Positions 1 to 64,000 of a DNA stretch of 64,000 nucleotides are shown one piece after another. The first letter of the stretch is position 1; each line of letters starts with the position of its first letter. The stretch is from Macrostomum lignano (taxonomy: Eukaryota). Both the position numbers and the translations under genes were made by a program. The stretch lies in contig NIVC01000392.1 of the NCBI GenBank assembly GCA_002269645.1, forward strand, positions 310,001 to 374,000, read 5' to 3'. Under the pieces are notes generated by a model. The model searched no databases, was not told where the DNA came from, and saw only the letters and a list, made by a program, of their open reading frames with translations.

Positions 1-98
<98 letters not shown>

Positions 99-118
99 CA
101 GATAGACAGATAGATAGG

Positions 119-194
<76 letters not shown>

Positions 195-203
195 CAGATA
201 GAC

Positions 204-286
<83 letters not shown>

Positions 287-310
287 CAGATAGACAGATA
301 GATAGATAGG

Positions 311-358
<48 letters not shown>

Positions 359-415
359 CAGATAGATAGATAGATAGATAGGTAGATAGATAGATAGATA
401 GATAGACAGATAGAC

Positions 416-476
<61 letters not shown>
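1..476. repeat. (GATA)n microsatellite with GACA/GGTA variants
   Basis: Direct tetranucleotide periodicity; truncated by the window start. Confidence 0.99.
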
Positions 477-477
<1 letters not shown>

Positions 478-808
478 ACTGCAGGCCTTGAAAAAAAATC
501 CTACGAATGCTAAGTTCTACGTCCTTAGTTTCTTAGTAGTCTAGTCCCAATCCGCTAGTCAGTCGGTCGGTCTCTTCAGTCGCTCCTGACATGATTACCG
601 TAGAATGCAGTTGGCACTCGCTCGAACTGAGATTAGCTGCGATGCGCTCGTAAACTTTTGTCTATGGTTAAACATCCGAACAACGTGGACTTTTATATTG
701 CCAAGTAGAGATTGCCGAGAAAACTATAGAAGCAACGTAATCGTTGAACGAAAAAATTCTTAGTTGTTTTCTCTTGGCAATAAAGAAACATCAGAACATC
801 CAGTCGGC

Positions 809-3800
809 ATGGCGACAAGCAACAATAGCAGCAGCTGCCAACAGGCTTCGCAAGGCCGACCGCAGAGCCATCTGACCGAAATTCGTCAACAGATCAAGCA
901 CGAAGTTGAGCAGATCAAGGAGGCCAAAACCAAGATGCATGATCGGGTTCGCAGGGTCCGGCACCCGGTGTTTCGCGACTTGAATCCGGTTGACCAGCTG
1001 TTGCCGCCGGCTTGCGAAGATTTCCTAGACAACGGCCTCGTTCTCGACGCGATCGAGACCCATCCGACCGTTGCTTTGCCGGAGTATTTCAGCTTTAACT
1101 CGGCCGAGACGTCAACTTTGTTGTCAATTTTGCTGGACTCAAATCATACCAGGATGACTCGCTTATTGAACCGGGTGCACCTGAGAGCTATGCTCAGGGA
1201 TGACAGGTACTATCAGATCCTGGACGATCCTCAGTTGTACTTCAGGAGCAAGTGCACAGATTTGCCTTGCTTTCACAGTGAGTAGGACTTGCTTATGTTG
1301 CAGCGAGGGATTCAAATACCGTTTGGTTACTGGAGATCAGGGAGAAGGAGGGAGGATCAGGGAGAGGGGAAGAGGATCGGGGAAAGGGGAAGAGGGTCAG
1401 GGAGGGGGAGAGAAAATCGGGGAGAGGGGAAGAGGATCAAAGAAAGGGGAAGAGGATCAGGGAGGGGGAGAGAAAATCGGGGAGAGGGGAAGAGGATCAG
1501 GATAGGGGAAGAGGATCAGGATAGGGGAAGAAGGTCAAGATAGGGGAAGAGGATCAGGGAAAGGGGAAGAGGATCAGGGAAGGGGGTGAGAAAATTGGGG
1601 AGAGGGGAAGAGGATCAGGATAGGGGAAGAGGATCAGGATAGGGGAAGAGGATCAGGATAGGGGAAGAGGATCGGTAGGGGGGAAGAGGATCAGGGAGTT
1701 AAAAGGAGGATCGAAGAGAGGGAATAAAAATGGGAATCAATGAAGAAACTTGACGATGGCAAGGACAGCAAGGTTGCAGCAAGAAGAGACTATGTAGTTG
1801 GGTAGAGTTCCTCACAAACTCCCAAGTCACAACTCCCCAAAATCCCCTGTCAGACCGAGTCGTGCTCTACCTGACCAGCATCGGTGTCCTGATCTACCTG
1901 AAGCAGACAACCGCTCTCAGTCTATTAGTACGCGTGCACTCTAAAGGTGTCCTGCCGCGCACCCCGAAGATGATCAACCGTCGGGAGAACCGACAGCCGA
2001 GGCAAGGCCAGCCGCAGTCGGATTTCGCTTCAGCAAAAGCCTACGAAAAGAAAAAAGCCGAGAAAATGCTGCCATTCTTCAATGTGTACGCGTTTCAGTA
2101 CGCCACCTATGTGTACTGCTACGAGGGCGATATCTTCCGGTTCCAGCTCGACTACCTCATGGTTAGGCGGGAATACCAGGACGCTGTACCGATCATGCTG
2201 GATATGGGCTGGCTGCCCAACAGCCCCTCGGTGAGTGATAGATTAGCAATCCATTGTGTTGCTTGAATGTTAATATTGATAGATTAGCAATCCATTGTGT
2301 TGCTTGAATCATTTGTTAATATTGATAGATTAGCAATCTATTGCATTGCTTCAATCATTTGTTAATATTGATAGATTGGCAATCCATTGTGTTGCTTGAA
2401 TCATTTGTTAATATTGATAGATTAGCAATCCATTGCATTGCTTCAAGCATTTGTTAATATCGATAGATTAGCAATCCATTGCATTGATCCAATCATTTGT
2501 TAATATTCACAGACTTTCTAGAAACGCTTTATTATTTCCATCAGTTTAATTTTCTTTCCACTCGCCCGTCCTTCGCCGCAGGTGCTGCTGTACAGGCGCC
2601 GGTATTACCAGTACATGACGCCCTTCCTCGACTGGGTAGACATGATCCGCTACCATCTGCGCACCAATCCGACAATATCAATCACGGGCTTCTACGAGAG
2701 GCTGATAGACATTGGCGGAGTGGACGTTGATGATCTGCGCTATTTCGGTCGCAGCATGCTTGAGTGCGTCGAGCTACGGAAGCTCACCAAGGCCAACTGC
2801 AAGGAAAAGCAGCTTCGTGGCCTGTACGCTGGCCGGAGGGTGTACAAAGACAGGGACGCTCGCTGTCCCGCCGTCTTTGCCGACGCTTTCAAGCAGGTAA
2901 GACACGCAGCGATCCCAGAGACTTGCGGCACCGGGACTGCATCGCTGATTCAGACTATTTTGAACCCAAGGCTAAACTGTTGCTCTTTTCTGTCAGTGTC
3001 GGCTGCTTCTTAACTCTTCTCCCCCTCTCTCCTCTCCCCCTTACTCTCCTCTCTCCCCTATTATCCTCTCTCCCCTATTATCCTCTCTCCCATATTATCC
3101 TCTCTCCCCTATTATCCTCTCTCCCCTATTATCCTCTCTCCCATATTATCCTCTCTCCCCTATTATCCTCTCTCCCCTATTATCCTCTCTCCCCTATTAT
3201 CCTCTCTCCCCTATTATCCTCTCTCCCCTATTATCCTCTCTCCCCTATTATCCTCTCTCCCCTATTATCCTCTCTCCCCTATTATCCTCTCTCCCCTATT
3301 ATCCTCTCTCCCCTATTATCCTCTTTCCCCTATTATCCTCTCTCCCCTATTATCCTCTCTCCCCTATTATCCTCTCTCCCCTATTATCCTCTCTCCCCTA
3401 TTATCCTCTCTCCCCTATTATCCTCTCTCCCCTATTATCCTCTCTCCCCTATTATCCTCTCCCCTATTATCCGCTCCCCCCTATTATCCTCTCTCCCCTA
3501 CTATCCTCTCTCCCCTATTATCCTCTCTCCCCTATTATCCTCTCTCTCCTATTATCCTCTCTCCCATATTATCCTCTCTCCCCTATTATCCTCTCTCCCC
3601 TATTATCCTCTCTCCCCTATTATCCTCTCTCCCCTATTATCCTCTCTCCCCTATTATCCTCTCTCCCCTATTATCCTCTCTCCCCTATTATCCTCCCCAC
3701 TCTCCTCTCTCTCCTACTATCCTCTCTTCTCTATTATCCTCTCTCCCCTACTATCCTCTCTCCCCTTCTCTCCTCTCTCCCCTTCTCTCCTCTCTCCTAC

Positions 3801-6800
3801 TATCCTCTCTCCCCTATTATCCTCTCTCCCCTACTATCCTCTCTCCCCTTCTCTCCTCTCTCTCCTATTATCCTCTCTCCCCTTCTCTCCTCTCTCCCCT
3901 ATTATCCTCTCTCCCCTATTATCCTCCCCACTCTCCTCTCTCTCCTACTATCCTCTCTTCTCTATTATCCTCTCTCCCCTACTATCCTCTCTCCCCTTCT
4001 CTCCTCTCTCCCCTATTATCCTCTCTCCCCTATTATCCTCCCCACTCTCCTCTCTCTCCTACTATCCTCTCTTCCCTATTATCCTCTCTACTATTCTCTC
4101 TCCCCTATTATCCTCTCTCCCCTATTATCCTCTCTCCCATATTATCCTCTCTCCCCTATCATTCTCTCTCCCCTTCTCTCCTCTCTCTCCTACTATCCTC
4201 TCTTCTCTATTATCCTCTCTCCCCTACTATCCTCTCTCCCCTTCTCTCCTCTCTCTCCTATTATCCTCTCTCCCCTTCTCTCCTCTCTCCCCTATTATCC
4301 TCTCTCCCCTATTATCCTCCCCACTCTCCTCTCTCTCCTACTATCCTCTCTTCTCTATTATCCTCTCTCCCCTACTATCCTCTCTCCCCTTCTCTCCTCT
4401 CTCCCCTATTATCCTCTCTCCCCTATTATCCTCTCTCCCCTTCTCTCCTCTCTCCCCTATTATCCTCTCTCCCCTATTATCCTCCCCACTCTCCTTTCTC
4501 TCCTACTATCCTCTCTTCCCTATTATCCTCTTTACTATTCTCTCTCCCCTATTATCCTCTCTCCCATATTATCCTCTCTCCCCTATTATCCTCTCTCCTC
4601 TACTATCCTCTCTCCCCTATCATCCTCTCTCCCCTTCTCTCCTCTCTCTCCTACTATCCTCTCTTCTCTATTATCCTCTCTCCCCTACTATCCTCTCTCC
4701 CCTTCTCTCCTCTCTCCCCTATTATCCTCTCTCCCCTATTATCCTCCCCACTCTCCTCTCTCTCCTACTATCCTCTCTTCCCTATTATCCTCTTTACTAT
4801 TCTCTCTCCCCTATTATCCTCTCTCCCATATTATCCTCTCTCCCCTATTATCCTCTCTCCTCTACTATCCTCTCTCCCCTATCATCCTCTCTCCCCTTCT
4901 CTCCTCTCTCTCCTACTATCCTCTCTTCTCTATTATCCTCTCTCCCCTACTATCCTCTCTCCCCTTCTCTCCTCTCTCCCCTTCTCTCCTCTCTCCCCTT
5001 CTCTCCTCTCTCTCCTACTATCCTCTCTTCCCTATTATCCTCTCTACTATCCTCTCTCCCCTACTATTCTCTCTCCCCTTCTCTCCTCTCTCCCCTTCTC
5101 TCCTCTCTCCCCTTCTCTCCTCTCTCCCCTTCTCTCCTCTCTCCCCTTCTCTCCTCTCTCCCCTTCTCTCCTCTCTCCCCTCTCTCTCGCCCTCCCATCC
5201 CGCTAGCTAATGGCACTAGTTTGTTACTGGGTGACTTCAACCAATCCCTCCGCAACCCGCGCTCCCCCGCAGCACCAGGGCGTGATCAGGCCGGTGCTGC
5301 CACACGCCTGTTCGCCACTCCGCCGGTTTTTGGTGCATCTGAACTATTACGACCGCGACAACATGCGAAGCCTTGCTCAAGTTCTGGCTCTGGTTGACAG
5401 CATGCTAAAAATGGAATTTTTCACCATGCACCCAATCTGCTCGTGCACAGACATCTGGCAGGAGCCGCTGGTCTTTCAAATCTATGATTTCGTCTATAGC
5501 ATGCGACAGGGAACTGGGAACGCTATGGTGTACCTGAGGAACCAGCCATGGGAAGAGATTAGCTCTGTGAGTGCGGTCAAAAGTATTGGGATTCTGTGCT
5601 GGGTGTTTGCGACCAGATTTATAACAATATGGAGGATTTTTTATAATTTCTGGCGCAAAATCTGATGTCTCAATTTGGGACTAATAGTTGGGATCATCGA
5701 ATCGGGACTAATAGTTGGGATCATCAAAACCGGGACTAATAGTTGGGATTATCAAAACTGGTACTAATAGTCGGGATCATCACAACCGGGACTAATAGTT
5801 GGGACTGTCAAAACCGATCTAAATATTTAGATTATTTAGATCCTGGATGGGCTCTACTATTATTTAGATCCTGGGTGGGACTAATAGTTGGGACTGTCAA
5901 AACCGGGACTATTAGTTGGGACTGTCAAAACCGGGACTATTAGTTGGGACTGTCAAAACCAGGACTAATAGTTGGGACTGTCAAAACCGGGACTAATAGT
6001 TGGGATCATCACAACCGGGACTAATAGTTGGGATCATCAAAACCGGGACTAATAGTTGGGACTGTCAAAACCGGGACTAATAGTTGGGACTGTCAAAACC
6101 GGGACTAATAGTTGGGACTGTCAAAACCGGGACTAATAGTTGGGACTGTCAAAACCGAGACTAATAGTTGGGACTGTCAAAACCGGGACTAATAGTTGGG
6201 ACTGTCAAAACCGGGACTATTAGTTGGGACTGTCAAAACCGGGACTAATAGTTGGGACTGTCAAAACCGGGACTAATAGTTGGGACTGTCAAAACCGGGA
6301 CTAATAGTTGGGACTGTCAAAACCGGGACTAATAGTTGGGACTGTCAAAACCGAGACTAATAGTTAGGATCATCACAACCGGGACTAATAGTTTGGATCA
6401 TCACAACCGAGACTAATAGTTGGGATCATCAAAGCCGAGACTAATAGTTGGGATCATCACAACCGGGACTAATAGTTGGGATCATCACAACCGGGACTAA
6501 TAGTTTGGATCATCACAACCGAGACTAATAGTTGGGATCATCAAAGCCGAGACTAATAGTTGGGATCATCACAACCGGGACTAATAGTTGGGATCATCAA
6601 AGCCGAGACTAATAGTTTGGATCATCACAACCGGGACTAATAGTTTGGATCATCACAACCGAGACTAATAGTTGGGATCATCAAAGCCGAGACTAATAGT
6701 TGGGATCATCACAACCGAGACTAATAGTTGGGATCATCAAAGCCGAGACTAATAGTTGGGATCATCACAACCGGGACTAATAGTTGGGATTATCAAAACC

Positions 6801-8233
6801 GGTACTAATAGTTAGGACTGTCAAAACCGGGACTAATAGTTGGGATCATCGAACCGGGCTTCCGCAGAGCGAAGACTCCCTGGCCTGGTACCAACGCTGG
6901 GACGTGTTCAACTGCATCTGCCTTCTGTTCAGCATTGCCCAAAACGCGATCCAATGCGATCAAGACGAATCAACAATCGAACGAATCGTTGATCAACTCA
7001 TCGAAGTGCTCTGCTGCTCAAAATTCTTAGAATCATTTGTAGCCTACAGCTATTTCGATGTTTACCTCGGCCTGACAAGCGCCGTCAACAGCGTGCCGAA
7101 CATCTCGCTGTCCGTCCTCATGCGGGTGCTGCGAACCACTCCGTTCCACCTGGCCGCCAACTCCACAGTCATTTGCATACTAGGCACCTTCAGCGACAGA
7201 TTCTGGCGCAACACCGTCAAGGACAGCCACGGCAGAATTGTCAGCGAATCTGATAAATCGCCGAGGAGCATGGAAGAGATTAGCCAGTTCCTCATCAATC
7301 GGAGCAGACGCTGCTGCGTCCAAAAAGTGCCAGTGCCGGACACCATCGACTCCAAGTCGGGCATGTCGGCCATGGGTTCCACCGGAGCCGTTACAGTTTT
7401 CCAGCGCGACTACGCGTTGATGCCATTTTTAGCACCGATGGACGAGGCCAGCATTGTGGCTAATGACCATCTGCACCAGAAGCGTAGGCTTATAGAGGAG
7501 AAGCGGCACATTACCGAATACCGCCAGGTGGAGACCGACTACAGATATGGCCAGTTCTTTAGCGAATCCTACTATCTGGTGAGCTCTAAGGGGGGCTTTG
7601 AGACTATTTCTGCGATGTCGGTATTCTTCAAGATTCTAAATTACATGTTGTAGAATTTCTAAGTTGTATCACTGAGACCTTTTATCGGATCCTTAGTGAG
7701 AACTAACTGGATCCTGGGTGGGATCTCCTACCATATCGATTTTGGATGGGATCTACTATTATTTAGATCCTGGATGGGATCTACTATTATTTAGATCCTG
7801 GATGGGATCTACTATTATTTAGATTCTGGATGGAATCTCCTACCATGTAGATCCTGGATGGGATCTCCTACCATGTAGATCATGGATGGGATCTCCTACC
7901 ATGTATATCCTGGATGGGATCTTGTATAACCATGTATATCCTGGATGGGATCTTGTATAACCATGTATATCCTGGATGGGATCTTGTATAACCATGTAGA
8001 TCCTGGATGGGATCTTGTACAACCATGTATAACTTGGATGGGATCGCCGAAATTCCAAATTTGAGTCTGATTGATTCGAGAATCCACGGTGCAATCGGTG
8101 AGTCTGCTTTAGCTTTGCTAATTTCAATAAACCCCAATTTCAGGCTACTGGAAGGCCAAGGATGTTCCTGGACGAGACGCTGAGCTACCAGGAGTGTCAG
8201 GCAATATCCATGAGACCATACAAGCCAAAGTGA
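809..8233 (+). CDS. 6-exon gene, ~773 aa; probable degenerate/domesticated KDZ (Zisupton-like) transposase-derived protein
   Basis: Exons 809-1277, 1854-2230, 2582-2896, 5207-5566, 6868-7578, 8144-8233. All have GT(G/A)AG-type donors and AG acceptors with matching phases (1,0,0,0,0) and give one continuous frame to TGA 8231-8233. Motif order LDMGWLPNSP ... PTISITGFYERL ... FGRSMLE ... RCPAVFADAFK ... C-x6-LNYYDRD ... FFTMHPIC ... CDQDESTIERI follows my recollection of the KDZ transposase consensus. The gene model is firmer (~0.8) than the family call (~0.55). Confidence 0.65.
1333..1712. repeat. Purine-rich minisatellite (GGGGAAGAGGATCAGGGA/GATA-type unit) in intron 1
   Basis: Repeated ggggaagaggatcagg core. 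Confidence 0.9.
2237..2505. repeat. 46-bp minisatellite, ~6 copies (GATAGATTAGCAATCCATTGTGTTGCTTGAATCATTTGTTAATATT)
   Basis: Units start at 2278, 2324, 2370, 2416, 2462, plus a shorter first copy at 2237; lies in intron 2. Confidence 0.95.
3012..5188. repeat. Pyrimidine-rich minisatellite (CCTCTCTCCCCTATTAT and variants) filling intron 3
   Basis: ~2.2 kb of a ~17-bp degenerate unit; source of the spurious 877-aa L/S/P ORF. Confidence 0.97.
5676..6858. repeat. 28-bp minisatellite (AAAACCGGGACTAATAGTTGGGACTGTC / ...GGATCATC), ~40 copies, intron 4
   Basis: Direct periodicity; two variant blocks, GACTGTC first then GATCATC. Confidence 0.97.
7700..8045. repeat. 28-31-bp minisatellite with TAGATCCTGGATGGGATCT core, intron 5
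   Basis: Direct periodicity with three unit variants. Confidence 0.93.
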
Positions 8234-8905
8234 CCAGGCTTGAGTTAATGTAAGAATCATATCTGACTAAATGTTTTTTTTAATTCCGTACATCAAAACT
8301 GTCGATAATGACCAAAAATTTGTTATTGACTGCCAAACAAAAACCACTTGTTTACTATCATCTAGCGATTAATTTCTCGGGTGAAGTGTACACCGCTTAA
8401 ACGCATACTTTCTTGTCTACTAAAACACTTATAAAAATATAATTTTCAAAGTGCTTGAGTTGTCGATATATTGACAATTGAAAAAAGGAAAAGCTAAAAT
8501 AAAAGTTCTTGTTTTTTTTATTTCGTGCGTTAACTAGAAACTAGAATAACAATTAGGTAAAACAATTTAGGTGTGGGTTGACGCCCCCTAAACACCATGA
8601 GCGTTTATGACAGGAAAATATTAGTTGAGCATTCGTTTAGCAATTAAACAGCTACGTGTATGAAAAATATATCATCAGAGGCGCATAACAGTCAAATAAA
8701 AATGAGTAAAACAAACTTAGCCATGGTAGATAGGCCGTAAACTCATAAATTCAGTGCTGGACAGGTTGCTAGTTGCTTGTGCATGGGACTCCATGCAGCT
8801 AGCTGGTGACACTTTTTTTAATTGCTCTGAGTAGACTGTTATTGGCTGGGGTATGGTGTCTGATCCTAATATAGCTTATATAGCCCATATCCTAATATAG
8901 TAATA

Positions 8906-9588
8906 TAGCCCATTTGGGCCTGCGCGCATTGAATTTAATCCAAGATGCGTTTGCCAATGTAATGGGGCTTTTGTCTATGGTAGCAATTGGCTGGCATTTC
9001 CTTTGGTCCAACAAGCATCAATTTGGTCCATTGCTTCATTTGCAACTGCTGCAGGGTAGCAACATCAGCCCCAAAATTGTGGAACATATACTAGGCTGTC
9101 GAAAGAATGCCATTGGCTTGTGATCGAAGAACTCGATAGAGGTGAACACCCAAAGGACATTGCAAGGCTGCTGAATGTAAAAGAAAACATGGTTTACAGC
9201 ATCCATGAACGCGTTGAAACCACTGCGGGCAGAGGTCGCCTGCGAAGGGGTGGCGATCGCCAAGACAAGTTGCTACTCGATGCAGTGGAGACGAACCCTT
9301 TGTTGACGTTGCAGAAAATACAACAGAAGTTGAAGGAACAGTTCCAGTTGGTTATCAGATTTCGACTATCAGCAGAGCTCTGGAAAAGCGACTGAAAATT
9401 GTCGCTAGAGACGCAGACATTCCAGCGGTACTCAGCAACCTGCAGACGGTTGCGAGAAGGCAGGAGCGTTTGGACCAAATTGATGCTTGTTGGCCGCTGT
9501 GCCAGCCTTGCTACCATAGACAAAAGCTCCGTTACATTGGCAAACGTATCCTGGATTAAATTCAACGCGCGTAGGCCCAAATTGGCTT
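8906..9588 (+). mobile_element. Degenerate Tc1/mariner (IS630-like) transposon remnant with ~155-bp imperfect inverted arms
   Basis: 8906-9060 is the reverse complement of 9435-9588 at roughly 75-80% identity by eye. The interior encodes YTRLSKECHWLVIEELDRGEHPKDIARLLNV...DAVETNPLLTLQKIQQKLKEQF, then after a frameshift ISTISRALEKRL. This is the paired HTH of Tc1/IS630 transposases; no intact DDE domain is present. Confidence 0.75.
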
Positions 9589-10641
9589 CAAAAAGCTCTA
9601 GTATAACGATAAATTAGGCCATGGACTTTTTTATTCAGAACTTGGATTAGGAAATTTCTCAGGTTTCGCCATAGAGGCACGGGATGTTTTAGGACACAAC
9701 GCATGTTGGCTGAATGTTGATGAGACAAATGGGTATACCAGCTTTTGTGCTGTCTGGTAGGCCTTTAAATTTACTGCCCAGGCTTCGACTGTCCGATCCA
9801 GATTGTTTTAAAAAAATTTTAAAAGTCCTTAGCTTAAGCCCAACCGGCAGGTCATACAGAATGAGCTCATGGCAACTGCTAAAATAGTTCCTCAATTAAA
9901 AGTGGCGCTCTCATTAGCAACTCCATCATAACTAAGCGCAGGTTGATGGTCTGCGGAGTAAAAATTTGAAATAAAAAAATATAGATGTGGGATGTGGCAA
10001 TCAACCAAAAAGGAGAGAAGGCAAACTTCTAACAGATAAAAGACGAATCACAGGGAGACCAGAAGTCTTGAAGTCTTCTGTGTTTTCAACTGATTTCAAA
10101 TTGTGATAAAGCCGATGTTTACGCTTGGTCAGAGATGCAGGCTGCAAAATTACTTTATTATTGGAGACTGGCTAATCAGGAAGATGGAGCCAAACGTGCC
10201 GTTGTTGCTTTTCGTGACGATTTTAAATTTAAATTTTCCTAATGAATTGTGAACCGAAATTTAGCCTTCTGCTTCAGTAAATTTATTCAATAATTGCGGA
10301 TGTCAGAATTGTCTCAAATTGGAAAGACCCCACTATTAGACCGGTAAGGAGGCTACGACCCTTGGTTCGAGTTCGTGCTCGGCTGTCGTGAGACTTACAC
10401 CCTGGCCAAACCCCAAGGCACAGAGAGTGCACATGCCTGACAACTAGAAGTCAGGGCCGCTGTACAACCTGTTTGTGCGTGTGCACGAGTGCGTGTCTGC
10501 GTACAGGATCCGAACGCTTGGGTGTGCTTGGGAGTCAGTGGAATGGGCTGAACTGCCTCACCTCACCGGTTGTGAAACCATGTCTTTGAAGGCGTAGCGC
10601 CAGGGTAAACCTTCAACCCCAAGACAAGACTCCGGCGAATA

Positions 10642-13277
10642 TCAGTTTTGAGCACCATCCGGCACATTGTCGTAGAACGACGTCTGCCTGTCGCCGTCGG
10701 CAATCACGTCGCTCTGATTTGACTCCTCCAGCGTCTCCATCGGTTCGAAAGAGTTCGAATCTTCTTCGTAGCTGCTGTCTCGATTGTTGCGCAAGCCAAC
10801 TTTAGAGGCCAACTCTTCAAAACTCCACCTGCCTATTAGGTAGAGCAGTTCGACTAATTCGAAGGCGAACGTGAGCGTGACGCCGATAGTTAGGCTGCCG
10901 AGACCGCCGAGGCGGCTCCACAGGGCGCTCAGACTGATTTGCAGTTTCTCTCGGCTAACAACTGTACGATAGTTGAGCCTGGCGACCGTGACCAAAGCCA
11001 TGTTCTTTAGAGCCCTGTCTTCGAAGTGTTGAATTTTCATCTGTTCGGGAGCTGATAGAATCGAGTCTAATTCGGCGAATCGGAGCAGCTGCTCTCGGCT
11101 CTCGCTGCTTCTGAATATGAGCGATTGTTTTGCAAAGGGTATGTCAAATTAGACACCGAACAATGTATAGTTGCGTATGTGGTTTGAGAGATTGACAATG
11201 ATTAAGTTTCACGAGTGGCGAAGCATCAACATTGTTTCATAGATGTACGCTTTTGATCAGCGTTGAACAATCCATCATTGTTCAACGATAAAGCGAATCT
11301 GATTGTTCAACGCTAGAAAGACGAGAAATCTCGGTTGCTTGAGGCCATAGAAAGTTTTTTCTTGGTCAGATCGAAGCTTGTCAGAGCCTGTGTGTACTAT
11401 TTAGACGATAACAGACAGACAGACACCATTGAGATTATTTTTTCTTGTCAAGCGACAAACTGAAAATGATTAATTGGAAGCATCTACCGGTCGAATCCTT
11501 AGATGGAATATCGTCCAAGGAGTTGCAGTTTCTGTCTAATGTGAGCTTTCTAGATCACAGCCAAGAACAAGACCTGAAGGACTTCATTGACTTCATAACG
11601 GCCTAGGTACCTCCGTATTTCTCCAGTTTACTTTGGGATATTGGGAAATGTTATCACAGTTTTATTAACTTTATTATTCTACTAGGGAGCTTAAATCGAC
11701 CTTGAAGAGACGTCATGGCGCTTTTACTCGCGATGGTAACTAAATAGATATGTGAATGTGTCAAAGCTGTTTCTTGGTGCTTGAGGTGCCTAAGGCTACC
11801 ATATTTAAAATGGCTTTTTCTCTGTTTTCAGAGCACGGCAAACTCACCGCGGATTATCCTGCAGATGATCCAGAGCCCGTTCGATGTGGCCCACCCAGTG
11901 AAACTGGCAGAGACTCGGCTCCCAGTTCGACGAGGACATGTGACTCTCGTACGAGTGGTGCGAGCACCGCTTGCGACACTGGTGATGCCCGACACCGTAG
12001 ACCAGGTCAGTCAAGTTCAGCTGGCGAACGCAGTTGAGCCTGTCGACAAATTTTTGTGACTCGCTAAAGTTGTAGTGGCCGCAGTAAGGCGCTCTGCGGT
12101 CCGGCTGACGAGGCCGGATATGAAAGGCGGAGATGCAGCCGCACTTCTTAAGGATGTATCGTCCAATGAATTCACTAATGCATGCGCTTCTAGTGTAGTT
12201 GTACCGCTCTTGTACGTCTCGAATTTGGACTGTCCTGTCGGCTTTGTCCGAGCATTTGTCAGTTTGCTTGGAGTCTTTCTGATAGCGAATAGTGCGATAA
12301 CGAAGCAACGTCGAAGTCTGCATCTGTACACTGAAACTGTCCTCATCAAGGTGGGGATATGTGTCAGGCTCGTGCAGCGCAATGCGGAACCCGGCTCCCT
12401 GAGTAAAAATGTTGTACACGTGCTCCTCAAGTAATTTCGATTGGCGTCCCACAGCTATGTTGCTGTGATTTCCCTGTTCGATGCTTTTAAAATTGACGTT
12501 GGATAAAATGAGCGACACGTCGCTAACTTTAGTGGACTTGTTCAGCGGCAGCTGGAGCGTGTAGCAGGTGAAATAGTCCGGATGGTAGACCCTGCGCATC
12601 TGGAACTCGCACGGCTCGGAGTGCGATACGCTGGGATTTACCTTGGCGCTGTGCCGCATGCTGCAGAATGGCATGAGCTCGTGCAGAGAGTGTTCAACCA
12701 TGGACAGCTCTGTGGCGTTCAACCGCTGGAAGTAGGTGGACACGCGATCGCTATGGAACAGGGTGCCGGCCTCTTTGATCATATTGCGCCGGATGTAGTG
12801 ACCGATGCCTCGACGCATTTGGCGCGAGAACTCGGCCGGACTGATCAGCTGATTCGAGGTCCACAGCTGATGGGCGCCGGGCGAGAACGGGTACACTGAG
12901 CAGACTGTCATGCTAGGGAAATGAGTCGGATCGTTGACTCGCTCTTCAATCTGGTAGGTAGTATGGTACTCGAAGTACTCTTTCATCAGTTCATAGGAAC
13001 CGTAGGATAGAATGGCGGTCATACTCAACAGATATAATAGCCAGTGGAGGCGCAGCACTTTGTATTGGTTTGAGTAGCACTTGCGAAATCCACGAAGCGA
13101 CGTGTTTTCTATGAACGTTTCAATGGCTCGTTTGATCAAACCAGTCCGGGCCGCGGCAACCACGTCCTCCTTATGAGGTAAAATGGAGTTTCTAGCGTGT
13201 GCGATCCCACAAGCTCTCTGCTCCGAATTCTTCCGATTTGAGCTGCGCCTCCCACTGGAGTTTCTGACACTCTCCAT
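10642..13277 (-). CDS. DEG/ENaC (amiloride-sensitive sodium channel family) subunit, FaNaC-related, ~632 aa
   Basis: Exons 13277-11848 (donor GTGAGT, phase 2) and 11110-10642 (acceptor ttcag) total 1899 nt in frame. Motifs: NTSLRGF + TM1, FPSMTVC, HPDYFTCYT, GFRIALHEP, Cys-rich domain (YTRSAC..C.C...C.KRC), TM2 LGGLGSLTIGVTLTFAFELVELLY. Confidence 0.93.
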
Positions 13278-16132
13278 TATCTGCAACAGCAATGTCACGG
13301 ATGCAACAATACAGCTATCGCAGTTATTTTCTAAAATTGATCCCTACATCGGTTTTAAATTAGCATTTATTGCGTTTGTGGGATGCAAACCACCCCTGAA
13401 TGCTTTCATAATAAATATCCAATACTGGGCTTTTAGTTCTAGCGGTTCATTCTCTATTCACAGCCTATGGGGAGGATGGATGCATGGACGCGCGCATCGT
13501 ACGATCAGCTGTTGGGTGGCTGCTGTTGAAAAAAGCAGACAGGGCTATCGCGGAGGTACAGATGCGAGATAAATCCCAATTGCAGGAGGCAATGACTGAT
13601 TGTATGATGAGCTCACAGCAGTTGAGCAATATTGATGGAATCTAGAAGGAAATTGAGCTGCATATGTCGTATAACGCGAAAACTGCATTAAAAAGTTTAT
13701 ATTGCCAATCAACCAGACATAAAAAATGCTCATACGCGCTCGTAAGCACCACACGGAGGGGCGCCGCGTATCATAATGTGAATTTCGTCGTGGCAATTCA
13801 CATTCTATCTCTCTGGGAGGGGGTTACTGCAAAATATGAATACAATATTTACTATAGGTATCCCGGTTTGTGCATGGTACAGGTGTACGTGTGTAGTTCG
13901 TAAGCTGCATTAGACTTTTTAAATTCAAAACAGCCAGCATGCAGCAGACTCACCTTTTTTATTGAAGTTGTGACGTTGATCGTTATTTTTTATGTATATA
14001 TTTCACATCAAGCATAATATAAATTAAGTACATGTACTACAATGTACGTGTGGCATTACACAGGTAGCTGTGTTTCATTCGGGTAAGCTATCGGTATAGC
14101 ATAGAACTTTGAAAACTTGCGTACGGAAAGCGTACATATACTGTTGGATATGATAAGTACATAGTACACGTTTTACCGCGGTCTGTAAATGTAATTAAGA
14201 TAAATTATTGATGATATGTCGAATATATAAATTAGTGGAATTTAGTAGTATATTGCGAATATTTAGCTTTCACATTAACAAAAACGGAAACTACTAATAT
14301 TTGGGTCCCATCGGTCGACGCCCAGTAAAATGTTGGTTCAATTTCTACTGCTACATTTAGAAGTTACATGTAAGACGATCGTGATGCATGTACATAATTA
14401 CATTTATTGCCTCTGTATTGAGTACATTCGCGCAGTTTTATTCAGCTGCGTTCCAATTTTTTAGACGCCTAGTGTAAAATTGCTGCAAATATACTATTGC
14501 TACTAGCCAAAAAATGTTTATAGTGATTCGTCACGGCCTCTAGCTTTTAATCAACAAACTACCCAATGTATATGCAAATTAGGATACGTAAATAAGATCG
14601 AATTCTGAACCTGGACTAGTTTTTTAATAATTATATCAACTGCAAGCAATTAAAACGTGAACGTGAAAATTATCAAAAGTATGCTTACGTATGCATATAA
14701 ACATACATGTACGTCACTTAACGGCCTCCAGTTTAGTTCTGAGAAAATCGGCAAGGTGACAAGCGTTCTAGCTTCTACGCCTTCTACTACATGTACATAT
14801 AGCTTTTAGCAGCTGTCTACATATGTATGACCATGAATTTGCAAAAAACGTCTATATAGAACGCAAGTGTATATCCGAATACAATATATTGACGTCTGGT
14901 GGTCCTTGTCCTTTATAAAATGGCCCTGGAGATTTTATAGTTTATCAACAAAGCCTCAATTAGGCATTATTGTTTCTTTGGAGCTGGATATATAATGCAG
15001 AAATTTATCGCTTCAAAAGCGCTCTCAAACTTTAATTTGTTGATGTTTATTTTTTAAAATAAGCTATAGCCCCGGAGTAAGCATAACATGTCCTAATGCT
15101 TTTTTTCATTTAGGAACTGTTTAACTGCTTAGATTTAAATATGATCGATCGAGTCTGGGTTTGAATTTCATGCTTTACAAGAAACCAGCCTCATTTTAAT
15201 GTGTGGGTTCCCCGACAGATATTCACCCGACAGATATTTTTTCTTCGGGCAGATAATTCAAACAAAAAATGAATTTATGTTTCGGGATACATTTCTTACT
15301 CTGACGCCATATTCAGCTTTAAAAATTTGTAAGCAGAATTTTTCTGACCCAAAGAATAAAAAATTGGCATGAATGCAAAGTGTGTCAAAAGACGAATTCA
15401 TTGGCACCCCTAACAAACACATTTTGGAAGCAAATATCTCGGGAAATACAAAAGAGAATCATGTGTCTAAGATGTCATTGCAAAGCTGAGACATGCGTCA
15501 AGAAGTGATAAAAGTTTCAGAGCAAATGACTTCATCTCGAAGACGAACGTACCTAAAGCACTCAAGTGTATGTATGGACTATATATGGTGCGGTGCCACA
15601 ATACCGATTTTATTTACTTCCTATATTGTAAAGTTTGCACAATATTCGCAATCTATAATCCGTACAGTGTTTAAGTTTTGCTTTTTAGCGCTGTCAACAA
15701 TTAATAAAAGTAAAATTAAAAAAGTTTTGATACATTCATATATATTCACACATTCACGCATATTCACACCTAATTTCATTTACCAATACCAAATATTTTA
15801 TCAAAGACAAATACTAGATATGCTTGACTAGAGAGAGTGGCTAATTTCAAATGATAATTAAGTACACCAAATTAGTCTAAAATAAAGGAACCTTAGTCTG
15901 CTGTGTTATGCTTATATATGTGTGTGCTTAGATATGTGTAAATATATAATAAGCAAAACCATATGATCTATATTTTATTTTATTTGTTAATAAATCTTTA
16001 AACAAGCTTTTTATAGTCTTTAACTACAAAAATGTAAGAAAAAACAAATATTTAAGTATATTGAATATTGCATTTAATTTATTTTAATTAAACTTGCTTA
16101 CATTCTTTTATGTTTTATTATCAAACATTGAA

Positions 16133-19100
16133 ATGCTTCAAGCAAGAGAAATATCAAGATTTTGTCATTTGATTAAGCGATTTGCTCACAATGAAGCAGT
16201 TTTTCAGGGTGCCAAGCATGGCTCCTTTTATCAACAATCAGTGCCAGTCACCAATCCCTTTGACAAGGATCCATTTATGCAGAGATATGTTAAAGTGGCC
16301 TTTGGTAATAAGGTAAGCTAATTATATCATTTATGAGTATATTTTTTTGCTAAAAAATAGCAAGTGTCAAAGTGGCTATGCTTGCTATAATAGCAAAACA
16401 TCAAATACTTTTATAGAGCTAGAATGCCTAAATTATTATCATTCTTCCAGTTTACTAGCAGGCCCTTATACTGGTTTTGCTTTTTATTTATCACCTACTA
16501 AAAGTGTAAATAGCATTGGGATGATGATAGAATACTTGGAGACTAACTAGCTAAGGATGTCTAGCAGTTGAGGCTTGATCAGCAATGTCAGAGAAATTCT
16601 CAATAGAGTGTTCATAATCACCTGGTGACATCTGTTAAATGCCCAGAAGATAGAAGACAGAAAATAATTCATGAATTTCGGTTGATGGAGCTGTTTGTAT
16701 CAATCCCAAAGCCAACTATTAATGGCTATAGCTTATGGTTTATTTCATATAAAATAGGTCATCAAGTTGTTCTTAAAAACATTTTGTCAATAAACACAGC
16801 CAGCAGAGCTTGCAGCGATCCAATCGGATCTCAGTCGCCTCGGCAACCGCATAGCAACGGATGTACACGAACTGGCGCTCGACTGCGAGCGTCAGCCACC
16901 AACCCTGGAACAGTTCGACTGCTGGGGTCGCAGAATCGATCGGATTCACACTTCGCACGCTTGGAAATCGATGAAAACTTTCTCAGCCGAGGAAGGTTTC
17001 ATTGCTCTGGCTTATCCTAGCCCTAGCAACGGCGGCGGAGTCGTTAGCAACGGACGGCTTCATCAGATGTTGAAGAATCTTTTGTACGCACCATCGAGTG
17101 GATTGTACGGCTGTCCTTTGGCCATGACAGACGGTGCTGCCAAAACTCTTCGCTTGTTGGATGAGCGGGGAGGTTCGGGACAGACAGGCTGTCTCTCGGA
17201 GGCTTACGATAGGTTTGTTCGATTAACTTATTGTGTCACTTTCACTGTTAGTAAAGTAAAATGAAAGTGCCAGCTATAAAAATTGTATATTTAGCCAATT
17301 TAGGTTTACCTGATGCTAATTTCTAAGTACCTAATTTCAAAAGCCTGTTGCTGCTTTGCAATTTTTTTTTCAGACTAACAACTCGCGATCCTAAAAGATT
17401 TTGGACCTCCGGTCAGTGGATGACGGAACGAGGCGGCGGCTCGGATGTTGGCGACGGCACCGAGACTGTCGCCGTGCCTCAAGATGACGGCACTTATCGG
17501 TGAGGCTCGCAGATTGAGGAAATTCCAAAGAAAGACCTACCGACATTAATAGTAATTTTCAAATTTTGGAAATACAACATACGTCATGTATTGATTTCAG
17601 TTTCTAAAAATAGCTATATATTCGTAATTTATCTGTTTGTTTCTAAAAATTGCTGCCTATGTCATTTTTATTGATTTTTCTTCTAAAAATAGATCGATAA
17701 TGCGAACTAAGTCATTTTATCGATCTTTGTTTCTTAAAATAGATACATGCGTCATTTATCGATTTTAATTATAAAGTTAGCAAGCTACTTTATGTATAGT
17801 GTAATATTTTTTGCATACATGTATGGATTTTGAATCTGAAAATACAGTATCTATAGTTACCAGTGTTATATTGGTTTTAAAAACTACTAGTTCTAAAAAG
17901 AGTTTTTTATTTTCCAATTTAGGCTGTACGGATTCAAGTGGTTCAGCTCGGCCACTGACTCGGACATGACCCTGGCTCTGGCTCGGGTGGTGCCGAACGG
18001 CTCAGGCGGAGCCCCAACGCCTGGAAGTCGCGGCCTCAGCCTCTTCTTCATCCGGGTGCGAAGCCCCGACAATCCGGACCAGCTAAACGGCATCCAGGTG
18101 GTGCGATTGAAGAACAAGTTGGGCACCAGGCAGCTGCCCACGGCCGAGCTGCTGCTGGACGGCTGCCGGGCCCGCCTGATTGGCGAGCCGGGTCGCGGGG
18201 TGGCTGAGATCTCCACCATGCTGCAGCTCACCCGACTGCACAACGCCGTGCACGCTGCCGGAGCTTTGAGGCGCTTCAGCCAGTTGTGTCGGGACCACGC
18301 TAGGTGAGGGAATTGTGCAGGAACTGCTGGCTGCTTGCTGGAGCCTCCTCTGCCATCCTCACCCTCCTGTACCCTTCTTACCATCGTCACCCTCCGCAAC
18401 CCCTCACCCTCCTGTACGCTTCTTACCCTCCTCACCCTCCTGTACTCTCCTTTCCTTCCTCACCCTCCTCACCCTCCTGTCCCCAATCCAGACAGCGCAC
18501 GGCATTTTGCAATCGAATCTCCGAGTATCCGCTGCACGTTCGCGGCCTCTCAGACCTCGAGGTGCACTCCCGGGCCGCCTGCCTGTTCGCAATGAACTAC
18601 GCGGCAGCGCTGGGCCGGACAGAGTCCCGCCTGCTGCCTCGTGGCGATGGCGCTGACGCCGCAGCTGGCGAGGATGATCAACAGCTTGTCAGATTGTTGT
18701 CGCCGCTGTTGAAACTGTTCACGGCTAAGCAGGCAGTCAGACAGGCTCAGGTGAGCTGCTGGGGATTGGCCTGACTAGCATGCTCGTGTCCGCTGCTCCT
18801 CTCCTCTCCCCTCCTCTGTTCTCCCTCTCTTCTCTCCTCACCTCTCCTCACCTCTCCTCTCTTCTCCTCTCCTCTCCTCCTTTCCTCTCCCCTCTTATCT
18901 CCTCTCCCCTCCTCTTATCTCCTCTCCTCTCCTCACCTCTCCTCACCTCTCCTCTCTTCTCCTCTCTTCTCCTCTCCTTTCTTCTTATCTCTTCTTCTCT
19001 CATCTCCTATCCTCTCCTCTCCCCTCCTCTCCTCTCCTCTCCCCTCCTCTCCTCTCCTCTCCTCTCCTCTCCTCTCCTCTCCCATCCTCTCCTCTCCCAT

Positions 19101-20214
19101 CCTCTTATTTCCTTTCCTCTCCTCTCCTCTCCTCTCCTCTCCTCTCCTCTCCTCTCCTCCTCTCCTCTCCTGTCCTCTCCTCTCCTCCTTTCCTCTCCCC
19201 TCTTATCTCCTCTCCCCTCCTCTTATCTCCTCTCCTCTCCTCTCCTCTCCTGTCCTCTGCCCTCCTCTTATCTCCCATCCTCTCCTCTCCCATCCTCTTA
19301 TCTCCTGTCCTCTCCTCCTCTCCTCTCCCCTCCTCTCCTCTACTCTCTTCTCTACTCTCCTTTCCTCTCCTCTCCTCTTATCTCTTCTTCTCTCATCTCA
19401 TCCCTTCTCTCCTCTCCTCTACTCTCCTCTCCTCTCCTCTCTTCTACTCTCCTCTCTTCTACTCTACTCTCCTCTCCACTCCTCTCCATTTCTTCTTCGC
19501 TCCTCTCCCCTACTCTCTTCCTTTTCTATCACTTGCTTCAATGTCCTAAATAATTTTTTAACAATCAGTCTCTCCATAATTGCTCTTTCTAGACTCCTGC
19601 TGTCAATCGTCTCATTCTCAAGTAAACAATTAATTTCAATTCTGAAATTTTCCTTACCACCCCAGGAGGCTATGGAGATGTTTGGCGGAGTCGGCTACGT
19701 CGAGGAGAGCGGCATTCCCGGGATGTTACGCGACGCCAACGTTCTCCCAATCTGGGAGGGCACCACCAACGTGCTGAGCCTGGACTTGCTGCGCGCCCTG
19801 CACAAATCGCGCGGCGCTGCCCTGCCTGCCCTGCAGCGCAGCCTCGAGTCGGCCTGTAGCGTTGCCGGCTCGGCGCCAAGCGTGCTGGGTCTATCGGCGC
19901 CGGTGGATCGTCTGCGCGCCTCCTACCGTCGAGTGCTGACCGTGGCAGCCGCGGTGCCAGCAGATCGCCTGACCCACGCTGCTCGGGAGTTCGCCTACTC
20001 GCTCAGCCGGCTTCACTGCGGCGCGCAACTGTTGCAATTCGCCGCCGCCACGGGTCATTCGGCTGACGCTGCCGCTGCCAGACGGTGGTGTCTGGCCAGC
20101 GATTTTGATCAATTCGTCCGAGTTGTTGGCGGTCATCAAGACGGAGCCGCTGCCGAAGATCTTCTGTGCGCCGAGGAGGAGCGACGCGTTGTCTTCGAGG
20201 ACGAGTCGGCGTGA
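16133..20214 (+). CDS. Acyl-CoA dehydrogenase, AidB/ACDH-11 (ACAD11-like) clade, ~635 aa
   Basis: Exons 16133-16312, 16800-17212, 17374-17499, 17923-18303, 18492-18750, 19666-20214 sum to 1908 nt in frame. Motifs: GSFYQQ..PVTNPF, FDCWGRRID, YAPSSGLYGCPLAMTDGAA, TSGQWMTERGGGSDV, LYGFKWFSSATD, RLKNKLGTRQLPTAE, EAMEMFGGVGYVEE, IWEGTTNVLSLD. Confidence 0.95.
18345..18482. repeat. Short CCTCACCCTCCTGTAC-type repeat in ACAD intron 4
   Basis: Repeated cctcaccctcct core. Confidence 0.8.
18795..19540. repeat. (CTCCT)n-like pyrimidine tract filling ACAD intron 5
   Basis: Degenerate CTCCT/CTCTC periodicity; source of the spurious L/S/P ORF. Confidence 0.95.
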
Positions 20215-20697
20215 AATACGGCGATTGCGCAATAATTTTATTGTCAAAGTTAATTTTACTAACAAATTGCTTAACTTAGCTACTAATAGTAGAGTAATTT
20301 GGATGCAAACAGATCGATATGTTAAAGATAGCTATTTTTCTATTTTTTGGTGAAATTTTTTTCGCATTCAATTTTATATGCGACTACTGTTAGTAGCGAA
20401 ATTAACCAGTTTAGGAACAAAAGATTATGAACCTCAGTGTAATTCTATTCTAATGTGCTATGTACAGTAGTAGCGAGTGTTCATGACTAGTTTTTTGCTT
20501 GAATTTCGATATCAGGTTCCAAAATTGTGCTGCTTTTATCGCATGAACTATGAATATACAGTGATTTATAAAAGTATTGTTAGTCTGTCTGTACACTATA
20601 AATTTTAAAAAGAATGCAAAATACTTTGCTTGCATGTCTCGAGTAGCTATAAAATTATTTTCATCTTCACTATTTATCAATTATCTGTTACTGATGC

Positions 20698-21875
20698 CAC
20701 TGTTAGATTGAGATGCTGTCTGTTAGATAGAGATGATAAAGATAGAGATGCTACCTGTTAGATAGAGATGCTGTCTGTTAGATTGATACGCTGTCTGTTA
20801 GATAGAGTTGCTGTCTGTTAGATAGAGATGCTGTCTGTTAGATACAGATGCTGTCTGTTAGATTGAGATTCTGTCTGTTAGATAGAGATGCTGTCTGTTA
20901 GATAGAGATTCTGTCTGTTAGATAGAGATGCTACCTGTTAGATAGAGATGCTGTCTGTTAGATACAGATGCTGTCTGTTAGATTGAGATTCTGTCTGTTA
21001 GATAGAGATGCTGTCTGTTAGAGATTCTGTCTGTTAGATAGAGTTGCTGTCTGTTAGATACAGATTCTGTCTGTTAGATACAGATGCTGTCTGTTAGATA
21101 GAGATGCTACCTGTTAGATAGAGATGCTACCTGTTAGATTGAGATGCTGTCTGTTAGATAGAGATGCTGTCTGTTAGATAGAGTTGCTGTTTGTTAGATA
21201 GAGATGATGTCTGTTAGATTGAGATACAGTCTGTTAGATTGAGATGATGTCTGTTAGATTGAGATACAGTCTGTTAGATACCGATGCTGTCTGTTAGATA
21301 GCGTTGCTGTTTGTTAGATAGAGATGCTACCTGTTAGATTGAGATGCTGTCTGTTAGATAGAGATACTGTCTGTTAGATAGAGTTGCTGTTTGTTAGATA
21401 GAGATGCTGTCTGTTAGATAGAGATGCTGTCTGTTAGATAGATATTCTGTCTGTTAGATAGAGTTGCTGTCTGTTAGATAGAGATTCTGTCTGTTAGATA
21501 GAGATGCTGTCTGTTAGATAGAGATGCTGTCTGTTAGATAGAGATTCTGTCTGTTAGATAGAGATGCTGTCTGTTAGATAGAGATGCTGTCTGTTAGATA
21601 GAGATGCTGTCTGTTAGATTGAGATGCTGTCTGTTAGATACAGATGCTGTCTGTTAGATAGAGATTCTACCTGTTAGATAGAGTTGCTGTTTGTTAGATA
21701 GAGATGCTGTCTGTTAGATAGAGATGTTGTTTGTTAGAGATGCTGTCTGTTAGATAGAGATTCTAACTGTTAGATAGAGTTGCTGTTTGTTAGATAGAGA
21801 TGCTGTCTGTTAGATTGAGATGCTGTCTGTTAGATACCGATGCTGTCTGTTAGACAGAGATGCTACCTGTTAGAG
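20698..21875. repeat. 20-bp minisatellite (CTGTTAGATAGAGATGCTGT), ~55-60 copies
   Basis: Direct periodicity. Confidence 0.97.
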
Positions 21876-22322
21876 ACACATGGTGATTCTCGCACTATGA
21901 GCGTACATGTACCTATTAGACAGCAACCAAGTTATTTCGGCGCAAATATATTTATTATTTATTTAAAAGTTGTAGTTGACTGCATGAGCGGTCATCTGCT
22001 TTCAGCTTGTTCGGGCATACAGAGAGGAGTGGCGCCATAGCCAACGAAGTTCACTGCATGGCGGTCCTCTTGAACTCTCTGTTTTTCTTTCTTTTTTCGT
22101 CTCTATCAAATAGAGATGGTTTTTTGGCTATTTAATCATGTGACATCGTGTGGGCTTGGGTCTGCCTTATTAGCCATTCGTTTTGCTAAAATTTGGGCGT
22201 CATCAGTTCATCCGACGGGCTGGGCTATTTTTAGCAACATGTTGCCCACTCAACACTTTTAAATTGCAAGCTTAGGCTACTCAATTGATCGCTCAAAAAG
22301 TACATAAATGATAGGATAGTAA

Positions 22323-23040
22323 GATGGCACCTGTCTAATGGCGCCTGTCTCTGGTGGTGCCTGTCTCTGATGGCGTCTGTCTCTAACGGCCCCTCTGATG
22401 ACGCCTGTCTAATGGCGCCTGTCTCTGGTGGTGCCTGTCTCTGATGGCGTCTGTCTCTAACGGCGCCTCTTTGATGGCACCTGTCTAATGTGGCGCCTGT
22501 CTCTGATGGCGCCTGTCTCTGATGGCGCCTGTCTCTGATGGCGCCTGTCTCTAATAGCGCCTGTCTCTAATAGCGCTTATCTCTAATGGCACCTGTCTCC
22601 GATGGCGCCTGTCTCTGATGGCGCTTATCTCTGATGACGCCTGTCTAATGGCGCCTGTCTCTGGTGGTGCCTGTCTCTGATGGCGTCTGTCTCTAACGGC
22701 GCCTCTTTGATGGCGCCTGTCTAATGTGGCGCCTGTCTCTGATGGCGCCTGTCTAATGTGGCGCCTGTCTCTGATGGCGCCTGTCTCTGATGGCGCCTGT
22801 CTCTGATAGCGCCTGTCTCTAATAGCGCTTATCTCTAATGGCACCTGTCTCTGATGGCGCCTGTCTAATGGCGCCTGTTTCTGATAGCGCCTGTCTCTAA
22901 TAGCGCTTATCTCTAATGGCACCTGTCTCTGATGGCGTCTGTCTCAAACGGCCCCTCTCTTTGATGGCGCCTGTCTAATGGCGCCTGTCTCTGATGGCGC
23001 TTGTCACTGATGGCGCCTGTCTCTAATGGCGCCTGTCTTT
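22323..23040. repeat. ~16-bp minisatellite (GATGGCGCCTGTCTCT and variants)
   Basis: Direct periodicity with higher-order duplicated blocks. Confidence 0.95.
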
Positions 23041-24048
23041 CGATCGTTTGATGCACCCCTCTGCAATGGCCGCCCTTCAGCTGACAATGGTTTTGTTTTA
23101 ACTGCCAATAAAAAGCGCCATTACGTGGGACATTTTTTAAAAAGTTAACTTCACAGCAAAAGCACATTTTGCACAATCATATCATTAACAGAAATAGCAG
23201 CTGCAATTTTTGTCTTTTACCGTCCCTATAGCCATCTCAGCGCTAAAGCAATAGTTTTGGTTATCTTCGCTCTTGCTCTGTAGCTGAAGAATCTTTCCAA
23301 GTTTAGACAGTGAAGTGCTGGTGTTAGCTGGGGTGCCCACCCACTTTTTTGTTGCGAACTCGTCAACACGCAAGATTGCAATAACAGAGCAGCGTCCCTG
23401 CAGATACTGTGGATAGATAGACCATGGTCATAATGGCTTGAGAACTTTGCATTCTCTGCTCAAACATAACTAAGCTGAACTGCAATTCTGCAGGTTGTTA
23501 TTCTGAGCGCGAGCGGCGAGGCTCAGGGCGGTGAGATGGTTGAGGCTGAATGGAACACAAACAGAGGGCTATCTGCCTGCTTCTCCGAGCATGCTCAACC
23601 GAGTATTCTTCGATGCCGACTAAGTCTCTCCGTGCTTCACTTTATCTCTTGTGGGCATCTTTTGTTCATCTGGAAAAAAGAATTGAAAAGAGAGAGAGAG
23701 AGAGATAAGGTTGGGTGGGCAACCATCGCTTGAGATAAGGGTTAGGCCAGGGGTGGATTGTCAGAGGTACAGCGAATTAGAAGCTTGAGTTTGGGCTCAG
23801 CTCCCGCCCTCTAGCGCGCATCTTTATAATATGCCTGGCTGGTCTGCCTCCCGCCAGCTTTTGTGCCAAACTTTTCATAGGTCCACCGCGAAATCGGTAT
23901 TTGAACTAACTAAAATTAACAATATATTCCAATTGGCACTAGCAAAACAGACCGATACCTGCCGATCACCGTCTGATCACTGCCAATTTACTTTACTCGA
24001 AACTTTTTTAGCGGCTCTATTAGCAGCCCCACTTCCCCTTCGGTTGCC

Positions 24049-27000
24049 ATGGGGACAGAGGTGGAGGTGCAGCTTGAAGATGCTCTTCGAGCTATCAAGG
24101 TGAGTCCATGATATTTTGTTATAATACTTGACTCTTGAGAATTTCTCTGTTAACATTGGAGTTGAATTTGTTTAAATTCTAACCTTTTAGACTGGGGTTT
24201 TACCTGTTATACCGGTGTTTTTACCTGTTAGACTAGGGGTTTTAACTGTTATACCGGTGTTTTACCTGTTAGATTGGGGTGGGTTTTACCTGTTAGACCT
24301 CTGTGTTTTACCTGTTATATTGGTGTTTTACCTGTTAGAATCGGATTCTACCTGTTAGACTGGGTTTTTTCCTGTTAGATTGGGTTGGGTTTTACCTGTT
24401 AGACCTCTGTGTTTTACCTGTTAGACTGGGGTTTTACCTGTTAGAATCGGATTCTACCTGTTAGACTGGGTTTTTTCCTGTTAGATTGGGTTTGGTTTTA
24501 CCTGTTAGACCTCTGTGTTTTACCTGTTAGACTAAGGTTTTACCTGTTAGACCGGTGTTTTTACCTGTTAGACTAGGGGTTTTACCTGTTAAACCGGTGT
24601 TTTACCTGTTAGATTGGGATGGGTTTTACCTGTTAGACCTCTGTGTTTTACCTGTTAGACTGGGGGTTTTACCTGTTATACAGGTGTTTACCTGTTAGAC
24701 TGGGGTGGGTTTTACATGTTAGACTGGTGTTTTACCTGTTAGACTCGAACTGTTACCTGTTAGACTTGAACTGTTACCTGTTAGACTCGAACTGTTACCT
24801 GTTAGACTCGAACTGTTACCTGTTAGACTCGAACTGTTACCTGTTAGACTCGAACTGTTATCAGTTAGACTCGAACTGTTACCTGTTAGACTCGAACTGT
24901 TACCTGTTAGACTTGAACTGTTACCTGTTACACTCGAACAACTGAAATAATTCTCCTAAGATTATATCTAACAAAGACCCACATAAACCCGAACACCGCT
25001 CGCAGGACGAAGCGACCAGAGTTCGATTCGGGGACAACAATTTGTTTCTGGGCGAGGCTGGCGAGCTTCAAAAAGATTTGGAGACTCGCCTCTTCGATAT
25101 AGAGAAGCAGATCTGCGATGGAGTCCGGGTGAGAGTCGTCCATTGAACTTTCAGTGCTTCATGGTACTTGAGCTGCCGATGGCTAGCTGATGTTCAACAT
25201 TGAACCCCTCCCCTTTGCAACCCCAACAGGGCGACACCGAGGCCCGCCTGCTGAAGGAGAGCGAGAGCATCAAAGGCGAGATTCACCAGAACAAGAAGTG
25301 CGTTGGTTATCTGCAGCGGATTGCAGGACTGGAGGACGACTTCACGGTAATGATGGCTGTTACTAGTGCTCTGATATATTCTACTCTGCTCTGTTCCATC
25401 CGACTCAGAGATCTTTTCTACTCAGATCTACTCTACTCTATTCAGATCTACTCTGCTCTACTCTGATCTACTCTACTCTGATCTACTCTACTCTACTCAT
25501 ATCTACTCTACTCAGATCTACTCTACTCTACTCATATCTACTCTACTCTACTCATTTCTACTCTACTCTACTCATATCTACTCTACTCTACTCATTTCTA
25601 CTCTACTCTACTCATATCTACTCTACTCTACTCATTTCTACTCTACTCTACTCATATCTACTCTACTCTACTCATTTCTACTCTACTCTACTCAGATCTA
25701 CTCTACTCTACTCATATCTACTCTACTCAGATCTACTCTACTCTACTCATATCTACTCTACTCAGATCTACTCTACTCTACTCAGATCTACTCTACTCTA
25801 CTCATATCTACTCTACTCAGATCTACTCTACTCTACTCAGATCTACTCTACTCTACTCAGATCTACTCTACTCTACTCAGATCTACTCTACTCTACTCTA
25901 CTCAGATCAACTCTACTCTACTCAGATCTACTCTACTCTACTCATATCTACTCTACTCAGATCTACTCTACTCTACTCAGATCTACTCTACTCTACTCAG
26001 ATCTACTCTACTCTACTCTACTCAGATCAACTCTACTCTACTCAGATCTACTCTACTCTACTCTACTCAGATCTACTCTACTCTACTCATATCTACTCTA
26101 CTCTACTCATTTCTACTCTACTCTACTCATATCTACTCTACTCTACTCATTTCTACTCTACTCTACTCATATCTACTCTACTCTACTCATTTCTACTCTA
26201 CTCTACTCAGATCTACTCTACTCTACTCATATCTACTCTACTCAGATCTACTCTACTCTACTCATATCTACTCTACTCAGATCTACTCTACTCTACTCAG
26301 ATCTACTCTACTCTACTCATATCTACTCTACTCAGATCTACTCTACTCTACTCAGATCTACTCTACTCTACTCAGATCTACTCTACTCTACTCTACTCAG
26401 ATCAACTCTACTCTACTCAGATCTACTCTACTCTACTCATATCTACTCTACTCAGATCTACTCTACTCTACTCAGATCTACTCTACTCTACTCAGATCTA
26501 CTCTACTCTACTCTACTCAGATCAACTCTACTCTACTCAGATCTACTCTACTCTACTCTACTCAGATCTACTCTACTCTACTCATATCTACTCTACTCTA
26601 CTCATTTCTACTCTACTCTACTCATATCTACTCTACTCTACTCATTTCTACTCTACTCTACTCATATCTACTCTACTCTACTCATTTCTACTCTACTCTA
26701 CTCATATCTACTCTACTCTACTCTACTCAGATCTACTCTACTCTACTCAGATCTACTCTACTCTACTCATATCTACTCTACTCAGATCTACTCTACTCTA
26801 CTCATATCTACTCTACTCAGATCTACTCTACTCTACTCAGATCTACTCTACTCTACTCATATCTACTCTACTCAGATCTACTCTACTCTACTCAGATCTA
26901 CTCTACTCTACTCAGATCTACTCTACTCTACTCTACTCAGATCAACTCTACTCTACTCAGATCTACTCTACTCTACTCATATCTACTCTACTCAGATCTA

Positions 27001-30000
27001 CTCTACTCTACTCAGATCTACTCTACTCTACTCAGATCTACTCTACTCTACTCTACTCAGATCAACTCTACTCTACTCAGATCTACTCTACTCTACTCTA
27101 CTCAGATCTACTCTACTCTACTCTACTCTACTCAGATCTACTCAGATCTACTCTACTCAGATCTACTCTACTCTACTCTACTCAGATCTACTCTACTCTA
27201 CTCTACTCAGATCTACTCTACTCTACTCTACTCAGATCTACTCTACTCTACTCAGATCTACTCGACTCTACTCTACTCAGATCTACTCTACTCTACTCAG
27301 ATCTACTCTACTCTACTCATATCTACTCTACTCAGATCTACTCTACTCTACTCAGATCTACTCTACTCTACTCAGATCTACTCTACTCTACTCAGATCTA
27401 CTCTACTCTACTCTACTCAGATCTACTCTACTCTACTCTACTCAGATCTACTCTACTCTACTCAGATCTACTCTACTCTACTCTACTCAGATCTACTCTA
27501 CTCTACTCAGATCTACTCTACTCTACTCTACTCAGATCTACTCTACTCTACTCAGATCTACTCTACTCTACTCAGATCTACTCTACTCTACTCTACTCAG
27601 ATCTACTCTACTCTACTCAGATCTACTCTACTCTACTCATATCTACTCTACTCAGATCTACTCTACTCTACTCAGATCTACTCTACTCTACTCAGATCTA
27701 CTCTACTCTACTCTACTCAGATCTACTCTACTCTACTCTACTCAGATCTACTCTACTCTACTCAGATCTACTCTACTCTACTCTACTCAGATCTACTCTA
27801 CTCTACTCAGATCTACTCTACTCTACTCTACTCAGATCTACTCTACTCTACTCAGATCTACTCTACTCTACTCTACTCAGATCTACTCTACTTTACTCTA
27901 CTCAGATATACTCTACTCTACTCAGATCTGCTCTACTCTACTCAGATCTACTCTACTCTACTCTACTCAGATCTACTCTACTTTACTATACTCAGATCTA
28001 CCCTACTCTACTCTACTCAGATCTACTCTACTGTACTACACTTCTACTGAACGCTACCCTATCCCCCCAGAAACTGATGCACACTGTTATGGCCCGCGCC
28101 AAGGCCATGCGCGACCATCCGCACGGTGACAAGGTGACAAGCCAGGGCGTGACCGACTGCTGGTCGCAGGTGCAGCGGCTCACCGACCTGACCCGCGTGC
28201 ACACCAGAAACGCCTCAGACTATCATCAGTTCTTCTTCGACTACCGGGACACCTTCCTGCTGCTGAAAGACCGCTGGCACCAGCTGGAGCACTGGCTCAG
28301 CGCCTTCTCGCCCAAGCCGATTGTGCGAGAAACCGACTCCATCAAGACCTTCATGCAGAGCCAGCTGTCGGAGTTCCTGTGCCTCTGGCAGCGGGTGCAG
28401 ACTGTGGTGTCTGCTAGCCGGCGGGTTGTGCCAGTGAGTTAGGGCTAGATTAGCAATCCATTCTATTCCTTTATCAATATGATTGGATAGATTAGCAATC
28501 CATTCTATTCCTTTATCAATATGATTGGCTAGATTAGCAATCCATTCTATTCCTTTATCAATATGATTGGCTAGATTAGCAATCCATTCTATTCCTTTAT
28601 CAATATGAATGGCTATATTAGCAATCCATTCTATTCCTTTATCAATATGAATGGCTATATTAGCAATCCATTCTATTCCTTTATCAATATGATTGGCTAG
28701 ATTAGCAATCCATTCTATTCCTTTATCAATATGATTGGCTAGATTAGCAATCCATTCTATTCCTTTATCAATATGATTGGCTATATTAGCAATCCATTCT
28801 ATTCCTTTATCAATATGATTGGCTAGATTAGCAATCCATTCTATTCCTTTATCAATATGAATGGCTATATTAGCAATCCATTCTATTCCTTTATCAATAT
28901 GATTGGCTAGATTAGCAATCCATTCTATTCCTTTATCAATACGATTGGTTAGATTAGCAATCCATTCTATTCCTTTATCAATATGATTGGCTAGATTAGC
29001 AATCAATTCTATTCCTTTATCAATATGAATGGCTATATTAGCAATCCATTCTATTCCTTTATCAATATGATTGGCTAGATTAGCAATCCATTCTATTCCT
29101 TTATCAATACGATTGGTTAGATTAGCAATCCATTCTATTCCTTTATCAATATGATTGGCTAGATTAGCAATCCATTCTATTCCAATTTATCTATATATGA
29201 TTGGCTAGATTAGCAATCCATTCTATTCCAATTTATCTATATATGATTGGCTAGATAAGCAATCCATTCTATTCCAATTTATCTATATATGATTGGCTAG
29301 ATAAGCAATCCATTCTATTCCTTTATCAATGCGATTGGCTAGATTAGCTATCCACATAGTCCATAAAAACATTCATCATCCCTACACCCAGGTGCAGCAG
29401 AGACTCGAACCCACCCGACAGCCCCGGCCGGCCCTGCTGCTGTGCCCATTCGAAAACTCGATCGGCCGATTCGAGGAGGGCACCGAGCTCACCCTGCTTG
29501 ACAACTCGGACAGTCTGCTCTGGCGGGTCTCCTACGAGTCTGAGGATGGCGAGGCAGCCAGCTTCGACGTGCCTTCTATCATGCTGTGGCTGCCTCCGCC
29601 TGATCTCGGCGCGACTGAGCTGGCGCTGAAGTGAGTAGAGTATTCTCCCTATAAAAATTCTCCCCAGTTCTAAAAGAAATTCACCCTCTTCTTTGAAAGA
29701 AAATAAGGATTCCCCAGTTATTGAATCGAATTCCCCAATTATTGAATCGAATTCCCCGATTATTGAACCGGATTCCCCAATTATTGAATCGGATTCCCCA
29801 ATTATTGAACCGGATTCCCCAATTATTGAATCGGATTCCCCAATTATTGAATCGAATTCCCCAATTATTGAATCGGATTCCCCAATTATTGAATCGGATT
29901 CCTCAATTATTGAATCGGATTCCCCAATTATTGAATCGGATTCCCCAATTATTGAATCGAATTCCCCAATTATTGAATCGGATTCCCCAATTATTGAATC

Positions 30001-33000
30001 GGATTCCCCAATTATTGAACCGGATTCCCCAATTATTGACTTGGATTCCCCAATTATTGAATCGGATTCCCCAATTATTGAATCGGATTCCCCGATTATT
30101 GAACCGGATTCCCCAATTATTGAATCGGATTCCCCAATTATTGAATCGGATTCCCCAATTATTGAACCGGATTCCCCAATTATTGAACCGGATTCCCCAA
30201 TTATTGAATCGGATTCCTCAATTATTGAATCGGATTCCCCAATTATTGAATCGGATTCCTCAATTATTGAATCGGATTCCCCAATTATTGAATCGGATTC
30301 CTCAATTATTGAATCGGATTCCCCAATTATTGAATCGGATTACCCAATTATTGAATCGGATTCCCCAATTATTGAATCGAATTCCCCAATTATTGAATCG
30401 GATTCCCCAATTATTGAATCGGATTCCTCAATTATTGAATCGGATTCCTCAATTATTGAATCGGATTCCCCAATTATTGAATCGAATTCCCCAATTATTG
30501 AATCGGATTCCCCAATTATTGAATCGGATTCCTCAATTATTGAATCGGATTCCCCAATTATTGAATCGGACTCCCCAATTATTGAATCGCATTCCCCAAT
30601 TATTAAATTGGATTCTCAATAAATAAATTGGATTCTCCCTTTATTAAATTGGATTCCCTTATCAATTGCTTGGATTCCCTAAGTACTGAATTGGATTCCC
30701 CATTTATTAAATTGAATTTTCCAAATATTGAACTCGATTCCCTCTTTATTAACTTGTATTCTCCCGTATCGACTCAAATTTCCCCATTATTGACACGGAT
30801 TCCCTAATACCAAATTTAGGCATCTTATTCTTTCATTCCAACCCAAATTCCCATAATAAACAGGATTCCCCCATTCCAACTGAGATTCCCAGTTCAAATT
30901 TGTTTTATTTTATCTTGTTCTAAAGGGATTCCCCGATCCCAAAAAAAGAATTCCCCTGTCTCAAACGTGATGATTTGTCATTCCGCAGGCTGGAGGAGAA
31001 ATTCCTGTCTCTCTGGGGCAGCTCAGCGGCCCGGTTCCAGACGGTGCTGTGCGACTACCTCACCTTGCTCTTCCGCCACCTGTCCGCTCACGACTACGCC
31101 GAATTTGAGAGTCCCGAGCAATGGCAGCTGCTCAAGCAGGAGGTGTATAATATCTTTGGAGACGACGATCGGTTCCGTTCGGTGCTGCAGACCCTCGCTC
31201 AGTTGGACCGACGCAACGACCCGTCGAAACGCGGCTCGAGGAAGCGAGTGCTGCTCAAAGAGGCTGAAATTGTGCAGCTGAGGAGCCTGCTGGCCAAGCT
31301 GGAGTCGCACATCAAGTACTGGGAGTCGTTCCGTCGCCAGTCTCTGGCCGTGCGCGGCTCCGAGTACTGGCTGACTGAGCTGGACTGCTCCAAGCCTGAG
31401 CTGCATAATTCCATCGCTCTGCTAGAGTGAGTATTGAGCATAGTTTTGGATGGTGTTGAGCAGCAGTTCCTTCATCAAGTCCGCAAACAATTTGCATTTA
31501 CAAATAGTCAGCTCTCAGATGATTAGCAATTACATACATCTCGAAATCAATCATCAATTATTATGTCAATCAATCATAAATCAACAAATCATCAATCAAT
31601 CATAAATAAAAAATCAGTCATCAATCATCGATCAACAAATTAATGAAGAAATCATCAATCAATTTCCAAGCAATCATCAATCAATCACGAATAAAACATC
31701 AATCGATAAATCAATCAAGAAATCATCAATCAATCACCAATCAATCATCAATCAATCAAAAAACCAATCAAGCAATCATCAATCAATCAATAAGTTATCA
31801 TTATCAACCAATGAGCTATCAATCGTCAGTCAACAGCCATCAAAGATGCATAATACATCACCAGACAGTCGGTAGCAACCCATCTAGCCAGCAATGCAAT
31901 CGCTATTCCGCAGGACTCTCCAAGCCAGCGGCCAGGAGCAACTGGAGTCGCTCTTCGCCAAACTGAACGCTTGGCGAGCTGGCCAGGCTGCCGAACAGCG
32001 CCGCCACGTGCGCAAGCTGCGCCGCCAGGAGGTGCTGATGTCCGCTCATGCGGCTACCGGCGGCGACACTGTCGCGGGGCTTCTGCAGTTCCAGCTGCCG
32101 TCGCAGCGTGCCCGTCAGTCCGAGTTCAACGAAGCCGCCGCTGCCGGCCTACGACAGGCGGGCGTCGACGAGGCCCGCTGGAGCGAGCTGTCTTCGGTAG
32201 CCTCGTCCTCCGCCCGCGAAAGTGTCGCCGACAACGTCGTCGGTCGCCAGTGGCTGCAGCAGCACTCGCGCGGTCTGCAAACTACTCAGGCCGGCACTCG
32301 CGAGGCGGCGTTGCAGACTACGGAGCGCAGCGTCGGCCGCCGGGCGGAGCACGGCATCCAAACGCAAATCGCGGCCAGCCAGCAGCATCACGGAATTCAG
32401 ACTGGCTTCGCCACGGCCGACTCGAGCGTTACAGCGCAGCAACCCTCAGCTATGGAGCACGGAATTCAGACCGTGGGAGTCGGCGGTGGCTTGTTGAGTT
32501 CGGCGGTGTCTCAGCGCCTGGTCACGGAGCACTCGGGTAGTCAGTTCGACAGCGAGCGGGCGGACCACGGCGTTCAGACTCGGTACTCTACCAGCGACAC
32601 GCTAATGCTGAGCACACGGCTGCCAGCCACCCAATCGGGCAGTCAGTACAGCCAAGTCGAAGGTCGAGAGCACGCCATCCAGACGATGCCGGACTCCGGA
32701 GAGGCCAGCGCGTTCTTTCAAGTCGCGACGGAGGAGCAAAGCCTGAGCCAAATCGACCACGCCATCCAAACGTCTTGGGCGCTTAAGGACACCGCTTTGG
32801 AGTTCTCTGGACCAAGAATTGTCGAAATCGACTTGGACGAAGACTGGCAGACGGAGGAAAAGGTGCGGGCGGTGAGTCAGCCGGTAGATGCTACGGACAG
32901 CGTCAATTGGCTGAAGCACCTGGATACGGAGGAGCTCCGAGCTGAACTGCAGCAGAGGCTCATCCTCAGAGACAGAAGCTGCCAAGCAGGTTTGCAGACC

Positions 33001-36000
33001 CGCTCGCGCGACACCGACACGCAGTTCGTCATATTTCAGTCGGACAAAGACTCGACGGCTGTTACCGACTCTAGCACTCAGGCGTCGGCTCTGACCACGG
33101 AGGGTCATACGCAGTACGTTTTGTTCAAGTCGGACAAAGACCTGTCGGTCATGCTAGAGCCAAAAATGCGAGACGCCGGCATGCAAGTCTCTCGGACGAT
33201 GACAGAGGGTCAGACTCAGTACTTGGTGTTCCAGTCAGACAAAGACCTGACGGCCTTGATGAGTCCAAAATTGAGAGACGCTAGCCAGCAAGCTTCTAGA
33301 GTCACTACCGAGAGTCAGGCGCAGTATGTGCTCTTCCAATCGGACAAAGACCTATCGGCGCTAACAACGAGCGACACTCGAGACGCCAGTCTCCAAGCAT
33401 CAACCCAAACCAGAGAAGGCCACGCGCAGTACCTCTTGTTCCAATCGGACAAAGACTTGAATACATTGCTTAGCCCGGTGAAAGATGCCAGTCAACAGGC
33501 CAGCCGATCCACTACAGAAAGTCAAGTTCAGTACGTACTGTTCCATTCAGACAAGGATTTGTCGACACTACTGACTCCGACAGTTAGAGACGCCAGCCTG
33601 CAAGCGTCTAGCACAACTCAAGAACACCAGGCACAGTATATATCTCAGCAGTCTGATAAGTACATGAGTACTAATTTGGCACCGACTGTCAGAGACGCTA
33701 GCCTGCAAGCGTCTAGCACAACTCAAGAACACCAGGCACAGTATATATCTCAGCAGTCTGATAAGTACATGAGTACTAATTTGGCACCGACTGTCAGAGA
33801 CGCCAGTCTGCAAGCGTCGAGCACAACTCAGGATGGGCAAGCGCAGTACATCCTATTCAAATCTGACAAGGACCTGACCGCACTCATGACTCCGCAGCTG
33901 AGGGAAGCGAGCCTGCAAGCTTCTACTAGTAGGCAGACAGCGGACAGTCAGGCCCAGTACATTCTCTTCCAGTCTGACAAAGACTTATCGACAGTGTCCA
34001 CTACAACAGTCAAAGACGCTACAATTCAAGCAGGAGCTAAATCGTCAGACACACAGACGCAGTTTGTCCTGTTCCGATGCGACGCAAGCGTTAAGCCAAC
34101 GGTCGATTCCAGAGACTTCAGTGCCCAGGTAGAAAGTCGCACAGCTGACAGACAAGCCCAGTACGTTCTGGTCCAATCGGACAAGGATGTTAGCGCTCTA
34201 ACCGCCAAGAGAACTGCTAGCGTGAGCCAGCAAGCCAGCACGGAAAGCCGCAGCTCGCAGTATCTGCTGTTCCAAGCCAGCAAGCAGCTGTCTGCTTTCG
34301 TCGATTCATCGACTGCCGAAACCCAGGCTAGAGCTGAATCCTCGGACAAGGAGACCCAATTCCTTCTGTTTAGTGCAGAAAATTTGAGAAGCACAAAATC
34401 AGCGACTCGAGAGTCTGAGACGCAGTTCGTGCTATTTGAGTCAAGCCCAGAATTGTCGGCAAAACTGATTGGACGAGATGCACAATCTCAGACGTCAAGC
34501 AGAATGAACCACGAGTACGTTGTGTTCCACACACCGCGTGAAGCCACGGCAATGTCAGCGGCATCGACTGTCCAACAGACAGACTCGGAAGCGCAGTACC
34601 AGCGGTACAGTGTCGACCGACAAGACCAGACTACAACGAAGACTGTATCAGATGTTCAGACTCAGTTCATTCCTAAACTGATGCGTGACTCGCAAGGCGG
34701 CTACTGCCTCGCGTTGAACCAAGCAGATGCACTGATCCAAGGCAAATCGGTAAGCGAGGCCGAGGCGCAGTCCTACCTCACCCGCATGGTTGATGGCGTC
34801 GTTGTCGCTCGCGTGTCCACTCCAGCGACCAGCGACTTCCAGCAGCAGGTTTCCGAAAGTCGCCAGCAAGCCGGAGGCCTCAGAGATTCGGAATGCCAGT
34901 TTAAGCTGTTTTCATCGGACAAGCAGGTCGCCCATCGCTTTACTAGCAACGTTTCGCGCGAGACCACTACGGATGAAACTTTTTCAGAGTTCGAAATTTT
35001 CCAAAGCCAGCCAAAGCTAACTAGGGCTCAACCAAGGCTTTTAAGAGATTCCAGCGGTCAGTATTTCCTGACCTCAACCGCTCAGGGAACCAATCCGATT
35101 GCTGGAAAAGTAATTGCAGATTCTCAAGTACAAACCGCTCTGCAATCGTCCGAAAAGAATATTGTTGCTAGAGTAACAGAAGAGACTGTTGTTCCACTAA
35201 CTGCGGCGGCTAGTCAGACAGCCTTTTCTGGCGAGGCCAAACCGAGCCTTTGCGAGATTTATACACAGTACGACTTGCTCACCCGAGACGAAAGCTTAGC
35301 CGCTAGTTTCGGCTCAGCCACAGCTGAAGCATCGACTCAGCCTCGAGCTACTAGCGATTCAACAGCGCAGTATGTGGTGTTCAGAACAGACAAGTCGAGT
35401 GCAACCGGCAAGCCAGATCTGCGCCAGATGGCGATCAACACCGAGGTGACACTCCTGAAGGACTCAAGCGGACAGTATTTCCTTGGAAGCACTGATGGCT
35501 CGGTTGTTGTCCAAGGCACCCCTGTCAGTCCAGGCCAAGTTGTGCAACATCTAACCAGCTCTGAGAAGAACATTGTTGTTAAAGTAAGAAACGAGAGTGC
35601 CGCAGTGAAGGCCGACGGCAGCGGTGCCCTGAAAGACGTTTCCAGTCAGTACCTGATGTATTCTTCGGACAAGGATGTAGGCGCCGACATGGTGAAAAGC
35701 TCGATGAGTTCAGCGCAGAAGGTCTCCTCGCAGTCGATGGCGGTATTCCAACCAGCACTATTGCGCGATAGCTCCGGCCAGTACTACCTGACCTCTGCCA
35801 ATTCTAACGTTGCAGTTCAAGGCGTTTTCGTGACAGAATCACAGGCTCACCAACACCTGGCCAGCTCGGAAAAGAATATCGTTGCGCGAGTTGAAACCGA
35901 ATCGCGGGACTTCTCCGGCCAGACGGTGCGCATTGCAGACACGAGAGATTCGAGCAATCAAAGTGAAAAAACCCTGGCTGAAGTTGACACTCAGTACATG

Positions 36001-39000
36001 CTTTACACGTCTAATAAGAGTTTGGAGGCGGATACTCCACGAGAGAGTCCCAAAGACGAGTCCAGCGCCGTATTCAAATCGAAACTGATGAAAGACAGCT
36101 CTGGACAGTACTATCTCTACAGCTGCGACTCAAACGTGGCGATGGCTGGAAGAAAGGTTACCCAATCGGAAGCCCAGATGTACCTGACCTCGTCAGACAA
36201 AAACATTGTGGTCCGTGTCCCTGAAGAAAAGAGCGACTTTTCTACCCAAACGCTAACGTTAATGGAGTCATCGTCGGCTCGCAAAGAAGCTGAACTTCGT
36301 AGAAGCAACGAGCAGAAAGAATCGCAGACGCAGTACGTGCTATTTTCTTCAGACAAAAGCCTGTCGGCTGATTTATCCTCCGATGTGATTGTTCCGTCTC
36401 GAGACACTGCCGATTACGCCGTTCCCCGACTAATGAAAGACAGCTCGGGGCAGTACTATTTGTGCAGCGCCGATTCGAGCGTTGCAGTGGCCGGTACACC
36501 GATAGCCGAGTCTCAGGTTAAACAGCATTTGGCGAGCTCTGACAAGAATATAGTGGCTCGCGTTACTGCCGATTCAAAAGATTTCTCTACTCAAACTGAC
36601 CAGCGGTCAGCGTCGGTTAGAAAGGCTGAAAGCGAGACGCAGAGTGGCCAACCGCTGGCTGAAATGCAAACTCAATACGCGTTGTATTCATCAAACAAAA
36701 GCGTAACTGTAGACTTCAGCGCCACTTCGGAAGACTTTTCAACGCAGACCAGGTCAAGTACGGCCGAAAGCAGCGCAGTCAGGTTTCCAGTGGTGATGCG
36801 CGACAACTCCGGTCAGTTCTACCTGACAAGCGAGGACTCGAGCGTTCGAGTTCAGGGCCAAATTGTCACAGAGTCGGAGGCTATGCACCAGCTCAATACT
36901 TCTGAGAACAACATTGTAGCTCGAGTGATTAGTAAATTCAGAGACGTCACGTCTCAAACTGCTCAGGAAGACAGCAGACGCGAGTTGATTTCCAGCGAGC
37001 AGCAGTACGTCCTTTATTCGTCTAACAAGTCGCTAGCAACTGCGGACGTAAGAAGCTCGGAAGAGTTTGGCACCCAAGCCAATTTAGATTACTCTGATGC
37101 GGCAGTGTCGCAGGCCAAACTAATGAAGGACAGCTCTGGGCAGTTCTATCTGGTGAGCTCCACTGCAGGCGTGGCGGTGCAGGGCCAGTCACTGACGGAG
37201 GCTGAGGCGCAGTACTACCTAGCTACTTCTGAGAACATAGTTGCTCGAGTTTCAGATGAAGGAAAAGATTTCTCGACTCAAACAGCGTCTCTCGCTCGCC
37301 CCGTTAAAAAGGAGAGTGGAACGCAGAGCGGCACAAATGAACTCACAGACGTACACGCACAGTATGATCTATTCTCATCTAGCAAGAGCCAAACAGCTGA
37401 ATTTGTTAAATCTTCTGAGGATTTCGCCACGCAGACCAAAATGGTCAGCGTTCACAGTGCTGCGTCAAAGCCAAGTCTCCTGCGAGACAGTGCAGGTCAG
37501 TACTACTTGACGAGTCAGGATTCTGCCGTCAGAGTTCTAGGAAAAGTTGTGACTGAGTCTGAGGCGCGGCATCACCTCAGCACATCGGAGAAAAGCATTG
37601 TGGCGAGAATCGTCGGCAATGCTCGAGATTTCACTACCCAAACTGTTGCCACGGAAGAGGAAATCGTTGCAGAACGGCAGCAGTACGAGTTGTACTCCGC
37701 AACTAAAGACTTGTCCATGCTAGCTAGTAGCAGCGAAGATTTTTCGGTGCAAGTTGATGGTGACTATGCCGACGCAGGCAGCCAATACCAGCCGAAGCTG
37801 ATGCGAGACAGCTCAGGCCAATACTACTTGTCCAGCGCTGACAGTAGTGTGATCATTTCTGGCAAACCGGTTACGGAATCCGACGCTAAGAACTACTTGG
37901 CTACTTCAGAGAGAAGCATTGTTGCAAGAGTCAGCAGCGATACTAGAGACTTTACAGTACAGACGCATCAACCACAAGTCCTGACTCTAAGCAAGCTGCC
38001 ACACAAAGCGGCTCTACTCTTTCAGAAGTGAACACGCAGTATTCTCTTTACTCGTCTAATAAGAGCATTACAGCGGATGTACATGCAGTAAAGACCTCAG
38101 AGGACTTTGCCACGCAAACAAAAACAAGACTAGCTGAAAGCACCTTTGCTCAATCCAAGTTAATGTGCGACAGTGCCGGACAGTACTACTTAGCCAGTGC
38201 CGATACTGGAATGATGGTTCGTGGTCAAGTCGTCTCCGAGACCGAAGCTCAAAGCCATCTGTCGAGTTCCGAAAAGAGTATAATAGCCAAGGTGGTAACA
38301 GAAACACGCGACGTTACATCGCAGACTGTTGTTGAAAGTAGTACCTCAAAAACACGATCGACTCGTGGACCCCTGCGGGACGTCCAGAGCGAGTTCGTGC
38401 TGTATGCATCAGACAAAGGTTTATCAACAGATATTGCCACTGGGGAGTCTGTGGCGGTGTTCAGCCAGACAGTTGATGCTCAAGATGAGAGCGCTCGCGT
38501 TCAGCCGCTCGGTAAAACAGCCAGTGCCTTGGCCGGTTCTCGGGTCATGGTTGATTCCAGCGGGCAGTACTACCTCAAGACAGCAAACTCTGCCACTCTT
38601 GTTCCCGGTGTTGTTGCCTCTTCGTCGGAGGCCGAAGCGGCGCTGGAGAGTTCGGATAGCAGAATTGTAGCTCGGGTATTCGACGAAAAGTCGGACGTTT
38701 CCTCACAAACTGTTTCCGCAATAGCTTCAGCTCAGAGCGTGAGTACAACGAAAATGAGGGATGTCAGTACTCACTACGTCCTCCTGGCGTCATCGCACAA
38801 TGCGTTTAGCCAAACTGAGGAAGAAGTCGAAACAATTGTGCAGGTGGAGCAAGCACCTCTAAAAATGGAACCAACTGAGCAAGTGAACAAAAGCACGCAA
38901 GTTGTTTCGGCCATGCAAGACACCGATGCCCAATTTTTCAATGCTAGCTCCAGCACCTTCGGTATTCAGACAGAAAGATTCGAAGCCACTGGCCATGTGC

Positions 39001-42000
39001 AGGTTGGCTTGGAGACCCAGTTTGAGAAACCGAGGGCTGAAATGATAGATTTCCAATGCCAGACGCACTCTGCTCCGACCATGAAGGAGTCCGCCTGCGG
39101 CTTTGCGCCAAGTGCTTCTTTAAATAACAGCGTTCAAACTGTGGCTATGGACAGCGAAAGTGAAAGTTTAATCGAGTCAGGCTTTCAAACTGAACGCTCA
39201 ATGGATGAGGCGGATATTGCTAGAAGCACGCAGACCGATATTAATGTTATAGTGAAGCCGAACGCTCAGGAGAGCCAAATGAAAGTGAAGACAACTGTGC
39301 AATCCGATTTATCAAGCCAGTTTGATCCCGAGCTGAACGAATCCAGCTTGCATTACCACGCCCGAGGAGAAGACTTCAGCTCACAGGCCGCGCCACAGCT
39401 GATTTCAAAGCGAGTACAGCTCGGAGTACCGTGGAATTTCTACTCCGACTCAGCCATTCAGACAGAAGAATCGTCATCAGATGAAGACAGCTTAACTGAC
39501 CAAACGGTTAGCAGATTTGAGCAAGACTGTCAAACAATGTTCATCTGGAGTTCGAGCGAAACACAGACCGATCAGCTGCTAATTGAAGACACGGAAGAAG
39601 AGACTGATATCGAGCCGGAGACAGCTGTTCAAGTTATGGCCGTGCAGCAGCGTGAAGGAATAAATAGGGCTTGTCAGACTGGCAAAACTGAGAAGCGAGA
39701 CGTCATGTCGGCGTACTATGCCTGTGCCGAGGTTAGTGTCGTGGCTAAAGAAGTAGAGAAAGACTTAAAGTCGGAATCGGTTCGTGTTGCTTTAACGACT
39801 CAAGTGGAGCATGTCGGCTAAAGAAGTAGAGAAAGACAAAGTCCAGACTCAAGTGGAGCATGTCCTGCAACCAGCAAACGCCTTTCTTATCAGGACGACA
39901 GCCTGTTGTTTAGAAGCCAGTGCCCAGAGTGCGCTCGTCGTGGCAAAGTTAGTATAATTGAATCGCAGACCCAGTACTGGTCCCCTCTGCTTGACAGAGC
40001 CGCGCAATATGACCAATCTAGCGATGACAAGAGCCTTCAGGTTCTGTTTACTTCTGAAAGCCCAAAAACTATAGAAAAAGGTTTTAAAGCTACCCAGCCA
40101 AAAGAAACAGCTGATGCTTGTGTCGTGGCACTGGACTACGACTACCAGAGTCTGGAGGTTGTGTGCCACACATACGAGAGCCTTGTTGCTCAACTGTCAC
40201 AGAAAGTCTCAGATCTAGAGGCAGCCGCAAATAGAGTAGGCTTAGAGGAGCACGTGCGTGTCAAACCGTATCAAAAAGCAAAGCGAATCCAAAAAGGAAC
40301 ATCGGCTTTCAATCTAGCCGAGATGTTTGTCCAGACCGATCCGGCTGAGGAACCGGAGGTCATCCGGGAGGTCGTCCAGCTGCAATCAGCGCCAAAAGCC
40401 GACACAGAAAACATTGAGGTCCAGACGCAATCATTTTTGCAGGATGCGATCATCAAAGTGGACACGACCACACCTGTCGAGAAGGAGGTATCCGATTCTG
40501 AGGTAAAAGCCAGAGTAGAAATGCAAGAGCTATCAACTGGCTTTGGTGTTGCTCATGAGGATACAATCATCAAGGTGGACACGACCACACCTGTCGAGAA
40601 GGAGGTATCCGAATCTGAGGTAAAAGCCAGAGTAGAAATGCAAGAGCTATCAACTGGCTTTGGTGTTGCTCATGAGGATACAATCATCAAGGTGGACACG
40701 ACCAACCTGTCGAGAAGAAGGTGTCCGATTCTGAGGTAAAAGCCAGAGTAGAAATGCAAGAACTATCAACCGGCTTTGGTGTTGCTCGTGAGGATGCGAT
40801 CATCAAGGTGGACACGACCAAACCTGTTAAGAAGGAGGTGTCCGACTCTGAGGTAAAAGCTAGAGTAGAAATGCAAGAGCTATCAACCGGCTTTGGTGTT
40901 GCTCGTGAGGATGCAATCATCAAGGTGGACACGACCAAACCCGCTGAGAAGGAGATGTCCGATTCTGAGGTAAAAGCCAGAGTAGAAATGCAAGAACTAT
41001 CAACCGGCTTTGGGGTTGCTCGTGAGGATGCAATAGTCAAGGTGGACACGACCAAACCCGCTGAGAAGGAGATGTCCGATTCTGAGGTAAAAGCCAGAGT
41101 AGAAATGCAAGAACTATCAACCGGCTTTGATGTCACTCGTGTGCACAAAGTTATTCAGTTGGGCTCGCCATTTTCGAACCGAGTCGAAAACTACTGTAAT
41201 ACAGATCAAGTCGAGGAAGTAGAAGTTCAGGTGCGCCATGTAGAGTCTACACCCCGACCTGAACTGGCCGATGTAGGTACTCAGTATCAACAATCTCAAT
41301 ATGAAAGCGTTGGAATTCAAGCTCGTCTCTATGAACCGGTTGTGACATCTCCGACTACTGGGCCAGAAAAAGAATTCGCAGAAACGAAAATGGAGTTTGG
41401 CGTACGGATGAAAGATATTTCGACGACGTTCGATGCAAACCTTGACAATAAAGTGTCGCAGTATGGCTGCTCTTTCTTCAGATTGGTTGAAACAGGTACT
41501 AATACCGAAGATGAAGAGGTGCCAGTTCAAATTCGCTTTGTAGAATCTGCGCCACTTACTGAAAAAGTCAGCATCGCAACTCAATCGCACCGATCCTTGA
41601 TGCTGGACAGAGAGACAACATTTAAATCAGAATCTAAGCATAAGGTGATTCAGCACGGTTGCCCCTACTTTATGATGGTTGATGGCGACTGCAATACCGA
41701 ACCGCTAAAGGCGGAAACAATCGAAATTCCCGTACCATTGGTTGTTAGCAAGCTCGATGAAAACGTCGGCACTCCAGAAATCACCTGGAAATCAAAAGCA
41801 ATTCAACGAGGCTGTCCATCGTTTGCCGTTCGCAACGTTGCTTCAAACACGGAGAATTTCGAGACTGAGGACTACGTCGAATATGGATCCTACGATCAGT
41901 ATGTGCTCCCGGAGACTTTAAAAACTGCCGAGTACTCAGATGCAATGGTGAAGGCAAGCATAAAAGCAGATCTTCACCGAAAAGCTATTCAGCATGGATG

Positions 42001-45000
42001 TCCGTTTGCCATGCACTCCGACGTAGGAACTGAAACTGATCCGGATACAGAAATTGTGGCTGCAGTCCAGGCGCCAAAGTTCGAGTCCGCCCCGGTACGC
42101 AAGCGCGATGCAACAACTCAAGCGTTTCAAGAAGTTCAAGAGTGGGGAGTCCAAGTAGAATTGTTTGAGCCAACTCAAATTGAAGTAACTGTGCCAGTTC
42201 AATCTGCTTCTGTGCCTCAATGCAGCAATGCAGCAACGCAGTCCTTCCAGGAAATAGAAGAACTCGGAATTCAAGTCGAACTCACGCAGCCCACTATCGT
42301 TCAGGTTGAAAAGGACTCTGGAGAGATATTGGTTGCCTACAAGGCTGCTACTCAAGACAGTACGAGTACATTTTTGCCCCCTGGAACAATTGGCAAGGTA
42401 ATACAAAAGGGTTGTCCGTTTTCAATGCTACACGAAGTTGAGTGCAGCGCAGACATGGACCCGCCGTTCACTACGCCAGTCAAGAGGAGCGATCTTGTCG
42501 AAAGTGGAAATCAATTTGATGTTGGGATAGCGAGAAAAGCCATTCAGCGTGGCTGCCCATGGAGCATGAAATACGAAGTCGAGTGCGATACCGAGGGCCT
42601 TGGTAGTTCACCTGAACCGCAGACAAAGGCTTCACTTGTTGACTGTGGAGTTCAGTGCTACACAGAGCTGAGTGCTGTTGGATGCGACACTGCTGGCTTA
42701 GAGAGCCCTGCTGTGCCATACCAAGTGACTCAAGACAAGACCGAAATGATCGACAGTGGAAATCAGTACGACATTCAAGTGATGATGAAGGCCATCCAGC
42801 GAGGCTGCCCTTGGTTGATGACTCGCGAAGCAAGCTCAAATACGGAAACGGAAGAAATCTTTGAAGAAGTACAAATGCAGCTGCAGAGCACAGAGCCTAC
42901 CACCGCAAAAGAATTCAAGTGCAAACGCATTCAGCATGGATGTCCAGCTGCCTTCCGAATCGAGGCGGGTATTTTGGCACAAGAAAAATCCGAAGATTCA
43001 CCCGGAACTTCGAGGAAACAATTTGGGGCTCGTCGACTTTCCACTGAATTTGAAGATTTCGGTACTCAAACCATTGAATACTGCTGTGACATGGAAGTTC
43101 AGTGTAGCATTGATGTTCAGTCAGGACCAGTTACAAGCACGAAGGAATTTAAGGGAAAATGCATTCAGCATGGATGCCCAACTGCCTTCCGAATGGAAGC
43201 GGGTGTTCTGGCACTAGAAAGATCAGACGATTCGCCCGGAACTTCAAGGAAACAATTTGGGGCTCGTCGACTTTCAACTGAATTTGAAGATTTTGGTACT
43301 CAAACCATTGAATACTGCTGTGACAGTGAAGTCCAGTTTGATGTGCAGCCAGGACCAGTTGAAAGCACGAAGGAGTTCAAGGGAAAGTGCATTCAGCATG
43401 GATGTCCAGCTGCCTTCCGCGCCGAAATAGCCGTTCTGGCTCAAGAACAATTCGATGATTCACCGCGCAACGTTAAAAAACAGTTTGGACCTCGTCGACT
43501 TTCTGATGAATTTGAAGACTTTGGCACCCAGACTTTCGAGTACTGTTGTGACATCGAAGTTCAGTGTAGCATCGATACTCAAGAACAGTTCGATGATTCA
43601 CCGCGCAACGTTAAAAAACAGTTTGGACCTCGTCGACTTTCCGATGAATTTGAAGACTTCGGCACCCAGACTATCGAGTACTGTTGTGACATCGAAGTTC
43701 AGTGTAGCATCGATTTTCAGTCGGAGCCATCTCCTAGGCATGTCGACAGCGCTGAAGCTGCATGCGATCCTATTGAGATCCCGCGCCAAGCAAAGCGAGT
43801 TCAGAGAGGCGTTCCGTTCTCTAAGATCAAGAACGCCAGTACGAATACCGAACAGTTTGAAGCGTCAGCGCAAGAAGAAGAGTCCGAAGTGCCGCCCTAC
43901 TGTCCCAAGTGGGACATTATGCCAGTCGTCCACGTGGCTAAGAGTAGTGGAACAGACGTTGAAACGGCCGAAGTTGCCTGTTTGATGATAACAGAAACTG
44001 CTTCTGTTCAGACGAGCTGCTGCATAGAGATAGACGATGCGTCCACTGACGTAATCAAGGACGACGAAGAAGTTATTACAATAGTGCAAGCTCAACTTGC
44101 TGAAACAGCAGCTCCAGTTGTTAGTAACAAATTTTGCCAGACAAAGTCATTCATGGAGGACAGTAGTGGCCAATATGAATCTTCTGAGGTACGATATGAA
44201 TCGCTAGAATCGCTAGAGTCAAGGAAAGTTTCTCAAGGAAACCAGACAAAAGAGGAAATGGATGAGAGTTCAGGCCAATACTCAGTAGAAGTCTGTGATG
44301 TGCTTGTAAAGACACAATGGCCCATTTCTGTCACGAGTAGCATGTGCGTGTTTGAAGTTGCTCTTCATTCCAGAAGTGAAACACAAACAGTGGATGATGA
44401 AAAATCAGAAGTCAGATCGGACAGCGATGAACCTGACAAGACTGACAGTAGAGAAATTCAGCAGTATGTTGACAATGTCATGTTTCCAGTCACTCACTAT
44501 ACAGAGCCAGATACTGAAACACTTGAAGCCAGCGTAGTTGCTAGAACCGACAATCTGTCTCAGCCAATTCAAACTGAAGACTCGGTTATACAGTGCTCAT
44601 TGATTTCTTCAACGCCTCGCAAGTTGTCTGTAAGCGAAGCCATCGAGACATTGGAGGTCGAAGTTCAAACAAAGACTTTTTGTGATTCCGTAGACACGCA
44701 AACGATGTGTTACAGCGCTGATGCTTCTGTTGAATACGACTTCGAAGACTTCGACGAAAATCAACGGCCAAAGTACGCCGGAAAGCTACGCGCCGCTAAA
44801 AAAAGTACAGAGATTACTGATCAAGAATGCCAAACTTCGATTGAGTGCGCCTCAACTGCGATGCAGTTCATTGCAGATGAAGTGGATACTTTAACGCGAA
44901 AGTCAAGACCCGAATCCGGCGAAACGAGCGTGCGTCACAGAGCTGAACAGAGATCTGCTCAAGTCCAGATGAACTCTCTAGTACTGAGAGATAGAAGATC

Positions 45001-48000
45001 TCGCTCACGCTCAAGAAAACGAAAATTACCAGAAGTCTCTACTCAAACGGAATTCGTTGAAGAAGAAGTTAAGGAAACGTTTGAAACAACCATACACGAG
45101 TGTACACCTCCTAGGGTTGACCCGGCTGATCAGGAGGTTAAAAAGACGTCACAGATGAGGACGTCAGTATTCACAGCTGAAGCACACGTTCAATTTGAGC
45201 CTGAGGATTCGTGCAATGCCTTGGTTGTGGCTCGTCTTGAAACAAAAGTACCGCACGAAGAAAGAAAGGAAAATTCTACCGAAAGGGAAGTTCAGACGGA
45301 AGGAATTCTCACAAACAGTTCGGTTCAGTTTGAAGGTCATGCAGAGCCAGATGAACCTCAACAGGATGCAGTGGATGATCTGTACACGATTATAAAGGTC
45401 GAAACAAAAGATTCTTCATCCATGCCGGATACCGACTACGCTAACGCTGCGGTTCAGTTCGATGGCGAGGCAGAGGTCGAAACGTGCACAGCAGAAGTAA
45501 GGACTGGAGCTAATACAAATGCAGCAGAGGTTCAAACAGTTGTGTACTGCATTGATGCAGAGACAGAATTCGAGCAAGAAGAGCGTGTTGAAGAAGTTTT
45601 TCAGCAACAAGTTGTTACACTGGAACAGTCAGCTCCTCGCAATGATGTGCTGTGCCAAACCGGCGAGTTTATGGAGGATTTCGGCTCAGGCTATAGCGTG
45701 GAACGCCGAGAGTTTGGAGTTGAAAATGTCGTTGCAACATGTGAACAACTCACACAGTGCGAACAGTTGCAACAGTCGGACAAAGGTATTATAACTGAAA
45801 GTGTATTAACAGACTATGGTACCCAGCTTGAAATAGATGAACCCGACGCTGTCGTGAAGAAGCCAGAATCAAAAGAAGCCGTGACTGAGTGCACTATCGA
45901 AAAAGACGAGGCATGCGATCAAACCGACGTATTTCTGAAAAATTCGACTGCGCAGTACGAGTTGAAGACAACGGAAATTGCTTGCGTCAGAACCCAGGTT
46001 GAAACTGCCGACGCTGCGACTGAGTACGACCAAGACAAAGAGGAGCCAGTAGTACCAACTCAAGTTATCATTGAAGAGTCGGTACCGAGAATTGATGCAC
46101 AATGTCAGACACGCAACGACATGGAATGCTTTGGTACAAGTTTCGATAGCATTGTCATGGAGGAGGTGTGCGTTAAAGCCAACCTTACTGTTGAAAAGAA
46201 ATATGAACTGTAGGCGTCAACCAAAAGCCTTCGATAGATTCAGCTTCAACCTGCTGTGAATGCGAAATCGACGATGCCTGTGCTCAGACTGACGAAGAAA
46301 AGAAGAGTGAGATGCGCGATTCGATTGCTCAGTATGAGTTGTCTACGGAATTCGAAAGCATCCAAACCCAGATTGATACCGCAGACGCTGAGACTGAGTA
46401 CGACCAAGGCGAAGAGGAACCAGTAGTACCAACTCAAGTTATCATTGAAGAGTCGGTACCGAGAATTGATGTACAATGTCAGACACGCAACGACATGGAA
46501 TGCTTTGGTACAAGTTTCGATAGCGTCCCTAGCCAGGAGGTGTGCGTGCAAACTAGCGTTACTGTTGAAAAGGAATATGAAACTGTGGGCGTCAACCAAA
46601 AGCCTTCGATAAATTCAGCTTCAACCTGCTGTGAATGCGAAATCGACGATGCTTGTGCTCAAACTGACGAAGAAAAGAAGAGTGAGATGCGCGATTCGAT
46701 TGCTCAGTATGAGTTGTCTACGGAATTCGAAAGCATCCAAACCCAGATTGATACCGCAGACGCTGAGACTGAGTACGACCAAGGCGAAGAGGAACCAGTA
46801 GTACCAACTCAAGTTATCATTGAAGAGTCGGTACCGAGAATTGATGCACAATGTCAGACACGCAACGACATGGAATGCTTTGGTACAAGTTTCGATAGCG
46901 TCCCCAGCCAGGAGGTGTGCGTCAAAACCAGCGTTACTGTTGAAAAGGAATATGAAACTGTAGGCGTCAACCAAAAGCCTTCGATAGATTCAGCTTCAAC
47001 CTGCTGTGAATGCGAAATCGACGATGCCTATGCTCAGACTGATGAAGAAAAGAAGAGTGAGATGCGCGATTCGGTTGCCCAGACCCAGAGTGAAACCACC
47101 GACGCTGAGACTGAATACTACCATGACGAAGAGGAACCTGTAGTACCAACTCAAGTTATCATTGAGGAGTCAGTGCCGAAAACTGATGCTGAAAGTCAGA
47201 CACGCAACGACATGGAATGCTTTGGTACAAGTTTCGATAGCGTCCCTAGCCAGGAGGTGTGCGTGCAAACTAGCGTTACTGTTGAAAAGGAATATGAAAC
47301 TGTGGGCGTCAACCAAAAGCCTTCGATAGATTCAGCTTCAACCTGCTGCGAATGTGAAATCGACGATGCCTGTGCTCAGACAGACGAAGAAAAGAGTGAG
47401 ATGCGCGATTCGATTGCTCAGTATGAGTTGTCTACGGAATTCGAAAGCATCCAAACCCAGATTCAGACCACAGACGCTGAGACTGAGTACGACCAAGGCG
47501 AAGAGGAACCAGTAGTACCAACTCAAGTTATCATTGAAGAGTCGGTACCGAGAATTGATGCACAATGTCAGACACGCAACGACATGGAATGCTTTGGTAC
47601 AAGTTTCGATAGCATTGTCATCGAGGAGGTGTGCGTTAAAGCCAACCTTACTGTTGAAAAGGAATATGAGACTGCGGGCGTCAACCAAAAGCCTTCGATA
47701 GATTCAGCTTCAACCTGCTGTGAATGCGAAATCGACGATGCCTGTGCTCAGACTGACGAAGAAAAGAAGAGTGAGATGCAAGATTCGATTGCTCAGACCC
47801 AGAGTGAAACCACCGACGCTGAGACTGAGTACGACCATGACGAAGAGGAACCTGTAGTACCAACTCAAGTTATCATTGAGGAGTCAGTGCCGAAAACTGA
47901 TGCTGAAAGTCAGACACGCAACGACATGGAATGCTTTGGTACAAGTTTCGATAGTGTGCCCAGCCAGGAGGTGTGCATTAAAACCGACTTTACTGTTGAA

Positions 48001-51000
48001 AAGGAATATGAAACTGTGGGCGTCAACCAAAAGCCTTCGATAGATTCAGCTTCAACCTGCTGTGAATGCGAAATCGACGATGCCTGTGCTCAGACTGACG
48101 AAGAAAAGAAGAGTGAGATGCATGATTCGATTGCTCAGTATGAGTTGTCTATGGAATTCGAAAGCATTCAAACCCAGATTGATACCACAGACGCTGAGAA
48201 TGAGTACGACCAAGGCGAAGAGGGCGAAGAGGAGCCTGTGCCGACAACTCATGCACAATGTCAGACACGCAACGATATGAAATGCTTCGGTACAAGTTTC
48301 GATAGCGTCGCCATGCACGAGGCTTGCGTTAAAGCAGCCGAGCCAGTGCCAGAGAAGACTGACGCGTCAACACAGAGTGTTGTTCAGTGCCAAATGGAGA
48401 GCTCGTCGGGCACTGTTAACTATATGGAAGACTATGGTAGCCAAGTTGATCTGGTGACCAATAGCATCGCTACGCAAGTTGAGAAGCAAGCAACGACTGA
48501 ATCAGCTATTCAGATCAAACTTGAAAAGACTACCGAAGTGACTGAGTTTGGAACCCAATCAAGAAGCTTTATGGTGGATTCATCGAGTCAAATTTTAGTT
48601 GGCACGACCGATAGTTTCACGCAGAGTAAAGAGGTAGATAAATCCAGTATTGGCGTCACTGCTGACTTTTCTAAGGCGCCAGAATGCTCCGAAATTGGTA
48701 CACAGTCGAGAAGCTTTATGACTGAAGAAGGCTCTCAGCTCTCCGTGCATGCAACTGAAGCGGGTACACAGTGCGAACTGTCGAATATCGAGACTGGTTG
48801 CGTAAATGTAGGCGCCGAAATGAAAACCTGCACTACTCAATGCATCTCCGAATCAAATGAATTTGGCACTCAGCATCGAATTGATGTATCCGAAGCAACT
48901 ACACAGAGCCATAGTAAGCCTGTCTGGGAGAGCTCAGTCTGTGTTAACTTGATTCAGAGAAAAGAAATGACTGATCGCGGCGCTCAGTGCCGAAACAATC
49001 TAATTGAGTCTGGCTCCCAGCATGGCTTGAAATCTGTAGACATCGACACCTTGACTATGAGCAGAAGCACTGCTGAGGCTTCCGTCACAGCGGAATACAT
49101 CGAAGAAGCAGTCGAAGTGGCAGAGGAAGCAACTCAATCACGACAGGTTATGTGTGACGAAGGGTCTCAACTGCTAGTGCAAGTAACAGACGTCTCCACC
49201 CAGTATGAGGCCGCCATCAAGTGCAACGCCGCAGTCAGAATAGCCGAGATTAAGGTTACCCAGTCGGTTGGATGTCAGAAAGAGACTCCAGTAGTCGATG
49301 AAAACGAGCAGTGCTCTACTTCGCTAACTGACTCAGGCACTCAACAGTCGTTTGAATATATCACTCAGTCCATAGTAAGTCCTCGACTTGAACAAACTAG
49401 TAGCTCCATGTCAGCCAGGTGCAGTTCAAGCGATTGCGGGACGGAAACACGTCCTCTTGGAATAGAAGCCGGCACAGAGTACTTAATGGAGAGCACTGAC
49501 TCTGGGGTCAGCAATTCTAAGAAGGCAGTTAATAGCAGCATGCAGATAGTAACTCTTATTAGTCAGAAGGACCAAGAGATCCAAACTGAGACGGAAGATA
49601 CAACAGATGGATCGGATGTAGAAGAGAAGATTGAGGAATCTAAATGCCACCACGAAACTGTAGAAATTATTGAGGAAACGACTTCAAAGTCTGAGAAGCC
49701 AGTCTACTCTGAAGGAGCATTTGTGTTAAACCACAAGCGGAAGATGCAAGCTGCCAGCATGAAGAAGAGCCATCTGTTCGCTTGGTAACATCTGTGACAC
49801 CTGCTGTGTCTGGCATGAACTTTTCTTATCAACTTCCCGTTGAGACCACCCAGACGTGTCGGGTTCCGATGATAGACTCGACGACTCAATACCAATCCGA
49901 ACTTTACGAATCATCGATGGCGTCATTCTGTTCGAAGGTCCCCATGGAAGAGCAAGGCTGTCAGACAGGTGGGGAGAGCATAAACAGTTTCGCTCGAACG
50001 CGCACCGAGATGGTTTCGACAGAGAGCTCTTACAAACTGGAGCGAGCGGAGGGCTTTGCCAGAGCATTCATTAGTACAGCTGACGCAGAAGTGAAAAAGC
50101 TACTGTTGGAATCCGAGACCATCGATATGAGCACGGAAACTGAAGTTCGAGTGAATTCAGTGCAAACATCATATGCATTGGTTCTGCAGGACGCTGGTGT
50201 TCAAATAGGTAAACAGTATGCCGACAGTGAAGTTTATGTCCAGCCTGTCGAAGAAGAAAAACCGGACCTGGCTGTGTCTGGCATCGCTGTTCGAGGACCT
50301 ACCAGCTCAGTACAGACAGCTTACGACTTGTCTTTAGATGACGCTGCTACCCAAGTGTCTACCGAGCTATTGAATTCCAGTGTGGTTGTGACGCCAACTA
50401 TCACAGAGACAACCGAAATCGAAATAGAAACGAGTTCGCACATGCAGTCTAGCGAATCCTCCTACGATCTGGATACAAATTCAATCGGCATCTTGTGTTC
50501 ATCTGAGTTAGAGAGTGTCGATACCCAAACCATAACTGATCGGAAAGATGCAGAAATGATGACGGAATCCGAAGCCAAGAAAGAATATGACAATAGCAAT
50601 ATGCAGCACGCTGAACAGAGAAACAATTTCGACGCTAGCACTGAAACTGAAATTAGGAAGCGCTCGGTTGAAAGTCAGTACATCCGCGAGCTGGCTAACA
50701 GTGAGACGCAGATTGCTAGCGAAACCTGCGATACTTCCGTCTGGGTGCAAGAGATCAAGGTAGAAACAACTAATGCCTTGACGGAAACGGCTCCGAATAT
50801 GGTAGAAGTAGAAACTAGTTACAATACTAGTATGGCGTCTGTTGATTGTCAGTCTGGCGTAGCTCACGCTAATGCCAACATCCAAGCCTTGGAAGTTCAG
50901 CCTGAGACAACAGACTCAAGCATTCAAACAATGGACGCAGACGTGAACGAATTAGCTGCGCAGACAGAGGCAGCTGCAATCTTAGAAGATGCCGTTGTGG

Positions 51001-54000
51001 CTACCAAAGTCGATACCAAATCGGACGCCTCATTCTTTTCTGTACCCCTTCAGGACGGCAGTACGCAAGCTAGTCGCGAATTTGACAGTGCCGGAGTAAA
51101 AATAGCCGAGACCCCAGTTGAAAAACTCGACGTCTCAGTAGAAACGAAAATCAATGCCAGAGAGGTGTCCGTACAAGCCTCTAGCGAATCGATGAGTGCG
51201 AACGTCTGGGCAGCAGAGGAGCCCATTGAAAAGGAAATCGCTTCAGTTCAAACGAGCAGCAGATTGGATTCGTCTGAGACGCAGTATAAGCTGCTTGTTG
51301 ATGATTATGAATGTCAGGCCTCAGAGGAGGCTGTCATCACAGTCGATTCATCCATTCGGGCTGTTGTTTCATCAGTTTCGGTGGAGACACTGTGCGAATT
51401 AGGCTTAGTTGACAGTTCCTCCCAAGCAGCCGTTGATTTAGTCGACGCTTGCGCTCGCGCTGAAGAGGAGCCTATAAAGAAATCCGAAGCTTCCTCGGAG
51501 ACTGCAGTCCGCAAGCAATCTACTGAAACTATGTACCATTTAGAGCAGCAAGATTCTTCTGTTCGAACATTCACTGAGCAGCAAGACGCTTCTGTGCAGG
51601 TAGAGTCAGAAAGAATCGAGTGTTTGGAGGCGTACACGGAAACACAGCCGAAAATGCGCGAGGTCGAAACGGATTTTACTGTCCCAGTGAACTCCGTTCA
51701 ACTTGAGGCGACCATTCCAACCAAGGATGACAACATGTCAGTCAGAGAAGCAGTTGTTAAAACTAACGATGCAGCGATCGAAACTAAAGTATCTGTGAAA
51801 TGTGTTGAAGTGCAAGCATGCCCTGACTACACCGAATCGGATGCTCAAGTTCACGAGACTGTCGCTGAAAAGGCTGAGGTCACAACTGAAACAGTGCGAA
51901 GAATGGTCTCAGTTGAGTCCTCATACTCTGTGAGCGTCCAGTCCGTGGGAACTTCTTCCACAGAAACCAGCACAAGCGACATGGCAACCCAAGTGAAAAT
52001 GAATATTTCTGATGTACAAGTCCAGACTGAGGAGGAAGTTATTAAATCTATCAACTCAAATGTGCAGATGCACGTCGATACTAACTCTTGTGAGACATCG
52101 TATAGCCTGAGAACGGTTGAAAGTTCTACTCAGGCATCTACGGAAACGGATGAATCCTTAGCGAAATTCGAAGAAGAAGTCATCGTGACAGAAAAGACTG
52201 ACGCATCCACTTCTTACAGCCTGCGAACTAGCAACAGCGAAGTTCAAGTCTCTTGCGATCATTCTGATGTAAGTGTGCAAATTGAAGAAGCAAAGATTGA
52301 AACGTGTGAAACTTCAATCAAGGCGGAAGTAAGTACAAAATCGGTGGAAACTGCGTACGTGATGAGATTAGCCGATGTGCAATCACAGGCTTCTATGGAT
52401 CAATGCGATGCAAGTGTCAGGATTGCAGAAGAGGCTGTAAAAACAGTTGAAAGCAGTTGCATGACAGAGAGAATTCTTGTTTCAACATTGTCGCTGTACC
52501 ATATCCCAACTGAGCACACTGGCTCCCTAGCATCTACAGAGTATAGTGACGGGGATGTGCAAGTTGAAGAGTGTAAAGTAGAACTTGTGGTCACTGGTAT
52601 CGCTGTTTCAACAGCGTCTGTAAGTGACAGCCAGGTTCAAACCGCTGAAGTGTATACTACCTCGAATGTTAAGGCAGTGGAGCCAGTGCCAGATAAGCTG
52701 GACGCAGCTATAGCAGCTACCGTTGAGATGAAGTCTACTGACTCATTATACTACCTCAGACTGATGGACTCCGATTCTCAGGCATCAACCCAATCAGACA
52801 ATGGGTCAGTACACGCCGAAGAGGCTATTGTTGAAAGGCTAGACGCCAGCGCTCAAATCCAGGCTGACTGTCGCACCGTTGAGACATCCTACGAAATCAG
52901 ACGGAGCGACTCGTCCTCCCAAGCATCGGTGGCCTTCGCAGATAGCATCTATATTGTAGACAAAATCGAGCAAGTTAACAGCTTTGTATTAGCAACTGAA
53001 CCGGTGAAATCTACAGCGGAGAAAGAAGTGGACGTGAAGACTCAGACTGAATCAACTAACATGAGGCACCAAGTGCCTTCTCTCGATGGTTTTGTTCAAC
53101 CATTAACTGAGTATTGCGACTCCGACACTTTTATTGAAGAAGTGATTGAAGAGATCCGAAAGCCTAAAGAGGAAGCGAAAATGAAATCAAAAACTGTGGC
53201 CAGCTTCTATGAGGTTCGAGTTGAGAGCAGAAGCGCGCAAGCTTCAACCGAAACTGATGAAGTCACTGTGTTGCACCGAGAGCTCAAGCCTGACCTTATT
53301 AATAGTGATATCAAAGTCTCTGCTTCTACAAAGACCGCAGACGCGCAGTACGGTTTGCGGTTGAGCGACGGAGAAGCACAGGCTTGCATTGAACTGTGTA
53401 ATTCAAACATGAAGTTCGAAGAAAAGATCATAGCGATCGAAAAGTTGGATGCCGCCACACTTTGCACCGGTCCGACAATGGAGCAAGGTGGTGTTAGAGC
53501 TACTCCATCTACAAAGGCCACAGACTGTCAGTACGGTTTGAGACTGAGCGATGGACAGACACAAGTTTCCAACGAGCTATGTAATGCTAATATCCAAATC
53601 GAAGAGAAGATTGCTGTGATTGAAAAGTTGGATGCTGCTACTCTCTGCACCGGGCCAAGAGTGGAGCACAAAGCAGTCCACATGTCAACGCAACAACTCG
53701 ATCAGAGCATCCAAGCAACGGAAGAAAGGCCTCAACAAGTGGAGAGTGGAATTAAGGCCAGTGTAGTGACAGCAACTGATTCTGGAGTGCAAGTTTCCGC
53801 TTCAGTCTCAAATGCAAACGTTCAGTTTGCAGAAGAGATTGTGGTTATAAAAAAATGTGACGCAGCAACGACATATAGCCGTCCAACTGGCGAGAGAGAG
53901 GTGCAAGTTTCGAGTGATCAATGTCACGCAAACGTGCAAGTTCACGAAGCAGCAATCGAAACTGGCGAGGCTTCAGTCAAGGCAGCAATTAGTACAAAAT

Positions 54001-57000
54001 CTGTTGAAACAGAGTACACTTTAAGACTGATAGAGAAGAACTCTCAGGCGTCGATGGATGTGGACAATGCGAATGTCAGGATCGCTGAAGAATCCATAGA
54101 GACAGCAGAAAGCAGCTTTAAGTCACAGAGCAGCCTCGTGTCCACCTCATCCCTGTACAATATCCGTACTGAGCACAGTGAAGTTCAGGCATCCAAGGAA
54201 TTCACTGAGACAGTAACACATGTGCAGGAAGCCAAAACTGAGGTTGCTGTTAGCGGAATCAGCGCTGCAGTCAGCACGGAGACAGTTGAAACAGGATACT
54301 CTATCAGATTAGCTGACGCACAGAGCCAAGCATCAGCTGACACAAGCGAGACAAGCGTCCAAATCTCAGAAGAGTCTGTCGAGACAGACGAATACAGTTT
54401 CAAGACGCAGAATAGTCTGATTTCAACTTCGTCACTCTATGCTATCAGAACAGAACACAGCCAATCTCAAGCGTCGAAGGAGTTTATCGATGGAGCCGTT
54501 CAAGTCCAGGAAGCTAAAATCGAAGTAGTTGATAGCGGAATAAAAATTTCAACAGAATCGCACGAGGCCTGCGCTATCTTTAAGGAAGAGGTTGCCAAAG
54601 CGCAGGATACTCGAGAAGTACAGGCGTCATTTGAGAAGCTCGATGACCATGTTTACGTTAAGGAATCGAAGACACAAACAGTCCAAAGTGAAGTTAAAGC
54701 AGCAGTTGATACCAAATCTGTCGACACTTCTTACGGCCTTCGCCTATCTGACAAGGAGGTTCAAGCTTCCAGAGAATATTGCGAAGTTGATGTAAAAATC
54801 AAGGAAGAGGCAACTGTCAAGAAGACATCGGATGCTTCGACCTTATACAGTCTGCGCACAGAGCACGTAGAAGCGCAGGCTTCAAAGGTCTATCAAGACG
54901 ACAGCCTGCAAATAAAAGAAGCGATGGTTGAGTCAGTTGACGGAGAAGTCAAGTCTGAAGTGAGCGCCCGGTCAACAGAGACACTATATTCCTTGAGACT
55001 GGCTGATCAAAGCTCACAGGCTTCAATGGAGCTAAACAACTCGAGCGTCAAAATTACGGAGGAAGTTGTGGAGACTCGAGAGAATAGTTTTAAAACACAA
55101 AGCAGCTTGAGATCAACTCATTCTTTGTACAACATCCGCACAGAGCACAGTGCGTCTCAAATTTCTCGCCAGTTTGTAGATGCAAACGTGCAAGCGAGAG
55201 AGTTATCAAGGGTTTCTATGATTCCAGGCAGTATGAAAGCTCGCGCAGTGTCAGTCGTCAGCAGTCAGATGAAAACGGCAGTTAAACTGACAGACTCGTG
55301 GGTAAATGTTTCTTCATCCAGGGCAGGTTTCAGACCAGAGGCCCAGAGCAGGGCGACTCAAATCGATCAGGGTGATTTCATTGAGATTGAAGAATTTCCC
55401 ATGCAGCAAACGACTCAAAGATTTGAGCATGCCATTCCAACGGTCAATGAGTCTAGTCAAACAGACGAAATCGAGTTTGAAACATCCGGGCGCCCTGTAC
55501 AGCATCCACACCTAGAAGACGTTGGAGCAACATTTGTACCAGACTCCAGGGCAGTCAGCTGTCAAATGACTGTGCCTGTTGTAGAGAACGGAATCTTCCG
55601 CAACACGTCCAGCCGCACACTTTCAACTCAAGTCGAGTTTTTCGATGTTCCGGACGGCGCCCCTCGATCTCCGAGTGTTCGAAGCAGTCACCGCCACAGT
55701 CACAGTCATTCAGTTTCTAGAGACACAGGCAGCCTTCTTGAGATCGTGTCTAAAAACCAAATTATACGATGCGCGCCAAATTCTGCCAATGCTCTGGTGG
55801 TAACCTCGTCGCGAGCGAAAGACTCCGGTTCAATTCACTTTCCTCGCGAAGAGGACAGCGAGCAAATCCAGGAGCAACAACTGACAGGTGCTCAAACCTC
55901 CGAGCTATTCCCGCCGCGTCACGGCTTCGTGGTAACCGGAGCCAAGTCGAGTCTGTCAGAGGAGGCTCAGGTCAGACAGGAGGTCGCTAGGCGTGGCACT
56001 TCCAGCGGTACGGATACGCACGGTCTGGTTGATTCCGCGCACAAGCAAATCCGAGTTCGACCTGATTACTACGATGCCAATGTAAGAAGCGCGTATCCGA
56101 CTGAGCTTCCAATGCAGCAGCAGCAGCAGCAGCAGCAGCAGCCCAGGCGGACTCTTGAAGCGGCGTTTGCCATGACTGATACAGACGTGATTGATCGCGT
56201 CAGATCCAGCGCCTCTCCGCAGCTGCGCTTGGCCCTGCTGCAGATGCTTCGGCCAGCAACAAGCGACGCGTCGACGGATGCCAAGTTGATTGGAGCGGAG
56301 CAGCAGCAGCAGCAGGAGCCGGAAATGCTGCAACAATTGCAACAACAGTACCAACAACCAATCCAACGAACTCAGGCGCCTTCGACATCATACGTGCAGC
56401 GACAAAACATGGAGACTAGCAGCCAGACGGACCGGCTTACGGAGGCCGATTTTGAGGCTTGGGCGTCGCAGAGTCTTGGCAGAAAAGTCCGCATTAGTCT
56501 TGAGACGCCAGAAGAGTCGCGGTGAGCGCTTTAACGTCTTTTGGGTGCTTTGGGGGAAGCATTGGTTTGAAGTATTTTGCAGTAAAATATCGAATCAAAT
56601 TAGAAAGCTGTATAAGAAAAATCATAAATGAGCCTCAATTTTTGAATTTCACCGAACCGCGGCACCGTCTAGCCGGCTTGAAATGCTGTACGGCCCAAGC
56701 GGTAGCCCAGACCATCTACCGAGGAGTTGGTAATTAGTTAATCTAGATTTTAGATATCACTATATCCATTTTTCTATCCAATTTCTATATAATTGGCGTA
56801 AATTCAAGTTAAAGTATATAGCTTAAAAACTTTTCCTTCACTATTTTTTCAATTACTATCACACCCAATCTTTTTATGCTACTAATAACGTGAAACTGTC
56901 TCAAAACTCAATGGCTTACTAAACATGTGTGTAGCTTGTCATTTCCGCTGCTGAAAATCTGAAACAAAAAAATTCTTCATTCGACTGGCTCTCCATCCCT

Positions 57001-57227
57001 CTTGATTCAGGCCGCAGCAGCAGCAGCTTCAGCGAATTGTCGAGACGGACATCGAACGCGTTGTTGATCCGGAGAGCAAGCTGCCCATGAAGCCGGGTGT
57101 GGCTATTCGACTCAAAATTCTGTCGGCAGACTGCGGCCAGTATAAATTAGCCGATGGTACTTTCATCTCCGCCGCGGAAGCTGTAGATCGCGGCTTCATC
57201 CAGCTGAGGTCGAGTCGGAAGCAGTGA
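24049..57227 (+). CDS. Giant plakin-family cytolinker, ~8,660 aa (plakin domain with SH3, huge repetitive rod, C-terminal plectin-like repeat)
   Basis: Exons 24049-24099, 25006-25128, 25230-25346, 28071-28433, 29392-29630, 30989-31426, 31914-39731, 39894-56521, 57011-57227. Phases are consistent once four 1-nt deletions are corrected (25,998 nt). Plakin hallmarks: HTRNASDYHQFF, LLCPF...EGTELTLLDNSDSLLWRV...VPSIMLWLPPPD..A..LA.KLE (SH3 insert in spectrin repeat). The C-terminus VVDPESKLPMKPGVAIRLKIL...GQYKLADGTFISAAEAVDRGFI resembles plectin repeats. No CH actin-binding domain is seen. The start codon is the least certain part. Confidence 0.82.
24188..24935. repeat. ~20-21-bp minisatellite with TTACCTGTTAGA core, plakin intron 1
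   Basis: ttttacctgttagactggg variants grade into ttacctgttagactcgaactg. Confidence 0.93.
25375..28035. repeat. (CTACT)n pentamer satellite interrupted by CAGAT/CATAT/CATTT units, plakin intron 3
   Basis: ~2.6 kb of 5-bp periodicity with higher-order duplications. Confidence 0.98.
28445..29350. repeat. 42-bp minisatellite (GATTGGCTAGATTAGCAATCCATTCTATTCCTTTATCAATAT), ~21 copies, plakin intron 4
   Basis: Direct periodicity; gives the spurious 14-aa repeat ORF on the minus strand. Confidence 0.97.
29707..30620. repeat. 21-bp minisatellite (CCCCAATTATTGAATCGGATT), ~43 copies with a decayed tail to ~30960, plakin intron 5
   Basis: Direct periodicity; gives the spurious IESDSPI / LLNRIPQ ORFs. 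Confidence 0.97.
31543..31800. repeat. Degenerate (ATCA)n / AATC-rich tract, plakin intron 6
   Basis: Repeated atcaatca. Confidence 0.8.
31914..39731 (+). CDS. Giant exon A of the plakin (7.8 kb): QYxLFxSDKD repeats, then 12 DSSGQY repeats
   Basis: Acceptor ttccgcag at 31913 (phase 2). ORFs 31894-38031 and 38028-39821 join by a 1-nt deletion near 37960-37965. Candidate donor GTTAGT at 39732. Confidence 0.8.
39894..56521 (+). CDS. Giant exon B of the plakin (16.6 kb): 39-aa, GCP-motif, Cys-rich 125-aa and degenerate ~40-aa repeats; polyQ near the end
   Basis: Acceptor ctttcttatcag at 39893. ORFs 39906-40739, 40721-46213, 46312-49788 and 49782-56525 join by 1-nt deletions at ~40704, ~46206 and ~49720. 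Donor GTGAGC at 56522 (phase 2). Confidence 0.8.
57011..57227 (+). CDS. Terminal plakin exon encoding a plectin-repeat-like module
   Basis: Acceptor cttgattcag, phase 2 matching the upstream donor; translates PQQQQLQRIVETDIERVVDPESK...AAEAVDRGFIQLRSSRKQ*. Absent from the ORF track because it has no start codon. Confidence 0.8.
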
Positions 57228-57993
57228 AATACGCTTTGACAACTCTATTAACCCGACGCTAAAATGATTGCAAATTCATTCATGCTTATTGTTGATTAAC
57301 TATTGCCGATTCTATTTAACACGACTTATTTTGGACCTCATTTTTTCGGGTCAAGGTACAATTTATTTTGTTATTATTTGTGTTTTACGGTTGGGTTGGA
57401 CTAAGAATTTTGTAGACAAAAAATGACATTTTCGTTATTTGGACCCACGACAACAATTTTAAATGATTCTATGTTAAGGAAAACTACAATGCGCATGTAG
57501 TGCGAGAAGATTATAGTATCCGATCAACCAATTAAAAAGATTAAAACGTCAATACTTCTTAGTCCAGTTGACCGAACAACTTAACCCAAGATTTGTTATA
57601 AACTACTCCTTACTGAAAACTAAAATTTTTATTCGCTACTCATATGCTGTCTACCTGTGTAAACCATTATTAATATATCGCTTTGATATGCAGTATTCAG
57701 TGTTAAGTTATGTAAGCCTGACTTTAAGCTCATTTGTATTTGGTGTATTGGTTTAGCCTGGATTGTGAGAACCATATAGTAAACGTATTTTTGTTATTTA
57801 TAACCCACCAAAAGTCGTTTAAAGCCTCATTGATAACCTCAATTCATTAACTAATATCTCATTCTGCGTCATTTCGATATTTGTTTAAAACTGTTTAAAA
57901 ATAAAAATTTATCACTGATTAGTACTATATGAGCTAATAAGACATTTTAAGTGCATTTTTGTCTGTTGTTTTAATCACAATATACTAAATCTC

Positions 57994-58545
<552 letters not shown>

Positions 58546-59897
58546 GGTATTTCAGTCTACAGCCTGAATGACTGAACCGATTTTTTTCAAACTCGCTTAT
58601 TCAATAGAAATTCTTGTGAAATAATAGCTCATTGTATCACCAAGTACTTTAAAATGTTCTTCTTGGGCCAGTAGAAAAACGTTCTGTATTTTAGTGATGC
58701 ACAAGAGTAGCTTACTGTAACTGTAGCCTAGCGTACGTGCATTTTTGCACGCCCACGATTCAGAAATAAAGATGAAACTGTTAAACGGTTTTGCACCAGC
58801 TTTGATGAGGGCAGCGCTCATTGAGGTCTGCAGTCGCATCGTGGCAAGATCACTGCTCATCAATAAAACAAATCGTACACTGATTCAAGCATTTATAGCT
58901 GGTAGATACAAAAGTACAATAATTTATCTTGCACAAGTAATCCAGAAAAAGCATCGCATCGCAACTGGGTTATTATGAAGACACAAAATCAAATCCATAT
59001 TTTGTCAATTTTACGGGTTTTTTATGAAACAAACAAAGAAATAGCTCTCGTGGAACACCAAAAGTTGCGAGGAGGAAGTGTTAAGAGGGGATCAAATTAT
59101 AGAGGGAGGGTGCTTGTAGGAGGACAGAAAGAGTACAAGAGTGCAAATGACAAATCAAAAGACGAGAAGATCGAGCAATATATGCCTATTATTTTTTTGT
59201 TACTAATAAAGTGCCTGATGGATCGCATACATCTGTACCGACTGAAGTTCAGAGAGAATCTACAATCATCCAAAAGGCATTGACCAGCTGCCCAGTTGTG
59301 ATAGCAATCGACAAAAATTACGAATTTTAATCAAGGAGAAAAGGCGCGAGAGCGATAAAGTGAATAGCAAATGAACGAGAGGCAAGCAGACAGAGCTAAA
59401 CAGAGAGTTATTCTCAAGCCGTACAAAAGAATTTTAGGAATTTAATCGGGTGTCTATTGCTTGTTGCATGCTTAAGTCCCCAGAGAGATGTCTGGGTCTC
59501 CTAGATACAGCTATAGCTCAAAATCTCCATTGCAATTCGTGAGCATACCGGGGGTTAACGTCTGACGGTTTTTAGAGGCTCTGCGGAAACCCTTTATTGC
59601 GACAATGCTCCGCCCAAGGACCGTCTACCCATGACTCAAAGGTTGTACAGTGGTCCTTGGTGAGAAGACGTCCGACTTTCGTCCGATCTTTATCAAAAAA
59701 ACAGATTTTCATTTATAGATCGAGTCACTTTCACAATCTCTTAACGACCAAAAGTTACTTTTTCAACTACTTTTTGTCTTGATTTAAATGAGATTTGGAG
59801 TCAAAATAGATGTCAAATGTATAAATTGCACTACGAAACCGTCTTGATTGTGTGCCACCCCGTCGTGTATCACTGAGCGCTTGTCTGTAATTCATGA

Positions 59898-60545
59898 CTA
59901 GAATCCAATTTGGACCTCATCGTTCTGTTGAACCGATTGGCTCCTCCAGTGATGAAAGACGTCCTCGCAGGACAGGCACCTCGCCGGGCGAAGGCTTGTG
60001 CCGGCTACGGCCGTTGTGCTGGTGGTCGCGGATCCGGGCTCGTCTAGCAGAGTTGCCGAGCAGTTGTTTGCTTCCGGCAGGTCGCCGTTGCCGGCGGCCC
60101 TTCCGACGGTCACTGGCAGGCGCGGCAGCTGAACAACTCCGTCGGAGATCGTCCAGCCACCGCCGCCGTCGACGCCGCCTCCGCAAAGTGAATAATGACG
60201 ACGCAACTCGGTAGAGCGACGCCTCAACCAGAAAGACTTGCCCAGCTTGTACAGACCCTGCACCAAGGCTTGGAGCATCTCTACCGACTCGAATAAGCCT
60301 ACGATGCTCAGGCCCAGGTACAGTCCCAGCAGCCCTCCAATGTCCGACATGAGCTGGGAGAATGGGTATTCGGGACTTTCAATCACTTTGTCGGAGTAGA
60401 CGCTTCGAGCTCGAATATTGACGTCCGAGCATTCGGAGCGGAGTATGCGACTGATGTTGTGCACCGATAGCCTTTGGGTCTCGTTTGCCGCCGCTTCCCA
60501 GGTGAGGCTGGGGTCTTTGAGCTTCAGCACTTCAGCTGCGATGTC
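59898..60545 (-). CDS. Terminal exon of a second DEG/ENaC subunit (partial; upstream exons not found in window)
   Basis: Acceptor cattcctacag, phase 0. Encodes DVNIRARSVYSDKVIESPEYPFSQLMSDIGGLLGLYLGLSIVGLFESVEML, a canonical TM2 with SDIGG and GLS filter, followed by a cytoplasmic tail. Confidence 0.85.
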   Translation of the reverse strand, partial: DIAAEVLKLKDPSLTWEAAANETQRLSVHNISRILRSECSDVNIRARSVYSDKVIESPEYPFSQLMSDIGGLLGLYLGLSIVGLFESVEMLQALVQGLYKLGKSFWLRRRSTELRRHYSLCGGGVDGGGGWTISDGVVQLPRLPVTVGRAAGNGDLPEANNCSATLLDEPGSATTSTTAVAGTSLRPARCLSCEDVFHHWRSQSVQQNDEVQIGF

Positions 60546-62269
60546 CTGTAGGAATGATGGGAAAGATAGACGGATGACTTAAAGGTTAATGGAGTGTCGT
60601 GTGTTGAAGGAGCTCCGTGTAAAAGGTAGGTTCGTTGCGTAGTTTGCAGGGGGCTTTGAGCACTGCCGCAAATCAAGGCAGTTGATCCGCAAAGAGGCAA
60701 GCAGCTGGTTCTCAATTCGCTAACCCCTGAGCACACAGGGTGTAACAGTTGTAACAGTCGTCAAGTAGTATACCCACTGTTTCTTAAAAATTCCCTTGTG
60801 GATTTGAATCGCACAGACCAAACCCGAGTCAATTATCATGCACAGGCCCCAAATTAATATGGCCACGCACACAATAGAATCTCGGAAATTAACAATGGGA
60901 GTCATTCCAGTTAGCCAATGAGCTACTGCTGCATCCGCGTGAGAGTGATCTCTCTCAGTCGTGAATGTTGGAGCTTTGATGAAGCATTCAGTTGATTAAG
61001 CTGTTTAAAATACATTTAAACTGTTTAAAATGACACGAAGATACCCTAAGTTTTCCTACAGGAAAACGCAGAATCAGTAGATGAAGCTTAATCATGTGCC
61101 TGTGTGTTTATGCCGGTGTAAATTCGGATTTCTAGAATTTCACTCAACACTGCTCAAGTCTAGCCCCCCCCCCAGGTGGAAAATAGGAAAATCGATATGG
61201 CTGACAAAATACCATAGCCATAGCACTGAACACAGCACTGATGTTGACCCACCGAATCGCCACTGAATTAATAAGGCAAATGTGTACATGTAAGTACGAG
61301 CGTACTTATTACATACCAAAATATATGCATATGTGCGAAATCTGTCTACTAATATTGTAATAAGCCTCCAAATCAACTCGTGCCTTTTCTACTTGACAAC
61401 AAGTTTATCTTATATTTTTATGAATCCATCAAGATTCATCTAAAAATGCATTTGAATTGAGGTTAAACTACATTGAAACTGTATAAAAACGGCATTGAAA
61501 CTGCTTAGCTACTAGCGACTAATACTGTTTAGCTATAGCTGACTTGCGAAATTCCTTAGCTGCATGAAAAGTACATTTTCAATTCAGGCGTGACAACGCA
61601 GTCAGGCAATTTTGTAGTCCGCAATGACCAAGCTAAATGAGTTGGTATTGCTAAACGTTATCTGTGTTGATATCAATTGGCTCAGGTCAGTGCAAAACAC
61701 CCCAGCTCTCTACTCTGTATTTGCTGTCTGACTTTCACTTCGAAGGCTACTCGCTTTTAAGCTGATGCCTGCCATAGTCACGGACTAGATGGTGAGCTGC
61801 CTTGTATGGATATTAGAAAGAATTAACTGGATTGATTGACATTGCGACCCCCTTTTCACTCTCTCAGCCCCCCTCTCTCTCGCCAATTTCCCTCACACAT
61901 CTCGAAGGTCAGTCAAACTGAATCGAGAGAGAAAAGTCACACACACACACATACACACTCTCTCTCTCTTCCCGCGCCTTCCTCTTCCCTACGTTTCGAT
62001 TCTCCCATTGGGATATCTATATCTGACTATCAGCCGCAGCCGTTCCGCACCCCGCTGAGCTGACCAACCGACTTAGGAGAACGCCAGGACCATGGAGCTC
62101 TTGATTTTTATTTCATAGAAACCAACCTGGACTTGAGTTGTTGCTTTCAAGCGATGCCTGTAAAGCAATAAGACGTTGGCAACGTCCGGCCGGCGCGTTT
62201 ACAACATTCATGAACGTCGCTAGCAAATGGGTACTTTTATATTCCCCTGACTTTCGGCCAACGTATGAC

Positions 62270-62730
62270 GTCATCATCTATGGAGGGACCGGGGGGACAT
62301 GCCCCCCCCCGGTAAAAGCTATGGGGGACATGCCAATGCTTTGTAATCCCCACCACATCTTGTGACCCGTTGTGGTAATCAATCATTTTTCTTTTGGGCG
62401 CCAAAATAAAGCGCCTGCGGCGCCAAAATGAGTGCCTGCGGCGCTAAAAGGAATGCCTGCGGCGCCAAAATGAGTGCCTGCGGCGCTAAAAGGAATGCCT
62501 ACGGCGCCAAAATGAGTGCCTGCGGCTCTAAAAGGAATGCCTACGGCGCCAAAATGAGTGCCTGCGGCGCCAAAATGAGTGCCTGCGGCGCCAAAATGAG
62601 TACCTGCGGCGCCTAAATGAGCGCTGACAACACGATTTTTAAAAAATGAAAATGCAGAAATTTAGTCATGTACATTTACATGTTGAATTCTTGGCTTTGT
62701 CCCCTACCATGAAATCAATGCGACGCCCTG
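62270..62730 (+). mobile_element. MITE-like non-autonomous DNA element, copy 1, with an internal 21-bp GCCTGCGGCGCCAAAATGAGT array
   Basis: Homologous to the copy at 63717. The right end ...GCGACGCCCTG is the reverse complement of the copy-2 left end CAGG(C)GCGTCGC, suggesting TIRs. The left TIR is decayed and no clear TSD is seen. Confidence 0.6.
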
Positions 62731-63021
62731 GGGTCAAGGACCACTGGCAGTATATTCTTATAATTCTGTTAATGGTCATTGCGTTGGGTTACGTCTGCAT
62801 AGGATGCAGCAGTGTTGCATTGGATGGCGTCATCAACGTTTTAGAATCGTTACAGATCAATGCACAGTAATATCTGTTTTACAGACTTTGCACCATAAGT
62901 AGTACAAATATAAATAAAGTCAGCAATGCGTTTTATTATAATAAAGCTGGTTCAAAATATTATAGAGTCCCTGTTAAATCCAGATAATAAATCTAAGAGC
63001 TCCTTGTTCCAGCTGAACCGG

Positions 63022-63265
63022 TCAAGCATCCCTTATTCGGGCTGGCTTTTCTCCTCCCGAGGGACTGTTTAAACTGGAACTTTTCTCCCCGATCCGGGCG
63101 TCGGCAGCGTCATCCTCTGGGAGGGTCGAACAGTTCCTGCGATACGCCGCCCCCAATGTTCTGTTTGCCAGAACCGGTTCGGCATTTTTCTTAGTGCGAG
63201 GCGACGATTCTTCGCGCCAAAAAGAAGATTGCTTGCATTGCCACTTGGAATTGACATAAGTCGGT
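63022..63265 (-). other. Possible terminal coding exon of an unidentified minus-strand gene
   Basis: AG acceptor (aaattttaag), an 80-codon open frame (PTYVNSKWQCKQSSFWREE...RIRDA*) and a downstream AATAAA near 62935 on the minus strand; no recognisable homology. Confidence 0.25.
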
Positions 63266-63716
63266 CTTAAAATTTAATTTTCAGCAGCAATTTTCTGACT
63301 CTTTTGGCAAAAAGAAACTGCTAACAACTGCTGACGTTGGTTCGAGTTGAAATTCGATTGGCTTTGAATTATTAACTATGCATATCGGAAATCAAACCTT
63401 TTGCAACCCTCCCAGGAGGGTGATCCTGGATACAATAAATTGCTGTATCAATAAATACTGGATATAGGACTCTAAATCCGCATTCTCAGCAATATCTCGC
63501 GCATGCATCAATCTTATTCACTCTCCTCAACCAGAGATTTAAGCGTAGACAGCTAAATTAGGACGCTACACTCTCTAATTCGTGCAAATTTCTCTGGGAG
63601 TCAAGTTTTTTATCCATTTTTCTATTGCTTGGTGATGTACGTTGGACGCTGATTGAGCCAAGTTTCTCTCAGCGACTTCACGCTGGATAGCAGTGACATG
63701 AATTCTCAGCTGGATT

Positions 63717-64000
63717 CAGGCGCGTCGCCACCGGGGACAGGGGGGACATGTGCCACAGTAAAAGCTCTGGGGGGGGCATGCCAATGCTTTGTCCCGGCCC
63801 ACCCACCTTGTGAGTCGTTGTGGTAATCAATCATTTTTCTTTAGGGCGCCAAAATATAGCGCCTTCGGCGCAAAAATGAGTGCCTACGGCGCTAAAATGA
63901 GTGCCTGCGGCGCTAAAATGAGTGCCTGCGGCGCTAAAATGAGTGCCTGCGGCGCCAAAATGAGTGCCTGAGGCGCGAAAAGGTATGCCTGCGGCGCTAA
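63717..64000 (+). mobile_element. MITE-like element, copy 2 (truncated by window end)
   Basis: Shares ggggacatg...taaaagct.tggggg..catgccaatgctttgt...ttgtggtaatcaatcatttttc...gggcgccaaaat and the 21-bp array with copy 1. Confidence 0.6.

What the first reader, a model, noticed from the sequence alone, without database searches (positions are those of the whole stretch)
24049..57227. Giant ~8,660-aa plakin with an unprecedented-looking architecture
Seen: a CH-less plakin domain (~440 aa, 6 small exons), then ~8,100 aa encoded by two giant exons (7.8 and 16.6 kb), then one plectin-like repeat. Known plakins link the plakin domain to PRDs with a coiled-coil rod (plectin, desmoplakin) or spectrin repeats (spectraplakins). 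Here the linker is an acidic, S/T/Q-rich mosaic of at least six different repeat families, with no heptad or spectrin signature that I can see. This looks like a new cytolinker class. It could serve intermediate-filament anchoring in epidermis or adhesive anchor cells (speculative).
Basis: partly seen in the sequence, partly recalled or inferred. Interest (0 to 1): 0.8.

Follow-up and report, generated by a model that had tools for sequence, protein, structure and literature searches.

The report
Giant rod-less flatworm plakin gene
This is a real gene of the flatworm Macrostomum lignano for a roughly 8,700-residue cytoskeletal linker of the plakin family, in which an acidic, probably unstructured repeat region replaces the usual stiff rod; it belongs to an unstudied flatworm-wide family that databases list only as hypothetical proteins.

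Summary
Six small GT-AG exons (24049-31426) encode a 444-aa plakin domain with no CH domain (Pfam SH3_10 E=3e-11; desmoplakin 3R6N E=1e-13). They splice into a 24.6-kb coding stretch (31914-56521) and a 217-nt last exon ending at 57227. The repaired product is 8,720 aa.

Corrections:
- The middle is one giant exon, not two. A sister copy reads straight through 39.8 kb.
- In this window it is broken by five small frameshifts and one in-frame TAA. The lesions I could compare are private to this copy and mostly in homopolymers, so they are most likely assembly errors.
- The gene is already public as truncated "hypothetical proteins" (PAA83991.1, PAA53624.1, PAA75311.1).
- It has M. lignano paralogs and homologs across parasitic flatworms (e.g. 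Schistosoma Smp_073450) with the same layout.

The middle shows no heptad periodicity and no Pfam domain. AlphaFold confidence is low, and the net charge is about -650. I found at least six repeat families. The C-terminal plakin repeat is only weakly supported.

Function as a junction-to-filament tether with a giant flexible spacer is inferred, not shown. It is a new variant of a known kind, of moderate interest.

The parts
24049..24099 (+). Exon 1: start codon and the first 17 codons (MGTEVEVQLEDALRAIK)
   Evidence: ATG in gccATGG context with donor GTGAGT. The public models P0092, P0001 and P0093 have the same start.
25006..25128 (+). Exon 2 (41 codons), plakin domain
   Evidence: AG/GT borders and phase 0. 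Identical in the public models.
25230..25346 (+). Exon 3 (39 codons), plakin domain
28071..28433 (+). Exon 4 (121 codons): spectrin-like repeat of the plakin domain
   Evidence: Aligns to desmoplakin 3R6N and plectin 3PE0.
29392..29630 (+). Exon 5: the plakin-type SH3 domain
   Evidence: Pfam SH3_10 E=3.2e-11, 43.6 bits against a cutoff of 22.8. Borders.
30989..31426 (+). Exon 6: the last spectrin-like repeat of the plakin domain
   Evidence: The split codons on both sides are consistent.
31914..56521 (+). Giant exon (24.6 kb, about 8,205 codons after repair), encoding the acidic repeat mosaic
   Evidence: Only one frame is open at any point. Acceptor ttccgcag|G at 31914 and donor CG|GTGAGC at 56521. 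pN/pS against the sister copies is 0 to 0.42 across six segments.
33019..34602 (+). Repeat family A: units of about 35-45 aa, 'TQYVLFQSDKDL...RDASLQAS'
   Evidence: Self-comparison and an iterated profile that finds 35 units between aa 813 and 2665. DNA coordinates were computed from protein positions.
34603..38741 (+). Repeat family B: 12 units of about 110 aa with the core 'LMKDSSGQYYL..G..VTESEA..L.SSEKNIVARV'
   Evidence: AlphaFold2 gives the core a strand-strand-strand-helix-strand arrangement at pLDDT about 65 and linkers below 50. Not related to plakin repeats.
37980..37980 (+). Lesion 1: a 1-nt deletion (CCC to CC in GTCC(C)TGAC) that shifts the frame and truncates the public model at 2,482 aa
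   Evidence: Both sister loci carry the extra C. P0001 and P0093 read '...DFTVQTHQPQVPDSKQ'.
39813..39865 (+). Lesion 2: a 49-nt partial tandem duplicate in place of 7 nt (net +42) that puts TAA 39819-39821 in frame
   Evidence: L001 reads 'TTQVEHVDGAATSKR' straight through.
40441..41141 (+). Repeat family C: six units of 117 nt (39 aa). It contains lesion 4 at 40705 (AAA to AA).
   Evidence: TRF. Sister units have ACCAAACC. L001 has three more units.
41147..43837 (+). Repeat families D and E: modules carrying the motif K-x-[IV]-Q-x-G-[CSV]-P
   Evidence: The motif occurs 13 times against 0.45 expected from shuffles. TRF finds 228-nt and 138-nt units.
45830..48426 (+). Repeat family F: about seven units of 114-125 aa (342-375 nt). 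It contains lesion 5 at 46207 (GAAACT to GAACT).
49729..49731 (+). Lesion 6: a frame shift (frame 0 to 2) somewhere in 49713-49785, placed provisionally at TTAAACC
   Evidence: No sister sequence is available to fix its position.
50016..55202 (+). Repeat family H: about 30 units of about 47 aa, 'SVETxYxLRLxDxxSQAS...VxIxEExVET'
   Evidence: Autocorrelation peak at lag 47. An iterated profile finds 30 units. AlphaFold2 mean pLDDT is 34.
57011..57227 (+). Last exon (71 aa plus the stop TGA at 57225-57227): a module resembling a plakin repeat, '...VVDPESKLPMKPGVAIRLKILSADCGQYKLADGTFISAAEAVDRGFIQL'
   Evidence: Acceptor ttgattcag|G. The same junction and stop appear in public model A0A1I8FKW0. Weak similarity to true plakin repeats.

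Best explanation
The locus is one of three near-identical genomic copies of a Macrostomum lignano gene for a giant plakin-family protein without CH domains (about 8,720 aa).

Shown:
- An N-terminal plakin domain (spectrin-like repeats with an embedded SH3) encoded by six small exons.
- One giant exon of about 24.6 kb encoding a strongly acidic mosaic rich in S, T, Q, E and V. It holds at least six internally repeated families and has no coiled-coil or spectrin signature.
- A short last exon.
- The small frameshifts that could be compared (37980, 40705, 46207) are private or homopolymer-associated, so they are most simply long-read assembly errors. The TAA at 39819 comes from a 49-nt partial duplicate and could be a real lesion of this copy. 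The exon is under purifying selection between the copies.
- The protein belongs to a flatworm-wide family with this same layout.

Inferred: it works as a cytolinker.
- The plakin domain docks the protein on a membrane junction complex, as in desmoplakin, BPAG1e and plectin.
- The C-terminal plakin-repeat-like module contacts a filament system, probably intermediate filaments.
- The 8,200-residue polyanionic, largely unstructured middle acts as a very long flexible tether or spring instead of a rigid rod. Its repeated short motifs (K-x-I-Q-x-G-C-P, T-Q-Y, Q-T) may be multivalent binding sites.
For: Gene model:
- GT-AG exons with consistent phases.
- They are identical to public models PAA83991.1, PAA53624.1 and PAA75311.1. 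The last junction is in A0A1I8FKW0.

Plakin domain:
- SH3_10 E=3e-11.
- Desmoplakin 1e-13 and plectin 4e-7.

No CH exons:
- A same-strand AidB-like acyl-CoA dehydrogenase gene ends at about 20.2 kb, and nothing CH-like lies between 20.2 and 24 kb.
- The same upstream neighbour is present in both sister loci.
- All flatworm homologs start at the plakin domain.

Coding constraint:
- pN/pS ranges from 0 to 0.42 across six comparisons (summed 57 synonymous against 45 non-synonymous differences).
- Away from contig ends, indels between copies are 3 nt or whole repeat units of 117 nt (the 235-nt gap is two units plus the 1-nt shift). The exceptions are 1-nt changes private to one copy, in C3, G4 and C5 runs.
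- Sister repeats show AAA where the window has AA.

The middle is not a rod:
- No Pfam family.
- Leucine is 1-8.5% against 13.7% in the plakin domain, and there is no 3.5/3.6 periodicity.
- AlphaFold2 mean pLDDT is 50 and 34, with almost no helix.

C-terminus:
- The last 176 aa hit only proteins with true plakin repeats among about 120 plakin-domain proteins (E=1.3e-6 and 8.8e-5).
- hhalign against true plakin repeats gives 92% probability.
- In the homologs, plakin-repeat-like hits sit at the C-terminal end and score better than in any shuffle.
- Pfam Plectin scores 19.4 bits in Smp_073450.

Family: 91 hits to the N-terminus, the best ones all flatworm proteins with long repeat-rich tails.
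Against: - All function is by analogy.
- The window copy as assembled has an in-frame TAA created by a 49-nt partial duplicate. This is not a typical homopolymer error and could be a real lesion of this copy.
- Membership of the C-terminal module in the plakin-repeat family is weak. There is no Pfam hit on the window protein and no significant PDB hit. The hhalign sets were both chosen with a shared motif, which inflates the score.
- The AlphaFold2 runs used only 11 internal repeats as the alignment, so low confidence is not proof of disorder.
- Both sister contigs end inside the exon, so only this window shows the full length.
Confidence: 0.62

Rival explanations
1. This copy, or the whole trio, is a decaying pseudogene. 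The frameshifts and the TAA are real, and only a truncated protein (2,482 aa or less, as annotated) is made, or none at all.
For: There are five frame shifts and one in-frame stop in 24.6 kb. The 49-nt partial duplicate at 39.8 kb is not a simple homopolymer error. The public models are truncated at these sites.
Against: Each 1-nt lesion that could be compared is private to one assembled copy and lies in a homopolymer. Shared indels are multiples of 3. Errors pile up at the ends of the sister contigs. pN/pS is 0 to 0.42. No nonsense substitution occurs in about 8,200 codons. The frame stays open for 14 kb beyond the TAA, across the four remaining 1-nt shifts.
Confidence: 0.15
2. The middle is not a passive disordered spacer. 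It is an array of small folded modules (for example the roughly 50-aa family B core or the K-x-I-Q-x-G-C-P modules) forming a segmented, titin-like extensible rod or a multivalent docking platform.
For: The family B core is predicted as strand-strand-strand-helix-strand at pLDDT about 65. There are conserved aromatic, glycine and cysteine positions. Blocks D/E and H show strand-like hydrophobic periodicity of 2.0-2.3 residues. The K-x-I-Q-x-G motif is conserved in neodermatan homologs.
Against: Overall pLDDT is 50 and 34. Foldseek finds no match. The regions are highly charged and rich in S and T. The centre has no detectable similarity between flatworm homologs, which suggests loose constraint.
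Confidence: 0.2
3. The plakin exons and the giant exon (or parts of it) are used in separate or alternative transcripts, so the 8,720-aa product is only one of several isoforms, or a rare one.
For: Spectraplakin genes are known for isoforms that skip giant exons; in Drosophila tendon cells the shot plakin-repeat exon is treated as an intron (PMC2173965). One public model skips part of the C-terminal tail.
Against: Three public models join exons 1-6 directly to the giant exon. Splice phases fit only this joining. I found no alternative downstream exon in the window between 31.4 and 57 kb.
Confidence: 0.2

Closest known systems
Uncharacterised flatworm 'Desmoplakin SH3 domain-containing' giant proteins: Schistosoma mansoni Smp_073450 (XP_018655544.1, 3,717 aa), Calicophoron daubneyi CAL8085208.1 (3,915 aa), Sparganum proliferum BHF70669.1 (4,221 aa), and M. 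lignano paralogs such as A0A1I8J7Z8 (4,370 aa)
   Same: - An N-terminal plakin domain without CH domains, aligned over almost its full length at 27-29% identity.
- Thousands of residues of lineage-specific repeats enriched in QT, TQ and related dipeptides, with K-R-I-Q-x-G motifs.
- A C-terminal module 'G..I.SA.EAFYRG' that aligns with the window's 'GTFISAAEAVDRGF'.
- No Pfam domain other than SH3_10, apart from a sub-threshold Plectin hit and one unrelated hit (Peptidase_M17_N_1) in Smp_073450.
   Different: - The window protein is about twice as long.
- Its central repeats have no detectable sequence similarity to theirs.
- It keeps only one C-terminal plakin-repeat-like module, where the neodermatan proteins have 2-4.
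Epithelial plakins without CH domains: desmoplakin and BPAG1e (also envoplakin and periplakin)
   Same: - No CH domains.
- The plakin domain with SH3 is the best structural match (desmoplakin 3R6N, E=1e-13).
- Filament-binding plakin repeats are expected at the C-terminus.
   Different: - Those proteins have a central coiled-coil rod of about 900-1,000 aa that dimerises them (general knowledge). Here the centre is about 8,200 aa and acidic, with no heptad signal.
- Those proteins carry one to three globular plakin-repeat domains of 4.5 repeats each. Here there is one weak repeat.
- The desmoplakin N-terminal head is absent.
Giant plakin-repeat isoforms of the spectraplakins Drosophila Shot and C. 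elegans VAB-10A
   Same: - A single giant exon at the point where the protein stops resembling plectin (10,497 nt in shot), with no coiled-coil rod.
- Products of comparable size (Shot up to 8,846 residues).
- VAB-10A ends in plakin repeats (PMC2173965).
   Different: - Those proteins have CH domains at the N-terminus, and Shot also has spectrin repeats, EF hands and GAS2. None is present here.
- Their giant exon encodes recognisable plakin repeats (33 in Shot). A profile built from true invertebrate plakin repeats finds only three marginal matches in 8,720 aa here, and family B is unrelated.

Membership tests
Plakin family (sensu lato) | A plakin domain: spectrin-like repeats with an embedded SH3 domain (Pfam SH3_10) | tested here: met
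   SH3_10 E=3.2e-11, 43.6 bits against a cutoff of 22.8. Residues 108-318 align to desmoplakin 3R6N (1.1e-13) and plectin 3PE0 (4e-7).
Plakin family (sensu lato) | Plakin (plectin) repeats, Pfam PF00681 | tested here: inconclusive
   Against: no Pfam hit on the window protein even at E<=10, and PDB searches are not significant.

For: the last 176 aa hit only plakin-repeat-bearing proteins among about 120 (1.3e-6 and 8.8e-5). hhalign gives 92% probability, on biased sets. A plakin-repeat profile hits 8698-8714 at E=0.021 against 0.18 or worse in 20 shuffles. The homolog Smp_073450 scores 19.4 bits against a cutoff of 20.5.
Desmoplakin/plectin/BPAG1e type plakins | A central alpha-helical coiled-coil rod | tested here: not met
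   z at 3.5/3.6 residues is between -3.3 and +1.9 in all central blocks, against +3 in the plakin-domain control. Leucine is 1-8.5%. AlphaFold2 shows almost no helix. No dedicated coiled-coil predictor was available.
Spectraplakins (MACF1, dystonin, Shot, VAB-10) | An N-terminal pair of calponin-homology domains (actin-binding domain) | tested here: not met
   No CH hit in any plus-strand open stretch of 1-24048. An unrelated same-strand gene ends at about 20.2 kb. The public models start at the same ATG.
Spectraplakins (MACF1, dystonin, Shot, VAB-10) | A spectrin-repeat rod, EF hands and a GAS2 domain | tested here: not met
   No Spectrin, EF-hand or GAS2 Pfam hit in any of the six large open stretches or in the last exon. 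The gene ends at 57227, with a minus-strand channel gene downstream.
Flatworm giant plakin-domain proteins without CH domains (Smp_073450-like; an informal family) | An N-terminal plakin domain without CH, a multi-thousand-residue repeat centre rich in Q and T, and a C-terminal 'I.SA.EA..RG' module | tested here: met
   Full-length N-terminal alignments at E 1e-23 to 1e-42. Shared dipeptide and K-R-I-Q-x-G motif enrichment. The C-terminal module aligns.

The most novel reading that the evidence does not exclude
Flatworms possess a distinct class of plakin cytolinkers. In it, the dimerising rod has been replaced by a multi-thousand-residue polyanionic, intrinsically disordered repeat region. 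This region would act as an entropic spring or spacer, with a contour length of up to about 3 micrometres, between junctions and filaments. The conserved K-R-I-Q-x-G-x-P motif would be a previously unknown, repeated binding site for a cytoskeletal partner. Such a protein might be a major component of the intracellular 'cell web' that supports the cuticle-less flatworm epidermis or the neodermatan tegument.
Probability: 0.3. Interest if true: 0.65.

Novelty: new variant of a known kind. Interest (0 to 1): 0.45.

Why it matters
Plakins are the textbook linkers between cell junctions and the cytoskeleton. All characterised ones use a coiled-coil rod, spectrin repeats or arrays of plakin repeats as the body of the molecule.

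A conserved flatworm family that keeps the junction-targeting head and a vestigial filament-binding tail, but builds its body from fast-evolving acidic low-complexity repeats, would show a different physical solution: a flexible, highly charged tether rather than a rod.

The family is present in schistosomes, liver flukes and tapeworms, and it looks flatworm-specific in its central region. It could therefore bear on tegument mechanics in parasites.

There is also a practical point. The public models of this gene are truncated at assembly indels. Correct full-length models are needed before any expression or RNAi work.

Tried and rejected
1. Family B as diverged plakin repeats. I suspected that the core 'LMKDSSGQYYL..G..VTESEA' was a diverged plakin repeat. 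A profile search of the PDB gave only chance hits. hhalign against true plakin repeats gave 1.6% probability. A plakin-repeat profile did not hit the block. Rejected.

2. Many GT..AG pairs of length 3n exist by chance, but none has the GTRAGT donor or ttccgcag acceptor pattern of the real introns. The sister locus reads through in frame. Rejected.

3. CH-domain exons upstream. A Pfam scan of all plus-strand open stretches in 1-24048 found none.

4. The word-indexed protein search with the N-terminus found nothing. Only the exhaustive search worked.

5. The Foldseek search with the family B model found no match with E below 0.85. The model is too uncertain.

6. A common origin of repeat families A and H. 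hhalign gave 9.5% probability, so this is not supported. Families A and B do share one profile.

7. Similarity of the central region to any of about 120 plakin-domain proteins. None was found at E<1e-3.

8. Literature. No paper in the searchable library mentions the locus tags, Smp_073450, or plakin, plectin or desmoplakin together with Macrostomum.
Full report
WHAT IS THERE

On the plus strand, an ATG at 24049 (context gccATGG) opens six small exons: 24049-24099, 25006-25128, 25230-25346, 28071-28433, 29392-29630 and 30989-31426. All have AG/GT borders, mostly GTGAGT donors, and phases that fit only this joining.

Together they encode 444 aa. Exon 5 is a plakin-type SH3 domain (Pfam SH3_10, E=3.2e-11, 43.6 bits against a cutoff of 22.8). 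Residues 108-318 align to the solved plakin domains of desmoplakin (3R6N, E=1.1e-13) and plectin (3PE0, 4e-7).

Exon 6 splices with a split codon into a very long coding stretch that begins at 31914 (acceptor ttccgcag|G) and ends at the donor CG|GTGAGC at 56521. A last exon, 57011-57227, ends in TGA.

After repair of the frame breaks described below, the product is 8,720 aa.

THE MIDDLE IS ONE EXON, AND IT IS BROKEN IN THIS ASSEMBLY

In fact the 24.6 kb consists of six open stretches in three different frames. The breaks are:
- a 1-nt shift at 37980;
- a stop, TAA, at 39819-39821;
- further 1-nt shifts near 39947, 40705, 46207 and 49730.

Sister repeat units within the window show that two of these are AAA to AA changes. 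At 40705, three other units have ACCAAACC. At 46207, four other units have GAAACT.

WHERE IT COMES FROM

The exhaustive protein search with the N-terminus returned a 100% match. The cluster look-up showed that the organism is Macrostomum lignano.

The gene exists in three near-identical annotated copies. All are called 'hypothetical protein' by NCBI and 'Desmoplakin SH3 domain-containing protein' by UniProt:
- PAA83991.1 (2,482 aa), which is exactly my exons 1-7 read up to the first frameshift;
- PAA53624.1 (2,730 aa);
- PAA75311.1 (4,042 aa).

I fetched the two sister loci (L001 and L002). Both contigs end inside the giant exon, so this window is the only place where the whole gene is assembled.

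THE BREAKS LOOK LIKE ASSEMBLY ERRORS

Compared with the sister loci, the giant exon differs by only 0.4-0.5%.

Away from contig ends, the indels between copies are 3 nt or whole 117-nt repeat units (one 235-nt gap is two units plus the 1-nt shift at 40705), so they keep the frame. The exceptions are single-base changes, each private to one copy and each in a homopolymer:
- the window lacks a C of CCC at 37980;
- L002 lacks a G of GGGG at window position 38442, which is what truncates PAA53624.1;
- L001 lacks a C of CCCCC at window position 42377, which is what truncates PAA75311.1.

More 1- and 2-nt errors accumulate in the last kilobase or so of the two sister contigs.

Synonymous differences outnumber non-synonymous ones per site. 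pN/pS ranges from 0 to 0.42 across six segment comparisons, with 57 synonymous and 45 non-synonymous differences in total. Well-aligned internal repeat pairs give dN/dS of 0.07-0.34.

This is the pattern of a constrained coding exon with long-read indel errors, not of a decaying pseudogene.

The break at 39.8 kb is different. The window has a 49-nt partial tandem duplicate where L001 has 7 nt. The net change of +42 nt keeps the downstream frame, but the insert itself is out of register and carries the TAA. L001 reads 'TTQVEHVDGAATSKR' straight through, so there is no intron here and the ancestral state is one giant exon. No candidate GT..AG pair around the TAA resembles the gene's real splice sites. 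Whether this duplicate is a misassembly or a real lesion of this copy cannot be decided without reads.

BOUNDARIES OF THE GENE

Upstream on the same strand lies an AidB-like acyl-CoA dehydrogenase gene (about 16.8-20.2 kb; Pfam AidB_N, Acyl-CoA_dh_M, Acyl-CoA_dh_1 and ACDH-11_C). The same gene is the upstream neighbour in both sister loci.

No CH-domain signal exists in any plus-strand open stretch upstream of 24049. Minus-strand amiloride-sensitive channel (ASC) genes flank the region at 10.6-13.3 kb and 59.9-60.6 kb.

All flatworm homologs also start at the plakin domain. 'CH-less' is therefore supported.

The last splice junction (…PEESR|PQQQQ…) and the stop are reproduced in an independent public model, A0A1I8FKW0.

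THE MIDDLE

Self-comparison shows distinct repeat blocks:

| Family | Protein residues | Units |
|---|---|---|
| A | about 813-1340 | about 35-45 aa, 'TQYVLFQSDKDL…RDASLQAS' |
| B | 1340-2720 | twelve units of about 110 aa, core 'LMKDSSGQYYL…IVARV' |
| C | about 3290-3545 | six units of 39 aa |
| D/E | about 3524-4420 | modules with the motif K-x-[IV]-Q-x-G-[CSV]-P, 13 copies against 0.45 expected |
| F | about 5085-5950 | about seven units of 114-125 aa |
| H | 6481-8209 | about 30 units of about 47 aa |

A smaller family lies at about residues 5950-6250. One profile unites families A and B. Families A and H are not demonstrably related.

Several lines argue against a rod:
- No Pfam family matches any part.
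- Serine plus threonine is 21.5%, and glutamate plus aspartate about 17%. The net charge is about -650.
- Leucine is 1-8.5% per block, against 13.7% in the plakin domain.
- Hydrophobic periodicity at 3.5/3.6 residues is absent in every central block (z from -3.3 to +1.9), whereas the plakin domain, used as a positive control, gives z=3. Blocks D/E and H instead show a 2.0-2.3-residue periodicity, although in H this may partly be a harmonic of the 47-residue repeat.
- AlphaFold2, given the internal repeats as its alignment, produced a mean pLDDT of 50 for two family B units. The core is strand-strand-strand-helix-strand at about 65, and the linkers are below 50. For three family H units the mean pLDDT was 34, with no helix.
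- Foldseek found nothing for the family B model.

The caveats are that the alignments were shallow and that no dedicated coiled-coil predictor was available.

THE C-TERMINUS

Pfam does not call a Plectin repeat in the window protein. A direct PDB sequence search is empty.

Indirect evidence is positive but modest:
- Against about 120 plakin-domain proteins, the last 176 aa hit only two. Both carry plakin-repeat motifs in the matched region, and for P0036 Pfam confirms true plakin repeats (Plectin E=2e-72). The hits are P0036 at E=1.3e-6 and P0041 at E=8.8e-5, in register with four successive repeats of P0036.
- The reverse search places the best match in the 8,720-aa protein on the last exon.
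- A profile of true invertebrate plakin repeats hits the C-terminal ends of the flatworm homologs at E from 1e-5 to 1e-2. It hits residues 8698-8714 of the window protein at E=0.021. The best of 20 shuffles is 0.18.
- hhalign of the flatworm C-terminal module against true repeats gives 92% probability and P=6e-7. Both sets were picked with a shared S..EA..G motif, which inflates this value.
- Smp_073450 scores 19.4 bits on Pfam Plectin, against a cutoff of 20.5.
- A profile of the neodermatan C-termini lists desmoplakin's repeat domain (5DZZ) only at E=0.63.

I call this feature inconclusive but leaning positive.

My own idea that family B is made of diverged plakin repeats failed.

RELATIVES

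The N-terminus finds 91 proteins. The best are:
- M. lignano paralogs (for example A0A1I8J7Z8, 4,370 aa);
- homologs from Dibothriocephalus, Sparganum (4,221 aa), Calicophoron (3,915 aa), Schistosoma mansoni Smp_073450 (3,717 aa), Echinococcus, Hymenolepis, Clonorchis and Dicrocoelium.

They share four features:
- a plakin domain without CH domains;
- thousands of residues of repeats enriched about twofold in QT and TQ;
- occasional K-R-I-Q-x-G motifs;
- a C-terminal module 'G..I.SA.EAFYRG' that aligns with the window's 'GTFISAAEAVDRGF'.

Those scanned carry no Pfam domain other than SH3_10, apart from the sub-threshold Plectin hit and one unrelated hit (Peptidase_M17_N_1) in Smp_073450 and one unrelated small hit in P0025.

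The central regions themselves show no detectable similarity between species or paralogs, so they evolve fast. One Echinococcus member is named 'microtubule actin cross linking factor 1'. The cluster representative I scanned has no domain other than SH3_10.

HOW IT PROBABLY WORKS (INFERENCE)

By analogy with desmoplakin, BPAG1e and plectin, the plakin domain should dock the protein on a membrane junction complex, and the C-terminal repeat-like module should contact intermediate filaments. M. lignano has cell-type-specific intermediate filaments, for example macif1 in anchor cells (PMC4016567).

The polyanionic, largely unstructured centre of 8,200 residues would act as a very long flexible tether, spring or spacer. 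It might also be a multivalent platform through its repeated motifs. None of this was tested here.

The adhesion papers I checked do not mention any plakin.

COMPARISON WITH WHAT IS KNOWN, AND NOVELTY

The closest characterised architectures are of two kinds:
- the epithelial plakins without CH domains (same head and polarity, but with a coiled-coil rod and globular repeat domains);
- the giant plakin-repeat isoforms of Shot and VAB-10A.

In Shot, a 10,497-nt exon lies at the point where the protein stops resembling plectin, and products reach 8,846 residues. VAB-10A ends in plakin repeats (PMC2173965).

What is different here, and across the flatworm family, is that the giant exon does not encode recognisable plakin repeats, spectrin repeats or coiled coil.

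The gene is already deposited, but only as truncated hypothetical proteins. I found no paper on the family. I therefore rate it a new variant of a known kind, with moderate interest (0.45).

Noticed in passing
window 16800-20211 (+): A multi-exon gene for an AidB-like acyl-CoA dehydrogenase (Pfam AidB_N, Acyl-CoA_dh_M, Acyl-CoA_dh_1, ACDH-11_C). It lies directly upstream on the same strand, and the same gene is the upstream neighbour in both sister loci.
   Followed up: partly
window 10645-13343 (-) and 59901-60578 (-): Two genes or gene fragments for amiloride-sensitive sodium channels of the DEG/ENaC family flank the plakin gene on the opposite strand (Pfam ASC: E=1e-43 for the 499-aa ORF, 5e-9 for the downstream one).
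   Followed up: no
window 24182-24848, 25409-28037, 28443-29354, 29707-30742: Four of the six introns inside the plakin-domain region are filled with a satellite array of their own (units of 86/106 nt, 20 nt, 42 nt and 21 nt). The 2.6-kb array in intron 3 is open in all three frames and could be mistaken for coding sequence.
   Followed up: partly
window 1-476, 3030-5181, 5677-6858, 18796-19517, 20700-21874, 22323-23038, 57992-58546: There are many further micro- and minisatellites: (GATA)119, a 17-nt unit in 130 copies, a 28-nt unit in 42 copies, CTCCT in 146 copies, a 20-nt unit in 59 copies, a 16-nt unit in 46 copies and (TCTG)140. The 20-nt array at 20.7-21.9 kb aligns in many registers to the sister locus, so its copy number probably differs between copies.
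   Followed up: no
window 41147-43837 (protein residues 2943-4406): The short motif K-x-[IV]-Q-x-G-[CSV]-P-[FWY] recurs 13 times against 0.45 expected. It also occurs in the neodermatan homologs (KNKRIQRGRSFISG in Schistosoma, KNKRIQRGPSCISW in Calicophoron, CKRIQAGYPSLHP in Sparganum). It may be a conserved binding motif of unknown partner.
   Followed up: partly
L001 and L002 (NIVC01000890.1, NIVC01003053.1): Both sister contigs of the public assembly end inside the giant repetitive exon, and 1-2-nt indels accumulate in roughly their last kilobase. The three public protein models are each truncated at a different indel.
   Followed up: yes
P0127 (UniProt A0A1I8FKW0), equal to window 55.6-57.2 kb: The public C-terminal fragment is named 'SH3 domain-containing protein', but Pfam finds no SH3 or any other domain in this region. 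Its model also skips about 90 residues of the Q-rich tail.
   Followed up: no
P0030 cluster (Echinococcus CDS37468.1 and CDS19412.1): The Echinococcus homologs are named 'microtubule actin cross linking factor 1'. The cluster representative I scanned (P0030) has only the SH3_10 domain and no CH, spectrin or GAS2 domains. The name is probably wrong.
   Followed up: partly
window 9060-9620 (+): Overlapping open stretches give a weak winged helix-turn-helix hit (HTH_29, E=0.003). This may be a transposase remnant.
   Followed up: no

Follow-up and report, generated by a model that had tools for sequence, protein, structure and literature searches.

A giant plakin-family linker in Macrostomum lignano with a repeat exon of 11-residue glutamine units, a subset of them LC8-like

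A 64,000-nt stretch of the Macrostomum lignano genome (GCA_002269645.1 NIVC01000392.1:310001-374000, hereafter the window) encodes a long product in which TQT-like words recur dozens of times. A sequence-only reading had located these words at 32300-56430 and proposed a hyper-multivalent scaffold for the dynein light chain LC8, in which zippering of two chains would replace the plakin coiled coil. The locus raises the question which kind of protein is encoded here, and whether LC8 binding is what organises it.

Gene structure and coding status

The interval lies within one exon (Table 1), which spans 24.6 kb and translates into 8,202 aa without a stop once five or six small frame breaks are bridged; its reading frame is closed by a TGA at 56523-56525. 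Sequence matches indicate that the upstream exons encode a true plakin domain, with an SH3 embedded in spectrin repeats: Pfam SH3_10 exceeds the curated cutoff (E 1.2e-10), and phmmer against PDB sequences returns desmoplakin (3R6N, E 1.1e-13) and plectin (3PE0, E 4e-7). In the interval separating the acyl-CoA dehydrogenase gene upstream from the first exon, no exon encoding a CH domain was detected.

The giant exon itself resembles none of the families searched. Pfam, run on 8,154 aa of it, yields neither spectrin repeats nor any other family, and plakin repeats (PF00681) are absent at E<=1. A profile of its 115-aa repeat has no match among PDB sequences at E<=10, and Foldseek finds nothing in the PDB at E<1 and no plakin-repeat domain. 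A coiled-coil rod is likewise absent from the exon according to a crude composition screen (not a dedicated coiled-coil predictor), with helix-type composition limited to exon residues 0-100, about 300-350 and 8050-8150.

Table 1. Features of the locus (window coordinates; L001, second M. lignano genomic copy; P0001, M. lignano protein).
Feature	Position	Strand	Basis or remark
Upstream exons, plakin domain (spectrin repeats and SH3_10)	24049-31427	+	tblastn of P0001 against the window
Plakin-domain exons, approximate	24049-24099, 25003-25128, 25227-25370, 28071-28436, 29392-29631, 30954-31427	+	tblastn of P0001
Giant single exon	31915-56525	+	ORFs, junction inspection, stitched stop-free translation
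N-terminal motif cluster, six [DE]-H-[GA]-[IV]-Q-T and two LQT	32263-32775	+	motifs kept in P0001
About 14 repeats of 35 aa	33040-34600	+	tandem repeat finder, period 105
Twelve repeats of about 115 aa	34678-38960	+
Frame break J1, C missing	37980	+	L001 and P0001 read through
Acidic stretch without repeats, strong LC8-like octamers at isolated positions	38883-39575	+	matrix scores 9.0-13.0
Window-specific insertion of about 42 nt, partial duplicate with in-frame TAA	39816-39860	+	L001 reads straight through: ...TTQVEHVDGAATSKRLSYQDD...
Six repeats of 39 aa (IIKVDTTKPVEKEVSDSEVKARVEMQELSTGFGVARED)	40441-41141	+	tandem repeat finder, period 117, 93% matches
Further 1-bp frame breaks	~40704, ~46207, ~49727 (last: exact position not fixed)	+	junction inspection, L001 comparison
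Thirteen K-x-[IV]-Q-[RHK]-G-C-P-aromatic units	41153-43850	+
About six repeats of 114-125 aa with DACAQTD, ESIQTQID, D[AV]QCQTR	45991-48138	+	tandem repeat finder, periods 375 and 342
Units of about 49 aa with three successive 11-residue Q-strands each, e.g. EFGTQSRSFMVDSSSQILVGTTDSFTQSKE	48350-49400	+
About 35 units of 47 aa	49950-55270	+	S-V-E-T-x-Y-x-L-R-L-x-D-x-x-S-Q-A-S...S-V-Q-I-x-E-E
C-terminal tail, non-repetitive, short helix- and Q-rich segment and polyQ	55270-56522	+
PolyQ tract, (GCA)n	56114-56142	+

Two thirds of the exon are without annotation: the public gene model ends at 2,730 aa, and the last 2,247 aa match no annotated protein. Together with the frame breaks of the window copy, among them an in-frame stop (at ~39819, inside the insertion) that is not explicable as a simple homopolymer error, this might suggest a decaying pseudogene or an assembly artefact, with genuine frame breaks and an untranslated repeat region. 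We regard that as very improbable. Across 24.6 kb these breaks are the only ones, and they are not common to both copies, L001 having 1-bp deletions of its own at other places. The exon is also conserved far more than its flanks (99.3% identity between the copies against 88-95%), and its 31 synonymous and 26 nonsynonymous differences correspond to a dN/dS of ~0.27, pointing to purifying selection. The breaks are small and of the assembly type.

No homologs outside M. lignano were found in the searches run, L001 being this species' own. Judged from these comparisons, the gene encodes a giant plakin-family cytoskeletal linker that appears to be Macrostomum-specific. On this view the giant exon is the terminal one of an M. 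lignano cytolinker of ~8,650 aa.

Repeat families and their common unit

Describing the region as low-complexity sequence, as had been done, overstates the case, since it consists of at least eight distinct tandem-repeat families. The product is acidic (net charge about -0.08 per residue), with high proportions of S, T, V, E and Q. In the N-terminal cluster the motif islands are conserved and the 13-40-aa spacers mutually unrelated. The 35-aa repeats follow x-Q-[AT]-Q-Y-V-L-F-Q-S-D-K-D-L-S...R-D-A-S-L-Q-A-S, with the two Q of the repeat 11 apart. Each 115-aa repeat consists of a 45-aa module (LMKDSSGQYYL...IVARV), D-F-[ST]-x-Q-T, a variable linker and TQYxLYSS[DN]KSL, in this order, and some copies have a second E-D-F-x-T-Q-T. 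The octamers of the acidic stretch are VNKSTQVV, STFGIQTE, IARSTQTD, SDSAIQTE and SSSETQTD. Six of the thirteen K-x-[IV]-Q units are followed by [TSC]-N-T-[ED], and the same segment includes four 76-aa repeats with EDFGTQT[IF]EYCCDxEVQC. TQT-type sites are absent from the 39-aa repeats, and few of the 47-aa units, which have no protein database matches, carry an LC8-type anchor.

A single unit is common to all families: D(-4)-x-x-[T/V/I]-Q-[T/Y/A/V]-x-x-x-[L/M]-x, mostly occurring two or three in a row. Among the 646 Q residues, 22% have D at position -4 (3.5-fold); T, V and I are over-represented at -1, as are Y and T at +1, and a Q-Q spacing of exactly 11 is seen 95 times against 52 expected (z 6.4). 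In every family D recurs at -4, +7 and +18, and L or M at -6 and +5. These patterns show that one ancestral 11-residue unit underlies all families. The sharp spacing implies a structural or partner constraint, for which a purely disordered spacer does not account. The TQT-like words are one flavour of the D-x-x-x-Q unit, namely that with T or V at +1; in the majority of copies this position is occupied by Y, A, S or F, and D/E at -4 is no less frequent before Q-Y (71%) than before Q-T (53%).

AF2 models only a small part of the chain with confidence. In the 115-aa repeat, residues 1-45 form a hairpin and a helix (pLDDT ~80-86) and the remainder stays at ~50, with one 10-residue helix per repeat. 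The DFSTQT site lies at ~50, and the C-terminal 47-aa units are without secondary structure (pLDDT 49); as the alignments hold 12-13 sequences only, such low values are weak evidence of disorder. FoldIndex is borderline, with 50% of windows predicted unfolded overall and negative values at 62% of the LC8 matches.

LC8 fit of the TQT-like sites

The words quoted in the sequence-only reading all occur in the plus-strand translation, and as often as stated: EHGIQT (twice), DHAIQT (once), DFSTQT (four times), DFATQT (twice), DFGTQT (four times), DACAQTD (five times), and RSTQTD, SETQTD, VSTQTE, DSAIQTE and TSSQTD (once each). The pattern [DE]xx[TIVCA]QT is found at 49 sites (window 32347-54663) against 3.2±1.7 after shuffling, whether global or local (100 aa), TQT 22 times against 5.5 and [TIVS]Q[TV] 109 times against 40. 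Harsher controls (a column shuffle among Q-centred octamers and the reversed sequence) still leave an enrichment of about 2-3 fold. The sites are less dense than had been claimed: gaps of 10-40 aa, said to be frequent, make up only 23%, the median gap is 70 aa, and close spacing is mainly confined to the N-terminal cluster (gaps 29-36 aa).

We scored the exon with a matrix derived from 79 validated LC8 binders (Jespersen 2019; PMC6607443 Table S4), using a strict threshold passed by 75% of the binders and a lenient one passed by 90%. Matches clearly exceed the composition-matched background (25 strict against 1.45 in shuffles, 72 lenient against 8.6). TQT-containing non-binders also pass, however, in 8 (strict) and 16 (lenient) of 32 cases. 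Between a third and a half of the matches are accounted for by controls that preserve the unit (column shuffle: lenient 61 against 35, strict 23 against 10; reversed sequence: lenient 72 against 35, strict 25 against 8). The published qualitative rules are all passed by 55 exon sites, and by 60 of the 79 true binders.

The arrangement is not ladder-like: LC8-like sites typically lie 70-115 aa apart, and short-linker clustering is lacking overall, with the N-terminal cluster (gaps 13-40 aa) as the exception. Among 88 Q-pairs spaced by 11, both members have an LC8-type anchor in 11 and neither in 52. The flanks of LC8-type anchors are somewhat LC8-friendlier than those of other Q units (D at -4, 32% against 19%; D/E/P at +2, 31% against 20%), and therefore some selection for LC8-like sites may have acted. 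Nonsynonymous differences between the two copies fall within motifs in 1 of 26 cases against 2 expected, a comparison without statistical power.

Overall, the motif pattern makes LC8 binding credible at a subset of sites, foremost the N-terminal [DE]H[GA][IV]QT cluster, which is the best candidate array, and the DF[ST]xQT sites. Given that the TQT-like words are one flavour of a generic unit, such a role is plausible but unproven. Of the earlier proposal, the excess of LC8-like sites, the plakin domain and the lack of a coiled coil (by the crude screen) are retained; the hyper-multivalent zipper and the LC8-zippered rod are not supported. The expansion of DLC-like families that had been attributed to flatworms is described, in the parts of the sources consulted, for parasitic flatworms only (PMC4300400, PMC12347358).

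A proposed tether, its alternatives and known systems

Our best explanation, held as a whole with about even confidence, is that the protein is a new giant plakin tether, the tether function being suggested by composition and low AF2 confidence. By analogy with plakins, the desmoplakin-type N-terminal domain would anchor it at a junction or another cytoskeletal site. The 8,200 aa of acidic tandem repeats that follow, neither coiled coil nor plakin repeats, would form a tether or spacer that is very long and for the most part extended, with small hairpin-plus-helix modules dotted along it. About 25-55 units fit the published LC8 recognition rules, namely the six [DE]H[GA][IV]QT just past the plakin domain, ~14 DF[ST]xQT, a few isolated [ST]TQT[DE] and six TNT[ED]; these may recruit LC8 dimers locally and so help to pair two chains. 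On this reading LC8 does not organise the rod in its entirety.

It might be argued that each 11-residue unit constitutes an LC8 site, composed of an 8-aa motif and a 3-aa linker, and that dozens to hundreds of LC8 dimers cooperatively zip two chains into a segmented rod that substitutes for a coiled coil. The conserved positions of the unit (D at -4, beta-branched at -1, Q at 0, T/V at +1) are indeed those that define LC8 motifs (PMC6607443), there are 25-72 matrix matches, and the anchors TQT, IQT, VQT, SQT, VQV, TQI, VQC and TNT all occur among validated binders. Most of the chain has no autonomous fold by AF2, the repeats lack coiled-coil-type composition, and KANK1 L2 provides a precedent, with weak motifs at 11-12 aa spacing forming rods (PMC12803091). 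Nonetheless we consider this unlikely, considering that over half of the 11-spaced pairs lack any LC8-type anchor, that the residues most units have at +1 (Y, A, S or F) occur in none of the 79 binders, and that D at -4 is shared with Q units lacking an LC8-type anchor. In addition, the DSSGQYYL unit is predicted as an intramolecular hairpin strand (pLDDT ~85), the median spacing is wide, and 19% of sites, all four DFGTQT[IF] among them, have a hydrophobic residue at +2. In its boldest form, a KANK1-type rod of unprecedented scale comprising the whole exon, with a unit that evolved as LC8 strand and linker, the idea is a long shot. If true, LC8, or a flatworm LC8 paralog with more room in the +1 pocket, would bind cooperatively to runs of two or three units, weak non-canonical ones included, and fifty to several hundred dimers would join two plakin chains in a segmented rod of micrometre length, in place of the coiled coil.

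A self-folding beta-rich rod deserves more weight, though it too is doubtful. Here the 11-spaced D-x-x-x-Q strands would pair as intramolecular or inter-chain hairpins or meanders into a rigid beaded or ribbon-like structure, with TQT words as mere strand sequence and LC8 irrelevant. The exact spacing, the beta-branched residues flanking Q, the conserved hydrophobic residue at +5/-6, the high V, T and I content and FoldIndex values not clearly within the disordered range are consistent with this, as is the hairpin in the sole module that AF2 models confidently. It is at odds with the low hydrophobic content and strongly negative net charge, with the failure of AF2 to give structure to the 47-aa units and to the linker and TQY part of the 115-aa repeat, and with the empty Foldseek and PDB searches; moreover, N-terminal [DE]HG[IV]QT islands amid unrelated spacers of variable length are the pattern of short linear motifs rather than of a fold. 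An SQ/TQ cluster domain, with the Q-words as ATM/ATR/DNA-PK-type phosphorylation sites, has next to no likelihood. [ST]Q is in excess (187 against 139 expected), but SQ shows no enrichment (76 against 80); what exceeds expectation is TQ (111 against 60), VQ (92 against 58) and IQ (41 against 25), and this therefore reflects a beta-branched rather than a phospho-acceptor preference. Such kinases act mainly in the nucleus, whereas a plakin-domain cytolinker is, from its family, presumably cytoplasmic.

The proposed tether can be compared with three kinds of known systems. As in the multivalent LC8 clients KANK1 L2, ASCIZ/ATMIN, Nup159, Chica and Bassoon, many exon octamers agree with the LC8 motif in carrying D at -4, a large residue at -3, T/V/I-Q-T/V as the anchor and D/E at +2: KDFSTQTD resembles AMOTL1 KDSSTQTD and BSN AEFSTQTP, and xEHGIQTx resembles 53BP1 NNIGIQTM and nNOS KDTGIQVD. 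ASCIZ/ATMIN has 10 motifs in Table S4 (PMC6607443), and at least 15 LC8 dimers bind to KANK1 L2, whose motifs are non-canonical and weak when taken singly and are separated by linkers of 3-4 aa, i.e. a spacing of 11-12 aa (PMC12803091). Some exon pairs share the 11-aa spacing of KANK1 pairs; the density of exon sites is low, with a median gap of 70 aa against linkers of 3-30 aa in the clients, and these predicted sites make up the minor variant of a repeat unit that is broader.

With the epithelial plakins without CH domains (desmoplakin, periplakin, envoplakin) the flatworm protein has in common an N-terminal plakin domain followed by a long central region. It differs in having neither a coiled-coil rod nor detectable plakin repeats, the central region consisting of 8,200 aa of lineage-specific 11-residue Q-unit repeats, and it is about three times as long as desmoplakin. 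Giant repeat-exon tethers are also found in the plakin-repeat exon of Drosophila Shot and in titin PEVK. The repeat chemistry is unrelated, the M. lignano exon having no plakin repeats and no matching Pfam family, but in each case a very large tandem-repeat exon is joined to cytoskeletal anchoring domains and presumably serves as an extended or elastic spacer.

A giant plakin-domain gene and its second copy

The plus strand carries six long open reading frames (ORFs; 2,045, 597, 277, 1,830, 1,158 and 2,247 aa) in changing frames between 31894 and 56525, and their junctions look like small assembly-type defects, not introns (see the table). Once the breaks are bridged, a single exon of 8,202 codons is read without interruption (31915-56522). 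Database searches with the first ORF gave a single relative, the M. lignano protein BOX15_Mlig027648g1 (2,730 aa, 97% identical), whose record name is 'Desmoplakin SH3 domain-containing protein'. The first 444 aa of this protein align to exons further upstream, at 24049-31427, which encode a plakin domain (Pfam SH3_10, E 1.2e-10; desmoplakin 3R6N, E 1.1e-13; plectin 3PE0, E 4e-7). The whole gene thus occupies 24049-56525, and its product has about 8,650 aa, under one third of which is covered by the public model. It is bounded at its 5' end by an acyl-CoA dehydrogenase gene, and no CH-domain exons were detected from there to the first plakin exon. Further downstream exons were rejected: the stop overlaps GGTGAG, yet no coding ORF precedes the minus-strand channel gene.

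The genomic locus of BOX15_Mlig027648g1 (NIVC01003053.1) is a second copy of the gene. Exon identity between the copies is 99.3%, against 88-95% for introns and upstream DNA. In the 12.7 kb of aligned exon we counted 31 synonymous and 26 nonsynonymous differences (dN/dS roughly 0.27), and the exon is under purifying selection; for a comparison of motif conservation between the copies the substitutions are too few to give power. Expressed as divergence, the exon (31915-45818) differs by about 0.7% (about 1% at synonymous sites) and the introns and upstream DNA (22300-31750) by 5-12%, a gap that may be due to gene conversion, strong constraint or flanks misaligned through repeats. The second copy is free of the break at 37980 and of the insertion at about 39816, and has 1-2-bp deletions of its own at other places. 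Given that the breaks are not common to both copies, we take them most readily for errors of assembly or lesions of very recent origin; the insertion is a truncating allele if it is not a misassembly.

Features of the plakin locus and its surroundings (window positions unless stated otherwise)
Feature	Position	Strand	Remarks
Frame break	37980	+	1 missing base; junction inspection
Frame break	about 40704	+	1 missing base; junction inspection
Frame break	46207	+	1 missing base; junction inspection
Fourth break	about 49727	+	exact place unfixed; junction inspection
42-nt partial duplication	about 39816-39860	+	carries in-frame TAA; window-specific, second copy reads through
Six [DE]-H-[GA]-[IV]-Q-T motifs	32263-32775		13-40-aa spacers; directly after plakin domain
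Island T-Q-Y-x-L-[YF]-S-S-[DN]-K-[SD]-L	33040-38960		core of 35-aa repeats, also in each 115-aa repeat
K-x-[IV]-Q-[RHK]-G-C-P-aromatic	41153-43850		13 copies, six followed by [TSC]-N-T-[ED] about 13 aa on; no Pfam match for this Cys-Pro motif
(GCA)n polyQ tract	56114-56142		in short helix- and Q-rich segment near C-terminus (exon aa 8050-8150)
Acyl-CoA dehydrogenase gene (AidB_N, Acyl-CoA_dh)	about 16700-19100	+	annotated at homologous locus, directly upstream; 213-3743 in second copy
DEG/ENaC ORF (amiloride-sensitive sodium channel, PF00858)	11844-13298	-	E 1e-43; flanks plakin gene
DEG/ENaC ORF (PF00858)	59898-60530	-	E 5e-9; flanks plakin gene
Satellite array, period about 20 bp	20690-21880		4222-7465 in second copy, roughly three times longer there
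Strongly strand-skewed low-complexity DNA	2000-6000, 26000-28000, 57999-58571		GC skew down to -0.8
877-aa ORF	2764-5397		within skewed DNA; no Pfam match
(CTGT)n-type microsatellite			within skewed DNA; reads as 'CLSV' repeats

Repeat units and predicted structure of the rod

Statistics over all 646 Q residues of the exon translation reveal a recurrent element. D stands at -4 of Q in 22% of cases (3.5-fold over composition), -1 is enriched in T, V and I, and +1 in Y (3.8-fold) and T (1.9-fold). A Q-Q spacing of exactly 11 is found 95 times against 52 expected (z 6.4), with no enrichment at 10 or 12, and the aligned pairs yield an 11-residue unit D-x-x-[T/V]-Q-x-x-x-x-[L/M]-x, with D again at -4, +7 and +18. 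Every repeat family carries this Q-unit, from the repeats of 35 aa (RDASLQAS...QAQYVLF), 115 aa (KDSSGQYYL...SSVAVQG) and 76 aa (DFGTQTIEYCCDIEVQC) to the units of 49 aa (EFGTQSRSFMVDSSSQILVGTTDSFTQS) and, at the C-terminus, 47 aa (DAQSQASADTSETSVQI). The Q-unit repeats stand where other plakins have a coiled-coil or spectrin rod.

One 115-aa repeat was modelled with AlphaFold2 on an alignment of 12 repeat copies. The first 45 residues (LMKDSSGQYYL...IVARV) reach a pLDDT of about 80-86 and are predicted to form a beta-hairpin (at 9-12 and 19-21) followed by a helix (27-36); over DFSTQT, the linker and the TQY island the pLDDT drops to about 50. The D-F-x-x-Q-T island is conserved (D, Q and T in 10/11 each) within an indel-rich linker, and so, across the repeat alignment, is TQYxLYSS[DN]KSL, a sequence that does not look like an LC8 motif. 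For the C-terminal array, an alignment of non-overlapping 94-aa double units (A3) gave a model with pLDDT 49 and no secondary structure. The composition (S 12%, E 10%, T 9%, V 9%, Q 8%, L 4.8%; net charge -0.08 per residue) is borderline by FoldIndex, 50% of whose windows are predicted unfolded. Only residues 0-100, about 300-350 and 8050-8150 of the stitched exon translation have a composition of helix or coiled-coil type; besides the N-terminus, the last of these is the only place where the composition would permit a short dimerising coiled coil.

Pfam searches with all six ORFs gave nothing but sub-threshold noise. An HMM of the 115-aa repeat, run against 1.84 billion representative proteins, found an M. 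lignano paralog and no homologs outside M. lignano; two bacterial proteins with repeats were borderline matches (E about 1e-4) and carry FG-GAP-like 'SNGQWY' hairpins. In one weak bacterial match (E about 2e-4), FG-GAP/VCBS-like repeats ('FRPSNGQWYI...G') align to the DSSGQYYL hairpin module. We rejected these matches as homologs, the hairpin sequence being probably convergent. No match was obtained with Foldseek of the AlphaFold2 model against the PDB or with the profile against PDB sequences, and the C-terminal 2,247 aa had 0 matches in a collection of 5.8 billion protein sequences. A protein search with the plakin domain also returned 0 matches, which is uninformative since BOX15_Mlig027648g1 itself was missed. 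Literature searches on Macrostomum with plakin and on the locus tag returned nothing relevant.

Other identities were considered for the repeats. Nebulin has 35-aa modules with an SDxxYK consensus; nebulin-like modules were dropped, as SDxxYK is absent and the exon matches no Pfam family. The 45-aa hairpin-helix module as a divergent plakin repeat has the support of neither sequence nor fold and was dropped too. Clusters of SQ/TQ kinase sites were abandoned because S-Q is not enriched (76 against 80). Overall, the gene encodes a giant plakin that is restricted to its lineage and whose rod, built on a Q-unit of sharply fixed spacing, is novel.

LC8-like sites within the repeat units

The sequence-only reading took TQT-like words at 32300-56430 for a candidate hyper-multivalent LC8 (DYNLL) scaffold that could replace the plakin coiled coil. 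All words that it quoted were found, in the numbers it gave. The exon contains 49 [DE]xx[TIVCA]QT words, where shuffling, either global or local over 100 aa, leaves 3.2±1.7, and 22 TQT against 5.5 in shuffles. The claim that sites are often 10-40 aa apart is true of 23% of the gaps, and overstated given a median gap of 70 aa.

For scoring we built a log-odds matrix from 79 validated LC8-binding octamers (Jespersen et al. 2019, Table S4; PMC6607443), with this protein's own composition as background and thresholds taken from leave-one-out binder scores. At the threshold passing 75% of binders the exon has 25 matches against 1.45±1.3 in 100-aa local shuffles (TQT non-binders passing, 8/32), and at the threshold passing 90% it has 72 against 8.6±2.9 (16/32). 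Motif scores are thus above the shuffled background, as the proposed scaffold would have it, though with a matrix that discriminates poorly against TQT-containing non-binders, as in the literature. The qualitative LC8 rules (acceptable anchor; -4 not hydrophobic; -3 not small; -2 not aromatic; +2 not hydrophobic; no internal proline; PMC6607443) all hold at 55 exon sites, and for 60/79 true binders.

Among the best candidates are KDFSTQTD (score 14.6; compare AMOTL1 KDSSTQTD and BSN AEFSTQTP), four copies of EDFGTQT[IF], and IARSTQTD, SSSETQTD, KDQEIQTE and VDVKTQTE. To these belong also six [TSC]NT[ED] sites (overall 7, with 1.1 expected), which are similar to the TNT anchors that the binder table lists for KIBRA/WWC. 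The spacers of the N-terminal [DE]H[GA][IV]QT cluster have no sequence in common, a pattern typical of an array of short linear motifs. ATMIN has 10 motifs in the binder table (PMC6607443).

The TQT-like words are the subset of Q-units with T or V at +1. Column permutation among Q-centred octamers gives 35 lenient and 10 strict matches against 61 and 23 observed, and the reversed sequence 35 and 8 against 72 and 25 forward. From these unit-preserving controls it follows that the generic unit gives a third to half of the LC8-like signal; a 2-3-fold directional excess is left. Flanks are somewhat friendlier at LC8-type anchors than at other Q-units (D at -4, 32% against 19%; D/E/P at +2, 31% against 20%). 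D/E at -4 is nonetheless more frequent before Q-Y (71%) than before Q-T (53%), and the TQYxL[YF]SS island, which is not LC8-like, is more conserved than the TQT words. Among 88 pairs spaced 11 apart (polyQ tail excluded), LC8-type anchors are absent in 52 and present on both members in 11.

Consequences for the proposed LC8 scaffold and for plakins

A subset of sites is credible as LC8 candidates, and the sequence-only reading is supported in part. Zippering by LC8 as the organisation of the whole rod is not supported: most units have anchors that known clients do not use, long gaps separate the sites, and for at least one type of unit an intramolecular fold is predicted. The flatworm expansion of DLC-like families, also invoked, is described for parasitic flatworms (PMC4300400, PMC12347358) and is not known to extend to Macrostomum. 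We picture the chain as an extended acidic tether that would be dotted with small folded modules. A subset of the units, chiefly the DF[ST]xQT sites and those of the N-terminal cluster, may be docking points for LC8 and contribute to the pairing of chains.

If the acidic tether is the right description, M. lignano has a plakin of about 8,650 aa that is for the most part unannotated, and a plakin domain can be joined to a rod or tether of an entirely new kind. This would be of use to flatworm cell biology and to the annotation of this genome. If LC8 does bind the six sites after the plakin domain and the DFSTQT sites, this would be the first link between plakins and LC8; our literature search on the two found none. 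For the whole rod, an LC8 organisation is kept alive, at low probability, by analogy with KANK1, in which weak non-canonical LC8 motifs with 3-4-aa linkers (an 11-12-aa spacing) form rods (PMC12803091). That work raised the idea of LC8 as a general tool to dimerise and stiffen long disordered linkers (PMC12803091), for which the M. lignano plakin, should the limited set of sites bind, would offer a natural test bed.
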